Part shown: positions 1 to 64,000 of the stretch, piece after piece
How positions within the stretch are numbered: position 1 is the stretch's first letter
Layout: every line of letters starts with the position of its first letter
Assembly (NCBI GenBank): GCA_018714105.1
Contig: DVNW01000012.1
Span: 38,592-102,591, forward strand
Direction of reading: 5' to 3'
From: Candidatus Faecicola pullistercoris
GTDB taxonomy: Bacteria > Bacillota > Clostridia > Christensenellales > CAG-917
DNA length: 64,000 nt
Notes under the pieces: generated by a model
Database searches by the model: none
Told to the model about the DNA's origin: nothing
Seen by the model: only the letters and a program-made list of their open reading frames with translations
Translations under genes and position numbers: made by a program

Positions 1-168
1 TCCGACGACGAACTCATGGCCGTTGCCGAAAAAGCCTGCATACCCGAGGAATCCATACACGCCATGCCCTTCCCCATCACGGTAGAAGCGGTAGCCGCCG
101 CTATCATCGCCGCAGATAAAATCGGTTACGAAGCCAAATACGGCTGCGACTGCGATTGCTGCCATTAA
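1..168 (+). CDS. gldA: glycerol dehydrogenase, C-terminal fragment (5' end lies outside the window)
   Basis: Frame 1 is open from the window edge to TAA at 166-168. The translation ...AVAEKACIPEESIHAMPFPITVEAVAAAIIAADKIGYE... resembles the conserved C-terminal block of metal-dependent glycerol dehydrogenases (AEAACAEGETIHNMP...VYAALLVADQYG). A dihydroxyacetone kinase gene follows. Confidence 0.6.
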   Translation, partial: SDDELMAVAEKACIPEESIHAMPFPITVEAVAAAIIAADKIGYEAKYGCDCDCCH

Positions 169-195
169 TCGTAACGCGCGAAGGAGTCCGGCTTT

Positions 196-2034
196 ATGAA
201 AAAAATAATGAACACTCCCGAAACTTTCGTGTACGACATGTGCCACGGCATAGCTGCGGCGCATCCCGAACTCGAATTCGTGGAAAAATTCAAAATAGTT
301 AAGAAAAAGGAAATCAATCCCGACAAAGTCAGCCTTATTTCGGGCGGCGGTTCGGGACACGAACCCGCACATGCGGGCTTCGTAGGCAAAGGCATGCTTG
401 ACGCCGCCGTTTGCGGCGACGTGTTCGCTTCCCCCTCGCAGGTTCAGATATACAACGCTCTCAACCTCACGGCAAGCAACAAAGGCACGCTTATGATTAT
501 CAAAAACTACTCGGGCGACTGCATGAACTTTAACGGAGCGGGTTCGGACGCCGTAGAGGATCTCGGCCTCAATATCGAAGCCGTTTTCGTAAACGACGAC
601 GTGGCCGTTCAGGGCAGCAGCTATACCAACGACGATTACGTAGTCGGGCGCAGAGGCGTCGCGGGTACGATGTTTGTTCATAAAATCGCGGGCGCACTGG
701 CCGAACAAGGCAAGGATCTTAAAGAAGTAAAACGCGTAGCTCAGAAGACTATCGACAATCTCGCAAGTCTGGGATTCGCACTCTCTTCCTGCACGCCGCC
801 TGCCAAGGGCACGCCCATATTCGATCTTGCCGAAGATAAAATCGAATTCGGCGTAGGCATTCACGGCGAGCCCGGCAAGAGCACGGACGACTTTATGTCC
901 TCCGACGAGCTTGCCGCCAAAATAGTTCCGCTCGTATCGGACAACGCCGTTATCAAACTCAAAAAAGGCGACGAAATAGCCGTTATAATCAACGGTTTCG
1001 GGGCGACTCCGCTGAGCGAACTGTACATTTTCAACAACTCCGTTTCCAAAGAAATAGCCAAGCGCGGATACAAGGTTTACAAAACCTTAGTCGGAAACTA
1101 TATGACTTCTCTCGACATGGAAGGCGCTTCCGTAACCTTCCTTAAACTCGACGACGAACTCAAATCCCTTCTCGACTATCCCGTTAACACCCCCGCCCTC
1201 GTATGGGGCGGCGTAGCGGACGAAAGCGCACAGGCGGCTCTCGAAGCGGTAAAGGCAATGGCTAAAGCAATAGGCTTTACGCCCGCAGCCGCAGCCGCGG
1301 CTCCCAAAGCCGTAAAAGCTGCCCAAAAAGCCAAAGAAGATGCTCCCGCCGTTTATGAAGTACAGGGCAAACCCGTCTTCGGGGAAACAATAAATACCGC
1401 CGCCTTTGTCGAGATAATAGACAAAATGGCCGACGTAATCATCGAAAACGAAGTGCCGTTCTGCGACGCAGACCAAATGGGCGACGGCGATTTCGGTATG
1501 AGTATCGCCAAAGGCTTCAAACAGCTTAAAGCAGATTGGGCAACCCGCAAAAAAGCAAACATCGGCGAATTCCTGCTCAGCTGCTCCGAAATAATCAAGG
1601 AATACTGCGGCGGCGCGTCCGGTCCTATATGGGGCTCGGCATTCCGCTATGCAGGCAAAGCCGCGGGCGACAAACAGGAAATCTGTCTTGCGGACTTGGC
1701 GGCCATAATGCAGGCGGCCAACACCGGCGTATACGAAACCGGCAAAAAGAGCTTCGGCAAGGGCGCCGTTGTAGGCGATAAAACGCTGGTTGACGCTCTT
1801 AAACCCTGCGCGGACGCGTTGGAAAAAGCGGCCAGAGACGGCAAGGATATGAAGACCGCGCTTAAAGCCGGCGCCAAAGCCGCCGTTGACGGAGCCGAAT
1901 CCACCAAGAGCTTTAAAGCCGCCCTCGGAAGAGCGGGTACCGTAGGCGATAAATCCATCGGTTATCCCGACGCAGGCGCTTACGGCCTGGGCGTTATTTT
2001 CACCGAACTGGCGAACTTTATCTGCTCTAAATAA
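196..2034 (+). CDS. dhaK: dihydroxyacetone (glycerone) kinase, single-chain DhaK-DhaL fusion (ATP-dependent type)
   Basis: 612-aa ORF with an AGGAG RBS. The N-terminal Dak1 signature is LISGGGSGHEPAHAGFVGKGMLDAAVCGDVFASP; an Ala/Lys-rich linker joins it to a Dak2-like C-terminal half. Confidence 0.9.
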   Translation: MKKIMNTPETFVYDMCHGIAAAHPELEFVEKFKIVKKKEINPDKVSLISGGGSGHEPAHAGFVGKGMLDAAVCGDVFASPSQVQIYNALNLTASNKGTLMIIKNYSGDCMNFNGAGSDAVEDLGLNIEAVFVNDDVAVQGSSYTNDDYVVGRRGVAGTMFVHKIAGALAEQGKDLKEVKRVAQKTIDNLASLGFALSSCTPPAKGTPIFDLAEDKIEFGVGIHGEPGKSTDDFMSSDELAAKIVPLVSDNAVIKLKKGDEIAVIINGFGATPLSELYIFNNSVSKEIAKRGYKVYKTLVGNYMTSLDMEGASVTFLKLDDELKSLLDYPVNTPALVWGGVADESAQAALEAVKAMAKAIGFTPAAAAAAPKAVKAAQKAKEDAPAVYEVQGKPVFGETINTAAFVEIIDKMADVIIENEVPFCDADQMGDGDFGMSIAKGFKQLKADWATRKKANIGEFLLSCSEIIKEYCGGASGPIWGSAFRYAGKAAGDKQEICLADLAAIMQAANTGVYETGKKSFGKGAVVGDKTLVDALKPCADALEKAARDGKDMKTALKAGAKAAVDGAESTKSFKAALGRAGTVGDKSIGYPDAGAYGLGVIFTELANFICSK

Positions 2035-2062
2035 TCCTCTTATCGGGAATCATTCCTAATAA

Positions 2063-2095
2063 GGGCGGCGGAAATATTCCGCCGCCCTTCGTTTA
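2063..2095 (+). terminator. intrinsic terminator after dhaK
   Basis: Stem gggcggcgga (2063-2072) pairs with tccgccgccc (2078-2087) around loop aatat, followed by a T-rich tail. Confidence 0.7.
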
Positions 2096-2119
2096 TACCT
2101 ATTAAAAAATGCAAAACAG

Positions 2120-2148
2120 TTGCATTAAAACGAATATTGAAGTATAAT
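2120..2148 (+). promoter_or_regulatory. sigma70-type promoter for tRNA-Gly
   Basis: TTGCAT (2120-2125), 17-nt spacer, TATAAT (2143-2148), about 60 nt upstream of the tRNA. Confidence 0.6.
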
Positions 2149-2208
2149 AATAAGGCACTTCGACAAACTCTCCGTTCGTCGGACGCGACTGTCGGGGATA
2201 TCTTTTTC

Positions 2209-2282
2209 GCAGGTATGGTTAAGTGGTATAACATCAGCTTCCCAAGCTGAATTTGCGGGTTCGATTCCCGCTACCTGCTCCA
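2209..2282 (+). tRNA. tRNA-Gly (anticodon CCC), CCA encoded
   Basis: Hand-folded cloverleaf. Acceptor GCAGGTA/TACCTGC, D stem GTTA/TAAC, anticodon stem TCAGC/GCTGA with loop TTCCCAA, T stem GCGGG/CCCGC with loop TTCGATT, discriminator T followed by CCA. Confidence 0.93.
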
Positions 2283-2286
2283 AAAA

Positions 2287-2311
2287 CGCGGGAGAACCTC
2301 TCCCGCGTTTT
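2287..2311 (+). terminator. intrinsic terminator after tRNA-Gly
   Basis: Stem cgcgggaga (2287-2295) pairs with tctcccgcg (2299-2307), 3-nt loop, then TTTT. Confidence 0.85.
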
Positions 2312-2351
2312 CAATTTACCTTTTTCTGAATACCTTTTTTATTGTGCCGGA

Positions 2352-3014
2352 TTAAATGTGAAAGCGTTTTGCAAACTCTATCCTCAGCGTTTTTCGGCCG
2401 AACACTATGCTTGCCGCTATCGCTATAACGGCCACACAACCGCTTATAAGCGAATACAACAGGCTTAAATCCTCCACGTAGTTGACCAAAAGCACTATCA
2501 GCGACAACGAGGACGTGAATATCAGGGATATGCAGTATTTTCTGAAAAAGCGGCCTATGAAAATCATCATTGAATAAGTGCATATCGCCAGCAACGAGGC
2601 TATCGGCATAAAGTATATCAGCCACAGATTTAAAGCGTTGAAGTACCAGAACATCACAAAGCTGTAAAATATTATGTATATGAACGTCGAATCGAGTATT
2701 TTTTTGGTGTTATGTCTTCTGAACACGTTGTTAAGCACGGCAAGCCATATAAAGCTTGCGGCGTAAACCGTGTAAAACACAGGTCGGAAATCCAGAAAAA
2801 CCAAGGAGAATATAGCCGTTATAATAGCGGCAACCGCCGTTATACCCCAGAATATATCCCTGACTATCAGGCTGCTTTCCTTTTCCTTTTTTATATTGTA
2901 TTCGGCCTCGACGAAGTCGTCGCCCTCTTCTTTCCATACCGCCGCACTGCCGCAAATAGGACATTTAACGACGCTATCCGACAGATTAACGTTACATTTT
3001 TTACATTTCTTCAT
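2352..3014 (-). CDS. zinc-ribbon N-terminus plus polytopic membrane protein, function unknown
   Basis: The ORF track starts at a GTG (3023). I prefer the ATG at 3014, which has an AGGTGA RBS 5 nt upstream. The N-terminus MKKCKKCNVNLSDSVVKCPICG has a CxxC...CxxC pattern; about 6 hydrophobic helices follow. It overlaps the 3' end of the upstream gene by 14 nt. Confidence 0.7.
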   Translation of the reverse strand: MKKCKKCNVNLSDSVVKCPICGSAAVWKEEGDDFVEAEYNIKKEKESSLIVRDIFWGITAVAAIITAIFSLVFLDFRPVFYTVYAASFIWLAVLNNVFRRHNTKKILDSTFIYIIFYSFVMFWYFNALNLWLIYFMPIASLLAICTYSMMIFIGRFFRKYCISLIFTSSLSLIVLLVNYVEDLSLLYSLISGCVAVIAIAASIVFGRKTLRIEFAKRFHI

Positions 3015-4536
3015 AATTATCACCTATATTGCTTTCTACCCTGACCTCGATTCCGTTTTCGCCGAACATTTCCGCCATGGCTTTTTCAAAGTAGCTTTCC
3101 TTGATTGACCTCGATACCGTGAGAACGGCCTTGTCGTTGTGGCTTATCATGCTTACGGCTATACCTCCGGTTTTACCGGCGTGCAAAGTAAACTCGTAAC
3201 GGTCGATAAAGTTGTCGAGTTCCGCGGGGCATTGCTGGCGTCCGAGGTTGCTGAAACTCATGGTACTCATTCTGTCGCCCAGAAAGACTTTGGCAATATT
3301 AAGACCGATTTTTTTAAGTTCCATGGGAAGAATGCGCATTATGAACATTTTTTCGCTGTTGACGTTGGTATTAATGTTCGCCTGCAAACTCTTTTCGGTA
3401 AGCTGCCCGGCAAGCTGCGTTTTCACAAGTCCTACCAGTGAGTCGATATCGGCGTTTTCGACAACGGGCGGAACGGTTACGTTGGCGAAATACGCAAAAT
3501 TACGCAGGGACTCCGACGGGAAAATTTTCCTGAGATTAACGGGAACCTGTATAACGGCATTGCGTTTCATGCGCTTGGTAAAAGCCCGACGCTCAAGTAT
3601 GGTTTTGGCTATATACGCCGTAATCAGTTCGGTTACCGTAGCGTTGTGAGCGTGCGCGGCTTTCAGTACGTCGCCTGTATTCACGATGAAATGCGTTACT
3701 ACATTACGTCCTTTTTTAAGCGGTTTGCCGTCGAAATGATACGAAGGGGCGTACTTGCGGCGCGCCTTTTTGCTCTTGTTGAAATAGCGGATAAAGCTGT
3801 CTTCCGTTTCGGTTTCGGACGGATAATCGTCACTGTTTTTACAGTTGACGTATTCGGTTATCCGGCCGTGTTTAAGCATATAGTATCGCGCAAGCAGGCT
3901 GTTCAGGAAAATCACGGCGCCGGTTCCGTCCGTTATGCTGTGGAACACTTCAACCGCCACCCTGTTTTTATAATAGAGTACTCTGAAAAGATAACCTTCC
4001 TTATTGAGTCTGAAATAATGCATGGGATATCTGGTATCCGTCTTTACCGACGGCAGTATGTATACGGGTTCGAAGTAATACCAGAAAAGGCCTTTTTTCA
4101 GAGTTACCATCATGGTAGGAAAGCGTACCACAAGATCTTCGAGTGCCTGTTGCAGAATTTTGGGATCTATTTCCTCGTTGACTACCGCCGATACGCGGAA
4201 CACAGAAGAGCCTTTACCGCCTATTTCTGTGGGAAAGACCTTGGCGGCGTTATCGAGTTTATACCAGTCGTCCTTAGAAAGCTGTACGTTTTTTGCTTTT
4301 TTGGGTTTTATTCTTTCCTTTTTTACAACGGGTTTGTCGCCCAGAAGTTCGTCATAAGTCACGCCGAAAGTTTTTGTGAGATTCTGAATCTGCTCCATAT
4401 CGGGGAAACAGCCTCCTACCTCCCACTTGCTTACGGCCTTGTCGCTTACCATCAGTTTTTCTGCAAGCTCGACCTGCGTCAGACCTGCGTCTTTACGGAG
4501 CTGGGCTATTTTTTTGCCTAAGGTTTTAGCGTCCAT
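3001..4536 (-). CDS. XRE-family HTH domain fused to a condensation/alcohol-acyltransferase-like domain (HxxxDG)
   Basis: The N-terminus LGKKIAQLRKDAGLTQVELAEKLMVSDKAVSKWEVG is a typical HTH_3 domain. Residues 199-204, HSITDG (nt 3925-3942), match the catalytic HxxxDG motif of the condensation/WS-DGAT/PapA5 acyltransferase superfamily. No transmembrane segment. Confidence 0.8.
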   Translation of the reverse strand: MDAKTLGKKIAQLRKDAGLTQVELAEKLMVSDKAVSKWEVGGCFPDMEQIQNLTKTFGVTYDELLGDKPVVKKERIKPKKAKNVQLSKDDWYKLDNAAKVFPTEIGGKGSSVFRVSAVVNEEIDPKILQQALEDLVVRFPTMMVTLKKGLFWYYFEPVYILPSVKTDTRYPMHYFRLNKEGYLFRVLYYKNRVAVEVFHSITDGTGAVIFLNSLLARYYMLKHGRITEYVNCKNSDDYPSETETEDSFIRYFNKSKKARRKYAPSYHFDGKPLKKGRNVVTHFIVNTGDVLKAAHAHNATVTELITAYIAKTILERRAFTKRMKRNAVIQVPVNLRKIFPSESLRNFAYFANVTVPPVVENADIDSLVGLVKTQLAGQLTEKSLQANINTNVNSEKMFIMRILPMELKKIGLNIAKVFLGDRMSTMSFSNLGRQQCPAELDNFIDRYEFTLHAGKTGGIAVSMISHNDKAVLTVSRSIKESYFEKAMAEMFGENGIEVRVESNIGDNYEEM

Positions 4537-4665
4537 AAAAATCTCCTTTAAATGTCAACGCATTTATGATATAACATCGGGGCCGATTTGTAAACCTGCC
4601 GAAACTAGATTTAAGGTTTTTTTTGACTCTACCTCTTTTTTATCCGAAAATATCTCAATCTACTT

Positions 4666-4691
4666 AAAAAACCGACGGATTTCTCCGTCGG
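4666..4691 (-). terminator. intrinsic terminator after trxB
   Basis: Stem ccgacgga (4672-4679) pairs with tccgtcgg (4684-4691). The A-run at 4666-4671 is a U-tract on the minus strand. It lies 12 nt past the trxB stop. Confidence 0.85.
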
Positions 4692-4702
4692 TTTTTCTGA
4701 TG

Positions 4703-5608
4703 TCAGATTCTGTCCGTATATTCGCAGGCGGCCAGAGCGGATACCGCTCCGTCGGCCACCGCCGTTACAAGTTGCCGTACCGTTTTCGTACGGCAATCGC
4801 CGGCTGCAAAGACGCCTTCGATATTGGTTCTGCAGTCCTCTCCCGCTTTTATGTAGCCGTTTTCGTCCTTGTCTATGCCTTCGGTGATTGCGGTTTCCGG
4901 CACAACCCCTATCGCCACGAACACTCCGTCCAAAGCGATTTTAAAGTCGTCCGAATTTTTTACGCTTACTTCTATACCCGTAAGCACTCCGTCGTTTGCC
5001 AGAAGGGATTTGACGGTGGCGTTAAGCACCTGCTTTATACAAGGCTTGTCCGCAAGCCTGGAGACAAGCTCTTTTTCGGCCCTGTAAGCATCGCGGCGGT
5101 GAATAAGGTAAACCTCCGAACAGTAAGCCGACAAGTAAAGCGCGTCCTGCAAAGCCGTATTTCCGCCACCGACGACGGCGACTTTCTTGCCTTTGAAAAA
5201 AGCTCCGTCACATACCGCGCAATAGGATATTCCGCTGCCTATAAGTTCCTCTTCTCCGGGAAGCCCCAGAGGACGGTGTCCCGCGCCCAAAGCGATTATC
5301 ACGCTCAAAGCCTCGTACTCTGCGCCGTCGGTTATCACTTTTTTGACCTTGCCTTTGAGATTGAGGCTTTTTATCTCGGCAGGCTCAACCTCTGCGCCCG
5401 CAGCAATAACCTGCTCGATAAGATTTTCCGCAAGCTCGTTACCGCTGGCCTGAACTACGGCGGGATAATTTTCAACCTTCGGCGAAAAGGTGATTTGTCC
5501 GCCGAAGGTATTTTTTTCTACAATAAGCACTTTTTTTCCGGCCCGTGCGCCGTACAGCGCCGCGGTCATACCGGCAAAACCCGCGCCTAAAACGATAATA
5601 TCGTACAT
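4703..5608 (-). CDS. trxB: thioredoxin-disulfide reductase
   Basis: N-terminal FAD-binding site IIVLGAGFAGMTAALYGARAG and redox-active CAVCDG. The start codon is 1 nt after the nrdD stop. Confidence 0.92.
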   Translation of the reverse strand: MYDIIVLGAGFAGMTAALYGARAGKKVLIVEKNTFGGQITFSPKVENYPAVVQASGNELAENLIEQVIAAGAEVEPAEIKSLNLKGKVKKVITDGAEYEALSVIIALGAGHRPLGLPGEEELIGSGISYCAVCDGAFFKGKKVAVVGGGNTALQDALYLSAYCSEVYLIHRRDAYRAEKELVSRLADKPCIKQVLNATVKSLLANDGVLTGIEVSVKNSDDFKIALDGVFVAIGVVPETAITEGIDKDENGYIKAGEDCRTNIEGVFAAGDCRTKTVRQLVTAVADGAVSALAACEYTDRI

Positions 5609-5609
5609 A

Positions 5610-7982
5610 TTACTGCATTTCTACAAACTTCTTGATGTTGGAAGCGTTGGCGAATTTCTGATAACCGTCGCCCGCTACCGCTACCAGCGTGGGAGCCTGT
5701 CTTACGTCGAATTTTTTGACGAGATCCTCTCTTTCTTCCGCGTCGATTACCTCATACTCTATACCCGCTTTATCGAGTACGGCTTTGGCAAGTTTGCAGT
5801 TGGGACAGGTTTTGGTGGTGAACAGCATCAGCTTGACGCTTTCGGAAACCGTAACCGTTTCGGCCGAGCAGCAGCTTTCCATAACTCTTTCCTTTTTTAC
5901 AAGGCGGGAGTTGACTATATCGTAAACTTTGCGCTCCTTGAATTCCTGTACCTTGCCGTCGTTCCAGTTCTGTACCGGACGGTAGTAACCCGTGATTCTG
6001 CTGTAAACCTCTGCGTCCTGACCGCACTTGGGACACTTGAAACTTTCGCCGCTTATATAGCCGTGCTCCTTGCATACGGAATATGTGGGCGACAGCGTGT
6101 AATAAGGCAGTTTATAGTTTTCGGCAATCTTCCTGACAAGCGACGCAGCAGCTTTCCAGTCGGGCAGTTTTTCGCCCAAAAAGGCGTGGAATACCGTACC
6201 CGAAGTGTAAAGGGTCTGCAATTCGTCCTGAATGTCGAGAGCTTCGAAAATATCCGCGGTATAGCCTACGGGCAGATGCGAGCTGTTGGTGTAGTAAGGC
6301 GTGGCGTTCTTATCCGGCGAAGCGGTAATAATGTCGGGATAGCGCTTTACGTCGTGCTTGGCAAGCCTGTAAGAAGTAGATTCGGCAGGCGTCGCTTCGA
6401 GGTTGTAAAGGTCGCCGTACATCTCCTGATAATCGCTGAGGCGTTCGCGCATGTGGTTTAATACCTCTTTGGTAAATTCCTGCGTTTCGGGATGAGTCAT
6501 GTCTTTTCTCAGCCACTTTGCATTAAGGCCCGCTTCGTTCATGCCTACAAGACCTATGGTCGAGAAATGGTTGTCGAAAGTGCCAAGATACCTCTTTGTG
6601 TAAGGATACAGACCTTCCTGCATAAGTTTGGTTATGATAGTCCTCTTTACTTTCAAAGACCTGGCGGAAATGTCCATCATCCTGTCGAGACGCTTGTAAA
6701 AATCTTCCTTGTCCTTGGCCAGATATGCGATTCTGGGCATGTTTATGGTTACTACGCCTACCGAACCCGTGCTCTCGCCCGAGCCGAAAAAGCCGCCCGA
6801 TTTCTTTCTGAGTTCCCTCAAATCCAGCCTTAAACGGCAGCACATGCTGCGTACGTCGCTGGGCTCCATGTCGCTGTTGATATAGTTGGAAAAATAGGGC
6901 GTGCCGTATTTTGCCGTCATTTCGAACAGCAGTTTGTTGTTTTCGGTTTCGGACCAGTCGAAATCGCGCGTGATGGAATAGGTGGGTATGGGATACTGGA
7001 AGCCCCTGCCGTTGGCGTCGCCCTCGATCATGACCTCGATAAAGGCCTTGTTTACCATGCGCATTTCTTCCACGCAGTCTTTGTATTTGAAATCCATTTC
7101 CTTGCCGCCTACTATCGCGGGCAGTTCGGCGAGGTCGTTGGGCACGGTCCAGTCAAGCGTTATATTGGTAAAGGGAGACTGAGTGCCCCATCTGCTGGGC
7201 GTGTTTACGCCGTAAATGAAAGACTGTATGCACTGTTTGACCTCTTTATAGCTTAAATTGTCAACCTTTACGAAGGGGGCGAGATAGGTGTCGAACGACG
7301 AAAATGCCTGAGCTCCGGCCCACTCGTTCTGCATAATGCCCAGAAAGTTTACCATCTGATTGCAAAGAGTGGACAAGTGCGAGGCGGGCGAAGAGGTAAT
7401 CTTACCCTTTATTCCGCCGAGACCTTCCTGTATAAGCTGTTTCAGCGACCATCCCGCGCAGTACCCCGTAAGCATGGACAGATCGTGTATGTGAATATCC
7501 GCTTCCCTGTGAGCGTTTGCTATTTCCTCGTCGTAGACTTCGGAAAGCCAGTAATTAGCCGTAATTGCGCCGGAGTTGCTGAGTATAAGACCGCCTACCG
7601 AGTAAGTTACGGTGGAATTTTCCTTGACGCGCCAGTCGTTTATTTTTACGTAATTGTCCACTATCTCCTTGTAGTCGAGTATGGTGGACTTCATGTTTCT
7701 TATCTTTTCGCGCTGCTTGCGGTATAAAATGTATGCCTTAGCCACTTCGGCGTAGTCCGCCTGAATGAGAACGGATTCCACGCTGTCCTGTATATCCTCT
7801 ACCTGTATCAGCGAGTTTTTGATTTTAGACTGAAAATCTGCCGTTACTTTTAACGCCAGCAGGTCGATAACGGTGTCGTGATACTCCGTTTCGGTGGCTT
7901 CGAAAGCCTTTTTGATTGCCTGACTTATCTTGGATATGTCAAACTCGGTTATTTTGCCGTCTCTTTTGATTACCTTGTACAT
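5610..7982 (-). CDS. nrdD: anaerobic (class III) ribonucleoside-triphosphate reductase with a C-terminal glutaredoxin/NrdH-like CPNC domain
   Basis: 790 aa. N-terminal ATP-cone (MYKVIKRDGKITEFDISKI), a Zn-site CxxC pair ahead of the glycyl-radical motif SRITGYYRPV (Gly about aa 665), then a roughly 100-aa extension containing LFTTKTCPNCKLAKAVLDKAGIEYEVID (CPNC at nt 5796-5807). Confidence 0.92.
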   Translation of the reverse strand: MYKVIKRDGKITEFDISKISQAIKKAFEATETEYHDTVIDLLALKVTADFQSKIKNSLIQVEDIQDSVESVLIQADYAEVAKAYILYRKQREKIRNMKSTILDYKEIVDNYVKINDWRVKENSTVTYSVGGLILSNSGAITANYWLSEVYDEEIANAHREADIHIHDLSMLTGYCAGWSLKQLIQEGLGGIKGKITSSPASHLSTLCNQMVNFLGIMQNEWAGAQAFSSFDTYLAPFVKVDNLSYKEVKQCIQSFIYGVNTPSRWGTQSPFTNITLDWTVPNDLAELPAIVGGKEMDFKYKDCVEEMRMVNKAFIEVMIEGDANGRGFQYPIPTYSITRDFDWSETENNKLLFEMTAKYGTPYFSNYINSDMEPSDVRSMCCRLRLDLRELRKKSGGFFGSGESTGSVGVVTINMPRIAYLAKDKEDFYKRLDRMMDISARSLKVKRTIITKLMQEGLYPYTKRYLGTFDNHFSTIGLVGMNEAGLNAKWLRKDMTHPETQEFTKEVLNHMRERLSDYQEMYGDLYNLEATPAESTSYRLAKHDVKRYPDIITASPDKNATPYYTNSSHLPVGYTADIFEALDIQDELQTLYTSGTVFHAFLGEKLPDWKAAASLVRKIAENYKLPYYTLSPTYSVCKEHGYISGESFKCPKCGQDAEVYSRITGYYRPVQNWNDGKVQEFKERKVYDIVNSRLVKKERVMESCCSAETVTVSESVKLMLFTTKTCPNCKLAKAVLDKAGIEYEVIDAEEREDLVKKFDVRQAPTLVAVAGDGYQKFANASNIKKFVEMQ

Positions 7983-8018
7983 AACTCTTCCTCCGTTGGC
8001 CTTTAATCTTGCCTTTTC

Positions 8019-8047
8019 ATTGTATCACGGCATATATGCTTTGTCAA
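8019..8047 (-). promoter_or_regulatory. sigma70-type promoter for nrdD-trxB
   Basis: On the minus strand: TTGACA (8047-8042), 17-nt spacer, TACAAT (8024-8019). Confidence 0.6.
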
Positions 8048-8055
8048 ACAAAAAA

Positions 8056-8071
8056 CCACTATATATTGTGG
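8056..8071. promoter_or_regulatory. NrdR box (promoter-proximal)
   Basis: CCACTATATATTGTGG is a 16-bp near-palindrome that matches the NrdR operator pattern (CAC-AT-rich core-GTG). It lies just upstream of the -35 element. Confidence 0.75.
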
Positions 8072-8087
8072 TCTTTGTAAAAAATTT

Positions 8088-8103
8088 ATACTATATATTG
8101 TTG
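8088..8103. promoter_or_regulatory. NrdR box (distal, weaker arms)
   Basis: ATACTATATATTGTTG shares the 12-nt core ACTATATATTGT with the proximal box. Box starts are 32 bp apart (about three helical turns), as is typical for tandem NrdR boxes. Confidence 0.6.
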
Positions 8104-8112
8104 AACGGGTTT

Positions 8113-8808
8113 TCAGTCGATTCCGCGCAGAATTACCTCTTTTACGTGCTTTTTTACCCTTTCCGCCATAGCCTTCATGTCGTCGTCCGAGTATGCTCCC
8201 AGCCCGTCTTTGATAAGTCCTCCGCTGTCCTTGAACTTTTGCAGGCAATATCTTTTCGCTCCCGTTATCCACTTTGCCGCGGCTTCGACGTCGTCCGGCG
8301 TCATCAGTTCCCTGACTACCGTGGTCCTGAACTCGTAATCCACGCTGCCCGAAAGCAAAAGCTCTTTACTGCGACTTATTCTGCTAAGGTCGAGCCGTTC
8401 CACCCCCGCCGTCTCGGCGTACTTTTCGGGACGGTTTTTAATGTCCATTGCCACATAATCGACCGCGCCGCACGCGATAAGCTCTTCGAGTTTGTCGGGA
8501 TAGGTGCCGTTGGTGTCTAACTTTACGCTGTAACCCGTTTCCTTGACTTGCAAAAGAAACTCCTTTATACCTTTCTGCATAAGGGGTTCGCCGCCGGTTA
8601 CGCTGAGCCCTTCGAGTATGCCTTTGCGCTTTTTAAGATATGACAAAACCTCATCTTCGCTTATCGATTCAACCGATTCGGCATCCAGCACAAGTACGGC
8701 GTTATGACAGAAAGGACATCGGAAATTACAACCGGGCGTAAATATCAAGGCCGCCGTCTTTCCGGGATAGTCCAAAAGAGTAAGTTTTTGCAAACCGCTT
8801 ATTTTCAT
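8113..8808 (-). CDS. nrdG: anaerobic ribonucleotide reductase activating protein (radical SAM)
   Basis: Contains PGCNFRCPFCHN (CxxxCxxC radical-SAM cluster motif) and the GGEPL motif. 231 aa, adjacent to nrdD. Confidence 0.9.
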   Translation of the reverse strand: MKISGLQKLTLLDYPGKTAALIFTPGCNFRCPFCHNAVLVLDAESVESISEDEVLSYLKKRKGILEGLSVTGGEPLMQKGIKEFLLQVKETGYSVKLDTNGTYPDKLEELIACGAVDYVAMDIKNRPEKYAETAGVERLDLSRISRSKELLLSGSVDYEFRTTVVRELMTPDDVEAAAKWITGAKRYCLQKFKDSGGLIKDGLGAYSDDDMKAMAERVKKHVKEVILRGID

Positions 8809-8862
8809 GATTTTCCTTATACTGTTGTTAATATACTGTTAAAGTAATATTCAATATATATT

Positions 8863-8887
8863 AAAGGCCGCTTACGCGGCCCTTTTT
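8863..8887 (-). terminator. hairpin after the fructokinase gene (weak U-tract on the minus strand)
   Basis: Stem ggccgc (8866-8871) pairs with gcggcc (8876-8881). It is flanked by AAA on one side and TTTTT on the other. Confidence 0.5.
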
Positions 8888-9782
8888 AAAGCTGAATCGC
8901 GCCTTTGTGAAGCGTGGCCTCGCCGCCCTTTTTATTGGCATACTCGAACGCCTTGATGACGTCCCCTATCGTAAGATTGCGATAACCCTTTTCGTCTATT
9001 CTTGCCAGAAGCGCGCCGTAAAATGCGTCGCCCGCACCCGTAGTATCGACAGGTTCTACCGCTTCCGAGGGCGGAACTATATACTTTTTGCCGTCAAACC
9101 ACAGCATACTGCCCTTGTTGCCCATGGTTACCGCAAGCAATCTGCCCGGCTTTACCAGGCTCTCGGCGCCCTTTTCGATGCTTTCGGCCCCCGTATAATC
9201 CAAAATTTCGTCATCGGAAAACTTTAAAATATCCGCCTTTTCTATAAATGGCTTATAGGCTTCTACGGCTTCCTCGACGCTGTCGTAAAGATCCATTCTG
9301 AAATTGGCGTCTATACTGAGCAGATATTTGCCGTCCTTGACTTTTTTGATGATTTTGGAAGCAAACCTACGTCCTTCTTTCTCGCTGAACATCAGCGAAC
9401 CGAGATGTACTATTTCCAGGCCTTCGTACTCCGAAAGATCGATGGCGTCGGCGTCCAGATTGTAGTCTGCCGTTCCCTTTCTGAAAAAGGTAAAATCCCT
9501 CTCCCCTTTTTCCGATACCGACACGAAGGCAAGCGTGGTGTTGCGCTCGCGGTCAAGCCCTATGCGCACGTCGCCTATCGGGGTGTTTTGAGCTATGGAT
9601 TTAAGTTCCCTCCCGATTACGTCGTCGCCTACGTTTCCGATAAAGGCTGTTTTCGCACCGCTTTTTGCGGCATTGAAAGCTACGTTGAACGGAGCTCCGC
9701 CGCAGAACATGCGGTATACGGTGTTTCCGTTTTCCTTTTCGCCAATCATATCGGCCAATATCTCACCTATGCTTAATATCAT
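8886..9782 (-). CDS. PfkB-family sugar kinase, fructokinase-like
   Basis: N-terminus ILSIGEILADMIG...CGGAPFNVA, C-terminal DTTGAGDAFYGALL motif. I prefer the start at the ATG at 9782 (GGAGG RBS 5 nt upstream) over the track's 9794. Confidence 0.85.
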   Translation of the reverse strand: MILSIGEILADMIGEKENGNTVYRMFCGGAPFNVAFNAAKSGAKTAFIGNVGDDVIGRELKSIAQNTPIGDVRIGLDRERNTTLAFVSVSEKGERDFTFFRKGTADYNLDADAIDLSEYEGLEIVHLGSLMFSEKEGRRFASKIIKKVKDGKYLLSIDANFRMDLYDSVEEAVEAYKPFIEKADILKFSDDEILDYTGAESIEKGAESLVKPGRLLAVTMGNKGSMLWFDGKKYIVPPSEAVEPVDTTGAGDAFYGALLARIDEKGYRNLTIGDVIKAFEYANKKGGEATLHKGAIQL

Positions 9783-9799
9783 ACTCGCCTCCATTGGCT

Positions 9800-9828
9800 A
9801 TCATAATAAACTAATTTTGTTTTGTCAA
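9800..9828 (-). promoter_or_regulatory. sigma70-type promoter for the fructokinase gene
   Basis: On the minus strand: TTGACA (9828-9823), 17-nt spacer, TATGAT (9805-9800). Confidence 0.6.
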
Positions 9829-9831
9829 GCA

Positions 9832-9860
9832 TTGACAAAATAAATTGTCTATTTTATAAT
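9832..9860 (+). promoter_or_regulatory. consensus sigma70 promoter for manA
   Basis: TTGACA (9832-9837), 17-nt spacer, TATAAT (9855-9860). Confidence 0.7.
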
Positions 9861-9872
9861 ATTTTAAGAGCC

Positions 9873-9908
9873 TTTTCAAGAGGTTTTTTATCAGTTTTCA
9901 AGAGGTTT
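9873..9908 (+). repeat. two perfect 14-nt direct repeats (TTTTCAAGAGGTTT) with a 22-bp period in the manA leader
   Basis: Copies at 9873-9886 and 9895-9908. The second copy supplies the AGAGG RBS for the ATG at 9915. Confidence 0.9.
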
Positions 9909-9914
9909 CAGATT

Positions 9915-10973
9915 ATGAAAAATATGTCGGATTTCGTAAATAAACCCTTGTTTTTCGAACGTAACAGGGTGTTCAGAGTATACCTGGGAGGTCTGCCCTA
10001 CGCCGAGATTTTCGGCACGGACAAACCCGAAGACAATATGTTCCCCGAGGAATGGGTTGCAAGTAAAGTCAAGGCGATAAACCCCAAGTATTTCGGCCCG
10101 CGCGACGGCGTATCGGTAATAAAGGGAACGGACGTCTTTTTTGACGATTTACTGGCCGCTTACCCCGACGAACTGCTCGGCAACCGCAAGTACGATTGTC
10201 TTGTAAAATTTCTGGACAGCGCGATAAGACTGCCCGTACAGGTACATCCCACAAAGGAATTTTCGCGCAAGCACTTCAACTCGGATTACGGCAAGACGGA
10301 AGCATGGCTGGTTGTAGCCACCCGCCCCGGTGCCGAAATATATTTCGGATTTAAGGAAAAAATTACCAAAGAGCAGCTTTCCGAATACGAAGAACGCAGC
10401 GAAACCGAAAAAAATATTATGGCCTCGGTCCTTGCTTCCGTACCCGCAAAAGTCGGAGATATGTACATAATCAACGCAGGACTCATACACGCCATAGGCG
10501 CGGGTTGCACGATTATAGAAGTACAGGAACCTACCGACTTCACCATTCAGCCCGAAAGATGGTGCGGCGATTACCATATCAGCTATGAAGAGGAATACAT
10601 CGGGCTTGACAAGTCTACCGCGCTCGACTGCTTCGATTACTCGCTTTTCGGTGAAAAAGCAATACAATCGGCAAAAATCTCGCCAAAAACCGTTATCGAA
10701 AAAGACGGCTACAAAAAAGAGACCCTTATCACTTACGAAGATACTCCCTGCTTTGCCGAAAACAGGCACACGCTTACGGGAGGCAGTTTCGTTATGGATT
10801 TTGCCCCGGCGGTTTATATCGTGCTTGAAGGCGACGCCGTAATTAAGGGCGAAGACTACGAAAAACGGATAAAGCGCGGCGATTATTTCTATCTGCCCTA
10901 TATAGCCGAAAACAAATTCGAAGTAAGCGGAAACGCGGTACTTATCGAATGCCTGCCCAGTAAACAGAACTGA
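9915..10973 (+). CDS. manA: class I mannose-6-phosphate isomerase (cupin)
   Basis: The motif LPVQVHPTKEFSRKHFNSDYGKTEAWLV is typical of type I PMI metal-binding sites. I take the start at the ATG at 9915 (MKNMSDF); the track's upstream extension lies in the promoter region. Confidence 0.85.
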   Translation: MKNMSDFVNKPLFFERNRVFRVYLGGLPYAEIFGTDKPEDNMFPEEWVASKVKAINPKYFGPRDGVSVIKGTDVFFDDLLAAYPDELLGNRKYDCLVKFLDSAIRLPVQVHPTKEFSRKHFNSDYGKTEAWLVVATRPGAEIYFGFKEKITKEQLSEYEERSETEKNIMASVLASVPAKVGDMYIINAGLIHAIGAGCTIIEVQEPTDFTIQPERWCGDYHISYEEEYIGLDKSTALDCFDYSLFGEKAIQSAKISPKTVIEKDGYKKETLITYEDTPCFAENRHTLTGGSFVMDFAPAVYIVLEGDAVIKGEDYEKRIKRGDYFYLPYIAENKFEVSGNAVLIECLPSKQN

Positions 10974-10987
10974 TGTTTTACTTTAAA

Positions 10988-11017
10988 TAAAAAGCCGTCC
11001 GAACGGACGGCTTTTTA
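10988..11017. terminator. bidirectional intrinsic terminator (manA and the convergent 15-gene array)
   Basis: Stem agccgtcc (10993-11000) pairs with ggacggct (11005-11012). An A-run lies upstream and a T-run downstream. Confidence 0.85.
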
Positions 11018-11039
11018 TGTTGTTTCAATTTGTTTGCGC

Positions 11040-12011
11040 TTACTTTGCGGGTACGCTTACGGTTACTTTTTTACCGGGATACTCGAAATTGAATACAAGT
11101 TTATCCGCTTCGCCCCTGTCGCCGTACCATTTTATGATTTCGCTGTCGTTCCAAAGCTGGCTTTCAACCTTATGATAAGCGTAAATATATTCGTTATACA
11201 TCTCTACCATAGTAATATTGTCCTTTTTGGTACTGAGACATACGTTGCTGATTTTCATCTTATGAACTACGGACCAGTCTACTTTGAGGTCCTCGCCGAA
11301 CCCGTTTACGTAACTTACGTTTTCGTCAAGCGTAAGCGGGCGGTAACCCTTTATCTCGTCGCCGTCGAGAATGATGTCGTACATTACGTAATTAACAACG
11401 TTGGTGCCTAGTATGTTTTTGGTACGTGCGTCGGCAACGGAATCCTTTATTGCCTCAACGTCTGCGTATCTTGCAGTTACCGCGAGAGCCAGGTTCTGAA
11501 CGTCGGCCTCGGAACGGCAGAACGATTCAACGAAATAACGGTATCCGTATTCCTTTTCCGCGGGAATAGCCGCCACCGCAGTGCCGTCGACTTTGATTTG
11601 CGAAAGCACTCCGCCGTCATACCAGAATTCGTAACTTACGGGAGCGGCGTACTCGTCGGTATAAAAACCTTCATCGTTCTTCTTTTGTTCGGAAAATTTA
11701 ACGCTGACGTATTCGGCGGCTCCGTCCTTGACGAAGCTGTACTCGAAGCCGGGTTTATACCAGTTTTTGTCATCAGGAAAAGCCTTGTTCCCGTCGTCGT
11801 AATTACTCATGATTTCGAGATAGACTTCGGCCGAGTACTTGTATGTTTCCAGTGCCTGCAGTTTTGCGTAAACTTCGGAATATTTCGCAGAGGTTTTGGT
11901 TATGTTTTCGTCAAGCGTCGCAAAGTGTTCGTCCGACGTTTCCGTACAGCCTGCCAACACTGCAACGGCCAATATACATAAAACCGTTATCGCAATAATC
12001 TTGTTTTTCAT
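11040..12011 (-). CDS. lipoprotein of unknown function
   Basis: The signal peptide ends in the lipobox LAGC (MKNKIIAITVLCILAVAVLAGCTE). The start codon overlaps the upstream transporter's stop (TAATG). Confidence 0.75.
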   Translation of the reverse strand: MKNKIIAITVLCILAVAVLAGCTETSDEHFATLDENITKTSAKYSEVYAKLQALETYKYSAEVYLEIMSNYDDGNKAFPDDKNWYKPGFEYSFVKDGAAEYVSVKFSEQKKNDEGFYTDEYAAPVSYEFWYDGGVLSQIKVDGTAVAAIPAEKEYGYRYFVESFCRSEADVQNLALAVTARYADVEAIKDSVADARTKNILGTNVVNYVMYDIILDGDEIKGYRPLTLDENVSYVNGFGEDLKVDWSVVHKMKISNVCLSTKKDNITMVEMYNEYIYAYHKVESQLWNDSEIIKWYGDRGEADKLVFNFEYPGKKVTVSVPAK

Positions 12012-13558
12012 TACAGTTCTCCCCCTTTGTCGTACTCGTCAATGGCCCGTCCTTCGGCATCGGCTATCTTCTCTTCCTCGGTAACGAACGCGGTTTCCGC
12101 GGAAGCGGCTTCGTTTTCGGTACCGAAATGTTCGCCGTCGGCTGAAATGGTATGTTCCGTTTCCCTCCTAACGGCAAGTCTGGCGTTGATTTCGGCCATT
12201 TTCGAGCCTGAAAGCTTATAGAACAGGAAAGGTATTATACACACAAGGTTGGTAACCGCGGGTATAACGGTAAACATCATGAACAAACCGTCAAGCGTTA
12301 CCGAAAGCTGCCACGGGCTGTGATCGTTTACAGCACTGGTCAGAGGTGTGGCGAACAGGAAAGAAGCAAGCAGGAATGCGAGGAAATAATCCTTGAACGC
12401 GCTGGATATCTTACTGCGAAGCGATACGATGGCAAAAGCTATGCCTTCCTGACGTTTACCCGTCTTATCCTCCCAGTAATCCAGAGTGTCGATAACCATG
12501 AGGTGGGGCGCCACGTTAATGATACCTACCGGCATCATTGCAAAGAACATAACCAGCGCGGTTACTATCCACGGCACTCCGTAGCCTATAAAGAATACCA
12601 AAACCAGCATTACAGAGTGTACTATCGTGGATAATATAAACAACTTTTTGGCGTCCATGCGTTTTTTGAGATAAGGCGCAAGCATCATGCCTATCATGGA
12701 CGCTATAGCTCCCGGCAGCGCAAAAGCTATGTTAAGCGAACCGTTTCCGTATATATAAGTAACCATATATATCTGCATCGCGGAAACCAGGTTTCGGAAG
12801 AACGTCAAAAGCAAGCCTAATATTAATACCAGGAACTGTTTGTTCTTGAACAAATATTTGAAGCCGTCAAGAATATGCACGTTTTCTTCGGTGGGCTTAA
12901 TCCTTTCCTTTACGTTTAGGCCGCCGAGTATCATAAATATCGGAGCCAGAATGCCAATTACCAGTCCCATCATGAGGAAAGTGGTCTTCATAGGCATAAA
13001 CATAATAAACAAAGCGTAAAGCACCAATCCGGACTGCTCGCCTATCGAGCCGACTATTCTGCTTACGGATATTATTTTTGCCCTTTCCTCGGAATTTGGC
13101 GAAGCGACTGCGGGAAGTCCGTCGAGAGGAACGCCTACCAAAGTACTGATAAAATCGTAAAGCAGATAGGAAATATACATAAACGCGACTTTCTGTCCCG
13201 AAGTCAATATTCCGCCTACGGGCAGAAACATCGCTATGATTATCAGTCCGAAAGGCACCGCGCCGTATATAAGATAAGGCCTCATTTTGCCCATCTTATT
13301 TTTGGTTTTGTCTATGATAACGCCCATTATCGGGTCGTTGATGCCGTCCCAAATCTTAGCGATAAGGAACATGGTTCCCACTTTAATCGGGTCGATACCG
13401 AGTACGGAAGTGTAGAAAATCAAAAGATAACCGCCCACCAGGCCCGAAATCGCCGCCGTAGCGAATCTGGCCATCGAGAACGTTATGTAATCTTTCGGTT
13501 TGAGGTACTTCCTCTCGACAATTCCGACTTCGGCGTTGGTTGCTAATGCTTCTGTCAT
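12011..13558 (-). CDS. GPH-family (glycoside-pentoside-hexuronide) cation symporter with an acidic C-terminal tail
   Basis: About 12 transmembrane helices and the GPH signature DGINDPIMGVIIDKTKNKMGKMRPY. AGGAGA RBS. An acidic soluble tail of about 55 aa follows the last helix. Confidence 0.85.
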   Translation of the reverse strand: MTEALATNAEVGIVERKYLKPKDYITFSMARFATAAISGLVGGYLLIFYTSVLGIDPIKVGTMFLIAKIWDGINDPIMGVIIDKTKNKMGKMRPYLIYGAVPFGLIIIAMFLPVGGILTSGQKVAFMYISYLLYDFISTLVGVPLDGLPAVASPNSEERAKIISVSRIVGSIGEQSGLVLYALFIMFMPMKTTFLMMGLVIGILAPIFMILGGLNVKERIKPTEENVHILDGFKYLFKNKQFLVLILGLLLTFFRNLVSAMQIYMVTYIYGNGSLNIAFALPGAIASMIGMMLAPYLKKRMDAKKLFILSTIVHSVMLVLVFFIGYGVPWIVTALVMFFAMMPVGIINVAPHLMVIDTLDYWEDKTGKRQEGIAFAIVSLRSKISSAFKDYFLAFLLASFLFATPLTSAVNDHSPWQLSVTLDGLFMMFTVIPAVTNLVCIIPFLFYKLSGSKMAEINARLAVRRETEHTISADGEHFGTENEAASAETAFVTEEEKIADAEGRAIDEYDKGGEL

Positions 13559-13619
13559 AATTATCTCCTTTTTAAATTATTTGATTTATGCCTTACAATG
13601 ATGACTGTTTATCGGCCTT

Positions 13620-15548
13620 TCAGCCGAGCTCTTTCCTGAAAAAGTCTCCTTCTGGATATTTAAGCACGAACGCGCCCGTAGAACTCCACGCCTGCAGCAA
13701 CGAGCCGTCGGGATGAACGGGGCTGAAAAACTCGACGGGAGTGTAATTGCCTTTACTCAGGTTGTAGGTAAACCACCTGGTAAGAGGATATTCGTAATCC
13801 ATGCCGTACATCAGTTTGGCATAAGCGTACATGCCCGAAAGGTAGGGCCAGTCGCCGCCGTTGTGATAGTAGTAAGGAAGAGTGGACTTCTGTACGGTGT
13901 CGGCAATGTTTTTATAGAACGGATAAACGCTGAGCACGCCGAAATCGCCCGCCTGTTGCTTGGTGTTGTTACGGCTTTCGAGCATTTTTTCCATATTTGC
14001 GAGCATGCGCACGGCTCTGTCGCCGTCGGTAAGCCCGAACAAGGGAATCACCACGGTATCTATCGAAAGATTGTCCTCGGTAAAACCGTCCTTTTTATAA
14101 TTGACGAAATAGCCTTTTTCCTCATCCCACAGAACGTCGTTGATAGCGGCCTTGACTTTTTCGTATTGCCTCATATATTCGCGGGAAAGCCCGTCGTCGC
14201 GTTTTTCGTACAGCTTTCCGAGCGCGTAAAGAGCGCGGGCGTAAAGGCCTTCGTCGTAAGTTACGTATCCGTTGCGGAAGACGTTGTCGCACCAGTCGCG
14301 GCGGTTATACGCACCTCCTTTGACGAGAAGTCCGCTGTCGTCCGTCTCTTTTTTCAGCCTGTCTATTACCTGCTTTGCGGATTCGAGCACGCTTCTGCCC
14401 CCTACCTTTTGGTCGAGAATTGCCGCGTCGCCCGTGTGCGCCACGTAATCGTACAGCATTATGGCGTAAAAACTAGGAGAATCGTAATGATTGCCCCAGT
14501 AGTTTTTAAAATTGAACTTTACGGCTGAAGGACACTCGCCCGTCTTTTTGTTTATGCCTTTGCAAAGCGTTATTATCTGATTGCGCACCAAATCGGGCCT
14601 TACCGGCAGAACGGACAGCACCGTCCAGTACGAGTCGCGGTAATAAGTCCTTGCGGGGAACTGATAAACTATGCCCGCCAGGAAACCTTTGAAATCGCCA
14701 AGTTCCTTATAATTCGACAACGAGCAGTTGATAAGCGAGGCATAATAGCTCTTGTGAAAATCGTCAAGCCCTTCGGGATAAGGGAAAGAATGTATGTAGT
14801 CGCGCGCGTCCTTGTAAGCCTCGTCGAATTCCTTTAAGGCCTTGACAACGTCGCAAAACGTAAAATCGTCGCGAGTACCCGCGCTCATTACGTAGCGGAA
14901 TTTTTTTATCATTCCCGCTTCCACCGTACCGCCGAGCCTGAACTGATTGTAAAAATTACGCTCCTTTTCAAGCACTTCCGCGCCCTCGCTGACGGCAAAG
15001 TCAAGATAAAAATCGCCCATTACGTCGTTGTGAATATAACCTATTCCGTCCTGAAACTCGAGGCCGGGTTTTTTGCCCGCTATCACGCCTTTCAGTATTT
15101 TGCCTATATTGCCCGCGCTTAACCTGTTTGATAAAAGCTGTTCGAGATAAGACGAATAGTTTATGCCGAAATTTATTACGTTTTCGAACTCGATATGCTC
15201 TTTGGCCACTACTTCGATCTGGCAGTACACCGCGTTTTTCGTGCCGTCCAGAAACTGCGTGATCATAATGTCGGCCTGCGGCAGACAGATTGTTGTGCGC
15301 TGCCTGCGGCCTATCATCTCGACCTTTTTCTGTACGTCCCACGTTACGGGCTCGCCGTTTATTCCGAACATCGAATAGTAAGCCGAAAACACGGAAAATT
15401 TGTTCATGACCGCGTATTTGGACACGCCGCCCCGTCCGTCGAACTGCACGGAAATCCTGTTGTTTCCCGCGTCGTAAGCAACCTTTTCAAAATAAGGCCT
15501 GTTTACTATTATTTTTCCGTCCTTAAAAATGGTTTCTGCGTCTTTCAT
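13620..15548 (-). CDS. six-hairpin (alpha/alpha)6 glycoside hydrolase, GDE_C/GH63-like
   Basis: 642 aa. The motifs RDSYW, YYHNGGDWPYL and LLQAWSSTGAF resemble those of the amylo-alpha-1,6-glucosidase/GH63-type catalytic barrel. The exact family could not be determined. Confidence 0.65.
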   Translation of the reverse strand: MKDAETIFKDGKIIVNRPYFEKVAYDAGNNRISVQFDGRGGVSKYAVMNKFSVFSAYYSMFGINGEPVTWDVQKKVEMIGRRQRTTICLPQADIMITQFLDGTKNAVYCQIEVVAKEHIEFENVINFGINYSSYLEQLLSNRLSAGNIGKILKGVIAGKKPGLEFQDGIGYIHNDVMGDFYLDFAVSEGAEVLEKERNFYNQFRLGGTVEAGMIKKFRYVMSAGTRDDFTFCDVVKALKEFDEAYKDARDYIHSFPYPEGLDDFHKSYYASLINCSLSNYKELGDFKGFLAGIVYQFPARTYYRDSYWTVLSVLPVRPDLVRNQIITLCKGINKKTGECPSAVKFNFKNYWGNHYDSPSFYAIMLYDYVAHTGDAAILDQKVGGRSVLESAKQVIDRLKKETDDSGLLVKGGAYNRRDWCDNVFRNGYVTYDEGLYARALYALGKLYEKRDDGLSREYMRQYEKVKAAINDVLWDEEKGYFVNYKKDGFTEDNLSIDTVVIPLFGLTDGDRAVRMLANMEKMLESRNNTKQQAGDFGVLSVYPFYKNIADTVQKSTLPYYYHNGGDWPYLSGMYAYAKLMYGMDYEYPLTRWFTYNLSKGNYTPVEFFSPVHPDGSLLQAWSSTGAFVLKYPEGDFFRKELG

Positions 15549-15552
15549 GCCT

Positions 15553-16713
15553 TTATTTTACTTCCTTTGCCGAAGAAACGGCTTCCTCGGCCTTGCGTTT
15601 TTCGAGTTCGGCGATATATCTTTCCTCGTCGATAGGCAGAGTAACTTCTTCGCCCGTCCAGCCCGACAGATGTATGGCGTTGCTGAAAGTCAGCCCCGTT
15701 ATGCCGTCTACGCCGGGAGCGATCAGCTTGCTTTCCTTTCCGAGAAGCACGCCGGAGTAATTTCTCACTATCCTGAAATGCTGCCCGGGGAAGGCGTTTT
15801 CTCGGATAACTTCTATTAAAGACTTCTTATATACGATTTTCTTATTTTTGGGTTTGGACATAAAGCCCTTGTTTACCGCGCTGAATTCGGGCTCTTTCAC
15901 TTCGTTTTTCACAAAGGTAAGTTTGCGGCCTTCGATTATTATTTTGCCGCCCGTTCCCGTTATTTCAAGCCTGTTGGTGCCCGGAGCGTCGTGCGTAGAG
16001 GTTATGAATACGCCGCTGGCGCCGTTTTTGAATTCGCAGTACGCGGTCACGTCGTTTTCCACGTTGATTGCCCTGCCCACCGTTTTGGTGTATGCCTTTA
16101 CCTTGACGGGAAGCCCCGCAAGCCATGTGAACAGATCGAGCTGATGAGGACACTGATTGATAAGTACGCCGCCGCCTTCGCCGGCCCACGTGCCGCGCCA
16201 GCCGCCCTGATTGTAATACGCCTGAGGACGGTACCAGTTGGTTATTATCCATACTATACGGGTAAGCTCTCCCAGCTCGCCGCTTTCTATAATCTGCTTG
16301 GCTTTTACATACAGCTTGTTCGTGCGCTGATTGTACATTATCCCGAACAGCTGTCCCTTCTTTTCGGAGGCGTATTCGTTGAGCTCTCTTATTGCTTTCG
16401 TGTAAACGCCCGCGGGTTTGTCTATCAGCACGTTCAGCCCTTTTAACAGCGCGTATTCGGCTATTTCGGCATGCTGATAATGCGGCGTTACCACCATTAT
16501 GACGTCTGCAACCTTGTCGTCCACCATCTTTTTGTAATCGTCGTAAACGGCTACTTTGCCCTTTAAGGCGTCCTGCGCCCATTTGCGCCTTTCTTCCCTG
16601 ACGTCGCACACGGCCGTAAGAACGGCGTTTTTATCGGTGTTCATCATAAACCGACGGGCATACATGCTGCCCTGCTTTCCTATACCTACTATGGCATACT
16701 TGACTTTTCCCAT
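15553..16713 (-). CDS. Gfo/Idh/MocA-family NAD(P)-dependent oxidoreductase (paralog A)
   Basis: N-terminal Rossmann motif KYAIVGIGKQG and the EKP motif (IDKPAG). Shares long blocks with the 17661-18785 paralog (FGIMYNQRTN, AYYNQGGWR, GEGGG.LINQC.HQLD, PGTNRLEI). Confidence 0.85.
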   Translation of the reverse strand: MGKVKYAIVGIGKQGSMYARRFMMNTDKNAVLTAVCDVREERRKWAQDALKGKVAVYDDYKKMVDDKVADVIMVVTPHYQHAEIAEYALLKGLNVLIDKPAGVYTKAIRELNEYASEKKGQLFGIMYNQRTNKLYVKAKQIIESGELGELTRIVWIITNWYRPQAYYNQGGWRGTWAGEGGGVLINQCPHQLDLFTWLAGLPVKVKAYTKTVGRAINVENDVTAYCEFKNGASGVFITSTHDAPGTNRLEITGTGGKIIIEGRKLTFVKNEVKEPEFSAVNKGFMSKPKNKKIVYKKSLIEVIRENAFPGQHFRIVRNYSGVLLGKESKLIAPGVDGITGLTFSNAIHLSGWTGEEVTLPIDEERYIAELEKRKAEEAVSSAKEVK

Positions 16714-16722
16714 ATCTTCCTC

Positions 16723-17664
16723 CTATTCGGTTACTTGGGCTATGATTTTCTTTAACCCTTCATACTGCCAGACAAATACCTGCTCCCTGCTTACTTTGCC
16801 GAACAGACTTATTCCGTAAGCTTTGTCGATTCTTCTGAATACTTTATGGAAGTTTTTGACGGGCGGGATAAGCGCCGTTATCGGACAAAGCACGTTGAAT
16901 GCGTTTTTGAGCGCCGCATACTTGCCGGTATGAGGTTCGAGAGTGAAAAATCCTTCGTAGCCCCTGTTGTTTATAAGATCGTCAATCATTTCCCTGTATC
17001 CGCCCTCGCCCGTGCCTACGGGTACTTCGACTTTTTCGGGAGAACAGTCTTTGATATGATAATATACGCAGTAATCTTTAAGTTCGCCGTAAGCCTTGCG
17101 CGCGTCGGCCGAACACTGAATGAAATTGCTTGCGTCAAAGGCGAGTTTGAATTGCTCGTCGCCCAGCGCGTCGTAAATCTGACGGCATCTGGAAGGAATA
17201 TCGCCGTAAATCTTCTTTTCGTTTTCGTGTATGAGTATTACGTCGTGTCCCGCGACCACGTCTTTAAACCCTTGAAGTTTTTTGATTACTTTGGGGAAAT
17301 ATTCGTCGTAATTGCCGTCGGGATTCACTATAAAACTGAATATCCTTATGTATTTGCAATCCATGATTTCGCAGATTTTAACAAGCTCGGCAAGCTGTTT
17401 GAGCTGGCGCGCGTATCCCTCCTCGTCGTCCAGGGCGATTTTACCTATGGGCGAACCTATCGAGGAAAACTTCGCTCCGTACCTGTCCAGCTCGGGCTTG
17501 ATATCCCTTTCGAATTCCTCGGCGGTGTACGAAGAAATATTACGTCCGTTCACGTTCCTCGGACAGATATAGCTTTCGCCCAGTTTTTTCATAAGTTCGA
17601 GCTGTATCTTCAAGTCCGTACTGACCTCGTCGTAAAACCCCGATATTTTAATTTTTGCGCTCAT
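16723..17664 (-). CDS. xylose-isomerase-like TIM-barrel protein (sugar phosphate isomerase/epimerase family)
   Basis: I take the start at the ATG at 17664 (GGAGGG RBS; ATGA overlap with the upstream gene), so the product begins MSAKIKISGFYDE. It has the AP_endonuc_2-type pattern (IRIFS..., ILIHENE, FDASNF, FTLEPH). Confidence 0.8.
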   Translation of the reverse strand: MSAKIKISGFYDEVSTDLKIQLELMKKLGESYICPRNVNGRNISSYTAEEFERDIKPELDRYGAKFSSIGSPIGKIALDDEEGYARQLKQLAELVKICEIMDCKYIRIFSFIVNPDGNYDEYFPKVIKKLQGFKDVVAGHDVILIHENEKKIYGDIPSRCRQIYDALGDEQFKLAFDASNFIQCSADARKAYGELKDYCVYYHIKDCSPEKVEVPVGTGEGGYREMIDDLINNRGYEGFFTLEPHTGKYAALKNAFNVLCPITALIPPVKNFHKVFRRIDKAYGISLFGKVSREQVFVWQYEGLKKIIAQVTE

Positions 17665-18785
17665 TTTTGTTGCCCTCCTCTTTCTTCCTTGCACTTTTTT
17701 GCCAGCAAGTCGGCGTATTCCTCGTCGGAAAAAGGCAGAGATATTTCGCGTCCCGTCCATTCCGACATATACATCGCGTTTATTATTTCAAGAGCGTTCA
17801 GCCCTTCCTCTCCCCGCGCCGTCAGCAAGCCGACGTCGTTGCGGCAGGCGGCCTCGGTAAAACTTTGCAGCACGTTACGCTGTTGCCCGAACAGAGCGTC
17901 CTTAACCGCGCGTATTCCGTAAAATCTGCGCCGCCTTTTATAACCCGTCCGCCCGTAACCCTTTTCGGTGCGTGCGTTGACCTCGGGTTCGGAAAGCCTC
18001 AGCAAATCGTATTTCATTGCGCCGCCCGTTATCACTATGCGTCCCTTGTCGCCGGCAATTTCCAGCCTGTTGGTCCCCGGAAGCTCATGCGTGGAGGCCG
18101 TGAACACCAAATCGAAACCGTCATAACTTACCAAAGCCGTAACGTCGTTTTCGGTGGTGATGTTTCTGCCTTTGGTCTTGCACTTCGCATATACTTTTTC
18201 GGGCCGCCCGAGAAGCCAGCACAATATATCCAGCTGATGCACGCACTGATTTATCAGCGTGCCTCCGCCCTCGCCGTTCCAGCTGGCGCGCCAGCCGCCC
18301 TGATTATAATACGCCTGCGAACGGTACCAGTGAGTCACGGTAAAGTTCACTCGCTGTATTTTGCCTATTTCACCGCCCTCGATGAGCCTTTTGGCTTTTA
18401 TGTACATCGGGTTGGTGCGCTGATTGTACATTATCCCGAACAGAGCTTTGCTTTTACGGGAGTCGGCCACAAGTTTTCTGCCCTCTTTCACGGTTACGGT
18501 AAGCGGCTTCTCCACAAGAGTGTGTATGCCCTTTTCCAGAAAATACGAGGCTATTTCGGCATGTTTATAGTGTTCGGTTGCGATTATCACGCAATCGGGC
18601 TTTTTCGCGGCAACTTCCCTGTAATCGGCCGTGCAAAACACCTTTTTCCCCGCAAAATATCGGGTTTTCTCGCAGTCGGTATCGCATACGGCTATAAGTT
18701 TCGCGCCCTTTACCCGCCCTTTAAGCAGGTTCAAGGCGTGCCTTTTTCCCATGCGCCCGACTCCGACTACTGCCCAGGTTATCAT
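17661..18785 (-). CDS. Gfo/Idh/MocA-family oxidoreductase (paralog B)
   Basis: N-terminus WAVVGVGRMGKRH, VEKP motif, and strong block similarity to the 15553-16713 product. Confidence 0.85.
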   Translation of the reverse strand: MITWAVVGVGRMGKRHALNLLKGRVKGAKLIAVCDTDCEKTRYFAGKKVFCTADYREVAAKKPDCVIIATEHYKHAEIASYFLEKGIHTLVEKPLTVTVKEGRKLVADSRKSKALFGIMYNQRTNPMYIKAKRLIEGGEIGKIQRVNFTVTHWYRSQAYYNQGGWRASWNGEGGGTLINQCVHQLDILCWLLGRPEKVYAKCKTKGRNITTENDVTALVSYDGFDLVFTASTHELPGTNRLEIAGDKGRIVITGGAMKYDLLRLSEPEVNARTEKGYGRTGYKRRRRFYGIRAVKDALFGQQRNVLQSFTEAACRNDVGLLTARGEEGLNALEIINAMYMSEWTGREISLPFSDEEYADLLAKKCKEERGGQQK

Positions 18786-19417
18786 AATTTTTCGTATGCC
18801 TCTCTGGCCGTTACCGGCTCATTAGTGGTAATGTTGTCGGGCCCGAAAGCAAGCAGCCTTGCCTGTTCGGCCGCGTCGTCTACCGTATATACGGACAAAC
18901 CGAGCCCCGCTTCCTTCGCCGCCTTCATGAATTCGTCGGTGGCGTATTTCTTGTGAATGTTTATTCCTCTGAAACGGGGATTGCCCGTTGCATCGATTAT
19001 TTTTTTAATTTCGGCGGCGTTTTCGGGCGTAATGCCTATATCCTTGAAGTTAAAGGTATTGAGCCATACCTCGCCCGCGTCCACGATTTTGCTGTCTTCC
19101 AGCGTTACCGCACCCGTAAAATATATATTGTCCTGCGCGCCTACTTCCTTTGCAAGCGCGATCACGTCGGCGGTAATGCCCTTTTTCTTGACGTCGCAGT
19201 TAACTTTAAGTCCCGCCATTTTCACGATTTCCAACGCCTCTTTAAGCGTAATTTTGTTCTTTATCGAAAACAACGCGGGCAGATGAGACAGGTAAAGCAC
19301 GCCGTTTCTTTTCCAGATATCTATTTCCAGCGCGTCGGCGCGATATTTGTCGATATTGTCGAAATACCTGCGCGTATTTCTTCCCGTGCCCAAGGCACCT
19401 CCGTGTGCAGTAATCAT
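18782..19417 (-). CDS. glycerophosphodiester phosphodiesterase (GDPD)-like protein, short form
   Basis: N-terminus MITAHGGALGTGRNT...ALEIDIWKRNGVLYLSH resembles the GDPD/PI-PLC-X catalytic start (H-R...E-D...H). 211 aa. A 4-nt overlap with the downstream gene. Confidence 0.65.
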   Translation of the reverse strand: MITAHGGALGTGRNTRRYFDNIDKYRADALEIDIWKRNGVLYLSHLPALFSIKNKITLKEALEIVKMAGLKVNCDVKKKGITADVIALAKEVGAQDNIYFTGAVTLEDSKIVDAGEVWLNTFNFKDIGITPENAAEIKKIIDATGNPRFRGINIHKKYATDEFMKAAKEAGLGLSVYTVDDAAEQARLLAFGPDNITTNEPVTAREAYEKL

Positions 19418-19418
19418 T

Positions 19419-20372
19419 TCAGACCTCCGTATAATATGGACTTGTCAGAGCAAGTTCGGTATTCTCTCCGTTTATTCTGCCGCTGACTTTGATATAAAAA
19501 TATCCCTTATCTGTCTTGCCCGAATAATACAGTTCGCTACCGTCCGCCTTAATATCGAGCGCACTGCCCGTAACGGTGATTGCGTTTATCTCGACGTCGT
19601 ACTCTTTTGCATAATCCGGGTTTAAAACCGCTTTCACGCTAAGTTCAACCTCGTTTTCGGTTATAACTTCGCTAAGTTCGTATTTTCTGCCGCCCGCAGT
19701 GAGCGATATTTCAAGTTCAACTCCCGACGAAATATACGTGCGCCCCGCCTTTACCGCTTCCACCATCTTACGGGCGGTCAGCTCGCCTTCCGCTCCGAGA
19801 TATGTTGCCGAGTACGGAGGGCACCCCTCGTCGGGACAGTGCCAGTCGTATCCGTATACCGCCGCTATGCGCTCGCCGGCGTCCAGCCGTTCTTTCCAGA
19901 GCGTTTCGGCCTGTCTGTTGGCCGCGTCCCTGTTCTGGTTAAAATGACTCCACACCTCGATACCCGAAAGTCTGCCGTAGTCAAGAGCGTCAAAATCGTT
20001 GTGGCAGCCGCAGCATATCGCCCCCCCTATGCGAGTGGGATGACACAGCACTACCGCGTCGCCGGCAGCTTTGGCCCGCTCAATCATAGCGTTGACGTTA
20101 TCGGGATTAACCTCGCGCCAGTCTACGGGACTTTTGCCGCCCAGCACAGTGATATGCCCGTAGAAAGTAGTCCATTCCATACCTTCCGTTACTGTTATGC
20201 CCGCTTTGTCCCCCGCCGCTTTTATGCGCGGATAGGCAAACCTGGTGTTGTGGTCCGTAGTTGCAATGCCCGCATAGCCGCGCTTGACCGCGTTGGCGAC
20301 AAGCTCCTCTGGCGTCATTATCCCGTCGCTCCACAAGGTATGGGTGTGAAGTTCGCACTTATAATATTTCAT
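19419..20372 (-). CDS. PHP-domain metal-dependent phosphoesterase (CehA/McbA-like) with a C-terminal beta-rich extension
   Basis: CELHTHTLWSDG...ATTDHNT is the PHP metal-binding signature. I take the start at the ATG at 20372 (GGAGGG RBS 6 nt upstream). Confidence 0.8.
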   Translation of the reverse strand: MKYYKCELHTHTLWSDGIMTPEELVANAVKRGYAGIATTDHNTRFAYPRIKAAGDKAGITVTEGMEWTTFYGHITVLGGKSPVDWREVNPDNVNAMIERAKAAGDAVVLCHPTRIGGAICCGCHNDFDALDYGRLSGIEVWSHFNQNRDAANRQAETLWKERLDAGERIAAVYGYDWHCPDEGCPPYSATYLGAEGELTARKMVEAVKAGRTYISSGVELEISLTAGGRKYELSEVITENEVELSVKAVLNPDYAKEYDVEINAITVTGSALDIKADGSELYYSGKTDKGYFYIKVSGRINGENTELALTSPYYTEV

Positions 20373-20823
20373 CGCTGCCCTCCACAATAACTCTTACCGT
20401 TACCTTTCCCGTTATTATACAGTTCATGCTTAACGTGATTTTCCATTTCCCGCTTGTTACGGGAGCGGGACGGAAACCGTAAGCGCTCTCCCGTTCGTTA
20501 ATGAAATGCTCCTGCACGGGCGCGTGGCGGTGAGCCGTACCCAACCAACCGTCGGGGCTGTCCACCGACAGCGAAATGTGGTTTTTAAGAGGCAGAAAGT
20601 ATTTTAAGTCCTTCTCCTCGAACGGCGCGTACCAGGCGTCTTTTTTCAGAACTTCGCGCACAATTGCGAGGCTGGCCGTTTCGTCGTCGAAATCTTTTGG
20701 CGAATAAGCGATTTTTATGCGGATTTCTTTAAGCCCTTCGGGCACGTCGAACGGTATCTCTTTGTGCGTGTGGTTGTCGGCGTTGAAATATTCCTTTGTA
20801 AAGTCTGCCAGTACCTTTTTCAT
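20359..20823 (-). CDS. hypothetical protein (154 aa), coupled to the PHP phosphoesterase
   Basis: A clean ORF inside the operon whose 3' end overlaps the PHP gene start by 14 nt. I recognise no motif in it. Confidence 0.6.
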   Translation of the reverse strand: MKKVLADFTKEYFNADNHTHKEIPFDVPEGLKEIRIKIAYSPKDFDDETASLAIVREVLKKDAWYAPFEEKDLKYFLPLKNHISLSVDSPDGWLGTAHRHAPVQEHFINERESAYGFRPAPVTSGKWKITLSMNCIITGKVTVRVIVEGSDEIL

Positions 20824-20831
20824 ACTTTCCT

Positions 20832-22115
20832 TTACTTTATATCGGGTATTTCTTCCGCGGTTACCAAACGTCCGCCCTCTTTTCTTGAAAGCTCTGCCGC
20901 CGTTACTATGCGGTGGCTTTCGACCGTGTCGCTTATCCAGGTGTACTGAATATCGGGATCGCTTTTGTTTTCGAGCATTGCCACCGCCGCTTTCATCAGC
21001 CCCTGATCGCCGCCGTAATGGCCGCGCACGACGGGTATAAGATTAACCCTTATACGTCGCTTCCTGCCGTCGAAGGGTATGAATTCGAGTATGCTGTGAC
21101 TGTCGTCCGCTATAAGTTCGCCCTTAGTTCCGCGGATTTCGGTATGACGGTGATTTTTCTCGTTGAACGCGGTTACCGTCATCGTGCATTTCACGCCGTT
21201 TTCAAACTCGATATTTACAGTCTGATTGTCCACTACGTCGTTGTCGCAACGGTATACGCAACGGCCGAACAGCTTGCCTTTTTCGCCCTCGACAAGGGAT
21301 TTTGCTATATCGGCCCGGGATTTGGACTGACAGAACGCATAAGTGCCCCACGGGAATTTCTTTTTGCGCAGAATACCCTTTCTGCGGCCTATGTACTGAT
21401 AAAAAGCGTCGTACATACAGGTGTCGTGATATTTACAGTCCTTGCAGGCCGCCGCGCTGCCTTCGGGAGCGTTTTCGGCCTTGAAGTACCTGAGATCGCC
21501 GTACGAGTTGAGTTTTTTGAACTTGCTGCCCGTATACCAGTGCAGTATGTCCATATCGTGACAGCATTTTGCAAGAAGCATGGGCGAGGTTTCCTCCTCT
21601 CTGCGCCAGTTGCCTCTCACATAGCTGTGAGCAAAATGCCAGTAGCTTATGTTTTCGTCGTGTTTTATGGTAATTATGTCGCCGAGCACTCCGCTGTCAA
21701 TCATCTCTTTTACCCTGCGATAGTAAGGGGCATACCTCAGAACGTGGCAGACAAGCACTTTCAATCCCTTTTCGCGGGCGGTGCGCTCAATTTCGAGGCA
21801 CTCGCCGATAAAAGGACTTACGGGTTTTTCCATAATGATGTTATACCCGAGTTCGAGCGCCTTCATAGCGTGACCGTAATGGTCCCTGTCCTGAGTAGCT
21901 ATAATGATGGCGTCGGCTACTTTGCCCTGCGCGAAAAACTCCTCGTCGCTTGTGAAGCAGCCGCTGTCGGGCACGTTCCACGCAGTTTTGACCTTGTCTA
22001 TTTTGTTTTGGAATTTGTCGCAGACGCTGACTATGGCAATGTTCTTCATTTTGGCGAGATGCCCGCCGTAATTTTTGCCTCTGCTGCCTAGTCCTAATAC
22101 CGCTACTTTAATCAT
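20832..22115 (-). CDS. Gfo/Idh/MocA-family oxidoreductase, long form with a Cys-rich insertion
   Basis: N-terminus MIKVAVLGLGSRGKNY, the MEKP motif, and the insertion AAACKDCKYHDTC...CVYRC. AGGTGA RBS. Confidence 0.8.
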   Translation of the reverse strand: MIKVAVLGLGSRGKNYGGHLAKMKNIAIVSVCDKFQNKIDKVKTAWNVPDSGCFTSDEEFFAQGKVADAIIIATQDRDHYGHAMKALELGYNIIMEKPVSPFIGECLEIERTAREKGLKVLVCHVLRYAPYYRRVKEMIDSGVLGDIITIKHDENISYWHFAHSYVRGNWRREEETSPMLLAKCCHDMDILHWYTGSKFKKLNSYGDLRYFKAENAPEGSAAACKDCKYHDTCMYDAFYQYIGRRKGILRKKKFPWGTYAFCQSKSRADIAKSLVEGEKGKLFGRCVYRCDNDVVDNQTVNIEFENGVKCTMTVTAFNEKNHRHTEIRGTKGELIADDSHSILEFIPFDGRKRRIRVNLIPVVRGHYGGDQGLMKAAVAMLENKSDPDIQYTWISDTVESHRIVTAAELSRKEGGRLVTAEEIPDIK

Positions 22116-22155
22116 AATTCACCTATAACAACGTTTTAAGTTTTAAAAATCGTAT

Positions 22156-22977
22156 TTAAACTCCCGAATATGCGCTGAAACCGCCGTCTATCGGTACTAC
22201 TATGCCGGTTACGAAACCGCTCTTCTCGTCGTCGGTGAGCCATAAGAGAGTGCCGAGAAGTTCCTCGGGCTTGCCGAAACGGCCCATGGGCGTGCCGCGC
22301 AGGATTTTTTCGCTTCGGGCGGTAAGCGTACCGTCCTCGTTATAAAGAAGGTTATAGTTCTGATGCGTTACGAAAAAGCCGGGGGCTATGGCGTTTACCC
22401 TTATGCCGGCGGGCGCGAAATGCACGGCAAGCCACTGCGTGAAGTTGGAAACCGCGGCTTTTGCTCCGCTGTATGCGGGTATCCTGGTAAGGGGACGGAA
22501 AGCGTTCATCGAACTGATATTGATTATGTTGCCCCCTCTGTCCACCATATCGGCTACGAAAACCTGAGTGGTAAGGAAGGTCGCCAGAAAATTGAGCTTG
22601 AATACGAAATCCACCGCGCCGCCGTCAAGGTCGAAGAAGCTTTTAACGTCGGGATTTTCCATATCGGCTTTATCGAAAACGTCGTGGCTCGTATTGCCCT
22701 TGGGGTTGTTTCCGCCCGCGCCGTTGATAAGCAGATCGCAAGGACCCAGGTCCTTCAATATGCTTAAACGCACGTTTTCCATATCGGCTTTTTCAAGGCA
22801 GTTGGCCTTGTACGCTTTGGCCTCGCCGCCCTCTTTGACTATCTCGTCGGCCACCTTTTCGGCCGCTTCCTTATTAAGGTCGAGAAGAGCCACCTTGTAT
22901 CCTTCCTTTGCGTATGCCTTTGCTATCGTACTGCACAGTACGCCGCCGGCTCCCGTGATTACAGCTACTTTTTTCAT
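22156..22977 (-). CDS. uxuB: SDR-family oxidoreductase, probable D-mannonate/fructuronate oxidoreductase
   Basis: TGAGGVLC cofactor motif and YSGAK catalytic motif. It lies immediately downstream of uxuA, as YjmF-type SDR UxuB does in Firmicutes. Confidence 0.7.
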   Translation of the reverse strand: MKKVAVITGAGGVLCSTIAKAYAKEGYKVALLDLNKEAAEKVADEIVKEGGEAKAYKANCLEKADMENVRLSILKDLGPCDLLINGAGGNNPKGNTSHDVFDKADMENPDVKSFFDLDGGAVDFVFKLNFLATFLTTQVFVADMVDRGGNIINISSMNAFRPLTRIPAYSGAKAAVSNFTQWLAVHFAPAGIRVNAIAPGFFVTHQNYNLLYNEDGTLTARSEKILRGTPMGRFGKPEELLGTLLWLTDDEKSGFVTGIVVPIDGGFSAYSGV

Positions 22978-24027
22978 TTATTTACCCTCCTTGCTTTGCT
23001 TTTCGATTGCTTCTATCAACCCCCACAGATACATGGCGCCCAGCGCGCGGTCATACAAGCCATAACCGGCCTTGCCCTCTTCGCCCCATATCATTCGGCC
23101 GTGGTCGGGCCTTATATAGCCGTCGAATCCCGTTTCTTTCAGGGCTTTTATTATTTCGTACATATCGAGACTGCCGCACGCGGAAATGTGTCCGCTTTCC
23201 TCAAAGCATTTTTCGCCGGTTATTTTAATGTTTCTGAGATGAACGAAGGGCATGCGTCCCGCGCAGGCCTTGATTATATCCACAAGATCGTTGGACGTGC
23301 TTACTCCCAAAGAACCGGTACACAGCGTGATGCCGTTGGACGGACTGTCCACTATGTCGAGAAAACGTTTTAAATTTTTCTTGTCGGTGATAATTCTGGG
23401 CAGGCCGAAAATTCCCCACGGCGGATCGTCGGGATGAATTGCCATTTTGATGCCTGCTTCCTCGGCAACGGGTATTACGGCTTTAAGGAACACGGCGAGG
23501 TTTTCCCACAGTTTTTCCTCGTCGATACCGCTGTACTTGTTGAGAAGCTCTTTCAGCCCCGCCTTGGTGTAACTGCTGTCCCAACCGGGAAGGTCGAGGT
23601 CGCTGGTCAGCGGATTCATTGCAAGAACGGTTTTATGATCGTACGCAAGCGCGTTGCTTCCGTCGGCGTTTTCCTTTTTAAGCTCGCTTCTGAGCCAGTC
23701 GAACACGGGCATGAAGTTGTAACATATGCATTTTACGCCCGCCTCGCCGAGTCTTCTGACGTTTTCTTTATAATTTTCGATATATCTCGCCGCGTCGCCG
23801 CTTCCGAGTTTGATGTCCTCGTGAACGGGTACGCTTTCGATTACCTCGAACGAAAGCCCTTCGCTCTCCGCCGCCGTTTTGAGCGCGTTTATGCTTTCCC
23901 TGCTCCATACTTCGCCCACAGGCGTGTCGTATACCGCGGTTACCACGCCGCTCATGCAAGGTATCTGTCTTATGTATTTAAGGCTTATCTTATCGTCAAG
24001 ACCGTACCATCTGAAAGTCATTTTCAT
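22978..24027 (-). CDS. uxuA: mannonate dehydratase
   Basis: The N-terminus MKMTFRWYGLDDKISLKYIRQIP is typical of UxuA. 349 aa. GGAGGA RBS. Confidence 0.9.
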   Translation of the reverse strand: MKMTFRWYGLDDKISLKYIRQIPCMSGVVTAVYDTPVGEVWSRESINALKTAAESEGLSFEVIESVPVHEDIKLGSGDAARYIENYKENVRRLGEAGVKCICYNFMPVFDWLRSELKKENADGSNALAYDHKTVLAMNPLTSDLDLPGWDSSYTKAGLKELLNKYSGIDEEKLWENLAVFLKAVIPVAEEAGIKMAIHPDDPPWGIFGLPRIITDKKNLKRFLDIVDSPSNGITLCTGSLGVSTSNDLVDIIKACAGRMPFVHLRNIKITGEKCFEESGHISACGSLDMYEIIKALKETGFDGYIRPDHGRMIWGEEGKAGYGLYDRALGAMYLWGLIEAIEKQSKEGK

Positions 24028-24039
24028 AATTATGTCCTC

Positions 24040-25404
24040 CTATATCAGTTTCTTTGCGTTACCGTAGCAAAGGTCTGTTGCCGTTTTTTTGATATCGTCC
24101 ATATTGCTTTCGTCCGCATAGCCCGCGAGATATTCGGCCACTATCTGCCTGTAATATCCGTGCCTTACGTAGCTTAAAAAGCTGCGGCTGTCGGTAAGCA
24201 TGCCTACCATGGTGTTCACGTGAGAAAGTTCCCCCAGCGCGTTGAAACTTTCGGTCATGCCCCTCTTATGGTCGTTGAACCACCACGCTATGCCGAGATG
24301 TATTCCCCTGAACGAACCTATCAGCGTAATGAGCCCGTAATACATTGTGGGATTAAGCGTATAGATTATGGTTTCGGGCAGGCCGTCCGCCTTTTCCATT
24401 TCGTCGAACATAGCCGCAAGGACGTTTACGCTTATCGGATCGCCAACGCTGTCGAAGCCGCTGTCAGCACCGAGTTTTTTATACATCGCGCTGTTGTTGT
24501 TGCGCCTTACCGCTACGTGCATCTGCATCACCATGCCGCGCTTTTTGTATTCGGCGGCAAGTTTTACGATAATGTAGCCCAAAAACGCTTTGAGCTCGTC
24601 AAGTCCGACCTTCTTGCCCCCGAGCGCCTTTACGAAAGCCTTTTCGGCTTCCTCCCTGCATGCCGTTCCGTCCGGGAACACGGGTATACCCATGTCCGAA
24701 AATCTGCAGCCCATACTTACGAAAAAGTCCAAACGCCTGCTTACCGCTTCTTCGTAATCGGCAAGAGAACGGATTTCAATGTCCGCCGCCGCCGAAAGTT
24801 TTTTGAGATATTCCGTATAGTCGGGAGCGTCTATCATTATCATCCTGTCTACCCTGAACGAGGGTACGACTTTGGCCTTGACCTTGCCTTCCGCCGCTAT
24901 CAGGCCGTGATATTCGAGGCTGTCTGCGGGATCGTCGGTTGTGGCGATATATTCCACGTTAGAGCGTTCGATAAGTTTTACGGGGCTGAGTTGTTCGCCG
25001 CGTATTTCAGCCTCGGTAAGCTCCCATATCTTATCGGCGTTTTCCTTTTTGAGCGGAAGAGTTATGCCGAAATACTCCGAAAGTTCCAACCTTACCCAGT
25101 CGCGTACGGGGTTGCCGTAGGCAGTGGATACCGCTTCGATAAACGCGTTGAACTTAGCTTTGTAATCCGCGTCGCCCGTAATGTATTTTTCGTCGATTCC
25201 GTATGCACGCATAAGGCGCCATTTGTAATGGTCGCCCGCAAGCCACATCTCGCCTATGTTGCCGAAAGGCTTGTCCTCGTATATTTCTTTGGGGCTGAGA
25301 TGGCAGTGATAATCTATTACGGGTAAATCCTTTACCGCTTCGTAAATTTCCCGGCCTCTCTCGCCCGTTATGAAATTAACGCCGCTATCTCTGAATTCTG
25401 CCAC
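24040..25404 (-). CDS. uxaC: glucuronate isomerase
   Basis: Contains LPVIDYHCHLSPKEI...GDHYKWRLMR. I prefer the GTG start at 25404 (GGAGGG RBS 8 nt upstream) over the track's TTG at 25422. Confidence 0.9.
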   Translation of the reverse strand: MAEFRDSGVNFITGERGREIYEAVKDLPVIDYHCHLSPKEIYEDKPFGNIGEMWLAGDHYKWRLMRAYGIDEKYITGDADYKAKFNAFIEAVSTAYGNPVRDWVRLELSEYFGITLPLKKENADKIWELTEAEIRGEQLSPVKLIERSNVEYIATTDDPADSLEYHGLIAAEGKVKAKVVPSFRVDRMIMIDAPDYTEYLKKLSAAADIEIRSLADYEEAVSRRLDFFVSMGCRFSDMGIPVFPDGTACREEAEKAFVKALGGKKVGLDELKAFLGYIIVKLAAEYKKRGMVMQMHVAVRRNNNSAMYKKLGADSGFDSVGDPISVNVLAAMFDEMEKADGLPETIIYTLNPTMYYGLITLIGSFRGIHLGIAWWFNDHKRGMTESFNALGELSHVNTMVGMLTDSRSFLSYVRHGYYRQIVAEYLAGYADESNMDDIKKTATDLCYGNAKKLI

Positions 25405-26407
25405 TGCCGTCGCCCTCCGCAAGACGCTTTACCTCGGCTACCGTAACTATGTTGAAATCGCCCTCGACGGTCTGCTTTATGCAGGACGCCGCCGTCGCGA
25501 ACTCGATAGCCTCCGCGTTCGAATAACCGTTTTTAAGCGCGTAAATGAGTCCCGCGCCGAAGCTGTCGCCGCCTCCTACTCTGTCGACTATGTCTATCAC
25601 GTAATTTTTGGATTTGAAGACGCTTTCGCCTTCGCACAGCACGGCGGACCAGCCGTTAACGCTGGCCGATATGCTCTCTCTCAGCGTAAACGCCGTCTTC
25701 TTTACGCCCGGGAAGCGCTTCATTACTTCGCGCGCTACCTTGCCGTATCCCTCGGCCGACAGTCTGCCGCCCGTTATGTCGCTGCCCTCGGCCTGTATGC
25801 CGAACACGTCCTTGACGTCTTCCTCGTTGCTTATGAGCACGTCCACGTATTTGACGAGTTCGGTCATGACCTTGTTGGCCTTTTCGCGGCTCCACAGTTT
25901 TTTCCTGTAATTGATATCGCACGAAACCGTTATGCCCTTTTCCTTTGCGGCCTTCGCAAGCGCGAGAGTAAGCTCGGCCACTCCGTCCGAAAGCGCGGGA
26001 GTAATGCCCGTAACGTGGAACCACTCTACCCCATCGAGAACGGCGTTTACGTCCACGTCGGCAAGAGTAAGCCCGGCTGCCACGGACCCCGCCCTGTCGT
26101 ATATGATTTCGCTGGCGCGCTGCGCGCAGCCCTTTTCGCAAAAATAGATGCCCATGCGCCCGCTCCGGCGTACTATCGCACCAGTATCGACGCCGAAACC
26201 GCGCAATACGTTTACGCATTTGTCCGCAATTCTGTTATCGGGAAGTCCGGTGAGATATTTTACCTGCTCGCCCATCTGCGCGAGAGATACCGCCACGTTT
26301 GCTTCCCCTCCGCCGTACACGGCCTCGTAAGCCTCGGCCTGCATGAAACGCTTATAACCGAAAGGCTGTAACCTTAACATTATTTCACCGAAAGTAAGTA
26401 TCGCCAT
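25385..26407 (-). CDS. kdgK: 2-dehydro-3-deoxygluconokinase
   Basis: Contains LTFGEIMLRLQP...YGGGEANVAVSL. PfkB family. I take the start at the ATG at 26407 (AGGTGA RBS). Confidence 0.88.
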   Translation of the reverse strand: MAILTFGEIMLRLQPFGYKRFMQAEAYEAVYGGGEANVAVSLAQMGEQVKYLTGLPDNRIADKCVNVLRGFGVDTGAIVRRSGRMGIYFCEKGCAQRASEIIYDRAGSVAAGLTLADVDVNAVLDGVEWFHVTGITPALSDGVAELTLALAKAAKEKGITVSCDINYRKKLWSREKANKVMTELVKYVDVLISNEEDVKDVFGIQAEGSDITGGRLSAEGYGKVAREVMKRFPGVKKTAFTLRESISASVNGWSAVLCEGESVFKSKNYVIDIVDRVGGGDSFGAGLIYALKNGYSNAEAIEFATAASCIKQTVEGDFNIVTVAEVKRLAEGDGSGRIQR

Positions 26408-26412
26408 TTCTG

Positions 26413-27054
26413 TCACCTGCCCTGAATATACTTGGCCGCTTCGGCAACGAGTTCCCTTGCCGTCTCTTCGACCTTTCCGTAATCGCCGCTTTTAGCCCCC
26501 TCCGTAAGGAAAGAACCCGCGCCTACCGCAAAAGCACCCGCTTTGAACCATTCGCCTACGTTCTGCATACTGACTCCGCCGGTGGGCATTATGTTTGCCT
26601 GAGGCAGAGGTCCTTTGAAACCTTTGAGTCCCGCGGGTTTCATCACGTCCCCCGGGAACAGCTTTATAACGTCCACACCGTATTCGAGCGCGGCAACAGC
26701 CTCAGTGGGCGTCATTACCCCCGTCATGCACGGAACGCGGTATTTGTTGCAGATTTTTACCGTGTCGACGTCGAGCGCGGGACTTACGATATACTTCGCC
26801 CCTGCAAGCATGGCTATGCGCGCGGTCTGACTGTCAAGCACCGTGCCCGCGCCGATATAAGCATCGGGATACTTTTTGCAAAGACGGCTAATCACCTTGT
26901 CCGCATCGGGCGCGGTGAAGGTAACTTCTATAAATTTTATGCCGCCGGCTATACAGGCGTCGGCCGATTTTTCGGCCTGTTCCGCGGTGGCGCCGCGGAT
27001 AACGGCCACTACTCCGCTTTTGTAAAGTTGCATTATAAGATTTGTCTTTTTCAT
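26413..27054 (-). CDS. eda: KDPG / 4-hydroxy-2-oxoglutarate aldolase
   Basis: Contains VVAVIRG...IKFIEVTF...GAGTVL...FPG. I take the start at the ATG at 27054 (AGGAGA RBS); the track's extension lacks an RBS. Confidence 0.88.
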   Translation of the reverse strand: MKKTNLIMQLYKSGVVAVIRGATAEQAEKSADACIAGGIKFIEVTFTAPDADKVISRLCKKYPDAYIGAGTVLDSQTARIAMLAGAKYIVSPALDVDTVKICNKYRVPCMTGVMTPTEAVAALEYGVDVIKLFPGDVMKPAGLKGFKGPLPQANIMPTGGVSMQNVGEWFKAGAFAVGAGSFLTEGAKSGDYGKVEETARELVAEAAKYIQGR

Positions 27055-27100
27055 ATCTGTCTCCTGCCTTACGGGGAAAATTTCGCACTTATACATTTAT

Positions 27101-27129
27101 ATTATAAACTAATAGTTTACTGTAAGCAA
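27101..27129 (-). promoter_or_regulatory. promoter of the eda-led array, with a 15-bp perfect palindrome in the spacer
   Basis: On the minus strand: TTGCTT (27129-27124), 17-nt spacer, TATAAT (27106-27101). The spacer contains TAAACTA-A-TAGTTTA (27105-27119). Confidence 0.55.
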
Positions 27130-27199
27130 ATAAATATTTTTTATAAAGTATGGACAAAACGGCTTTTTTATGATATAGTGATTTTATCGGAGGTGCGCT

Positions 27200-27970
27200 A
27201 TGCCCGTTATAAATTATATAGGAAAAAATCTTAAAACCTACAACGTTTCAAGGCATTCCCACAATTATTGGGAAATAATTTATTGTACCGCAGGCGACGG
27301 ACGTATTACTTTCGACGATAATTCTCAGATTCAGTACACGGCCAACCAGCTCGTAATAATCCCCCCGCACATACTTCACGGCAATAATTCGGAAAACGGC
27401 TTTAAAAACATTCATTTTACGGTTGAAAACTGGACTCCGCCGTTCAGAAACGCGCAGTGCCTTACCGACAACGCTTCGGAAGATCTGTATTCCCTGCTTA
27501 ACATCTGCTACAAGTATTTCAATACCGAAGCGTACAATAAGTCCAACATCATTCTCTCTTTTACCGAACTGATACTGAACATGATTGTCAGTTTCGCGGG
27601 TAACATGCACAATTCCGAACACGTCGAGGCTATTCAGAACGCTATTATCGAGCACTTCTCGGACCCCGATTTCGTAGTGGAACAGGCCTATCGGGACATT
27701 CCCCTGAGCAACGATTACATACGCCGCCAGTTTATAAAGGAAAAAGGATTTTCGCCCCTGCACTTTCTGAACAATACCAGGATTGCCTTCGCGCAGAAAC
27801 TTCTTCTGTCCAAAAACATTAACAATTACAAAATTTACGAAATAGCCGAAATGTGCGGTTTTTCGGATCAGCTTTATTTCAGCCGCGTATTTAAAAAGAC
27901 CGTGGGCGTAAGTCCGAAGGAATACACCGAAATCAAAAAACTCGAAAACTACAATTCCCAAAACGAATAA
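27200..27970 (+). CDS. AraC-family transcriptional regulator (cupin sensor plus HTH)
   Basis: Cupin-like N-terminus (HSHNYWEIIY). The C-terminus FSPLHFLNNTRIAFAQKLLL...IAEMCGFSDQLYFSRVFKK is a typical AraC double HTH. GGAGG RBS. Confidence 0.88.
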   Translation: MPVINYIGKNLKTYNVSRHSHNYWEIIYCTAGDGRITFDDNSQIQYTANQLVIIPPHILHGNNSENGFKNIHFTVENWTPPFRNAQCLTDNASEDLYSLLNICYKYFNTEAYNKSNIILSFTELILNMIVSFAGNMHNSEHVEAIQNAIIEHFSDPDFVVEQAYRDIPLSNDYIRRQFIKEKGFSPLHFLNNTRIAFAQKLLLSKNINNYKIYEIAEMCGFSDQLYFSRVFKKTVGVSPKEYTEIKKLENYNSQNE

Positions 27971-28014
27971 ATATGTATTTTGCAAAATCAATATTTTAAA
28001 TATCGGAGATTAAT

Positions 28015-28902
28015 ATGAAAACTTACGATTCCGTCATCATAGGACACGTTTCTCTTGACTACAACATCGATTGCAAGGACAATCTTGTCATTCAGCTCGG
28101 AGGCGCCGTGGTATATTCGTCGGCGGCCGCGCACGCACTGGGCCGCAAAGTTGCCGCCGTTACCAAACTCGCGCAAGAGGACTTCGGCAGGCTTGACATA
28201 TTTACCTTGCCGAAAGAGGACATATACTGCATTCCCTCAAAAAAATCCACTTCGATTCAGAACAAGTACTTCACCGAAGACAAGGAAAAAAGAAGCTGCG
28301 TCTGCCGCTCGCAGGGAGATCCTTTTACCATAAACGACATACCCGAAGTCAAAGCGTCGGTGTATCATCTGGGAGGGCTGATTTACGGGGATTTTTCCGA
28401 CGACCTCATCCCTCTTCTGGGCGAGCGCGGCAAGGTTGCCGTGGACGTACAGGGATTTTTAAGGCACGCAAGCAGTAAGGACGGCGGCGAAATGTATTTC
28501 TGCGACTGGCAAAGCAAAAAATCGATGCTGCCCTATATTGACTTTCTCAAAACGGACGCAGCCGAAGCCGAAATTCTTACCGGGCTGACGGACCGAAGGG
28601 AAGCGGCAAAAGTTCTTTTCGATATGGGCGCCAAGGAAATAATGATTACCCATAATACCGAGGTTCTGATTTACGACGGCAAGGAGTTTTACGCCTGCCC
28701 CATCAAATCGAGAAACCTCTCCGGAAGAACGGGAAGAGGCGACACGACTTTTGCCGCATACCTCAACGAACGCATTTATACCGATATTCCCACGGCTCTG
28801 CTTTGGGCGACGGCTACGGTTTCTTATAAAATGGAAAAAACGGGACCTTTCGACAAAACCCGCGAGGACGTTAAGGCCTATATCGACGAATTTTACAAAT
28901 AA
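28015..28902 (+). CDS. PfkB-family carbohydrate kinase, atypical anion-hole motif
   Basis: Ribokinase-like pattern (GGAVVYSSAAAHALG...) with the C-terminal motif SGRTGRGDTTFAAYL in place of DTxGAGD. GGAGA RBS. Confidence 0.75.
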   Translation: MKTYDSVIIGHVSLDYNIDCKDNLVIQLGGAVVYSSAAAHALGRKVAAVTKLAQEDFGRLDIFTLPKEDIYCIPSKKSTSIQNKYFTEDKEKRSCVCRSQGDPFTINDIPEVKASVYHLGGLIYGDFSDDLIPLLGERGKVAVDVQGFLRHASSKDGGEMYFCDWQSKKSMLPYIDFLKTDAAEAEILTGLTDRREAAKVLFDMGAKEIMITHNTEVLIYDGKEFYACPIKSRNLSGRTGRGDTTFAAYLNERIYTDIPTALLWATATVSYKMEKTGPFDKTREDVKAYIDEFYK

Positions 28903-28913
28903 TTTCTTACAAC

Positions 28914-28952
28914 AAAAAACGACGCCCGCAAAAAAGCGGACGTCGTTTTTTT
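28914..28952. terminator. bidirectional intrinsic terminator (PfkB kinase gene and convergent iol operon)
   Basis: An imperfect stem of cgacg-ccgc pairing with gcgg-cgtcg, flanked by an A-run (28914-28919) and a T-run (28946-28952). Confidence 0.8.
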
Positions 28953-28961
28953 GTCGCTTTG

Positions 28962-29975
28962 TCAGAATTTGATTTCGCTTAGCTTAACGGGACGGTTAAG
29001 TTCAAGCGATTTTTTGGCGGCTACGCCTATGAGCACGGCCTGCAAGCCCGCTTCCACGCCTACCGCCACGGGTTTGTCCTGCGTTACCGCCTCGACGAAT
29101 CCGTTTATTTCGTTTACGTATGCCTGCATGTATCTTTCAAGGAAGAAATACAGCGGTTTTTCGGCGGTTACGCCGTCTGCGTCAGATATAACCGCGCTGG
29201 ACAGAGTATCGTTGGAAATCGCCACCTGTCCCTTGCTTCCGAAGGCTTCGAGGCGCTGATCGTATCCGTAACTCGCGCGGCGGCAGTTGTCTATTACGGC
29301 AAGCGCGCCGCTTTTGAGTTTCATGGTTATTACCGCGGTGTCTATATCGCCCGCCTTGCCTATTTCGGGATCTACCATGACTCCGCCGGCTGCGTAAACT
29401 TCTTCCACCTCGTCGCCCGACATATATCTTACCATATCGAAATCGTGTATGGTCATATCCAGGAAGATGCCTCCGCTTACCTTTATGTATTCGACGGGAG
29501 GCGCGCCCGGATCTCTGGACGTGATTTTAAGCACGTTGAGCTCGCCTATTTTTCCGCCTTTCACGGCCTCGCGCGCCGCCATGAAGTTATGGTCGAAACG
29601 CCTGTTGAAACCTACCTGATACTTGACGTTGCTGTTTTTGAGGGCGTCCATTACCTCTTTTATTTTTTCCAGGCTGTGGTCGATGGGCTTTTCGCAGAAA
29701 ATATGTTTGCCTGCCGCTATGGCTTCCAGGGATATGGGAGAATGGGTATCGGTGGAAGAACATATAAGTACGGCGTCGATTTCGGGATCGGCAAGAACGT
29801 CTTTATAGTTTTTCGTAAAGTTTTCCACGCCCATGCCCTTGGCCCATTCCACGGTGGATTCTCCGAGGAAAGGGTCGGCTATTGTTTTGACGGTTGCGCC
29901 TTTAACGTAACGCATGATGGATTCGGTATGCACTCTGCCGATTCGGCCTGCGCCTATAATTCCTATTTTAAGCAT
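28962..29975 (-). CDS. iolG: inositol 2-dehydrogenase
   Basis: The motifs IGIIGAGRIGRVH, FCEKPI, GFNRRFD, ITSRDPGAPP and GGIFLDMTIHDFDM match IdhA/IolG-type enzymes closely. Confidence 0.9.
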   Translation of the reverse strand: MLKIGIIGAGRIGRVHTESIMRYVKGATVKTIADPFLGESTVEWAKGMGVENFTKNYKDVLADPEIDAVLICSSTDTHSPISLEAIAAGKHIFCEKPIDHSLEKIKEVMDALKNSNVKYQVGFNRRFDHNFMAAREAVKGGKIGELNVLKITSRDPGAPPVEYIKVSGGIFLDMTIHDFDMVRYMSGDEVEEVYAAGGVMVDPEIGKAGDIDTAVITMKLKSGALAVIDNCRRASYGYDQRLEAFGSKGQVAISNDTLSSAVISDADGVTAEKPLYFFLERYMQAYVNEINGFVEAVTQDKPVAVGVEAGLQAVLIGVAAKKSLELNRPVKLSEIKF

Positions 29976-29986
29976 AAATTTTCTCC

Positions 29987-31489
29987 TTAAATGGTTCCGT
30001 CCCAGGTGCTGACCTTTGTAGACGTTTTTTCGTGTTCGTCAAACCAGTGAGTGGTAACGCACTTGCTTTCGGTATAAAAACGGTACGCGTCCTTGCCGAG
30101 GCAGTGCAGATCGCCGAAGAACGAGTTCTTGTGTCCCGAGAAGGGGAATACGCCTACCGGTACGGGAATACCTACGTTTATTCCTACCATACCGCCGTCC
30201 GTATTTCGCGCGAATTCGCGTGCGTAATAGCCGTTCTGGGTATAGATTACCGAACCGTTGGCAAAGGGATTGCCGTTCATGACCGCGAGGCCTTCTTCGA
30301 AAGTTTTGACTCGCTTGATGCAAAGAACGGGCCCGAAAATCTCACGGTTGCCCACCGTCATTTCGGGAGTTACGCGGTCGAGTATTGTGGGCCCGAGATA
30401 GAAGCCGTTTTCGTATCCTTTTACTACCGTATTACGGCCGTCGAGTACCATTTCCGCGCCCTCGGAAAGCCCCTTTTCTATCCAGTCGATTACCGATTGC
30501 TTGTGCTCGGCAGAATAGACCGGACCCAGTTTGCTGGTCTTGTCGTAAGCCGGGCCTACTTTGAGGTTTGACGCTATTTCCTTGATTTTTGCTACGAGTG
30601 CGTCCGCTATACCCTCCTGCGCGACTACTACGGGAAGCGCCATGCATCTTTCGCCGGCGCAGCCGTATGCCGCGTTGACGATGCCCGCCGCCGTGCGGTC
30701 GAGTGCGGCGTCGTTGAGTACGAGAGCATGGTTTTTGGCTTCGCACAGACACTGTACTCTCTTGCCGTTTTTGGCAGCCGTTTCGTATATATATTTGCCT
30801 ACGCTCGTAGAGCCTACGAAAGATATTCCTTTGATAAGCGGATTGGTAAGCAATTCCTGAGTGTCGTTTCTGTCGCAGCTGATTATATTCAGCACGCCGT
30901 CGGGCAGGCCGGCCTCTCTGTAAAGTTCGGCTATGCGCAGCGACGTCATGGGGGTCGCGCCCGCTACTTTAAGCACTATGGTATTGCCGCAGGCTATGCA
31001 CAGAGGCGTCATCCAGCCCATGGGTATCATGGCAGGGAAGTTGAACGGGCTTATTCCTGCAAATACGCCGAGGGATTCGCGGTAAAGCACGGTGTCGTAA
31101 CCCTTTGAAGTGTCCATAAGCGACTCGCCCATCATAAGCGAGGGCATGGATATGGCAAGTTCGGTACCCTCTTTCGCCTTGAGTATATCGCCCTTCGCTT
31201 CTTCGTAAACCTTGCCGTGCTCGGTAGCTACGAGAATTGAAAGTTCCTCCATGTGCTCCACGAGAAGGTCGCGCAGTTTGTAAAGTATCTGCACTCTTTT
31301 GATTACGGGAGTCCTGCTCCATCCCTCGTATGCCTTGTGCGCGTTTTCGATTACCTTTTTAATTTCGGCGGCGGTAACGCGAGGGCACCTCGCTATCTGC
31401 TCGCCCGTGCTCGGGTTGAATACTTTGTAGTATTTGTCGGTAGACGACTCTACAAATTGGTTATTGGTAAAATACTTTAAAGTTTCCAT
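29987..31489 (-). CDS. iolA: CoA-acylating methylmalonate/malonate-semialdehyde dehydrogenase
   Basis: A 500-aa ALDH-superfamily protein with an MmsA-like N-terminus, located in the iol operon. Confidence 0.88.
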   Translation of the reverse strand: METLKYFTNNQFVESSTDKYYKVFNPSTGEQIARCPRVTAAEIKKVIENAHKAYEGWSRTPVIKRVQILYKLRDLLVEHMEELSILVATEHGKVYEEAKGDILKAKEGTELAISMPSLMMGESLMDTSKGYDTVLYRESLGVFAGISPFNFPAMIPMGWMTPLCIACGNTIVLKVAGATPMTSLRIAELYREAGLPDGVLNIISCDRNDTQELLTNPLIKGISFVGSTSVGKYIYETAAKNGKRVQCLCEAKNHALVLNDAALDRTAAGIVNAAYGCAGERCMALPVVVAQEGIADALVAKIKEIASNLKVGPAYDKTSKLGPVYSAEHKQSVIDWIEKGLSEGAEMVLDGRNTVVKGYENGFYLGPTILDRVTPEMTVGNREIFGPVLCIKRVKTFEEGLAVMNGNPFANGSVIYTQNGYYAREFARNTDGGMVGINVGIPVPVGVFPFSGHKNSFFGDLHCLGKDAYRFYTESKCVTTHWFDEHEKTSTKVSTWDGTI

Positions 31490-31521
31490 TTATTTCTCCT
31501 TTCGGTTTGCGTCTCGTTAAA

Positions 31522-32415
31522 TTAAATTCCCGCGGTTTTCCTGATGTACTTACGCGCTTTTAATGCGTATTCCAACGGGTTTGCGATTGCGGGGTCCTGT
31601 TCTGCTTCCACTATCATCCAGCCTTCGTATCCGCTTTCGTCGAGTATGTCGAATATGGGCTTGAAGTCGATTTCGCCGTCGCCCGGCACCGTGAACGTGC
31701 CCAGCCTTACGCCCTGCAAAAAGCTGAGCCCTTCTTCTTTTACCTTTTTTACTACTTCGCCTCTGATATCCTTAAGATGTACGTGCCTCGTCCTGCGGGC
31801 GTACTTTTTAAGTACTGCAAGATAATCCTCGCCGCAGTAGGCAAGATGTCCGCTGTCGAACAGCAGGCCTACTTTGTCCTCGTCGGTAAGCTCCATAAGT
31901 CTGTCGATTTCGGCGGCAGTCTGCACTACCGTGCCCATATGATGGTGAAACACCATGGTCATACCCATGGAAAGCGCGACCTGGCCGAGTTTGTTAAGTC
32001 CGTCGGCAAGCGTTTTCCACTCGGCGTCGTCAAGCACGTATTTGCATTTGAATACCGCCTTGCTCATATCGCCCTGTATCGAGTGGGTCTGCTCGGATAC
32101 TCCTATTACTTTCGCACCTGCGGATTTCAGAAATTTGCATTTTTTTACAAATTCCTTCTCAACCTGCTCGTAAGGCTTGTCGAGAAGATAGGTGCTGAAC
32201 CAGCTGTTTGCAACTTTTAGTTTGCGCAGCGTCAGCGCCTTTTTCAGCTGTTTGGCCCTGACGGGATATTTGTTGCCGATTTCCGTGCCCTTGTATCCGG
32301 CAAGCGCCATTTCGCTTATGCACTGCTCGAAAGTGTTTTCCCTGCCTAAATCGGGCATGTCGTCGTTAGTCCACGCTATGGGCGCTATGCCGAGTTTTAT
32401 TTTTTTTCTGTCCAT
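31522..32415 (-). CDS. iolE: myo-inosose-2 dehydratase
   Basis: The N-terminus KLGIAPIAWTNDDMPDLG is typical of IolE. TIM-barrel family. Confidence 0.88.
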   Translation of the reverse strand: MDRKKIKLGIAPIAWTNDDMPDLGRENTFEQCISEMALAGYKGTEIGNKYPVRAKQLKKALTLRKLKVANSWFSTYLLDKPYEQVEKEFVKKCKFLKSAGAKVIGVSEQTHSIQGDMSKAVFKCKYVLDDAEWKTLADGLNKLGQVALSMGMTMVFHHHMGTVVQTAAEIDRLMELTDEDKVGLLFDSGHLAYCGEDYLAVLKKYARRTRHVHLKDIRGEVVKKVKEEGLSFLQGVRLGTFTVPGDGEIDFKPIFDILDESGYEGWMIVEAEQDPAIANPLEYALKARKYIRKTAGI

Positions 32416-32425
32416 TTACGCCTCC

Positions 32426-34351
32426 TTAATACCTTAAAGCCTTTTTAAGCCGTTCTTTCTTTTCGTCAAGCACTTTCTTCTGGGCCTCGCACCTGGGGAG
32501 TTCGGTAATTCCCACGTTCCACCACCCTCCGTAACCGTGAGTCATAGACTTGGGCATAACTTTTATATCTATTAGTACGGGCGCGGTCTGTTTCAGCGAA
32601 TCTTTAAGCGCTTCTTCGAGTTCCTCGGGCGTTCTTGCAGTGTAGCTCTTGAATCCGTAGGCCCTTGCGCTCATGGCGTAATCTATGCTTAGGAATTCCC
32701 CGCCGCGTATGGGCTCGTCGCCCTCGCGCTTTCTGAATTCGGTGCAGAGACTGTCTATGCCCTGCCCCATTTGCAGGTTGTTTATGCACCCGAAGCCGCC
32801 GTTATCGAAAAGCATTACGTTTATCTTTTTGCCTTCCTGCACTGCGGTAACCATTTCGCTGTGAAGCATCAGGTAGCTGCCGTCGCCAACCATGGCGTAA
32901 ACTTCCTGCTCGGGGCGCGCAAGTTTTGCGCCGAGCGCACCGGCTATTTCGTAACCCATGCACGAATATCCGTATTCCATATTGTAACTGTCCGTCGCGT
33001 CCGTCTCCCACATTCTTTGCAGACAGCCGGGCAGACTGCCCGAAGACCCTACTATAATTGCGTCTGCGGGTATGATTTTGCGGATTATGCCTATCGCCGC
33101 GGTCTGCGTAAGCGCGCACCCCGTGGCTTTTGCGAATTTTTCCACGCTGTCAGGCATCATCGCCGTGTTTTCGGGAACGTATCCCTCGCCCGTGGTAATA
33201 GAGGTAAGTCGTGCCATTTCGGCCTTCCACTCGGCCTTTGCCCGTTCGATTTGGCCGTTATAGCACGCCCTGTAATTGCCTAAAAGTTTATTAAGCGCCG
33301 TTATTCCTTCTTTAGCGTCGGCCACAACGGATACCGCGTCAAGTTTGGCCGCGTGGAAAGGACTTACGTTTACGGTTACCACGGCCGCGTCCGGATAAAG
33401 CGACTTGGACGCCGTGGTGAAATCGGTAAACCGAGTGCCTATGCCTATTATAAGATCGCTCTTTTCGGCAACGGAGTTCGCGGCGCCGTTACCCGTAACC
33501 CCCAGTCCGCCGAGATTGTATTCGAACGACGAGGGTACCGCAGACTTGCCCGCCTGCGTTTCGCATACGGGAACGTTGTGTCTGCGGGCAAATTCGACGA
33601 TCTCCGCGCCTGCTCCGCTGTATTTTGCGCCGCCGCCGATTACTATAAGCGGATATTTCGACTTTTTAATAGCTTTTACCGCGTCTTTCAGCTGCTCTTT
33701 TACGGGCAGCGTGCGGATAATTTTATGTACGCGCTTTTTCAGGAAGGAAAGCGGAAAATCGTAACTCTCGCCCTGCACGTCCTGCGGAAGCGCAATGGCA
33801 ACCGCACCCGTTACGGCGGGATCGAGCAGAGTCCTTACCGCGTTGAGCATTGCGGTCATCAGCATTTCGGGACGGCTTATGCGGTCAAAATATCTTGTTA
33901 CCGCCCTGAAAGCGTCGTTGGTTGTCGTACCCGCACAGTTAAGCTGCTCTATCTGCTGCAATACGGGGTCGGGCTGGCGCGTCGCAAAGGCGTCGCCCAC
34001 AAGAAGAAGCAAAGGTATGTTGTTTGCCGTAGCCGTTCCCGCCGCGGTAACCATATTCGCGGCGCCGGGACCGATAGACGACATGCAAGGCATTATTTTA
34101 AGGCGGTTGTTCTGCTTCGCGTATGCCGTGGCAGCCTGTGCCATGCCTTGCTCGTTTTTACCTTGATAGACCTTTATCCCACTCTTTTGCATAGATAAAG
34201 CCTCTCCTACGCCTACTACGCAGCCGTGGCCGAATATCGTGAATATGCCTTCGACCAGTTTGTTTTCCTTGCCGTCAAGGCTTACGTACTGATTGTCCAA
34301 AAAAGTTACGAGGGCTTCGCCCACCGTCATGCGTTTGGTTTTTATTGCCAT
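32426..34351 (-). CDS. iolD: 3D-(3,5/4)-trihydroxycyclohexane-1,2-dione acylhydrolase (ThDP enzyme)
   Basis: Contains MTVGEALVTFLDNQYVSLDGKENKLVEGIFTIFGHG, characteristic of IolD. 641 aa. Confidence 0.9.
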   Translation of the reverse strand: MAIKTKRMTVGEALVTFLDNQYVSLDGKENKLVEGIFTIFGHGCVVGVGEALSMQKSGIKVYQGKNEQGMAQAATAYAKQNNRLKIMPCMSSIGPGAANMVTAAGTATANNIPLLLLVGDAFATRQPDPVLQQIEQLNCAGTTTNDAFRAVTRYFDRISRPEMLMTAMLNAVRTLLDPAVTGAVAIALPQDVQGESYDFPLSFLKKRVHKIIRTLPVKEQLKDAVKAIKKSKYPLIVIGGGAKYSGAGAEIVEFARRHNVPVCETQAGKSAVPSSFEYNLGGLGVTGNGAANSVAEKSDLIIGIGTRFTDFTTASKSLYPDAAVVTVNVSPFHAAKLDAVSVVADAKEGITALNKLLGNYRACYNGQIERAKAEWKAEMARLTSITTGEGYVPENTAMMPDSVEKFAKATGCALTQTAAIGIIRKIIPADAIIVGSSGSLPGCLQRMWETDATDSYNMEYGYSCMGYEIAGALGAKLARPEQEVYAMVGDGSYLMLHSEMVTAVQEGKKINVMLFDNGGFGCINNLQMGQGIDSLCTEFRKREGDEPIRGGEFLSIDYAMSARAYGFKSYTARTPEELEEALKDSLKQTAPVLIDIKVMPKSMTHGYGGWWNVGITELPRCEAQKKVLDEKKERLKKALRY

Positions 34352-34366
34352 ATCCGTTCTCCTTTT

Positions 34367-35131
34367 TTACTTTTCAAGCCACTCGTAGCGCTTGTCTACC
34401 GTGCGCGTTTTGAGCCAGGGATTGCCGTCGAGATGGCGTATCATCCAGCAACAGTACATGGGATATCCCGGAGCCGTTACCTGAACGTGAGTGTAGCCTC
34501 CTTCGAAACAACCCGCGCTTCCGTCCTTTACCGTATAGGCCTTGTCGCCTATAAAGCAGGCGCCGAAACCTTCGGGACGGTGCATTTTATAGTAATATAC
34601 TTCGGGCTGGGGGTGACTGTGCGGCACGTAACTCCACCAGCGTCCCTGCCTGGCTATAACTTCGCCCAGTACCATGTTGGAATAAGGCGCGTTGTCGTAA
34701 TCGAATACCGTGTTCACGTCCCTGACGGCCGTATTCTCCCACATGCCCTCGCAGGAGACCGAACAGATGACGTCTTTGGGTTTATATACCTTGTATCCGA
34801 AATCCCTGTCGTTCAGAGTGGCCTGCATAATGAATTCGCTGTCTTCGAGGGCGTACACGCTTACTCTAATATTACGGGCGGCGTGCACGCAGGTAGGCAG
34901 TTCCTCAAACACGTTCTTTCTGGACGCCGTGGTAACTTTGCCGTCCACGGTAAATCTTACTTTGCCTTCGGTAAGAAGAAAGGCCGCTTCCTTGTCGGCA
35001 AACAGAAAGCTTCTTCTTTTGCCCTTGGGAAGTTTGTAAACGCAGATATCCATCAGCATGTTTTTGTTGATACCGTCGGTTTTCGTGAGGGTTTTAACCC
35101 CGCTTTTATTGAATTCGGGATATGCGAACAT
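34367..35131 (-). CDS. iolB: 5-deoxy-glucuronate isomerase
   Basis: A 254-aa cupin-like protein between iolC and iolD, the conserved operon position. Confidence 0.8.
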   Translation of the reverse strand: MFAYPEFNKSGVKTLTKTDGINKNMLMDICVYKLPKGKRRSFLFADKEAAFLLTEGKVRFTVDGKVTTASRKNVFEELPTCVHAARNIRVSVYALEDSEFIMQATLNDRDFGYKVYKPKDVICSVSCEGMWENTAVRDVNTVFDYDNAPYSNMVLGEVIARQGRWWSYVPHSHPQPEVYYYKMHRPEGFGACFIGDKAYTVKDGSAGCFEGGYTHVQVTAPGYPMYCCWMIRHLDGNPWLKTRTVDKRYEWLEK

Positions 35132-35142
35132 ATTCTATCTCC

Positions 35143-36156
35143 TTATCCTCTGGCGACCATTTCGCCGTATTCTTCCTTTTCTTTTTTGATAAAGGCCCTT
35201 ATTTCGTCGATGGTGGGCATGAATTCCGAACAGCCGTGAGCGGATACCAGCATGGAAGCGGACGCGCTGCCGAGTTCGAGACACTCGGTAATGTCCAGCC
35301 CTTCGAGCAACCCGTATATGAACGCCGAACCGTAACCGTCGCCGCCGCCGAAAGACTTGAATGCCTTGACGGGGAAAGGTTTAATGCTGTACTCGTTGTC
35401 GGCCGTATGCGCCGTAGAGCCCTTTTTGCCGTGCTTGATGATGACGATTTTGTTGCCCGCGGCAAGCCAATGCGCGGCGGTCTGCTCGTCCGTCCTTCCG
35501 GGAGCCGAAATGCTTTCGGTAAGATCGAATTCCTCCCTGCTGCCCATAATCATGTCGCTGTGCTCGGCAACGTAGGAATAATAAACGGCTATTTCGTCCT
35601 TGCTTTTCCAGTTGTACTCGCGGTAGTCGATATCGAAAATAACCTTGACGCCGTTTTTCTTCGCAAGCTGAACGGCCTTGAAGCAGGCCTCTCTCGAAGG
35701 ACTTGCCGCAAGCGCCGTACCCGATACGAGTATGGCTTTGGCCCTTTTTATGTATTCCTCGCTGACTTCGGACGGATTAAGCGTCAAATCGGCAACGCCT
35801 TCGCGGTACATCAATATACTGCTTTCGTCGGGCGACAGAATTTCGGTAAAGGTAAGCCCGAGCTTGTGCTCTTTTTCGGCTTTGAATATATTGGATACGT
35901 CAATACCTTCCTTTTTAAAGAAGTTTACTACGTATTCCCCGAAACGGTCGTCGGACACTCTGCCTATAAAGCCTACCTTTTTGCCGAGACGGGCCAATCC
36001 TACGGCTATATTAGCGGGCGAACCGCCCAGATATTTGCGGAATTCGCAGGATTCCGAAAGAGGCTTGAAATAATCGAGAGGGTTGAAATCTATGCATACC
36101 CTGCCGATCAGTATGAGGTCGAACTCCTTGTCGGGGTCAAAACTTAAATACTGCAT
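35143..36156 (-). CDS. iolC: 5-dehydro-2-deoxygluconokinase
   Basis: Contains FDLILIGRVCIDFNP...RKYLGGSPANIAVGLARLG, an IolC-type PfkB kinase. Confidence 0.88.
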   Translation of the reverse strand: MQYLSFDPDKEFDLILIGRVCIDFNPLDYFKPLSESCEFRKYLGGSPANIAVGLARLGKKVGFIGRVSDDRFGEYVVNFFKKEGIDVSNIFKAEKEHKLGLTFTEILSPDESSILMYREGVADLTLNPSEVSEEYIKRAKAILVSGTALAASPSREACFKAVQLAKKNGVKVIFDIDYREYNWKSKDEIAVYYSYVAEHSDMIMGSREEFDLTESISAPGRTDEQTAAHWLAAGNKIVIIKHGKKGSTAHTADNEYSIKPFPVKAFKSFGGGDGYGSAFIYGLLEGLDITECLELGSASASMLVSAHGCSEFMPTIDEIRAFIKKEKEEYGEMVARG

Positions 36157-36179
36157 ATTAACTCCTTTTATTTCACAAA

Positions 36180-36203
36180 CCGCACTTTATCGTGCGGTTT
36201 TTT
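36180..36203. terminator. hairpin between GH38 and iolC (good U-tract only in the plus orientation)
   Basis: Stem ccgcac (36180-36185) pairs with gtgcgg (36192-36197), then TTTTTT on the plus strand. The minus-strand reading gives only TTTGTG. Confidence 0.45.
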
Positions 36204-36212
36204 GTGTTAATC

Positions 36213-39158
36213 TTAAAATTCGAAATATAACGTCTTTATTTCAAACGGGCCGAACGTAAGCTCTTTACCGATTAAATCGTGTTTCGATTCAAGCATATCC
36301 GCGTTGTATACCGATTTGTAATCGAAATCGGCCTCTACGGTACACGTGCTTTCCTCGCCGTAACGCTCGTAAAGTCTTGCGACTATGCCCTTGCCGTTTT
36401 CCGCCGGTTTTACGGTTTCCAGAACGACGTTGTCGCCGCTTACCTTGATAAGAGGACGTATGTCCACGTTGCTGCCGGTTACGAACAGCGGGTTGTTGAG
36501 AAGATAGGCCTTACGGACGATTCCGGCCGTTTTGGCCGTGCCTTCGTACGGGCATACGGCGTAACTGAACTCGTGTTTGCCCATATCGCAATTCTTGTCG
36601 GGGAACTTGGGCGAACGCAACAGGTTTACGCTGATAATACCTTCCTTGACGCGATAACCGTATTTGCAGTCGTTGAGAACGGCAAAACCGTTTTCCCCGT
36701 CTTCCAGCGTCAGGTATTTGTGAGCGCATATTTCGAAGCGGGCCTTGTCAACGGACGTCTGATTGCCGGTAGAACGCTTGATATTGCCGAACTGTATGTC
36801 GCATTCCACCGTGTCGCTCCATACCGTCGTGTCAAAGTCGGCCCTGAGCATTTTGTGCTTTTCGTGCCAATCGGCATAGGTGTCTATCCTGAGCACGTCC
36901 TCGCCTTTGGTAAGCGACATACGCTGTACCACTACGGACTTGTTGGTGTAATAGCTGACTTTGAGTACTGCTTTGAAACCGTCAATATAGGTCTTTACGG
37001 ACTTGACGGCGAGTTTGTATTTTTTAAGCGACGGATAATTGATTTTTATATCCCATGCGTTATAATACATCCTCGGATCGCTGTAAATCACGAGTTTGTT
37101 GAGATAATCCTTCGCGTATTCCTTGCCCGTGCGCTTATCTACCAGCGAGCAGATGCTGCCGTCCGACCTGACTTTGAGTTTCAGAATATCGTTTTCGATT
37201 TCGTCCTCGCCTATTGCAAGCCCTTCGCCGTCGCTTTCGCATTCCTCGATGGGCGCGGAGGAATATCCGCCGACCTTGGCATGATACCACTTGTCCTCAT
37301 ACTTGAAGTATTTGTCCACGGGCGCGTAAGTGCCGTTAAGAACGTGCAGTCCCTCGCCTTTGGACATTACGCTGAGAAGACTGTCGGACGCGCCCGTAAT
37401 CTGATCGTACATCTTTTCGTAATTTTCCGTAGTCTCCTTGTACACCCTTTCTATGGACGATCCCGGGATTATGTCGTGGAATTGATACAAAAGTACTTCC
37501 TTCCATACTTTGTCAAGCAGGGCTTTGTTATACGGAATACCCCTCAGCTGAGCTATGGAGGATAACCATTCGTAATTGTGAAGCACCCTTTCCATAAGCC
37601 TGTTGTATTTCTTGTTGCGAGCCTGGGAGGTATAGGTACCCTGATGCTTTTCAAGATACAGTTCTCCGTCATATACCGGCATCTTGTCCTTGTCTGCGGA
37701 CAGCCTTTGGAAAAAGTCCCTTGCCGCGCCGAATCTGACTTTGCTGAGTCCTTTCATATCCTTCTCGCGCGAGATGCATTCGAGATGGCCTTCTCCCGGA
37801 CCTCCGCCGCCGTCGCCCGCGCCGAAGGAAATGAGCGCTTCCTTGAATTCCTTTTTCTGCTCGTTCTTAAAGTCCGATTTGGCCACGGCAAGCGCGCATC
37901 CCGAGGAATTGTAATCGCCCTGCGGAGGCATATGAGATATTATTTCGCTGCCGTCTATGCCTTTCCATACAAAGGTCTTGTAAGGGAATTTGTTATGTTC
38001 GTTCCAGCTGAGCTTGATAGTCATGAAATACTTCTTGCCGCATTTTTTCATAATCTGCGGAAGGGAAGCCGGGAAGCCGAATACGTCGGGCAACCATACC
38101 ATGTCCGTATGTTTTCCGAATTTTTCTCCGAAATATTTGTCGCCGTACATGAACTGTCTTATGAGCGATTCGCCCGTGGGAAGATTGCAGTCGCTTTCCG
38201 TCCACATTCCGCCCTGAATTTCTATACGGTCGTCGGCTACGGCCTTTTTTATCTTCTCGTAGATATCGGGATACCCTTCTTCCATCCATTCGAACTGTTG
38301 TGCCTGCGACGCGCCGAATACGTAATCGGGATAAAGCTCTATGTTTTTGAGCGCGGTCGCAAAAGTGCGGGCGGCTTTTCTCTTGGTTTCCCTTATGGGC
38401 CACAACCAGGCCAGATCGAGATGAGCGTGTCCTACCGCGGTATATTCGTTAACTTCTTTGTCGTTGGGGGTGTTAATGCGCTTTTCAAGCATCTCAGCGG
38501 CCTTGACCACGTCCTTCTTGCGTAACCTGTAACTGCTTAAAAGAAGCCTGCTTATCTTCTTGACTTCGTTTGAATCGATATTGTCGTTTTTGCTTACGGT
38601 AAGCATGAGCTGGAAAAGCTCGAGATAATCGTAATAGTAACGGAATACATCGTCGTTTTTTACGGCTATTTCCTTGCGTGCGAGTTTGGACCTGAAATTT
38701 TTGCGGTGAATGTTGTTGTATCCCGCGTCGACCATAACGTCTATTTCCTCGCCGCCTTCCGCGGGATTGAGAAATTCGACCACCTGTTTTCCTTTTAAAC
38801 TCTGAACCGCGTCGATACCGGTCATGATCTGAGTGATACCCTGCATGGGCTTACCGCCGGCAGTCATGTCGTATACCAGTCCCTCGCCCTCGACGTTGAT
38901 AATAAGTACGACGTGCTTTCCTTTCGCGCTTTCGGGTACCCGCCCTTTAAGACGGAACCAGCAGCAGTCGAAAAGGCCGCCCCATTCCTGTCCGGAAGCC
39001 ATCTTTTTGAAAATATATTTGTCCGTTTCCTTGAAGTTAACGGGTTCGGACGACATGAGCCCCTCGGCTTCGAGCGCGCCTACGTATGTATAAATATCGT
39101 CGCGGATACTTAACAGATTGGCTACGTGTACCGGATACAAAAGCGTTCTTTCAATCAT
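36213..39158 (-). CDS. GH38 alpha-mannosidase
   Basis: 981 aa. Contains GHAHLDLAWLWPIRETKRK and WLPDVFGF, typical of the GH38 catalytic domain. Confidence 0.9.
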   Translation of the reverse strand: MIERTLLYPVHVANLLSIRDDIYTYVGALEAEGLMSSEPVNFKETDKYIFKKMASGQEWGGLFDCCWFRLKGRVPESAKGKHVVLIINVEGEGLVYDMTAGGKPMQGITQIMTGIDAVQSLKGKQVVEFLNPAEGGEEIDVMVDAGYNNIHRKNFRSKLARKEIAVKNDDVFRYYYDYLELFQLMLTVSKNDNIDSNEVKKISRLLLSSYRLRKKDVVKAAEMLEKRINTPNDKEVNEYTAVGHAHLDLAWLWPIRETKRKAARTFATALKNIELYPDYVFGASQAQQFEWMEEGYPDIYEKIKKAVADDRIEIQGGMWTESDCNLPTGESLIRQFMYGDKYFGEKFGKHTDMVWLPDVFGFPASLPQIMKKCGKKYFMTIKLSWNEHNKFPYKTFVWKGIDGSEIISHMPPQGDYNSSGCALAVAKSDFKNEQKKEFKEALISFGAGDGGGGPGEGHLECISREKDMKGLSKVRFGAARDFFQRLSADKDKMPVYDGELYLEKHQGTYTSQARNKKYNRLMERVLHNYEWLSSIAQLRGIPYNKALLDKVWKEVLLYQFHDIIPGSSIERVYKETTENYEKMYDQITGASDSLLSVMSKGEGLHVLNGTYAPVDKYFKYEDKWYHAKVGGYSSAPIEECESDGEGLAIGEDEIENDILKLKVRSDGSICSLVDKRTGKEYAKDYLNKLVIYSDPRMYYNAWDIKINYPSLKKYKLAVKSVKTYIDGFKAVLKVSYYTNKSVVVQRMSLTKGEDVLRIDTYADWHEKHKMLRADFDTTVWSDTVECDIQFGNIKRSTGNQTSVDKARFEICAHKYLTLEDGENGFAVLNDCKYGYRVKEGIISVNLLRSPKFPDKNCDMGKHEFSYAVCPYEGTAKTAGIVRKAYLLNNPLFVTGSNVDIRPLIKVSGDNVVLETVKPAENGKGIVARLYERYGEESTCTVEADFDYKSVYNADMLESKHDLIGKELTFGPFEIKTLYFEF

Positions 39159-39225
39159 AAAATTTTCCTGCCTTTTTCATATTGATTTTGGTGATTTCGC
39201 ATAAAACAGCTTTATTTATAATTTA

Positions 39226-39254
39226 ATATTATACTAGTTAATATCGGTTGTCAA
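39226..39254 (-). promoter_or_regulatory. candidate promoter for the GH38 gene, in a 283-bp AT-rich spacer
   Basis: On the minus strand: TTGACA (39254-39249), then either TATAAT after 15 nt or TAATAT after 17 nt. Confidence 0.4.
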
Positions 39255-39403
39255 TTTTTTTTGAAAATAATTTTTTTTATACCCGAATTATCTATATCAA
39301 TTTACACAAAAAAGCATATTTTTATTATTTTCGGCCTTTTTAAAAACCGTTTTGTCTATATTTTACAGCAGTGCTGCGCGCAATAAAACGATAAAGCAAA
39401 AGA

Positions 39404-39433
39404 TAAAATAAAACCGCCTCACAAGCGAGGCGG
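39404..39433 (-). terminator. intrinsic terminator after the GH36 gene
   Basis: Stem ccgcctc (39414-39420) pairs with gaggcgg (39427-39433). The A-rich run at 39404-39413 is a U-tract on the minus strand. Confidence 0.8.
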
Positions 39434-39441
39434 TCGCAAAA

Positions 39442-41130
39442 TCAGTTTTTGTCGTTCTCTCCCGTTGCGGAGTTAATCGTCCAAACGCTCTTTTTTCCTC
39501 CGCTTTCGGTATATACCTTGATAACGTCGTTGCCCTCCCAGCTTACAAGGTTGACCTTTTCGGCGGGGGGAGCATAAGTTTTAAGGAGCATAGCCTTGTG
39601 TTTTTCGTCGTATTCCCCCACGTTATCCGAGGTAAACAGTATTCCGCCGCACAGAGAACATACGTCGGCAAGCAGCTCTTTCTGCTTTTCGCTGTATCCG
39701 AGAGGCTTTTCGGGAGCGCCGCTGTCCTTGCTTACTTTATAGTTTCTCAAAAAGAATACGTCGGGGTCGTTGACGAAAGCTCTTCCGTTAAGTCCTCTGC
39801 GGAACAAAGTGTTTTTGATCGCGGTTTTGGTGGAAATAATTTCCCTGTTGGTAATTTTTGTATAAAATCTTTCCTTGAAGGTAATCTCGGCGTCGCTGCC
39901 TATGCGGCAAAAATCGAATTTGCCGAAAGCCGGCCCCAACGGCACCCCGCAACCGAGAATGTATTTTTCGCCTACGCACTCCCTTAAAAAGTCCACGGCC
40001 TCGCACATAAGCTGACCTCTGCTCTTACCGTTACGCGCAACCATGCAGGCCGAATACAAAAAGTCGAGTTTTACCATATCGAAGCCCCATTCGCCCAGAA
40101 TCACGTTAAAGAAATTGCGGATATAGTCGCGACATTCGGGATTGTATATATCCAGCGTGTAAGCGCCGCCCCACCCCACGCAGCCGAGGCGCGGCTTTCC
40201 GTTTTTATCCTTTACTAGCCAGTCGGGATGCTCCTTCGCAACCACGCTGTTGCGCTGACAGTTAAACGGCGCAAGCCATATACCCGCAAGATAACCCTTT
40301 TCGTGAATTTTGTCGGCTACGTATTTCATGCCCGACGGAAATTTGACGGAATCAACGCTGAGCCAGTCGCCTACGGCAGTCTGATAACCGTCGTCTATCT
40401 GAAAAATCTCGGCCTTGTCGCCGGCAACCTTATAGAGATTTTCAAGATCTCTCAGAATAATCTTTTCGTTAATGCGGTTATAGTAATTGTACCACGAGGT
40501 GTACCCGCACAAGCGCTTGAGACGAGGTTTTTGTATGTCAAGTGCATCGAAATATGTGTCAAAGCATACATCATATGTGTCAGACACTCCGACCAGCGAG
40601 AACAGCTGATAATTTCCGAGTATTTTTACGTTTTCCAGCTCTTTTTCGACGGTTATCCGTGAAGCGGGCACGTTGAAATCCAGTATTGTATAACCGGTAC
40701 GCTCATTGAGCGAGCCTATAAAATCGCATATTTCGCCGTTGCGAACGTATCCTAACGTATAACCGTGAAAAACGCCTTTTTTAGAGGGATATTTCTTGAA
40801 ATGGTAATCGCCCGATATTCCGGAAATGTGCCTTATTGCTTTAATTGCGGACGGCCCTAACAGACCTTTGAATTTTTCGCAGGGGAGATATTCGCGGCTT
40901 TCCGACCAGGACTGATATCCGTTTACGAATATACGGCTGTCGTCGCGGTACGAATACGGCAGTATCGCTTTTGCCGATACAAGTTCGGTTTCGGCGCGGC
41001 TTTTGACGCTTACGTCAAGCCGACCTTCCGACGCGTTTGCAAAAATTTCAAGAACGTCGTCGCTCTTACTTACCGTTACGGGTTTGCCGTCTTTTTTGTA
41101 TGTCACTTCAAGCGTATAATTTTTAAACAT
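39442..41130 (-). CDS. GH36 alpha-galactosidase-like glycosidase (compact TmGalA-like type)
   Basis: Contains FQIDDGYQ, GIWLAPF, MVKLDFLY and NDPDVFFL. I take the start at the ATG at 41130 (AGGAG RBS 7 nt upstream). Confidence 0.8.
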   Translation of the reverse strand: MFKNYTLEVTYKKDGKPVTVSKSDDVLEIFANASEGRLDVSVKSRAETELVSAKAILPYSYRDDSRIFVNGYQSWSESREYLPCEKFKGLLGPSAIKAIRHISGISGDYHFKKYPSKKGVFHGYTLGYVRNGEICDFIGSLNERTGYTILDFNVPASRITVEKELENVKILGNYQLFSLVGVSDTYDVCFDTYFDALDIQKPRLKRLCGYTSWYNYYNRINEKIILRDLENLYKVAGDKAEIFQIDDGYQTAVGDWLSVDSVKFPSGMKYVADKIHEKGYLAGIWLAPFNCQRNSVVAKEHPDWLVKDKNGKPRLGCVGWGGAYTLDIYNPECRDYIRNFFNVILGEWGFDMVKLDFLYSACMVARNGKSRGQLMCEAVDFLRECVGEKYILGCGVPLGPAFGKFDFCRIGSDAEITFKERFYTKITNREIISTKTAIKNTLFRRGLNGRAFVNDPDVFFLRNYKVSKDSGAPEKPLGYSEKQKELLADVCSLCGGILFTSDNVGEYDEKHKAMLLKTYAPPAEKVNLVSWEGNDVIKVYTESGGKKSVWTINSATGENDKN

Positions 41131-41158
41131 GATTTCGCTCCTTGTCATAATTAAAAAT

Positions 41159-41188
41159 ATTATATCATACCATTTTAGGCATTGTAAA
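41159..41188 (-). promoter_or_regulatory. candidate promoter for the GH36 gene
   Basis: On the minus strand: TTTACA (41188-41183), 18-nt spacer, TATAAT (41164-41159). Confidence 0.5.
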
Positions 41189-41222
41189 TATTCTTGCCGC
41201 ATTTTGTCGGCTGTCGGATTAT

Positions 41223-41247
41223 TAAAAAACCCCGCTTATGCGGAGTG
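41223..41247 (-). terminator. intrinsic terminator after dapL
   Basis: Stem accccgc pairs with gcggagt (one mismatch), with an A-run at 41224-41229. Confidence 0.65.
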
Positions 41248-41252
41248 AGTTT

Positions 41253-42437
41253 TTATTTTTCGTAAAGCGTCCTGAAAAGCGCCATGGCCTTTTGCGTGTT
41301 TTCCTTGGTGTTGAAAGCCGTAAGTCTGAAAAATCCTTCGCCTTCTTCGCCGAATCCCACGCCGGGAGTGCCGACTACGCCGATGCTTTCCAGAAGATAG
41401 TCGAAAAACTGCCAGGAATCGTAGCCATCTTTGCATTTAAGCCATATATATGGCGAGTTCTTGCCGCCCGTATGCCATATGCCCAGCTCGGTGAGAGTAT
41501 CGGATATTATTTTTGCGTTCTCTTTATAGTAAGCTATGGCCTCTCTTGTCTGCCTGTAACCTTCGGGAGTGAATACCTGTTCGGCCCCGCGCTGTACGAC
41601 GTATGAGACGCCGTTGAATTTTGTGGTCTGACGGCGCAGCCATAACGAGTTAAGCACGACGTTTTCCCTGACAAGCGCTTTGGGAACAACGGTATAGCCG
41701 CACCTCGTGCCCGTAAAGCCCGCGGTTTTGGACAGAGAGCAGAATTCAATGGCGCATTTTTCGGCACCCTTTATCTGATAGATGCTTGTGGGCAGTTCCT
41801 TTTCGCCTATGAAAGCCTCGTATGCGCTGTCAAACAATATCACCGCGTCGTTGGAAAGCGCGTATTCCACCCACTTGCCCAGCTGCGCCTTGTCGTATAC
41901 CGCACCGGTGGGATTGTTTGGCGAACACAGATAAATTATGTCGCATTTGATTTTTTGGTCGGGAAGAGGCAGAAAACCGTTTTCCTCGGTGGCTTTGACG
42001 TGGATTATCCTGCGTCCGTCCATCACGTTGGTATCCACGTAAACGGGATAGACCGGGCTTGGTATAAGCACCGTATTATCCGCGGAAAATATGTCCAGAA
42101 TGTTGCCTAAATCGCTTTTTGCACCGTCGCTTATGAATATTTCGTCGGATTCCAGCTCCACGCCTTTTTCAAGATAGTATAACCTTACCTTTTCTTTAAG
42201 AAAGTCGCAGCCCTGTTCGGCGCCGTATCCGTGGAAAGTTTCCGCGCGTCCCTGATCTTCGGAGGCCGATACAAGCCCTTTTACCACAACGGGGGCCAGA
42301 GGCTTGGTTACGTCGCCTATGCCCAGACGTATGATTTCCCGATCGGGATTGGCCGCGCGAAAGGCGTTTACCTTTTTGGCTATGGTGGAGAATAAATAAC
42401 TGTCTTGCAGATTGAGATAATTTCTGTTGATTTTCAT
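41253..42437 (-). CDS. dapL: LL-diaminopimelate aminotransferase
   Basis: The N-terminus MKINRNYLNLQDSYLFSTIAKKV...IRLGIGDVT is characteristic of DapL. It lies next to dapF. Confidence 0.88.
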   Translation of the reverse strand: MKINRNYLNLQDSYLFSTIAKKVNAFRAANPDREIIRLGIGDVTKPLAPVVVKGLVSASEDQGRAETFHGYGAEQGCDFLKEKVRLYYLEKGVELESDEIFISDGAKSDLGNILDIFSADNTVLIPSPVYPVYVDTNVMDGRRIIHVKATEENGFLPLPDQKIKCDIIYLCSPNNPTGAVYDKAQLGKWVEYALSNDAVILFDSAYEAFIGEKELPTSIYQIKGAEKCAIEFCSLSKTAGFTGTRCGYTVVPKALVRENVVLNSLWLRRQTTKFNGVSYVVQRGAEQVFTPEGYRQTREAIAYYKENAKIISDTLTELGIWHTGGKNSPYIWLKCKDGYDSWQFFDYLLESIGVVGTPGVGFGEEGEGFFRLTAFNTKENTQKAMALFRTLYEK

Positions 42438-42524
42438 TTTCTGCTCCGTGTATTTTAATTTATTAGTATATTAACACATCGGCAGATTTTTTTCAAGTTT
42501 AATGCGGCGGTTTGCCGTTTTTTT

Positions 42525-43388
42525 TCAATATGTACGCGGCAGTTCGGTTTCTCCCTCGAAAACGGTTTGCGCGCGTCCGGTAAGATAAATTTCGCCGTCC
42601 GTAATTTGTACGGTTAAATTTCCGCCGTTCTGCCGCACGGTTATTTCCTTTTGACATTCCAGGCGTCCGGTTACCGCGCCGGCCGCCACTGCCGCACATG
42701 CGCCCGTTCCGCACGCGCCCGTAAACCCGCTGCCTCTTTCCCATACTTTAAGCCTTATCTCGCAGGGGCTTATGACCTTAACGAACCCCGCGTTTATCCG
42801 CCGCGGGAAAAGCGGATTCGTTTCTATCGCTCTGCCCGCGACGCAAACTTCGGCGTCCTCGATATCCTCGGAAAAGACAACGCAATGAGGGTTTCCCACC
42901 GAAAGACAGGTGCATATAAAAGTCCTGCCGCCTGCTTCAAGAGCCTTTTCGATAAAGGGTTTGTCGCACAGTACGGGTACTGCTTCGGGCGAAAAGTCCG
43001 CCCGTCCCACGGACACTTTTATAAGTTCGGCCGTGGAAAGGCCTTCTTCGATACAGGCCGTTTTAACTCCCGCGTCGGTAAGAATTCTCATTTCTCTTTG
43101 CCGCGCGTATCCTTTATCGTACAGATACTTGGCCACACACCTGAGCCCGTTGCCGCACATCTCTGCGCGCGAACCGTCGGCATTGTAAATTTCCATACGG
43201 GCGGCGCAGTCCTTCGCGTCTTTTATAAGTATTATGCCGTCGCCGCCTATGCCGGTGCGCCTGTCCGAAAGTTTAACGGCGAGGTCTTCAGGGTGTGCGA
43301 CAGGATTGGCGCCGTTCATACAGTTAATATAAACGTAGTCGTTGCCTAACGCTTGCATTTTTGTAAATTTCAGTCTCATTTTTGCCAT
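42525..43388 (-). CDS. dapF: diaminopimelate epimerase
   Basis: Contains FTKMQALGNDYVYI and two active-site Cys motifs (MCGNGLRC, GACGTGACA). The start could instead be the ATG at 43379. Confidence 0.88.
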   Translation of the reverse strand: MAKMRLKFTKMQALGNDYVYINCMNGANPVAHPEDLAVKLSDRRTGIGGDGIILIKDAKDCAARMEIYNADGSRAEMCGNGLRCVAKYLYDKGYARQREMRILTDAGVKTACIEEGLSTAELIKVSVGRADFSPEAVPVLCDKPFIEKALEAGGRTFICTCLSVGNPHCVVFSEDIEDAEVCVAGRAIETNPLFPRRINAGFVKVISPCEIRLKVWERGSGFTGACGTGACAAVAAGAVTGRLECQKEITVRQNGGNLTVQITDGEIYLTGRAQTVFEGETELPRTY

Positions 43389-43468
43389 ATTTATACTTTA
43401 ACCGTCAAATTAAGATGTTTAAACTATTGTTTTTATATATTTTATTCGGCAAAAGTTTAAATTATGAC

Positions 43469-43498
43469 AAAAAAAACCGCCCGTATATTTACGGGCGG
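43469..43498 (-). terminator. intrinsic terminator after purA
   Basis: Stem ccgcccgta (43477-43485) pairs with tacgggcgg (43490-43498). The 8-nt A-run upstream is a U-tract on the minus strand. Confidence 0.85.
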
Positions 43499-43514
43499 CA
43501 ACCTTTCTGCCTTT

Positions 43515-44786
43515 TTATTTTACGAAATACGCATCGCGCTCGGCGCCTACCGATACGTATCTGACGGGGCAACCGACCTGTTTTTCGATATATTCCACGT
43601 ATTCGGCGGCTTCCTTGGGAAGATCGCTCATTTTTCTGGCTTTACTGATGTCGCATTTCCAACCCTTGAAATACCTGAATACGGGCTTTGCCACGGCCAA
43701 ATCCTCGCCGAAGGGGAATTCCTCCACCCTGCGCCCGTTGACTTCGTACGCTTCGCATACCGGTATTTCGTCAAGCGCGGAAAGCACGTCGAGTTTTGTA
43801 AGCGCAAGACAGTCCGCACCCTGCATTCTTACCCCGTACCTGGACGCTACGACGTCGAACCCGCCTACGCGCCTGGGCCTGCCCGTCGCCGCGCCGTATT
43901 CGCCGCCGGCCTCGCGCAGATCGTGCGCGAAATCACCCGTAGCTTCCACGGTGAACGGGCCTTCGCCGACACAGGACGAGTACGCCTTGATTATACCTAT
44001 TACGTTATCGAGTCTGAGATTGGGTACTCCCGCGCCTATGGGGGCGTATGCGGCTATCGTGTTGGAGGAAGACGTATAGGGGTTAATGCCGAAATCGATG
44101 TCCCTGAGCGCGCCCAGCTGGGCTTCGAACATTATTTTCTTGCCCTGTTTTGCCGCTTCGTTGAGATATACGCCGGTGTCGGTAACGTAATCTTTGAACT
44201 CGTTGCCGTAACGGGTAATCCATTCAAGCATTTTTTCGTAGGAAATCGCTTCGTCGCCGTAAGCCTTTTCAATGAAAAGATTTTTCCACTCGACTATGTC
44301 TTTAAGCCTTTTTTTAACGTACTCGGGATATTTTAAATCGCCCATACGTATTATTTTTTTGAGATATTTATCCCCGTATACGGGGGCTATGCCGCGCCTG
44401 GTCGAGCCGTATTTGGCGTCGCCGAGTCTGTTTTCTTCAAGGCAGTCCTGCAATACGTGATAAGGCATGCAGATAACGGCGCGCTCGCTTATTTTAAGAT
44501 TTTCGGGAGTTATCTCGATGCCGCCCTCCCTGAGCCGCGCGACTTCGCCGGAAAGGTGCTGCAGGTCGATTACCATGCCGTTGCCCATGACGTTGACGAC
44601 TTCCCTGCGCAGTATGCCCGAAGGCAATAAATTAAGTACGAATTTACCGAGCGGATTGATTACCGTGTGTCCGGCGTTGTTACCGCCCTGATACCTTACG
44701 ACTATGTCGTACTCCTCGGAAAGCAAATCGACCATACGTCCTTTGCCTTCGTCGCCCCAATTTATGCCCACGATTCCGGTTAGCAT
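43515..44786 (-). CDS. purA: adenylosuccinate synthase
   Basis: Contains GINWGDEGKGRMVD...YQGGNNAGHTV. Confidence 0.93.
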   Translation of the reverse strand: MLTGIVGINWGDEGKGRMVDLLSEEYDIVVRYQGGNNAGHTVINPLGKFVLNLLPSGILRREVVNVMGNGMVIDLQHLSGEVARLREGGIEITPENLKISERAVICMPYHVLQDCLEENRLGDAKYGSTRRGIAPVYGDKYLKKIIRMGDLKYPEYVKKRLKDIVEWKNLFIEKAYGDEAISYEKMLEWITRYGNEFKDYVTDTGVYLNEAAKQGKKIMFEAQLGALRDIDFGINPYTSSSNTIAAYAPIGAGVPNLRLDNVIGIIKAYSSCVGEGPFTVEATGDFAHDLREAGGEYGAATGRPRRVGGFDVVASRYGVRMQGADCLALTKLDVLSALDEIPVCEAYEVNGRRVEEFPFGEDLAVAKPVFRYFKGWKCDISKARKMSDLPKEAAEYVEYIEKQVGCPVRYVSVGAERDAYFVK

Positions 44787-44885
44787 CTGTTTTTCTCCTT
44801 TGCTTAAAATTTTGTCAGCCCGATAATTATATTATATTTATTGAGTACTGTCAATTGATTACGTGCGCAATAGGCCCGCGCGCGG

Positions 44886-45506
44886 CTATTTCTTGCGAAC
44901 TTCCTCGGCAAGTTTTTTGATTACTGCGGCCGCTTCTTCTATGCCTATGCCGCTGTCGATTGCAAGCGTGTAGTTTTCGGCGGTGCCCCACTTGCGCCCC
45001 GTATAATAATTGTGGTATTTAGCCCTGATCTTGTCCGTTTTGGTTATGGTTGCCGCCGCCTTTTCGGGGCTTACGCCGTAGAAACTGGTTACCCTTTTGA
45101 TTTTAGATTCCATATCGGCGTGTATGAATACGTGTATGGCCTCCTTATATTCTTTTAGCACATAGTCCGAACATCTTCCTACTATTACGGCGCTTCCCTC
45201 GTCGGCAATGCGCTTTATGACCTTGCACTGCATAAGAAACAGTTTGTCGCTCATGGAAAGCTGCAAATCCGCTCCCGAAAACGCGCTGTTGATATATCCG
45301 CCGCCGGGCAGGGAATAAAAGAACCTGTTGGAACTGCGCTCGTCAAGCTGCTCTATGAGGTTTGCGTCGAGATTGCCCTCCGCCGCACTCATCGCGATAA
45401 GTTCTCTGTCATAAAAGGGTATGCCCAGTTCTTCCGCCAGACGCTTGCCTATAAACCTGCCTCCGCTGCCGTACTGACGACCTATGGTGATAATTACCTT
45501 TTTCAT
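44886..45506 (-). CDS. cytidylate kinase-like family protein (P-loop variant)
   Basis: The N-terminus ITIGRQYGSGGRFIGKRLAEELGIPFYDRELI is typical of the cytidylate-kinase-like family. Confidence 0.7.
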   Translation of the reverse strand: MKKVIITIGRQYGSGGRFIGKRLAEELGIPFYDRELIAMSAAEGNLDANLIEQLDERSSNRFFYSLPGGGYINSAFSGADLQLSMSDKLFLMQCKVIKRIADEGSAVIVGRCSDYVLKEYKEAIHVFIHADMESKIKRVTSFYGVSPEKAAATITKTDKIRAKYHNYYTGRKWGTAENYTLAIDSGIGIEEAAAVIKKLAEEVRKK

Positions 45507-45598
45507 AATATTGCCCCCTTTTGTTTTAATACAATTATATTATACCACTTAGTTTTGCCGTTTTCAACAGTTATTTGGTTTTTCGGCCCGCGCTTAAA

Positions 45599-45627
45599 TT
45601 GACGGCGGAGTCCGATTATTATATAAT
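45599..45627 (+). promoter_or_regulatory. sigma70-type promoter for the THUMP methyltransferase gene
   Basis: TTGACG (45599-45604), 17-nt spacer, TATAAT (45622-45627). Confidence 0.6.
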
Positions 45628-45658
45628 ATGTCTATCATTTTGCATGCGAGGACAGGAA

Positions 45659-46801
45659 GTGAGTATTTTTGACGGAAGTATGGATATCGTGCTGGCCGCG
45701 GCCTCAGGCGTCGAAAGCGTGATAAAGCGCGAACTTGTCGCCCTGGGATATCCTCCCGTACCCTCGATAAACGGCCGAATGACTCTTAAAGGCACATTTG
45801 ACGACGTCGTGAAACTTAACCTGCATCTGCGGACGGCCGACAGAGTTTCGGTATGTCTGGGTAAATTCGGAGCGGCGACCTTCGACGAGCTATTCGACGG
45901 GATTTACGGCCTGACATGGAAGGAAATACTGCCCGCAAACGCCAGGATTACGGTTACTGCTAAAAGCGTAAACAGCAAGCTGTTTGCACTCAGCGCGATA
46001 CAGAGCATTGCCAAAAAGGCGATAGCCGAAAACCTGAAAAAGGCTTACCGCCTGCCTGTTTTGCCCGAAACCGGGCCGGAATATAATGTCAACGTATCTG
46101 TTACGGCCGATACCGCAGTTCTGGATCTGAATACCTCGGGCGCGGGCCTGCACAAGCGCGGTTACCGTGTCAAAAACGGCCTGGCACCCATTAAGGAAAC
46201 TCTTGCCGCCGCAATAATCATGCTGTCGGGCTGGACGGCGGACAGGCCTTTTACCGATCCTTTTGCGGGAAGCGGCACTTTTCCTGTCGAAGCCGCGCTG
46301 ATGGCAATGAATATAGCGCCCGGACTTAACCGCAGTTTCGCTTTCGAACAATGGGTGAATTGTCCCGACAGAGCCAAAGCCCTGAAAGCCGAGGCGGCAA
46401 GTATGATTGCAACGCCCGATAAATTAAGGATAAGCGGTTTCGATATAGACGCAAAATCGGTAAAACTTGCCGCGGAACATGCCGCCCTGGCAGGAGTCGG
46501 GGATAAAATCCATTTTCAGAAAGCGGATATGCGTACGCTTTCCTCACGCTATAAAGGCGGCTATATAGTTACCAACCCGCCATACGGCGAAAGGCTTTTG
46601 TCTTATGAGGAGACCTTGGAGCTTTACAGGGATTTCGGAAAAGTGTTCCGCTCGCTCGACGACTGGAATCTGAGTATTATTACGGCTTTCAAAAACTTCG
46701 AAAAGGCTTTCGGCAGAAAAGCCGATAAAAACCGCAAGCTTTATAACTCACAACTGGAATGCAGACTGTATATATACAAATCACGCGGTTTAAATAATTA
46801 A
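45659..46801 (+). CDS. THUMP-domain class I SAM-dependent RNA methyltransferase (RlmL/YpsC-like)
   Basis: Contains DPFAGSGTFPVEAA and the NPPYGERL motif. The start is uncertain: GTG at 45659 (GAGGA RBS 6 nt upstream) or ATG at 45680. The track's start at 45575 lies in the promoter. Confidence 0.82.
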   Translation: MSIFDGSMDIVLAAASGVESVIKRELVALGYPPVPSINGRMTLKGTFDDVVKLNLHLRTADRVSVCLGKFGAATFDELFDGIYGLTWKEILPANARITVTAKSVNSKLFALSAIQSIAKKAIAENLKKAYRLPVLPETGPEYNVNVSVTADTAVLDLNTSGAGLHKRGYRVKNGLAPIKETLAAAIIMLSGWTADRPFTDPFAGSGTFPVEAALMAMNIAPGLNRSFAFEQWVNCPDRAKALKAEAASMIATPDKLRISGFDIDAKSVKLAAEHAALAGVGDKIHFQKADMRTLSSRYKGGYIVTNPPYGERLLSYEETLELYRDFGKVFRSLDDWNLSIITAFKNFEKAFGRKADKNRKLYNSQLECRLYIYKSRGLNN

Positions 46802-46826
46802 AAAGGACGTTTAAACGTCCTTTTTA
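46800..46826. terminator. bidirectional intrinsic terminator
   Basis: Stem ggacg (46805-46809) pairs with cgtcc (46816-20), flanked by AAAA and TTTTT. It sits between the convergent methyltransferase and oadB-operon ends. Confidence 0.85.
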
Positions 46827-46828
46827 AA

Positions 46829-47008
46829 TTACCAGTCTTCCTTCGACGACAGTTTTACGTCGTCGTAAAACTCTTTGTAACGGCTTTTGAAACGGTTTTT
46901 TCCGTCCATATACCGCTCGCTTTTTTCAAGATTGTTTTCGTAGCTTTCGCTCTCTCCGCTCTCTTTGCGGCTTATCTTTTTTATAGCCTCGCTTCTGGCG
47001 TCTTTCAT
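46829..47008 (-). CDS. candidate small protein (59 aa, Lys/Glu/Ser-rich), not in the ORF track
   Basis: My own translation gives MKDARSEAIKKISRKESGESESYENNLEKSERYMDGKNRFKSRYKEFYDDVKLSSKEDW. Its ATG overlaps the upstream stop (ATGA at 47005-47008), and its stop abuts the terminator. Confidence 0.45.
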   Translation of the reverse strand: MKDARSEAIKKISRKESGESESYENNLEKSERYMDGKNRFKSRYKEFYDDVKLSSKEDW

Positions 47009-47247
47009 TGCTTGTCTTCCCCGGCCTTCTTCTTTTTGCCCGAAGTAAACTTGTTAAGCAGTTTGATTGCGACGTAAAGTATGCCCATTACTATAAATAT
47101 TGCCAGCAACCCTTTTCCCATTACGGTAAAAGTATCTTTGGGAGAGGCTTTCCCCGACGTGTCTTCAGGGGGCGTTGAGGTAGTGCTTTCGGTATTTTCG
47201 CTTTGAGCGTATGCAGCTTGAATAAACTCGTTATAATTTATTTTCAT
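47005..47247 (-). CDS. OadG-like small membrane subunit
   Basis: 80 aa with a single transmembrane helix (GLLAIFIVMGILYVAIKLL) and a Lys-rich tail. GGAGGTG RBS. It lies directly after oadB. Confidence 0.55.
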   Translation of the reverse strand: MKINYNEFIQAAYAQSENTESTTSTPPEDTSGKASPKDTFTVMGKGLLAIFIVMGILYVAIKLLNKFTSGKKKKAGEDKQ

Positions 47248-47257
47248 ATCGCACCTC

Positions 47258-48394
47258 CTACAGCATTGCCGGTATTAACTGAAGTATTACGCCGCCGGCT
47301 ATTACGGACGCAACCTGCCCCGATACGTTCGCGCCTACCGCGTGCATCAGCAAGTGGTTGCTGGGGTCGGCTTCCAGCCCCATTTTCTGTATTACTCTGG
47401 CCGACATGGGAAAGGCCGATATGCCCGCCGCGCCTATCATAGGATTCATCTTTTTCTTGCTGAACAGATTGATGACCTTGGCGAATACGACGCCGCCGAT
47501 AGTATCGAATATAAACGCCATAAGACCAAGAAGCATTATGAGAATGGTGTTCCACTGTATAAAGTTTTCAGCCTTCATGCTGGCGGCTATCGTTATGCCG
47601 AGAAGAAGAGTGACAAGGTTGGCAAGAACCTTCTGCGCCGTTTCGGACAGATTGTCAAGTACGCCGCACTCTCTTATCAGGTTGCCGAACATCAAAAATC
47701 CTACTAGAGATATGCTGGACGGAGCTATCATACCGGCTATTATGGTTACTATTATCGGGAAGAGTATCTTAGTGAGTTTGGATACGCTCTCGGGCTTGTA
47801 TTCCATCTTGATTGCTCTTTCCTTTTTGGTTGTTACCAGTTTGATTGCTACGGGCTGTATTATGGGAACCAAGGCCATATAGCTGTACGCCGCAACGGCT
47901 ATCGCACCGATATAGTTGGATTTCAATACCTGTGAAACCAACAGCGACGTGGGGCCGTCTGCCGCGCCTATTATACCTATGGAAGCGGCGTCTTTAAGGT
48001 CAAATCCGAAAAGCCCGGCAAGCACGATGGTTAAAAATATACCGAACTGCGCCGCACCGCCGAAGAACAGCAGTTTGGGGTTGGAAAGCAAGGGACCGAA
48101 GTCTATCATCGCGCCGATACCTATAAACAGTAAAAGCGGCAACGCCTCGGACGCCTCTATGCCTATCTCAAACAGCCAGTCTATTATACCGGCTACCGCG
48201 CCTATCCCCGCTACTTCCTGATTTATAGCGCCGGAAGAAGGCAGATTGACGAGTATCGCGCCAAATCCCATCGGCAGCAACAGCGCGGGTTCCATTTCCT
48301 TTTTTATGGCAAGAAATATCAGTAACGCGCCTATTAACCACATCGCTACCTGTTGCCAGGTAAGCTCGGTAAAGGATTCCCATAAAAAGTCCAT
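47258..48394 (-). CDS. oadB: sodium ion-translocating decarboxylase, beta subunit
   Basis: A 378-aa polytopic protein. The N-terminus ...LTWQQVAMWLIGALLIFLAIKKEMEPALLLPMGFGAILVNLP is typical of OadB/GcdB/MmdB. Confidence 0.88.
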   Translation of the reverse strand: MDFLWESFTELTWQQVAMWLIGALLIFLAIKKEMEPALLLPMGFGAILVNLPSSGAINQEVAGIGAVAGIIDWLFEIGIEASEALPLLLFIGIGAMIDFGPLLSNPKLLFFGGAAQFGIFLTIVLAGLFGFDLKDAASIGIIGAADGPTSLLVSQVLKSNYIGAIAVAAYSYMALVPIIQPVAIKLVTTKKERAIKMEYKPESVSKLTKILFPIIVTIIAGMIAPSSISLVGFLMFGNLIRECGVLDNLSETAQKVLANLVTLLLGITIAASMKAENFIQWNTILIMLLGLMAFIFDTIGGVVFAKVINLFSKKKMNPMIGAAGISAFPMSARVIQKMGLEADPSNHLLMHAVGANVSGQVASVIAGGVILQLIPAML

Positions 48395-48488
48395 ATTGTT
48401 CCTCCGTCAGAATAATGCTTTTTTTAACTTTTTTATTATATCAAATCGCCGTCCGTTTAACAACAATAATAAAGTAATTTTTATAGAT

Positions 48489-48516
48489 AAAAAGGATACC
48501 GTCGGGTATCCTTTTT
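48489..48516 (-). terminator. intrinsic terminator after the PAP2 gene
   Basis: Stem ggatacc (48494-48500) pairs with ggtatcc (48505-48511), flanked by an A-run and a T-run. Confidence 0.8.
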
Positions 48517-48517
48517 A

Positions 48518-49477
48518 TTACAATTTGATTTTTTTGAATATAGCCGGCCACCCTGCCGCCGCAAAAACACCTATCATTGCGTATCTTATCGCCCCGAAAA
48601 CGCACTCTGCGGCTATGCCCTGCTCGGGCATCACGGCGTCGAACAACGCTTTGACGCCAAGCCGTATTCCCATGACTACGGCAAATCCTATCACTACACG
48701 CAAAACGCGTTTCCACCATACGCCGCCCACGTCGAATTTGATGTACTTTTCCTCTATCAGCAGCCCGCCTATTCCGCCTGCCGCCGTACCCAGCATTTTT
48801 GCGGTATCGGGAAGGCTGTTGATATCCTTACCTACGCTGTAAAGTATTATTTCGAGTATAAGTGTGGCCGCAAGTATGCCCAGACATATAAAGTAAAGCA
48901 TAAACCGCTTGGAATAATCCCGGTTAAGCACTTTTACCACCAGAAACGCCGTGCCTATACCTAGAGCCGCGCCGACTATGGTATCCGTAGGATAATGCAC
49001 GCCCAGATATACCCGGCTCATCATAACCAATACCACTAGCACGAAACTGAGTATCAGATATTTTTTCCTGCCCGACAAAAGCCCCAGCGTGGGAAACATT
49101 GCGCCCGTCGTCTGGCTGTGTCCGCTCGGAAAGGAAAAGCTGTTTTCCAGATGGACGGTGTCCACGAACACGTTGTCCATCCGGACATATCTCAGATCGG
49201 CAAAATCAGGGTTTAAAAAAGGGCGATAGCGCATTACGCAGCTTTTGACCAACCCGTTCACGCTGACCGCGCCGAACATAGACAGCAGCATGTACTGCGC
49301 CGTCTTTTTGTTAAGCGCCCAGTAAAAAACAAATACCAGCGCGAGAATAAACATTTCCTCGCACATAAAAGTACAGGCGGCAAAAAACACGTCGGTAATC
49401 TTGTTCCACACGCTTCCCTCCGTGCCTCCCAGCCACTGTACCGTTCGGGTTAAAAAGTGATCTATACGGTAAATCAT
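48518..49477 (-). CDS. PAP2-family phosphatase with an extra C-terminal membrane domain
   Basis: PAP2 motifs KSCVMRYRP, PSGHS and SRVYLGVHYPTD, followed by about 130 aa containing further transmembrane helices. Confidence 0.8.
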   Translation of the reverse strand: MIYRIDHFLTRTVQWLGGTEGSVWNKITDVFFAACTFMCEEMFILALVFVFYWALNKKTAQYMLLSMFGAVSVNGLVKSCVMRYRPFLNPDFADLRYVRMDNVFVDTVHLENSFSFPSGHSQTTGAMFPTLGLLSGRKKYLILSFVLVVLVMMSRVYLGVHYPTDTIVGAALGIGTAFLVVKVLNRDYSKRFMLYFICLGILAATLILEIILYSVGKDINSLPDTAKMLGTAAGGIGGLLIEEKYIKFDVGGVWWKRVLRVVIGFAVVMGIRLGVKALFDAVMPEQGIAAECVFGAIRYAMIGVFAAAGWPAIFKKIKL

Positions 49478-49508
49478 GATTTTTTCTTAAGTGCTCGGCA
49501 AGCGTTAA

Positions 49509-50081
49509 TTATTTGCTGCGCTCCACCTTGGGGATTCCTCCGTAGCTTTCGGTGTACGCGGGAAGATATTTTTCAAGTAAAGCTATGGCTTCGGCTACGG
49601 TTGCCGCGCCGAAAATTTTATCCTCTTCGATATCGGTGCGCTTTCTGTTGTCAAGCCGTTGCCCCGCAAGACGGTTGCTCCAACCTTCTACGCACGTCAT
49701 TCCTATTATAAGCCTGCGCATTGCCCACGCGTTGGCTATTTCGGAAAGAGTGCCGCTTCCGCCGCCTACCGCTATTACCGCGCTCGCGGACGCCACTATG
49801 GTATTACGGTAAAGATCGAGCCCCGTGGGTATTACTATATCCGCATATTCGTTGGCGTGCGTAATGTCGAATGAAGGAAGTATGGCAACAGTGTCGCCTT
49901 CTCTGTATTTTTCGGAAGCGTGAGCTCCTCTGAACGCCGCTTTCATAATACCTTTAAGGCCTCCCGACTGTATACGGTATCCCGCGTCGACAAGCGCTTT
50001 GCCAAGTTCGAAGGCGGTCTGTTCCTTTACGCCGCCTTCCTCGATCATTCCGTCGCCTATTACTGCTATGATTTTTCTCAT
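49509..50081 (-). CDS. TIGR00725/LOG (SLOG)-family Rossmann protein
   Basis: Contains IAVIGDG...SGGLKGIMKAAFRGA...AVGGGSGTLSEIANAW. Confidence 0.7.
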   Translation of the reverse strand: MRKIIAVIGDGMIEEGGVKEQTAFELGKALVDAGYRIQSGGLKGIMKAAFRGAHASEKYREGDTVAILPSFDITHANEYADIVIPTGLDLYRNTIVASASAVIAVGGGSGTLSEIANAWAMRRLIIGMTCVEGWSNRLAGQRLDNRKRTDIEEDKIFGAATVAEAIALLEKYLPAYTESYGGIPKVERSK

Positions 50082-50155
50082 TACTGCTCCTTAATAATTT
50101 ATAGTATGTATATTATATGTATTATACAATATATTAGTGCGTATTTCCGAACGTT

Positions 50156-51589
50156 TTATGCCTGCGACTCCGCTTCTGCGCAAGCGGCTCCGGTCTGATT
50201 TCTGCGCTCGGCCAGCTCTGCGGTAATCTGCTTCTTTTTGCCGCCTACAAGATCGTAGAAGAATATCGGTATTGCCGCAAGAAGACTTGTGATGCCCGGC
50301 ACCGCGGTGTACGTGAAGAATACCCCGTTCTTGATAGCGGGCTCGATAGAGGATGCGTCCGCGATACTTTCGTAACCGAACGCGCCCACAAGTATGAGCG
50401 CCAGCGCCGTGCCCATGGCAAGCGTTACTTTAATTGCAAAACTGAGTACGGCATAGGCAACGCCTTCGGTACGTCTGCCCGTCTTCCACTCGTAATAGTC
50501 GACGCTGTCGGCAACCATAATCATGGGCATTATGTTTACCGCGCCGAACTGCAAGCCCAGCAGGAAAAGCGTGGCAAGCATTACTATCATATTGTAATTT
50601 GAAGCCACGGTTGCGAAATACGATACGAAGGATATTACAAATCCGTAAACCGACATGCCTATAAACACCTTCTTTTCGTCGAATTTTTTGATAAGCAAAG
50701 GCGTCATGGCCATGGATATCATAGTGCCTGCGGCAGTGGTTATGCCTAAAATTATAATTTTTGAAGGCGTCCCGAAAATAACGGTCGAAGCCTGAACCTG
50801 TATGGCCATGGCTCCCTGCCTTGCAAAGCCCAGAAAATACGATACGAGTACCAAAACAAGAGGTTTGTTGCCTTTAAGCGCGCCGAACATCTCTTTAAAG
50901 GTCATTTTTTCGGCCTGATAAGGCACGCGTTCCTTATTGAAAAAGCATATCATGGAAAGCATGGCGCATCCTACGACGGCTATAAATATCGCGCTTACCA
51001 GATATTCCGCAGACGACATGTATCCGGGATTGAAACCGTCGAGTCCGCCCGGTATTATCCAGGCTATTACGGGCACTACCACGTAAGGAGCCGCCTGCCC
51101 TATGGACTTGAAAGTGTTGGCTATCGAAAGCACGTTGGTTCGCTCGGTAATATCGGGCGTGAGTACGGCAGCTATCCCCTGCGACGGAACGTCGCCCAGC
51201 GTCATGGCCATGCTCCACAGAGTGAACAGCACGAATATGATTATATACATGGGCACGCCGCTTACGGGAAGCTTGACAAAACACAATATGGTAAGCACTA
51301 TCAGAAAAGGTATGGACCAGAATATGAAAGGCTTTAATTTACCGTGTTTGCCTCCGGTCTGCTTTTCGATCATATTGCCCACAACGGGATCGAAAACCGC
51401 GCTTACAACCTTGGCGACAAGAAGTATCACGCCTACTATTGCAATATTCGCACCCATCGTACGGCTGTAAAACTCGGCGGCGTACGAGTTGATATAAAAT
51501 ATTACCGCCTGAAAGCCGAAAAGGCCGATTGAATAAGACAGTATTTCCTTTAAGGACATGTGTTTGGTATAAGTTTTTTCTTTGGCCAT
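50156..51589 (-). CDS. GPH-family sugar:cation symporter (second paralog)
   Basis: A 12-transmembrane profile with DPVVGNMIEKQTGGKHGKLKPF (the GPH D-x-x-G...G-K-x-R/K-P motif). Confidence 0.85.
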   Translation of the reverse strand: MAKEKTYTKHMSLKEILSYSIGLFGFQAVIFYINSYAAEFYSRTMGANIAIVGVILLVAKVVSAVFDPVVGNMIEKQTGGKHGKLKPFIFWSIPFLIVLTILCFVKLPVSGVPMYIIIFVLFTLWSMAMTLGDVPSQGIAAVLTPDITERTNVLSIANTFKSIGQAAPYVVVPVIAWIIPGGLDGFNPGYMSSAEYLVSAIFIAVVGCAMLSMICFFNKERVPYQAEKMTFKEMFGALKGNKPLVLVLVSYFLGFARQGAMAIQVQASTVIFGTPSKIIILGITTAAGTMISMAMTPLLIKKFDEKKVFIGMSVYGFVISFVSYFATVASNYNMIVMLATLFLLGLQFGAVNIMPMIMVADSVDYYEWKTGRRTEGVAYAVLSFAIKVTLAMGTALALILVGAFGYESIADASSIEPAIKNGVFFTYTAVPGITSLLAAIPIFFYDLVGGKKKQITAELAERRNQTGAACAEAESQA

Positions 51590-51663
51590 AATTAAAAATC
51601 TCCTAACAGATTAATTTTATCAACACATTTCGCTTATTGTCAATTATTATTGAAAATTAGTAA

Positions 51664-51691
51664 AATAAAAACCCGCTTATGCGGGTTTTTA
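51664..51691 (-). terminator. intrinsic terminator after the XRE regulator gene
   Basis: Stem acccgc (51671-51676) pairs with gcgggt (51681-51686), flanked by an A-run and a T-run. Confidence 0.85.
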
Positions 51692-51709
51692 CCAATCCTC
51701 CGTTAAGGC

Positions 51710-51928
51710 TTATTCTTTTTTAGCTTCGGCATCTTTGTCGTATCCGATGATTTCGTCAATAGTTACGCCGAAAAACTTCGCCATCGTGATAAGATGCTTG
51801 ATACTGGGCTCCGCCTTTTCCAATTCCCAGACGCTGATAGTGGTGTTATCAACGCCGAACAGCTTTGCAAAATCTTGCTGAGTAATTTTTTTAGCCTTTC
51901 TAAGCTGTCTGATGTTCGCTCCGTACAT
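51710..51928 (-). CDS. small XRE-family HTH transcriptional regulator
   Basis: 72 aa. Contains IRQLRKAKKITQQDFAKLFGVDNTTISVWE. GGAGG RBS. Confidence 0.85.
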   Translation of the reverse strand: MYGANIRQLRKAKKITQQDFAKLFGVDNTTISVWELEKAEPSIKHLITMAKFFGVTIDEIIGYDKDAEAKKE

Positions 51929-52040
51929 GAATGTACCTCCTATGATTTTACGATTTACCCCTCGTAATTGTTGCAGTTAAATTTACGCCGAGCATATCCT
52001 CCCCACCACTTTCATATAAAGATTATACTCGAAATACCCT

Positions 52041-52070
52041 TTAAAGTAAACCGAATTTTAAAAAATTCGG
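52041..52070 (-). terminator. hairpin after the pilin cassette
   Basis: Stem ccgaattt (52051-52058) pairs with aaattcgg (52063-52070). The minus-strand tail is TTTACTTT. Confidence 0.55.
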
Positions 52071-52075
52071 CGTAA

Positions 52076-52657
52076 TCAGTATATCTCGAGTTTAGTGCCC
52101 GAAATCGTATTGCCCGCCTCAGAAGCTCCCGCACCTTTGACGATACCGTTTTCGCGGGACAGGTTGAGCAGCAAAGGCGCGGCGCTTACCTCGTTACCTC
52201 CTACGTTGACCGTAATGATAAGTATATCGAAAATATCCGAGGTGTTGTCCGATTTTTGGGCCTTGAAAGACAAACTTATATCATAGTTGCCGTAAAGCGC
52301 GAAAATACTGGCGTCGTCGTCCGCTATACCGAAATATTCGGCGTCTCCTTTTTTAAGAACTACCTTTTCGGCATACGTGCCGCTACCCAGAGCAGACGCG
52401 TAAATCGTATTGGCGGAAGGCCTGGCGCCGCCCGCGCCGATTATGGTTATGTTTTCGCACTTGCGTACCTCGGCCTCTACGTTTTTAAGAACGATATTGG
52501 CTATTTCGGTCGAATTGATAAGCTGACGTCCTTTGGAGTACATATCTGTCGAACTTGTCATCAGAAGCGTTGTGGTAAGCGCAAGTATGCCCATAATAGC
52601 TATAACTATCGTGAGCTCTATAAGCGTAAAACCTTTTTTGCTTTTTAACAGTTTCAT
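52076..52657 (-). CDS. type IV pilin-like protein (prepilin-type N-terminal cleavage/methylation signal)
   Basis: MKLLKSKKG|FTLIELTIVIAIMGILAL is a class III signal with Glu at +5. 193 aa. Confidence 0.85.
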   Translation of the reverse strand: MKLLKSKKGFTLIELTIVIAIMGILALTTTLLMTSSTDMYSKGRQLINSTEIANIVLKNVEAEVRKCENITIIGAGGARPSANTIYASALGSGTYAEKVVLKKGDAEYFGIADDDASIFALYGNYDISLSFKAQKSDNTSDIFDILIITVNVGGNEVSAAPLLLNLSRENGIVKGAGASEAGNTISGTKLEIY

Positions 52658-52658
52658 T

Positions 52659-53027
52659 TTACTCCTCGTCGGGTACGAAAGTTACGTATTCGTTGCCGTG
52701 CGCGTCGGTATAAGTATAGTAGGTGCCCGTTACTTCAACATCCTGATAACTGCCGTCGGGCATCTGGAATTTAAAAGTATACGTGCCCGTTTCTTCTGTA
52801 AGCGTGCCCGCATAATCGCTCGGCTTGTTCTGAGAAACGAGTACGACGGTGGAATCCGAAGCGGATTTTAAGTCTTCGTTGCCGCGCTGAATGTTGGTAA
52901 ATCCGGTACTGAACATAGTGTATGCCATAAGCCCGATAATCGCAAGCATGGCAACCGCGACAATACACTCTACAAGCGTTACGCCTTTCTTACCGAGAAG
53001 GTATTTTTTACGTTTTGACTTAAACAT
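52659..53027 (-). CDS. minor pilin-like protein (prepilin-type signal)
   Basis: MFKSKRKKYLLGKKG|VTLVECIVAVAMLAIIGL has Glu at +5. 122 aa. A 1-nt gap to the next gene. Confidence 0.8.
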   Translation of the reverse strand: MFKSKRKKYLLGKKGVTLVECIVAVAMLAIIGLMAYTMFSTGFTNIQRGNEDLKSASDSTVVLVSQNKPSDYAGTLTEETGTYTFKFQMPDGSYQDVEVTGTYYTYTDAHGNEYVTFVPDEE

Positions 53028-53043
53028 ATAATATCACCCTCCC

Positions 53044-56000
53044 TTACTTGAAAGCAGAGAAATGCCATTCCCTCGTTGTACTTGAAGACGAGTCTGCCTC
53101 CGTCTGAATTTGACCCAGCCCCTGCAAAAGCTTATCCGCAAGATAATTTTTATATTCATCTGCCGTCATATCGTCGGGATGTAAAGGTCTGTAAATAGTT
53201 TCATTAGCCCAAGGCCCCTCGTTGATCGAATAGTCCATAACGATATTACCCGTAACTATCGAACCGCCGGACATACTGTCGTTACTCGTGCCGCCCGTCA
53301 TTTCCGCCAAGCTGTTTCCGAGATAAACCACGGAGTCTTTATGCGGAGTATAAACTACGCCCTGTAAGTTCGTGGCAAGGCCGCACCATATCTGCATAGG
53401 CCCTTCGCACATTATAAACATTACGGAATTGTCCTGACAGAAGAACCCCGCATGCTCCTGATCCTGTATAGCGGCAGTATAGTTGGTAAGATAAAGTTTT
53501 AACCGTTCGGCTTCGGTAGACGCATAAGCGTACTTTGTGCCGCTGTTGCTTGAAAATACTTCCTTGCCGCTTATTTCCTCGGATGTCAGCTTTGCGCTTA
53601 CCATGTCGTCAACGTGCGACGCAAGCAATTCGGGACTGTCAAGCTCTTGCCACTGCGCACCCGTCCATTTATAGAACGTGGGAATAAATATCATATACGC
53701 TACGCCGGTATCGGCGTTTGCCATGCCGTTTTTGACCTTATAGTCCTTCGTCTCGAAAACGCTGTACTGAATGGCCATGGCGTTTTGAGCCGTATAGCTG
53801 CTCTGATTGTATTTTATCGTATTGGTAGGTCTGATATAAATTCTTACGTCGCCGTAAGTGGTATCTATCTGCATGTGTTCGTAACGGCGGGAGGTGAATT
53901 TGTTGTTGCCGAAAACAAGACCTTCGGTGAGGCTGCTCCAATACCTGTCCGACCATACGCTTCCGCACCCGCAGCTGCAATAATATACTTCGCCGTTGTT
54001 AAATTCGTATGTCTTATTCGTTGGCGTTTCGTCAACATAAACGTCTTTCATAATAAGATAACGCCAATGGTCGGAACTGTAATTGTACTTAATGCCTATA
54101 AACTGAGTATAATTTCCGACCGCCCATTGGGCCCTGAGCCATTCGGTTGCCTTATACATATTGGCGTCGTTCCAAGTGTCTCCGGCGACCGTACCGCCCG
54201 AAAGGCGAGCAAGATATTCCAAACAAATTAACCTATTTAACAATTCGTACTTATTGTGCACGATAACGTCGCAGTTCAAAGCCTGTTCGAGAGTAGAGGC
54301 AAACTTTATCTGATTTATTGCTATACCCGTAAAGTTTATACCGTGCAAATCGTTTGCTTTATTACCCGTAAGTTCATAATCGGCCTCGGGATCAGAACGG
54401 TTCATATAATCACGGTTGTAAACTCCTTCGGCATTGTATCCGTAAACGCCCATTTCCTGGAATATCTGCTTTACGGTGGTGGGATTTATGTTGGCCGTAC
54501 CGCTGACTATTCCCTTGCGTTCCCAAGCGTTATTGCTTTGGTTCTGATTTAAAAGATAGCTGGTATACATGCCCTGAACGGTATTTGTAACGCTTGCAGT
54601 ATTTAAATCATATCCGCTTGCAGCATTGCATATCTCTTCGTAATACTTTTTATCGCCCGTTCTGTCGGCAAAAAATACGTTTGCACTATTGGAAGGATTT
54701 GTAAACTGAACTTTTGCATAATCGTTTAATGTTACGCTTGATTTGTAACTATAAAGATTAAAATAGTTGCTGTCGTTGAATCCAATGGTTCTTGTCCACC
54801 AACCGTTGGTTTTGTTGGCGGAATTTATTACATAATAACCGCTTCTGTAGTCCGGTGTCCATTCTGCATTACACTGTTTTGTATGATAATTCCAACTGTT
54901 GTCGGACGCCCAACCCATAACATAACCGTAAAGCACGTTGCCCTGCAAAGTGCTGAAAGCGTCTTTGGCCTGGCCTTCGCCGAATACGTTAATTTTACCG
55001 TTGCCGCTGAATACGTTTGTAGATTTAAAAGAAACGGGTGCAGAGATACCGTAGAGTGCGGTAGCCGCTTTAGCCGACGCGAATTCCAAAGTGCCGCCCG
55101 TATAAAATATATCCGTATTGTCGGCGGCTAAAGTATTGTTGGCTTCTATATAGGAATCATTCTGTACTATAATATTACCTTTTACTTCAAGCGTCTTGTA
55201 AGTTCCGTTGCCGAAATAACTGTTGGCGATACATCTGTAATAATAGTCGGCAGGCTTGTTGATGTAATTAGCTATATTGGTTTTGTATGCGGCAAGATAA
55301 TCCTGGAAACGGGCATTGCGGCCGTTGGATACTTCTATAAGCCTTTCCCATAACTTATAAACAGCTTTTACAGAGCTTGTTGTATAGTAATCGTAATGAA
55401 CTGTACCCCAATGAAATGCACTTTCCTGAAAATATAGTCCGGCATGTTTGGCGTCAACGTGAAGTACGGGCACACCGTTTACCGATTGAGCGCTAATGTA
55501 GTTATCGTTGCCCAGCTCCAAATATGTCCTGTTATTATTGTCGACATAAAATACGGGGTTTGAAGCAAAATCGAAAGGATCGCCGTTTAACCCTGTGTAA
55601 ACTATATTGGATTCCTTACTCTCTTTAGTTGCGGTCAGTATGTGAGACGCATAGGAAGCATACAGCAAGGAATTTAGCTTAATTTCGTCCGCCGTAGGAA
55701 ATGCGGGAAATGCTCCGTCGTTATTTTCCGAATATACGAGTTTAAAACCGGTATCGTTGTCGCCTACCTTATTATCGGTAGTCGCATAACGCTCAAAAGG
55801 AGTACCCGTTACGTACATATTGCCTCCGCAATATATATTACCTCCTATATAGGCGTTATAGTTATTTAAACCGTTAAACAGAATATTGCCCGATACGTAA
55901 ACGTCACCCAATATATCGCAGGAGTTAATAATCAGATCGCCGTTTACGTAAACGTTTTTGGTTATTTCGGTAGAAAGACTGTTATAAGAATTAGGATCGT

Positions 56001-56691
56001 TTTTATCACCCGAACCACGATATACTCTCGCGCCGAGTACAAGACTGCCGTTACAATATACGTTACCCGTTACAGATACCTCTCCTCTTGCCTCATCGCC
56101 TTTATAAAGAGCGAGAAGATAATCACCGCTGAGGCTGACGTCGCCGTCAATACCGCCCGAAGGGAAGGAATAGTTTACGCTGCCGCCGTTGGCCACAGCG
56201 GAGTTGGTAACGGCGTTTATCATATTGTACGTGTCGTTAGTGGTAAGCTGCGCGGTAAAAACCAAAGTTTCAGTACTGCGGCCTACCGTTGCTTCTATTT
56301 TAATCGTTACCGTATTAGGTACGTTTCCGTTTGCGCTGTAACTGTCGCCCGAAAGCGTAACTTTACAGCTTCCGAACAAATTAGGCGTATCCACGCTGAA
56401 AGTAGTACTGTTCGTGCCGTTATTCTGAATATCGAAAAGTCTCTCTTCGATAATATCGCCCATGTTCTGTTTTATTACGTTTGCAACGGAGAGTGCGGTT
56501 TGTTCGGCCTTGACCTGGCTGCTTGCGAATATACCGTCAAGCGCGCTGTTTTGAGAAAGCACCATAAAACTGCTGCCGATGATAATAAGCACCGACATGG
56601 TCATGACTACCATAAGCAGAGTACTGCCCGTCTTCTCCTTACATTTGGCGTTTACCCTTTTATAGAGCTTGTATATCAAACTGTTTTTCAT
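53044..56691 (-). CDS. giant (1215 aa) pilin-like/PilX-GspK-like surface protein with beta-helix-like repeats
   Basis: The N-terminus ...KEKTG|STLLMVVMTMSVLIIIGSSFMVL is a pilin-type hydrophobic helix without Glu+5. The body is rich in N/Y/T/G, with short rung-like repeats (VSVTGNVYCNGSLVLG; VYVNGDLIINSCDILGDVYVSGNILFNG...IGGNIYCGGNMYVTG). GGAGGGG RBS. Confidence 0.75.
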   Translation of the reverse strand: MKNSLIYKLYKRVNAKCKEKTGSTLLMVVMTMSVLIIIGSSFMVLSQNSALDGIFASSQVKAEQTALSVANVIKQNMGDIIEERLFDIQNNGTNSTTFSVDTPNLFGSCKVTLSGDSYSANGNVPNTVTIKIEATVGRSTETLVFTAQLTTNDTYNMINAVTNSAVANGGSVNYSFPSGGIDGDVSLSGDYLLALYKGDEARGEVSVTGNVYCNGSLVLGARVYRGSGDKNDPNSYNSLSTEITKNVYVNGDLIINSCDILGDVYVSGNILFNGLNNYNAYIGGNIYCGGNMYVTGTPFERYATTDNKVGDNDTGFKLVYSENNDGAFPAFPTADEIKLNSLLYASYASHILTATKESKESNIVYTGLNGDPFDFASNPVFYVDNNNRTYLELGNDNYISAQSVNGVPVLHVDAKHAGLYFQESAFHWGTVHYDYYTTSSVKAVYKLWERLIEVSNGRNARFQDYLAAYKTNIANYINKPADYYYRCIANSYFGNGTYKTLEVKGNIIVQNDSYIEANNTLAADNTDIFYTGGTLEFASAKAATALYGISAPVSFKSTNVFSGNGKINVFGEGQAKDAFSTLQGNVLYGYVMGWASDNSWNYHTKQCNAEWTPDYRSGYYVINSANKTNGWWTRTIGFNDSNYFNLYSYKSSVTLNDYAKVQFTNPSNSANVFFADRTGDKKYYEEICNAASGYDLNTASVTNTVQGMYTSYLLNQNQSNNAWERKGIVSGTANINPTTVKQIFQEMGVYGYNAEGVYNRDYMNRSDPEADYELTGNKANDLHGINFTGIAINQIKFASTLEQALNCDVIVHNKYELLNRLICLEYLARLSGGTVAGDTWNDANMYKATEWLRAQWAVGNYTQFIGIKYNYSSDHWRYLIMKDVYVDETPTNKTYEFNNGEVYYCSCGCGSVWSDRYWSSLTEGLVFGNNKFTSRRYEHMQIDTTYGDVRIYIRPTNTIKYNQSSYTAQNAMAIQYSVFETKDYKVKNGMANADTGVAYMIFIPTFYKWTGAQWQELDSPELLASHVDDMVSAKLTSEEISGKEVFSSNSGTKYAYASTEAERLKLYLTNYTAAIQDQEHAGFFCQDNSVMFIMCEGPMQIWCGLATNLQGVVYTPHKDSVVYLGNSLAEMTGGTSNDSMSGGSIVTGNIVMDYSINEGPWANETIYRPLHPDDMTADEYKNYLADKLLQGLGQIQTEADSSSSTTREWHFSAFK

Positions 56692-56795
56692 ACCGTACCC
56701 CTCCGGCTTTAAAACTTTATGCAGGCGACTCGCGCCCGCGCATATTTATAAAATAATATTATTAACTGCTAATATTATAGAGTTACCCTACTAAA

Positions 56796-56824
56796 ATTAT
56801 ATGACCGAAAATGCGCTTTGTCAA
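56796..56824 (-). promoter_or_regulatory. consensus sigma70 promoter for the pilin cassette
   Basis: On the minus strand: TTGACA (56824-56819), 17-nt spacer, TATAAT (56801-56796). The leader is about 100 nt. Confidence 0.65.
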
Positions 56825-56962
56825 CATACTGTCCCGCTTTTCAAGCCGAATTTTACCGCAAACTCATTAAAGAAACATTAAAATTGGATTTTTTTTAAAT
56901 ACTTTGCCTTTTATTTCCTCTTGCCGCCCTGCACACGAGCGCGCTCCTCGGGTTTTCGTTCC

Positions 56963-56991
56963 TTGACTATTACGGGCGGCCGTGCTAAAAT
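56963..56991 (+). promoter_or_regulatory. sigma70-type promoter for thyA-folA
   Basis: TTGACT (56963-56968), 17-nt spacer, TAAAAT (56986-56991). Confidence 0.6.
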
Positions 56992-57019
56992 GAAATAAAT
57001 AAAATTCAAGAGGTAATTT

Positions 57020-57850
57020 ATGAGTCAGGCCGATTTAACTTTCATCAACATGTGCCGGGATATTATCGATAACGGAGTATGGGATACCGACTGCGACGTC
57101 CGCCCCAGATGGCACGACGGTACGCCCGCGCATACCGTTAAAAAATTCGGAGTGGTTAACCGTTACGATTTAAGTAAGGAATTTCCCCTTCTTACAATCA
57201 AGCGCACGCCTTTCCGCTCGGCCGTTGACGAACTTTTGTGGATATGGCAGAAAAAGTCCAACAATATTCACGACCTTAACAGCCACATCTGGGACAGCTG
57301 GGCCGACGAAACGGGCAGCATAGGCAAGGCTTACGGTTACCAGCTTGCAATCAAGCACAAATATAAAGAAGGCCTTTTCGATCAGGTAGACCGCGTGCTT
57401 TACGACCTGAAACACAACCCGCATTCCAGGCGCATTCTCACAAATATTTACAATTTTCAGGACCTGAGCGAAATGCACCTTTATCCGTGCGCCTATTCGA
57501 TGACTTTCAATACCTCGGGCGATACGCTTAACGCCATACTCAACCAGCGCTCGAACGACGTGCTGGCGGCAAACAACTGGAACGTCGCGCAGTACGCGGT
57601 GCTGCTTATTATGATGGCGCAGGTCAGCGGACTCAAACCGGGCACTCTTATGCACGTTATTGCGGACGCCCATATCTACGACAGGCACGTGCCCATAGTG
57701 GAAGAAATGATAAAAAGTCCGCAGTTCCCCGCTCCGAAACTTATAGTCAACCCCGACGTGAAGGATTTTTACAAGTTCACCGTGGACGACTTCGTGCTTG
57801 AAAATTACCGGTACTCGCCGTTTAACCACAAAATCGAGGTTGCGATATGA
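57020..57850 (+). CDS. thyA: thymidylate synthase
   Basis: 276 aa. Contains RRILTNIYN..., LYPCAYSMTF (active-site Cys) and LNQRSNDV. Confidence 0.92.
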   Translation: MSQADLTFINMCRDIIDNGVWDTDCDVRPRWHDGTPAHTVKKFGVVNRYDLSKEFPLLTIKRTPFRSAVDELLWIWQKKSNNIHDLNSHIWDSWADETGSIGKAYGYQLAIKHKYKEGLFDQVDRVLYDLKHNPHSRRILTNIYNFQDLSEMHLYPCAYSMTFNTSGDTLNAILNQRSNDVLAANNWNVAQYAVLLIMMAQVSGLKPGTLMHVIADAHIYDRHVPIVEEMIKSPQFPAPKLIVNPDVKDFYKFTVDDFVLENYRYSPFNHKIEVAI

Positions 57851-58359
57851 TTTGCATCGCCGCCGTCGACAAGCACTGGGGCATAGGCAGGGACAACGAT
57901 CTGCTGTTTTCCATTCCCGAGGATATGCGCTTTTTCAGGCAGACCACTTCGGGCAAAACCGTGATTGCGGGCAGAAAAACCTTGCTTTCCTTTCCGGGCG
58001 GAAAACCTCTTAAAAACAGGGTGAACGTAGTGCTTTCGTCCGACGCGGAATTCGACGGTGCGGTCAACGTACATTCCCTTTCCGAACTCGCCGAAGCCGT
58101 AATTAAACTTCCCGGGGACGACGTCTTTGTTATAGGCGGGGAAATGTTGTACCGTACTCTTCTTCCATATTGCTCCAAAGCGCTTATAACAAAAATAGAT
58201 GCCGACGGGAATGCCGACAAGTTTTTCCCCGATCTGGACGCCGCCGACGGGTGGAAACCCGAAAGCATGGGCGATAAACTTGCTTTTGAAAAGGGATTTT
58301 TCCGTTTTACGACATACGTCAACACAAAAGTAAAATCTTTGCGGGAACTTATTAAATAA
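57847..58359 (+). CDS. folA: dihydrofolate reductase
   Basis: Contains IAAVDKHWGIGRDNDLLFSIPEDMRFFRQTT and GRKT. ATGA overlap with thyA. Confidence 0.9.
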   Translation: MICIAAVDKHWGIGRDNDLLFSIPEDMRFFRQTTSGKTVIAGRKTLLSFPGGKPLKNRVNVVLSSDAEFDGAVNVHSLSELAEAVIKLPGDDVFVIGGEMLYRTLLPYCSKALITKIDADGNADKFFPDLDAADGWKPESMGDKLAFEKGFFRFTTYVNTKVKSLRELIK

Positions 58360-58381
58360 CCGAAAACGCGTTTCATTATGT

Positions 58382-58408
58382 AAAAAAGGCGGTTAAAACC
58401 GCCTTTTT
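58382..58408. terminator. bidirectional intrinsic terminator
   Basis: Stem ggcgg (58388-58392) pairs with ccgcc (58399-58403), flanked by A6 and T5. Confidence 0.85.
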
Positions 58409-58426
58409 GGTTATACAGATTGTCTC

Positions 58427-58630
58427 TTACTGTTGATCTTTACGCGTAAGACGCGTTTTGTTGCCCTTTTCGTCCACAACGTAGGTATTGTCCAGCTGCG
58501 CTTGTAAACTAGCCTTTACAGAGGCAATATATTCGGCGTGCAAGCGCTTCCTTTCCGCCGCCTCTTCCTCGGTAAGGCCTTCGGTTTTGTGCTTTTTGGC
58601 AAGTTCGTTTATCCTTTTTACGTCTACCAT
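58427..58630 (-). CDS. DUF896/UPF0291 (YnzC-like) small protein
   Basis: 67 aa. Contains INELAKKHKTEGLTEEEAAERKRLHAEYI, typical of this family. Confidence 0.75.
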   Translation of the reverse strand: MVDVKRINELAKKHKTEGLTEEEAAERKRLHAEYIASVKASLQAQLDNTYVVDEKGNKTRLTRKDQQ

Positions 58631-58632
58631 TT

Positions 58633-59940
58633 TTATACCTCTTCTTCCCTTTCCCCGACGTGGGATTCGGGGTTGTTTTCCTCAGGCGGTTCGGGCCCGC
58701 TTTTATCGGTTTCGGCCGTATAACCGCGCCTTGAAACTCCTTCGGCGCCGTCGTCAGCGCTGAGACCCAGACGGCTTCTGAGCTCGGATATGCGCGATTT
58801 TATCCCTGCATTGTAACTGTGCGTTTTAAGCGAGGATTTTATTACTATGGCTATATTCGACGCGCTGCCTATCAGTATAAAACTGTAATAGGTTACCGCA
58901 CGCCAGGTCATTACCGCCCAGAAGAACGAACCGCCTTCAAGCACGTTGCCGAAAAGGCCGTAAAAATACGCTTCGGCTCCGCCTGCCGTACCCGGAGTGG
59001 GCACGTAGGCCGCCGCATTCATGGCGTACATTCCCTTTACCAGGCTTTCGAGATAACCGACGTCGCTTCCGTACCCTTTGATTACGAAATACGGTACGCT
59101 GACCAGCGCGAGCACTTCTATTACCGAAAACAGCGAAATAAGCAAAAACAATCCTTTGTGCATGCCCAGATATTTAAGCGTTTTCAGAAACTCTTCGGTG
59201 GACTGAGTTATTTTTTTGAGCGTTTCGTCGTAATTTTTAACCAGTTTAAGTTTGTTTGCCGCTTTAACGCAGAACTCGGCAATTTTAAGCCCTATTTCCT
59301 TCTTTACGGCCACTACCGCCGCAAAGACGGGAAAGGTCAGGTTGAAAGCTACCCCTACGTACGCCGCTATTCGTATGCCCAGAGCCGTGTCGGAAGGTAT
59401 AAATATATAGGCAAGTATTATTACCAGATTGACGCTGAGCAGCTTGACCGCATGGCGGATTATGGGCGCGCTGTACGCGGTGGAAGCGTCCACGTTGTTC
59501 TTGCGCAGATAGTACATCTGAAAGGGCTGTCCGCCCATCGAAAACGGGGTTATCAAATCGTAGTACTTTCCTATCAGAACGGTCTTTACCGACAGCGCGA
59601 AACGCTTGTGCCCTCCCGTTTTTTTGAGCATGGCCATAAAGCAGACGGCCTCGGCTAACACCATTACGAAAAACAGCATAAAAGCGCAAAGTATATATAT
59701 CCAGCCGTTACTCGTGTTTTTAATTAGTTCTGCAAGATTGCCTACCGAACCCGACTTGTTGCGTTCGAGCAGGAAAATTACCGTTACTATTATTACGTTA
59801 AGCAACAAAAACAGCAATTTCATTACAAAACGCTGTTTTTTGGGTTTTATCTGTTCGAGTTCGTTAAGCTCTGCGAGAGCAAGGCTCTCGTCCGCGTTTG
59901 CTTCGTCCGCGGAAAGGCTATTCAGGCGGTTTTCATCCAT
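58633..59940 (-). CDS. stand-alone MprF-type flippase-like membrane protein (LPG-synthase TM / UPF0104 family)
   Basis: Polytopic protein containing IGKYYDLITPFSMGGQPFQMYYLRKNNV. Acidic N- and C-terminal tails. An 8-nt overlap with the upstream gene. Confidence 0.6.
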   Translation of the reverse strand: MDENRLNSLSADEANADESLALAELNELEQIKPKKQRFVMKLLFLLLNVIIVTVIFLLERNKSGSVGNLAELIKNTSNGWIYILCAFMLFFVMVLAEAVCFMAMLKKTGGHKRFALSVKTVLIGKYYDLITPFSMGGQPFQMYYLRKNNVDASTAYSAPIIRHAVKLLSVNLVIILAYIFIPSDTALGIRIAAYVGVAFNLTFPVFAAVVAVKKEIGLKIAEFCVKAANKLKLVKNYDETLKKITQSTEEFLKTLKYLGMHKGLFLLISLFSVIEVLALVSVPYFVIKGYGSDVGYLESLVKGMYAMNAAAYVPTPGTAGGAEAYFYGLFGNVLEGGSFFWAVMTWRAVTYYSFILIGSASNIAIVIKSSLKTHSYNAGIKSRISELRSRLGLSADDGAEGVSRRGYTAETDKSGPEPPEENNPESHVGEREEEV

Positions 59941-60649
59941 AAAACACTATATCGTGCGGCGGTAAAGCGTCGCCCTCCTCCGCTATTTTACTTTCGAGAT
60001 ACCTGCATATACTGTCTGCCTGCTCGTTCATTGGCAGGTCGGGATTGTATTCGACGGGTTCGCCCACTATTACTTTTTTCAGGCTTTCGCAAAAATATAC
60101 CGGATAGAATTTCAGCCTTTTGCCGGTACGCTTATAGTACATAGGCCCTAAATACGTAAATCCTTTGTTGAATTCGTATACGTATTTGTTTACGGGGTTT
60201 TCGGTACGCTCCGGAAATATCATCGTGGAGCCGCCTTCCTTCATCGTTTCCAGCACCAGTCCGAACGTCTTTTTTACGCGCGTATCGTGATAAACCGGTA
60301 TGCCGTCTATCGCCCTGAACACGTATATTATCAGGGGCATCACCGCGACAAACAAGACTTTTAAATAGTAGGGGCGCTCTTTAAGTACTTTTTTCAGCAT
60401 ATGATTCCAGCACTCTTTGTAATGCACGAAATAACCGTTTACCCAAAGCCTTACGTCGGGCTTATAAAGTATCATGGCACTGGGCGCGTAAATCTTCGTA
60501 TGGTTGGATACGAACAGGACGGGTTCGTCGGGCATCTCCGTATGCCACTCCCATTCCGGACGCTCCACCTTGCCGCAGGCTATCCTTTTTATTATTTCCA
60601 ATAATAAATGTTTTTTACCCTTCGGTTTTTCCGGTCTGTCCTTTGCCAT
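59933..60649 (-). CDS. PlsC/LPLAT-superfamily acyltransferase-like protein with a degenerate HX4D block
   Basis: The blocks are LFVSNHTKIYAPS (His kept, Asp replaced by Ala), AIDGIPVYHD, MIFPERTENP (compare FPEGTR) and FYPVYF. Confidence 0.5.
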   Translation of the reverse strand: MAKDRPEKPKGKKHLLLEIIKRIACGKVERPEWEWHTEMPDEPVLFVSNHTKIYAPSAMILYKPDVRLWVNGYFVHYKECWNHMLKKVLKERPYYLKVLFVAVMPLIIYVFRAIDGIPVYHDTRVKKTFGLVLETMKEGGSTMIFPERTENPVNKYVYEFNKGFTYLGPMYYKRTGKRLKFYPVYFCESLKKVIVGEPVEYNPDLPMNEQADSICRYLESKIAEEGDALPPHDIVFYG

Positions 60650-60655
60650 TTACAA

Positions 60656-62152
60656 TTATTCCTCTATATTCATCCCCGCAGAAGCGCGCCTTTCGGCAAG
60701 CTCTCTCATGATTTTATCCTTCTTTTCTCCCGTCAGGTCGTAGAACAGCACGGGTATTATGCAGAGTATGAGGCTTATGCCGGGCATAAGCGATACGAGC
60801 GAGAACATACCGAAGCGGATATTTTCGCTTACCGTAAGCGGATTTATGCTGCCTTCCGCCATCATAATACTGCCCGGGTCTATCTTGAATCCGAGATAAA
60901 CCAGGACTATTGCGCAGGTGGCTACGGCGTTGCCGAGTTTGTTTACGAAAGACTGACATGCCGACCCGAGAGCCGTTTCCCTGTATCCCGTTTTCCATTC
61001 CATATAATCGAGGCAGTCGCCTATCATTGCATACGAAGTGGTGTTAAGCACGCCGAGAGGTATGCTCATAATGATAATGAACGGTATGCAGGCCCAGAAC
61101 CCCGCGAACCAGCCGACCAGAGTCATTATTACGCTTGCGACGGCCCCTGCCAGACACGAAGTTATAACGATTTTTTTATAGTTGAACTTTTTATAAAGTA
61201 AGGGCATGAACAGCATCGCGCCGAACATTCCTATCGCCGCACATACCATAAATACCGTGGAAACGGTACCCCTGCTGGACTGCAACGCCTCGACAAGCTG
61301 CTCGGGCGTAAGCCCCGCCTGATCGGGTCCTATGTAGAACGTATATCTTGCGACGTGCGCGGCGGCCGCCTGCACGAGATATCTGCCGCTTGCCAGCACG
61401 CCCATTACGACTACCAGCATCAGAGGTTTACAGCTGAATATCCTGCTGAGTACGCTCGGCTCGGACTTGTCCTTTCTCGGCTTGTTGGGAATTATTACCC
61501 TTTCTTTGACGAAGAAATAGGATGAAAGGAATATCGCGCTTCCTATCACGGCGCAGATAAGGGCTATTATCATGTATTTGGCTTTGTCTATTTCCAAATC
61601 CGTCTTGCCCGTCATGATTTTACCCAGTACCCAGGACAGTACGAAATATATGGCCATGGGAACGGCGGAACCTACGCCGTTGAGCGTCCTCGAAAAAGAT
61701 ATGACGTTGGCCCTCTCCTTGGCGTCGGGAGTCATCGCGTTGGGAAGGCTCCAGAAAGGCACGTCGCTTACCGTGTAAATCATACCCCACAGGGTGTAAG
61801 TCACCGCGGCGTAAATCATCATCTGAGTCTGCGAAAATCCTTCCGGAACGTAAAACATCAAAAAGGTAAGTATGGCTACCGGTATCGGCGTGAACAGCAC
61901 GTACGGCTTGTATTTGCCCCATTTGGTAGTGTATCTGTCGGCTATCATTCCCATCATGGGATCGTTTACCGCGTCCCAAACCCTGGCAAGCAACATCAAC
62001 AGCAATACGAACAGGGGCGGCAACACGGCGACGTTTAAGTAAAACTCGCTTATGTATGAGGACATTATCGCATATATCATGCCCTGTCCCATACCGCCTA
62101 CCGCATACATCCAGAACTCTTTTTTACCTACGAATTTGGTATTGTTTTCCAT
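60656..62152 (-). CDS. GPH-family MFS symporter (third paralog)
   Basis: Contains WDAVNDPMMGMIADRYTTKWGKYKPY. 12-transmembrane profile. AGAGGAA RBS. Confidence 0.85.
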   Translation of the reverse strand: MENNTKFVGKKEFWMYAVGGMGQGMIYAIMSSYISEFYLNVAVLPPLFVLLLMLLARVWDAVNDPMMGMIADRYTTKWGKYKPYVLFTPIPVAILTFLMFYVPEGFSQTQMMIYAAVTYTLWGMIYTVSDVPFWSLPNAMTPDAKERANVISFSRTLNGVGSAVPMAIYFVLSWVLGKIMTGKTDLEIDKAKYMIIALICAVIGSAIFLSSYFFVKERVIIPNKPRKDKSEPSVLSRIFSCKPLMLVVVMGVLASGRYLVQAAAAHVARYTFYIGPDQAGLTPEQLVEALQSSRGTVSTVFMVCAAIGMFGAMLFMPLLYKKFNYKKIVITSCLAGAVASVIMTLVGWFAGFWACIPFIIIMSIPLGVLNTTSYAMIGDCLDYMEWKTGYRETALGSACQSFVNKLGNAVATCAIVLVYLGFKIDPGSIMMAEGSINPLTVSENIRFGMFSLVSLMPGISLILCIIPVLFYDLTGEKKDKIMRELAERRASAGMNIEE

Positions 62153-62187
62153 AGTTTCCTCTTAAACAAATAATTAATACTTTAATA

Positions 62188-62216
62188 ATTATACAATATA
62201 CTTGAAACTATTGCAA
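62188..62216 (-). promoter_or_regulatory. sigma70-type promoter for the GPH-acyltransferase-flippase operon
   Basis: On the minus strand: TTGCAA (62216-62211), 17-nt spacer, TATAAT (62193-62188). Confidence 0.6.
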
Positions 62217-62236
62217 CTTTCTCGAACGCATACTTG

Positions 62237-62264
62237 AAAAAACCGCCCCCTGCGTCGGGGGCGG
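62237..62264 (-). terminator. intrinsic terminator after the 161-aa gene
   Basis: Stem ccgccccc (62243-62250) pairs with gggggcgg (62257-62264). The A6 upstream is a U-tract on the minus strand. Confidence 0.85.
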
Positions 62265-62281
62265 CAATCGGGCAGAACCCG

Positions 62282-62767
62282 TTAATTGTTGTATTTTCTT
62301 ATTATTTCCTCGCGGCGAACGGCTTTTTCCATCAGAAATACCGCGTTTTGAATTATACCGCATATGCGCGCGCATTCCTCGGACGAGAATTCTTTCTTGC
62401 CGCTCATCGCGCTTACGGCCGAACGCGCTTCCGAAAGCAATGCCGCCGCCGATTTGAAGTCCTGCGTGAAGGTACTGTTATAAATGTATAAAGCTCTTTC
62501 CGAGGCAAGATTCAGTCCTATCATCAGGGCAAACAGCGTTTTCCCTGCGGATTTGCTGTAACTGCCGGCCGACAGCTTTTCAAGCACTTTAATATGCTCT
62601 CTGCAATCGGAGCAAAGACTTTCGGCCGTGGAAGTGCGGCTTTTCTTGCGCTTTAACAGCAAGGGAAGCCCTATCGCCAGACTGAGGAGACATATTCCGT
62701 AACTCAGAATTATCTGCCATAAATCGTATCCGCCTTCGGCAAGCATGATAATATACCGCGTATTCAT
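62282..62767 (-). CDS. hypothetical single-pass membrane protein
   Basis: 161 aa with one N-terminal transmembrane helix (ILSYGICLLSLAIGLPLLL). ATGA overlap with mscS and a GGAGG RBS. Confidence 0.6.
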   Translation of the reverse strand: MNTRYIIMLAEGGYDLWQIILSYGICLLSLAIGLPLLLKRKKSRTSTAESLCSDCREHIKVLEKLSAGSYSKSAGKTLFALMIGLNLASERALYIYNSTFTQDFKSAAALLSEARSAVSAMSGKKEFSSEECARICGIIQNAVFLMEKAVRREEIIRKYNN

Positions 62768-63582
62768 TGTTTGCCTCCTTTGTCGACGATATGAACGTCC
62801 ATCTGCGGATAAGGTATGTTGATTCCGCAGGCCTTAAAATCTTGCAACACGCTTTCGGTTATGTCGAAATACGCGTCCCAATAACACGAAGTGGGAACCC
62901 ATGCCCTTAGCACAAGGTCCAGAGAACTCTGATTCTGCGTCATCAGCCGCGCCATAGGCGCAGGGTCGGACAGCACTTTTTCGTGCCTCGAAGCTATATC
63001 GGTCAGAATTTTTTTGGCTTTTTCCACGTCGTCGTCGTAACTTATGGAAAAAGTAAGGTTCAGTCGTCTGGTGGACGACGTGCTGAAATTGATAACCTCG
63101 TTGCCTATTATCTGACTGTTGGGAACGGTTATGACTTTGTTGTCGGTAGCAACCAGTTTGGTATTGAACATGCCTATCGCCCGTACCGTGCCTTCCACGC
63201 CGTTAACGGATACGTAATCGCCTTCGACAAAAGGTTTTGTACCTACTACTATAAAGCCGTTGGCAAGGTTGGAAAGACTGTCTTTAAGCGCAAGACCGAC
63301 GGCAAGCACTATCGCGGACAGCACGGTAACGAAATTCTGCGTCGAAATACCGGCCGCGGTAGCCACGCCCAGCAGCCATAAAAGATACAGCCCTACCCTG
63401 AAAATCGACAGACCGAATTTTATCACAGTCTTGTCTTTGTTGCCTTTTAAAAGCAGTCTGTTTGCCAGATAGATGATTATCCGCACGGCCAAAAGGCCCA
63501 GAACGAACACCGTTACGGTGTTTGCGATGTCCACGCCCGTGGTGGTTGCGAATGTCTTTAAATCGTTTAAAAATTCCTGCAC
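62764..63582 (-). CDS. mscS: small-conductance mechanosensitive channel family protein
   Basis: Three N-terminal transmembrane helices followed by the beta-domain GDYVSVNGVEGTVRAIGMFNTKL. GTG start with an AGAGGAAA RBS. Confidence 0.85.
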   Translation of the reverse strand: MQEFLNDLKTFATTTGVDIANTVTVFVLGLLAVRIIIYLANRLLLKGNKDKTVIKFGLSIFRVGLYLLWLLGVATAAGISTQNFVTVLSAIVLAVGLALKDSLSNLANGFIVVGTKPFVEGDYVSVNGVEGTVRAIGMFNTKLVATDNKVITVPNSQIIGNEVINFSTSSTRRLNLTFSISYDDDVEKAKKILTDIASRHEKVLSDPAPMARLMTQNQSSLDLVLRAWVPTSCYWDAYFDITESVLQDFKACGINIPYPQMDVHIVDKGGKQ

Positions 63583-63597
63583 GTTTTTCCTCTTGTA

Positions 63598-64000
63598 TTA
63601 TTCTTCTATTTCGAGCGCCGCCCGCTTGGCCTGCGAGGGGAAGCGGCTGCGGCGAATCGCCTTTGCAAAGTCCGCACTGTTTTTTACGGCTCTGTATTTT
63701 ATTTGCTTCGGTATGTTTCTGCCTTGCAGTTTGCTCAATATCTCGACCGCGTATTCCTTTAACGTCGGATTTGTTTTATATTCGATATCGTTTAACCTTA
63801 CAAGGACTTTATCATTGGCTTTTATACCGCTTAACTGTATCGGAATGTCTTTTTCGATGCGTCCGCAATATACTTCCTCGTCGTTAATCATAACGGCGCA
63901 CGAGGCCGAAACCACGTCTTTGAAACACAGACGGAAATTACGCTCCGCGATATCCGTATCGCCGTTTATTATTTCGAAAAGCAGCATATCGTCGGCCTTA
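63598..64000 (-). CDS. 3' part of a CDS that continues beyond the window edge; function unknown
   Basis: The frame stays open upstream of the track's ATG (63987) to the window end (...KADDMLLFEIING...). I recognise no diagnostic motif. Confidence 0.5.
   Translation of the reverse strand, partial: KADDMLLFEIINGDTDIAERNFRLCFKDVVSASCAVMINDEEVYCGRIEKDIPIQLSGIKANDKVLVRLNDIEYKTNPTLKEYAVEILSKLQGRNIPKQIKYRAVKNSADFAKAIRRSRFPSQAKRAALEIEE

Follow-up and report, generated by a model that had tools for sequence, protein, structure and literature searches.

A hexuronate gene array in an uncultured Christensenellales-like gut bacterium carries homologues of an oxidative glucuronide-cleavage system

Gene content and transcription signals of the array

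An ORF check of the window (the whole 64,000-nucleotide stretch of DNA that was analysed) recovered all 15 predicted minus-strand ORFs of the array at their expected coordinates, and the gene labels given in the original prediction agree with Pfam and NCBIfam assignments. The features are listed from the divergent regulator to the terminator.

27200..27970, plus strand: AraC-family regulator, divergent from the array (Pfam HTH_18, HTH_AraC, AraC_binding)
27101..27129, minus strand: putative sigma-70 promoter of the array (read from sequence)
26413..27054, minus strand: eda, KDPG/KHG aldolase (PF01081; NF005119, 276.6 bits against a cut-off of 238)
25385..26407, minus strand: kdgK, 2-dehydro-3-deoxygluconokinase-type PfkB kinase (PF00294)
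24040..25404, minus strand: uxaC, glucuronate isomerase (PF02614, E 1e-148; NF002794, 493.8 bits against 387)
22978..24027, minus strand: uxuA, mannonate dehydratase (PF03786, E 1.5e-146; TIGR00695, 411 bits against 199.6)
22156..22977, minus strand: SDR-type D-mannonate oxidoreductase, UxuB function (NF006132, 414 bits against 281)
20832..22115, minus strand: Gfo427, divergent Gfo/Idh/MocA oxidoreductase (Pfam; reaches no NCBIfam model)
20359..20823, minus strand: unk154, beta-sandwich protein (AF2 model; no family match)
19419..20372, minus strand: PHP-domain metallohydrolase, CehA/McbA type (PF02811; NF038032, 207 bits against 80)
18782..19417, minus strand: GDPDl, compact GDPD-like protein of 211 aa (PF03009, 28.9 bits over the C-terminal 64 residues only)
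17661..18785, minus strand: Gfo374, glucuronide 3-dehydrogenase paralogue (8TDI, E 2.4e-62)
16723..17664, minus strand: TIM, xylose-isomerase-like TIM barrel (PF01261; P2B11 Iso1 match)
15553..16713, minus strand: Gfo386, Gfo/Idh/MocA homologue of P2B11 Oxido1 (glucuronide 3-dehydrogenase; 8TDI)
13620..15548, minus strand: GH642, six-hairpin protein (weak Pfam matches; GH94-like fold by AF2/Foldseek)
12011..13558, minus strand: GPH-family (MFS_2) cation symporter (PF13347; TIGR00792, 256.6 bits against 231)
11040..12011, minus strand: lipoprotein, lipobox LAGC (sequence read directly)
10987..11018, no strand assigned: bidirectional intrinsic terminator (14-pair stem with 6 G-C pairs, A/T runs on both sides)

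When the junctions were recalculated from the best start codons, the gaps of 61 nt (GH642 to GPH) and 40 nt (uxuB to Gfo427) were the largest in the array, as had been claimed; no other gap exceeds 12 nt, and some neighbours overlap (-20, -14, -4, -4 and -1). The start of PHP overlaps unk154 by 14 nt, and that of the lipoprotein overlaps the GPH stop codon. The eda ORF reaches 27096, the NF005119 alignment begins at residue 15 and an AGGAG Shine-Dalgarno sequence precedes the ATG at 27054, which is probably the true start. For other genes, starts follow those called in L001, an independent assembly of this genome (kdgK 340 aa, uxaC 454 aa, PHP 317 aa, TIM 313 aa).

The proposed promoter (-35 TTGCTT at 27129-27124, 17-nt spacer, -10 TATAAT at 27106-27101) is plausible, with a perfect -10 and a -35 matching at only 3 of 6 positions (TTG); it falls below the scanner threshold and was hence unlisted. 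An eda start at 27054 would leave a leader of about 40 nt, which makes this promoter more plausible. It sits in the divergent region (103 nt, ORF-based) that the array shares with the AraC gene, the likely regulator of the array, whose orthologues (57-70% identity) are divergent from eda in all related loci with that flank visible.

At the other end, the predicted terminator was confirmed as a 14-pair hairpin shared with a convergent mannose-6-phosphate-isomerase-like gene, and is read as bidirectional because A- and T-runs flank the hairpin. Consistent with the original prediction, the minus strand within the array holds only weak stems of 5-6 bp. Terminator-like sites total 28, against 28.5 expected from shuffles; promoter-like matches within the array (for example 21700-21673 and 22139-22111) are no commoner than in shuffled sequence, and no Rfam elements were found inside the array. 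The tight junctions, the absence of a strong internal terminator and the strong terminal one favour a single operon, in which all 15 genes would be co-transcribed.

Hexuronate route, oxidative core and their conserved linkage

The curated NCBIfam cut-offs are passed by uxaC, uxuA, eda and the SDR-type mannonate oxidoreductase, which would interconvert fructuronate and mannonate. For kdgK, the kinase half of NF041633 gives 519 bits and the model for KDG/KDGal kinases 233 bits. The array has the glucuronate branch alone (uxuA/uxuB), in line with glucuronate as the sugar that is released.

Three of the ten accessory genes, described as uncharacterised in the original prediction, are members of the oxidation/elimination/hydration pathway of glycoside cleavage described in 2024 (Nasseri et al. 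2024, bioRxiv 10.1101/2024.03.25.586180). Gfo386 matches the P2B11 glucuronide-3-dehydrogenase (PDB 8TDI) over its full length (E 3.1e-99, 336 bits) and keeps 6 of 6 active-site residues (equivalents of N147, W179, R181, Y185, N205 and H209); judged from its sequence, it is an orthologue-grade homologue of P2B11 Oxido1. The TIM protein is 42% identical to P2B11 Iso1 over 250 aa (E 2e-61), and its metal-ligand motifs (HENE, D177, H-x-K-D, LEPH) are invariant in 31 sequences including Iso1, suggesting that it is the Iso1 orthologue, a metal-dependent 3-keto-glucuronide 1,2-lyase. Gfo374 retains all six Oxido1 pocket residues and is 34% identical to Oxido1 (E 2e-63), as against E 2e-23 for Oxido2. 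Sequence comparison found no orthologues of P2B11 Iso2 or Oxido2 in the window, so that the hydration and reduction steps are left without an assigned catalyst. At 42-45% identity to their characterised counterparts, the enzymes of the array could differ in sugar specificity.

It is very improbable that these Gfo/Idh/MocA and TIM-barrel genes have no role in glycoside cleavage and encode ordinary dehydrogenases and isomerases of inositol or sugars (IolG, IolE or IolI-like). Their Pfam families are generic, an iol operon lies nearby and they give low scores on the iolG model TIGR04380 (78-96 bits), but the cut-off of that model is 355 and the true iolG at 28962-29975 scores 473. Moreover, 8TDI is the best match by 60-70 orders of magnitude, and IolE matches only P2B11 Iso2 weakly (E 3e-6) and not Iso1, the match of TIM.

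We compared 80 species-level loci from uncultured Christensenellales-like Clostridia, restricting the hexuronate-gene count to the 59 whose upstream flank spans 8 kb or more. In 52 of these 59, the uxaC/uxuA/uxuB/kdgK/eda genes lie beside the cassette. TIM adjoins Gfo386 in 69 of the 80 loci, and Gfo374 homologues adjoin the TIM-Gfo386 pair in 46. The full extended gene order is kept in 14-21 species, and array order is conserved across species at 45-80% protein identity; beyond the lipoprotein, relatives carry unrelated genes (heavy-metal ATPase, DAHP synthase). Whether accessory genes travel with hexuronate genes had been named beforehand as a test, and they co-occur in dozens of other Clostridia. 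Homology and synteny together establish, at the level of sequence, the identity of the Gfo386/TIM/Gfo374 core, that of the five canonical enzymes and their conserved linkage.

The ten accessory genes are not an indivisible unit; by distribution they form three sets, in which Gfo374-TIM-Gfo386 is a widespread core, Gfo427, GDPD-like, GH642, GPH and the lipoprotein are lineage-restricted, and unk154 and PHP make up a pair that is optional. Such modular presence and absence, with the core alone in many loci, Gfo427/GDPDl/GH642 in 21 and unk154 with PHP in 14 of those 21 extended-type loci, could indicate a mosaic of independent neighboring modules acting on different substrates: one for the hexuronate route, one P2B11-like cassette for glucuronides, and a cassette of phosphoesterases and transporter that has a glycosidase of its own. 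The gaps of 40 and 61 nt fall at module borders, weak promoter-like sites lie near 22139-22111 and 21700-21673, and the phosphoesterase cassette recurs in other contexts. However, the modules do not simply follow one another but interleave, with Gfo427 and the cassette between uxuB and Gfo374 and GH642/GPH after Gfo386, and this interleaved order is the one conserved across species. Start and stop codons also overlap across module borders and the array has a single terminator, so we regard a mosaic as unlikely.

Accessory genes and the natural substrate

The conserved uncharacterised accessory genes may point to the natural substrate of the array. Gfo427 carries a Cys-rich insert of about 57 aa, lacks most Oxido1 substrate-pocket residues and is confined to the 21 extended-type loci, always with GDPDl and GH642; it is a candidate second dehydrogenase or 3-keto reductase. 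No Pfam or NCBIfam match was found for unk154, and its AF2 model (pLDDT 97.6) has a PPC/GOLD-like jelly-roll fold (TM at most 0.53). In every context examined PHP follows unk154 or is fused to it (fusions in L067, L073, P0255, P0296, P0356 and P0381), so unk154 is an obligate partner of the PHP enzyme. In a profile search of the PDB, GDPDl matched GDPDs at E 3e-6; its H5, E31, D33 and H45 are invariant, its N-terminal motif is H-G-G, and fusions join it to both unk154 and PHP in P0333 and to unk154 in P0300. We infer that the substituent taken off by the unk154/PHP/GDPD-like cassette is a phosphodiester or phosphate (or an ester). The same cassette with GPH is also found in other genomic contexts, and this, together with the variation in accessory genes, may mean that it serves a separate substrate.

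About 481 proteins make up the uncharacterised GH642 family, and most of them are annotated as "hypothetical protein". The AF2 model (pLDDT 89.6) combines an N-terminal beta-sandwich with an (alpha/alpha)6 barrel, Foldseek places GH94 nearest (TMq 0.70-0.76) followed by GH116 and GH63, and an invariant motif, R-R-D-W-C-D, lines up with R-A-D-W-N-D in chitobiose phosphorylase. Acting as a hydrolase or a phosphorylase, GH642 would trim a sugar linked to glucuronate. No Pfam or NCBIfam match was found for the lipoprotein; in every extended-type locus examined, a weakly homologous lipoprotein (phmmer E 6e-15 to 2e-7) stands in the same place after GPH.

Plant glycosyl-inositol-phosphoceramides have the structure Hex-GlcA-alpha1,2-Ins-1-P-ceramide, and their glucuronosyl-inositol-phosphate head group is one conceivable, if improbable, substrate; the inositol glycans of the original prediction are likewise possible but unproven. 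GDPD-like and PHP would strip off the phosphodiester and next the phosphate, the capping hexose would be taken off by GH642, the neighboring GH38 alpha-mannosidase or both, and Gfo386/TIM would split the alpha-glucuronosyl-inositol bond. Glucuronate would then enter the Uxa/Uxu route, and inositol would be passed to the Iol operon next door. A complete iolG-A-E-D-B-C operon, the GH38 gene and a GH36-like gene indeed lie directly past the AraC gene in the window, and 6 related loci keep GH38 beside AraC. L162, an independent genome, has an unk154-PHP-GDPD triple fusion that is divergent from an iolCBDEAG operon and adjoins two Exo_endo_phos (sphingomyelinase/PLC-superfamily) genes, of which the one inspected at its N-terminus has a lipoprotein signal. 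P2B11-type enzymes also cleave alpha- as well as beta-glucuronides (bioRxiv 10.1101/2024.03.25.586180). Against this, the iol operon is adjacent in none of the related loci examined, so the link in the window may be coincidence, and elsewhere the phosphoesterase cassette adjoins GH20, GH4 and ABC-transporter genes. Transport of phosphorylated sugars is not known for GPH symporters, and a literature search found no work on gut bacterial breakdown of these plant lipids.

The array is best explained, and quite probably so, as one AraC-controlled catabolic operon for glucuronic-acid glycosides. The GPH symporter, possibly aided by the neighboring cell-surface lipoprotein, would import the substrate; Gfo386 and its paralogue Gfo374 would oxidise the glucuronosyl C3-OH in the cytoplasm with bound NAD+, and the metal-dependent Iso1 orthologue would expel the aglycone by 1,2-elimination. 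The resulting 2-hydroxy-3-keto-glycal would be hydrated and reduced to free D-glucuronate, and UxaC, SDR-type UxuB, UxuA, KdgK and Eda would yield pyruvate and glyceraldehyde-3-phosphate. The array would thus couple the standard breakdown of glucuronic acid to a release of this sugar from its carrier that works through oxidation and elimination, not hydrolysis. Non-hydrolytic release of glucuronate from an imported glycoside ahead of the Uxa/Uxu/Kdg/Eda route, as originally proposed, is supported by the homology of Gfo386, TIM and Gfo374 to the characterised P2B11 oxidation-elimination system, and by the cassette's position beside hexuronate genes in most sufficiently flanked loci.

Comparison with known systems

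The P2B11 cluster (Iso1-Oxido1-Oxido2-Iso2; PDB 8TDI) comes from a Collinsella-like gut bacterium; Oxido1 and one Iso suffice to cleave alpha- and beta-glucuronides via a 3-keto intermediate, and a regulator and transporter are not apparent nearby (bioRxiv 10.1101/2024.03.25.586180). The array resembles it in its cytoplasmic Gfo/Idh/MocA dehydrogenase, which is of the Oxido1 type and matches it exactly in the substrate pocket, its Iso1-type TIM-barrel lyase with the same metal-ligand motifs, the adjacency of these genes and, presumably, oxidation-elimination-hydration of glucuronides. Unlike P2B11 (Coriobacteriia), it belongs to another phylum (Clostridia, Bacillota), has the second Oxido1 paralogue Gfo374 and no Iso2/Oxido2 orthologue, embeds the cassette in a uxaC-uxuA-uxuB-kdgK-eda operon with regulator and transporter, and holds seven further genes. 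The window is thus a variant of the known system, with Gfo427, GH94-like GH642 and the unk154/PHP/GDPD-like cassette in place of Iso2/Oxido2. It also has the GPH symporter and a fast-evolving lipoprotein. Minimal related loci such as L023 retain an Iso2 homologue (27% identity) and are closer to P2B11 than the array is.

Bacteroides thetaiotaomicron BT2156-2160 and Alistipes AL1-5 share the Gfo/Idh/MocA 3-dehydrogenase, the TIM-barrel 1,2-lyase and the three-step logic, but their enzymes are periplasmic, with signal or TAT peptides, glucoside substrates and a DUF1080 alpha-lyase/hydratase. The array has neither DUF1080 nor, from the N-termini read, signal peptides, and scores only 26-59 bits on the NCBIfam BT_2158/BT_2159 models (cut-offs 650-750). 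With Ashwell-pathway operons (uxaC-uxuAB-kdgK-eda) it shares the five downstream enzymes and a GPH-family transporter. Those operons are usually paired with a GH2 beta-glucuronidase and a GusB/UidB transporter, whereas the array has no GH2 or other known glucuronidase and glucuronate release is assigned to the oxidative cassette. Finally, GH642 shares the beta-sandwich, the (alpha/alpha)6 barrel and the D-W-x-D motif with GH94 phosphorylases (cellobiose, chitobiose, cellobionic acid), but its identity to them is 11-15%, Pfam GH94 is below the gathering threshold and it is about 150-180 residues shorter.

Structure of the hexuronate gene array

Fifteen consecutive ORFs, all on the minus strand, span positions 11040-27096 of the window. 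This confirms the 15-gene co-directional array of the original prediction in its ORFs, gene families, junctions and terminator, and the gene labels assigned there are borne out by Pfam and NCBIfam. The genes are arranged as follows.

Minus strand, start of the array: eda, kdgK, uxaC, uxuA, an SDR-type D-mannonate oxidoreductase gene, and the gene for Gfo427, a 427-aa Gfo/Idh/MocA protein
Minus strand, middle of the array: genes for unk154 (154 aa, no family), PHP (a CehA/McbA-type metallohydrolase) and GDPDl (211 aa, GDPD-like)
Minus strand, end of the array: genes for Gfo374 (374 aa, Gfo/Idh/MocA), TIM (xylose-isomerase-like TIM barrel), Gfo386 (386 aa, Gfo/Idh/MocA), GH642 (642 aa, six-hairpin), a GPH symporter and a lipoprotein

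Taking the best start codon of each gene, the successive junctions measure 5, -20, 12, 0, 40, 8, -14, 1, -4, -4, 9, 4, 61 and -1 nt. The putative array promoter has a perfect -10 element and a -35 element with TTG. An AGGAG Shine-Dalgarno sequence lies ahead of the ATG at 27054 in eda, and the alignment to the curated aldolase model begins at residue 15; this ATG is probably the true start, the annotated ORF (26413-27096) opening 14 codons early, which would leave a leader of about 40 nt. At the other end of the array, the hairpin at 10987-11018, with 14 pairs and with A and T runs on its flanks, is a convincing bidirectional terminator, as originally predicted. The genes 3' of the lipoprotein gene in relatives are unrelated to those of the window, which agrees with the terminator as the end of the unit. 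We found no strong terminator within the array, where minus-strand stems are weak (5-6 bp) and not above the level of shuffled sequence, consistent with the predicted absence of an internal hairpin-plus-U-tract. Scans of the array for internal promoters and terminators gave the same result as shuffled sequence, and an Rfam scan found no RNA element in it. We infer that all genes of the array are co-transcribed. The identical contig, with identical gene calls, is also present in an ENA metagenome assembly.

Several features lie around the array. The divergent AraC-family regulator gene is followed, 44 nt on, by a gene for a 295-aa PfkB-family kinase (27200-28902, plus strand, for the pair), which reaches no NCBIfam model and has no counterpart beside AraC in the related loci. 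A mannose-6-phosphate-isomerase-like gene (plus strand) and a PfkB sugar kinase gene (minus strand) are divergent within 8886-10973, with a perfect TTGACA-17-TATAAT match between them at 9832-9860; the isomerase-like gene converges on the array terminator, an adjacency not seen in related loci. Positions 5610-8808 encode an NrdD anaerobic ribonucleotide reductase, whose C-terminus is glutaredoxin-like, together with the radical-SAM activase of this enzyme, and a single tRNA gene (2209-2279) is the only Rfam match of the window. A minus-strand ORF of 1215 aa (53044-56691) lies in the part with the lowest GC content (0.41 at 54-56 kb versus approximately 0.48-0.52 in the rest of the window).

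A probable oxidative glucuronide core linked to glucuronate catabolism

A non-Koshland route of glycoside cleavage through 3-keto glucuronides was discovered in 2024 by functional metagenomics (Nasseri et al., bioRxiv 10.1101/2024.03.25.586180). The route opens with oxidation at C3 by a Gfo/Idh/MocA enzyme that carries bound NAD. The aglycone is next eliminated by a TIM barrel of the metal-dependent 'sugar phosphate isomerase' type, after which the 2-hydroxy-3-keto-glycal is hydrated and the keto sugar reduced again (bioRxiv 10.1101/2024.03.25.586180). Fosmid P2B11, from a Collinsella-like bacterium, carries Iso1-Oxido1-Oxido2-Iso2, whose combined products act on both alpha- and beta-glucuronides as well as on thioglucuronides; for activity, Oxido1 and one Iso are enough (bioRxiv 10.1101/2024.03.25.586180). 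Hallmarks of cleavage by clusters of the P2B11 type are a 3-keto intermediate, tightly bound NAD and Mn2+/Co2+.

Gfo386 matches the structure of Oxido1 (PDB 8TDI, 'P2B11 glucuronide-3-dehydrogenase') over its full length with an E-value of 3e-99, and Gfo374 matches the same chain with 2e-62. The six pocket residues N147, W179, R181, Y185, N205 and H209 are all kept in both proteins, and an alignment check found that this pocket is not conserved in Gfo427. A sequence search of the PDB gave no significant match for TIM, which was identified through the P2B11 protein sequences printed in the supplement of the paper; OCR errors in these mean that the following identities are slightly underestimated: to Oxido1, 45% for Gfo386 and 34% for Gfo374 (E 2e-63; E 2e-23 to Oxido2), and to Iso1, 42% for TIM (E 2e-61). 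On these comparisons Gfo374 is best regarded as an Oxido1 paralog rather than an Oxido2 ortholog. The HENE, D, HxKD and LEPH metal-ligand motifs of the xylose-isomerase type are invariant across 31 TIM/Iso1 sequences. The Gfo374 stop overlaps the TIM start, and Gfo386 starts 9 nt past the TIM end. We found no Oxido2-type second oxidoreductase and no Iso2 homolog in the window, the sole, weak match to Iso2 being iolE (E 9e-6).

Gfo427, Gfo374 and Gfo386 score only 78, 96 and 84 bits on the IolG model TIGR04380, versus a cut-off of 355 and 473 bits for the genuine iolG of the window. An assignment to DgpA/C-glycoside or levoglucosan pathways was rejected, as such matches fall 45-85 orders of magnitude short of that to 8TDI.

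Among the hexuronate proteins, UxaC (NF002794, 494 bits versus a cut-off of 387), the SDR protein with UxuB function (NF006132, 414 versus 281), UxuA (TIGR00695, 411 versus 199.6) and Eda (NF005119, 277 versus 238) all pass their models. The KdgK candidate is a PfkB kinase that matches the kinase half of an aldolase/kinase fusion model with 519 bits and does not reach the cut-offs for stand-alone KDG kinases, its identity being backed by position and synteny. The glucuronate branch alone is present, which fits the glucuronide specificity assigned to the oxidative cassette.

A search of GTDB genomes with an alignment of Gfo386 relatives yielded 80 species-level loci. Nearly all are from uncultured gut or rumen Clostridia (Christensenellales/Christensenellaceae, Ca. 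Ornithoclostridium, Ca. Stercoripulliclostridium), at 57-66% identity. TIM neighbors the Gfo386 relative in 69 loci, and 46 have a Gfo374-like gene. Of the 59 loci whose upstream sequence extends for 8 kb or more, 52 contain hexuronate genes. The accessory genes are thus clearly found with hexuronate genes elsewhere, whereas the original prediction was to be abandoned if they never co-occurred; together with the homologies to 8TDI and Iso1, this linkage supports its proposal that glucuronate is released by chemistry other than hydrolysis. In metagenome contigs anchored on AraC, the regulator gene is always divergent from eda.

Three architectures can be recognized among these loci. The extended one, with Gfo427, GDPDl, GH642, GPH and lipoprotein genes as in the window, was found in 21 loci; a minimal one is exemplified by L023 (GH31-uxaC-uxuA-uxuB-eda-kdgK-Gfo374-TIM-Gfo386-GPH-Iso2); and a short one consists of uxuA-uxuB-TIM-Gfo386. 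An Iso2 homolog is kept in 22 related loci, L023 among them, and was never found together with Gfo427, GDPDl and GH642 in the 80 loci. This mutual exclusion suggests either that a member of the extended set stands in for Iso2 or that each of the two architectures has its own substrate. In three loci (L011, 11155-14536; L053, 11171-12895; L023, 935-2929) a gene for a carboxylesterase/alpha-beta hydrolase, a GH13 alpha-amylase-family enzyme or a GH31 enzyme neighbors Gfo386 or uxaC. The pre-processing enzyme has apparently been swapped between lineages.

In the best-supported model, the GPH symporter would import a glucuronide substrate, Gfo386/Gfo374 would oxidize its C3 in the cytoplasm, and TIM would perform the 1,2-elimination. 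Hydration and re-reduction, for which a catalyst is postulated, would then give D-glucuronate, to be processed by UxaC, UxuB, UxuA, KdgK and Eda.

Accessory proteins and a possible inositol glycan substrate

The GH642 family is small, with approximately 481 matches, mostly annotated 'hypothetical protein'. The protein scores 19.9 bits on the Pfam GH94 model PF17167, below the gathering threshold of 27, and has 11-15% sequence identity to GH94 structures. In fold, its AlphaFold model (pLDDT 89.6) comes nearest to the GH94 phosphorylases (TMq 0.70-0.76), cellobionic acid phosphorylase among them, with GH116 and GH63 next. Its invariant R-R-D-W-C-D motif (D418-W-C-D421) aligns to R-A-D-W-N-D (D489-W-N-D492) of chitobiose phosphorylase, whose D492, the last Asp of the motif, we take to be the general (catalytic) acid. 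The GH94-like fold and the aligned Asp motif make it probable that GH642 is catalytically active, as a glycosidase or a phosphorylase, and represents a new family; it may have a trimming role.

PHP passes NF038032 (207 bits versus a cut-off of 80) over residues 7-320 of its 322-aa ORF translation. In GDPDl, the Pfam GDPD match is confined to residues 139-202 (28.9 bits versus 23.6); H5, E31, D33 and H45 are invariant, the N-terminal motif is A-H-G-G and not H-R-G, and at 211 aa the protein is shorter than members of the GDPD family, which have approximately 240-250 aa (244 in the Pfam model, 238-252 in GDPD chains of the PDB). The predicted fold of unk154 is a beta-sandwich matching generic beta-sandwich domains only, none of them enzyme-like, and a profile search of the PDB gave nothing. 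Genes for unk154 and PHP occur in 14 of the 21 extended loci, neither being found without the other, and unk154 precedes or is fused to PHP in every context examined. The unk154-PHP fusion is present in four database proteins and in two related loci, both from Christensenellaceae MAGs:

L067, 5727-7220: unk154-PHP as a single ORF of approximately 497 aa
L073, 5681-7171: unk154-PHP as a single ORF of approximately 497 aa

Other fusions are unk154-PHP-GDPD (database protein P0333) and GDPD-unk154 (P0300). The three-gene cassette recurs with GPH/MFS_2 transporters and varied glycosidases (GH20, GH4), and this variety of contexts points to a mobile phosphoesterase-like module, which may de-phosphorylate or de-esterify.

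The lipoprotein (11040-12011) has positional homologs, weak in sequence, 3' of GPH in all extended loci examined; an apparent restriction to the window, from the lack of tblastn matches in related loci, was overturned by phmmer and by aligning the genes that occupy this position. In the window and in L006-L079, the lipoprotein gene start overlaps or abuts the GPH stop. The protein evolves very fast, with conservation limited to motifs near its two termini (GFGEDxxYxW and PYY, for example), and the pairing of a dedicated surface lipoprotein with an MFS_2 symporter is unusual.

Just past the AraC gene the window holds further catabolic genes, whose combination suggests use of glycosyl-inositols:

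28962-41202, minus strand: complete iolG-iolA-iolE-iolD-iolB-iolC operon (iolG TIGR04380, 473 bits) with GH genes
36213-39158, minus strand: GH38 alpha-mannosidase gene, further along the iol strand
39442-41202, minus strand: GH36/melibiase-like gene, further along the iol strand

These genes raise the idea that the extended cluster is dedicated to using hexose-GlcA-inositol-phosphate, the head group of glycosyl-inositol-phosphoceramides from plants or fungi. The beta-sandwich, PHP and short GDPD-like cassette would strip the phosphodiester and phosphate, the new GH94-like family would take off the cap sugar, and the oxidative cassette would split the alpha-glucuronosyl-inositol bond, which to our knowledge is cleaved by no known glycosidase; glucuronate and inositol would enter the two neighboring catabolic operons. 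The oxidative glucuronide pathway would thereby gain a natural substrate, and gut Christensenellales a route to a lipid that ranks among the most abundant in plant membranes. A further locus also fits this idea, as the triple fusion P0333 is divergent from an iolCBDEAG operon and lies beside two Exo_endo_phos genes:

L162 (GCA_965329645.1, CBDPEQ010000093.1), 1674-14489: 708-aa unk154/PHP/GDPD-like triple fusion, with iolCBDEAG divergent

This stretch is possibly an inositol-phospholipid head-group utilization locus. The first of its two Exo_endo_phos (sphingomyelinase/PLC-superfamily) genes after the triple fusion has a lipoprotein signal (LLTGC); the N-terminus of the second, when read, showed no signal peptide. 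In metagenome contigs of relatives anchored on AraC, GH38 alone stays beside the regulator (six loci) and iol genes are absent from that flank, so the iol adjacency was rejected as a general feature. Since this adjacency is not conserved and the phosphoesterase-like cassette has other contexts, we consider a dedicated inositol-phosphoceramide pathway unlikely, and retain the general glucuronide model. Literature searches on gut degradation of these lipids, on a named glucuronide 3-dehydrogenase and on a Christensenellaceae follow-up found nothing beyond the 2024 preprint.

Significance and comparison with the P2B11 cluster

Across approximately 80 relatives, the oxidative cassette is built into a glucuronate operon that has its own AraC regulator and GPH symporter in gut Christensenellales-like Clostridia, hosts that are abundant and rarely cultured, and this integration makes a nutritional role likely. 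The locus is a defined genetic unit with which to test the use of dietary, host or drug glucuronides without a classical beta-glucuronidase. It also contains conserved accessory families without known function (the GH94-like protein, Gfo427, the beta-sandwich/PHP/GDPD-like cassette and the transporter-linked lipoprotein), which are directly assayable given their fixed place in a pathway with known input and output.

For the P2B11 cluster, neither a transporter or regulator nor a downstream pathway or natural substrate was described (bioRxiv 10.1101/2024.03.25.586180). The oxidative core of the array is not categorically new, as the glucuronide pathway was already published in 2024, and the window resembles the P2B11 cluster in having an Oxido1-type dehydrogenase beside an Iso1-type lyase. 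It differs in the lack of Iso2 and Oxido2, in the placement of the cassette within a hexuronate operon with regulator and transporter, and in the addition of a conserved set of unstudied genes. The array is therefore a distinct variant of the oxidative glucuronide pathway.
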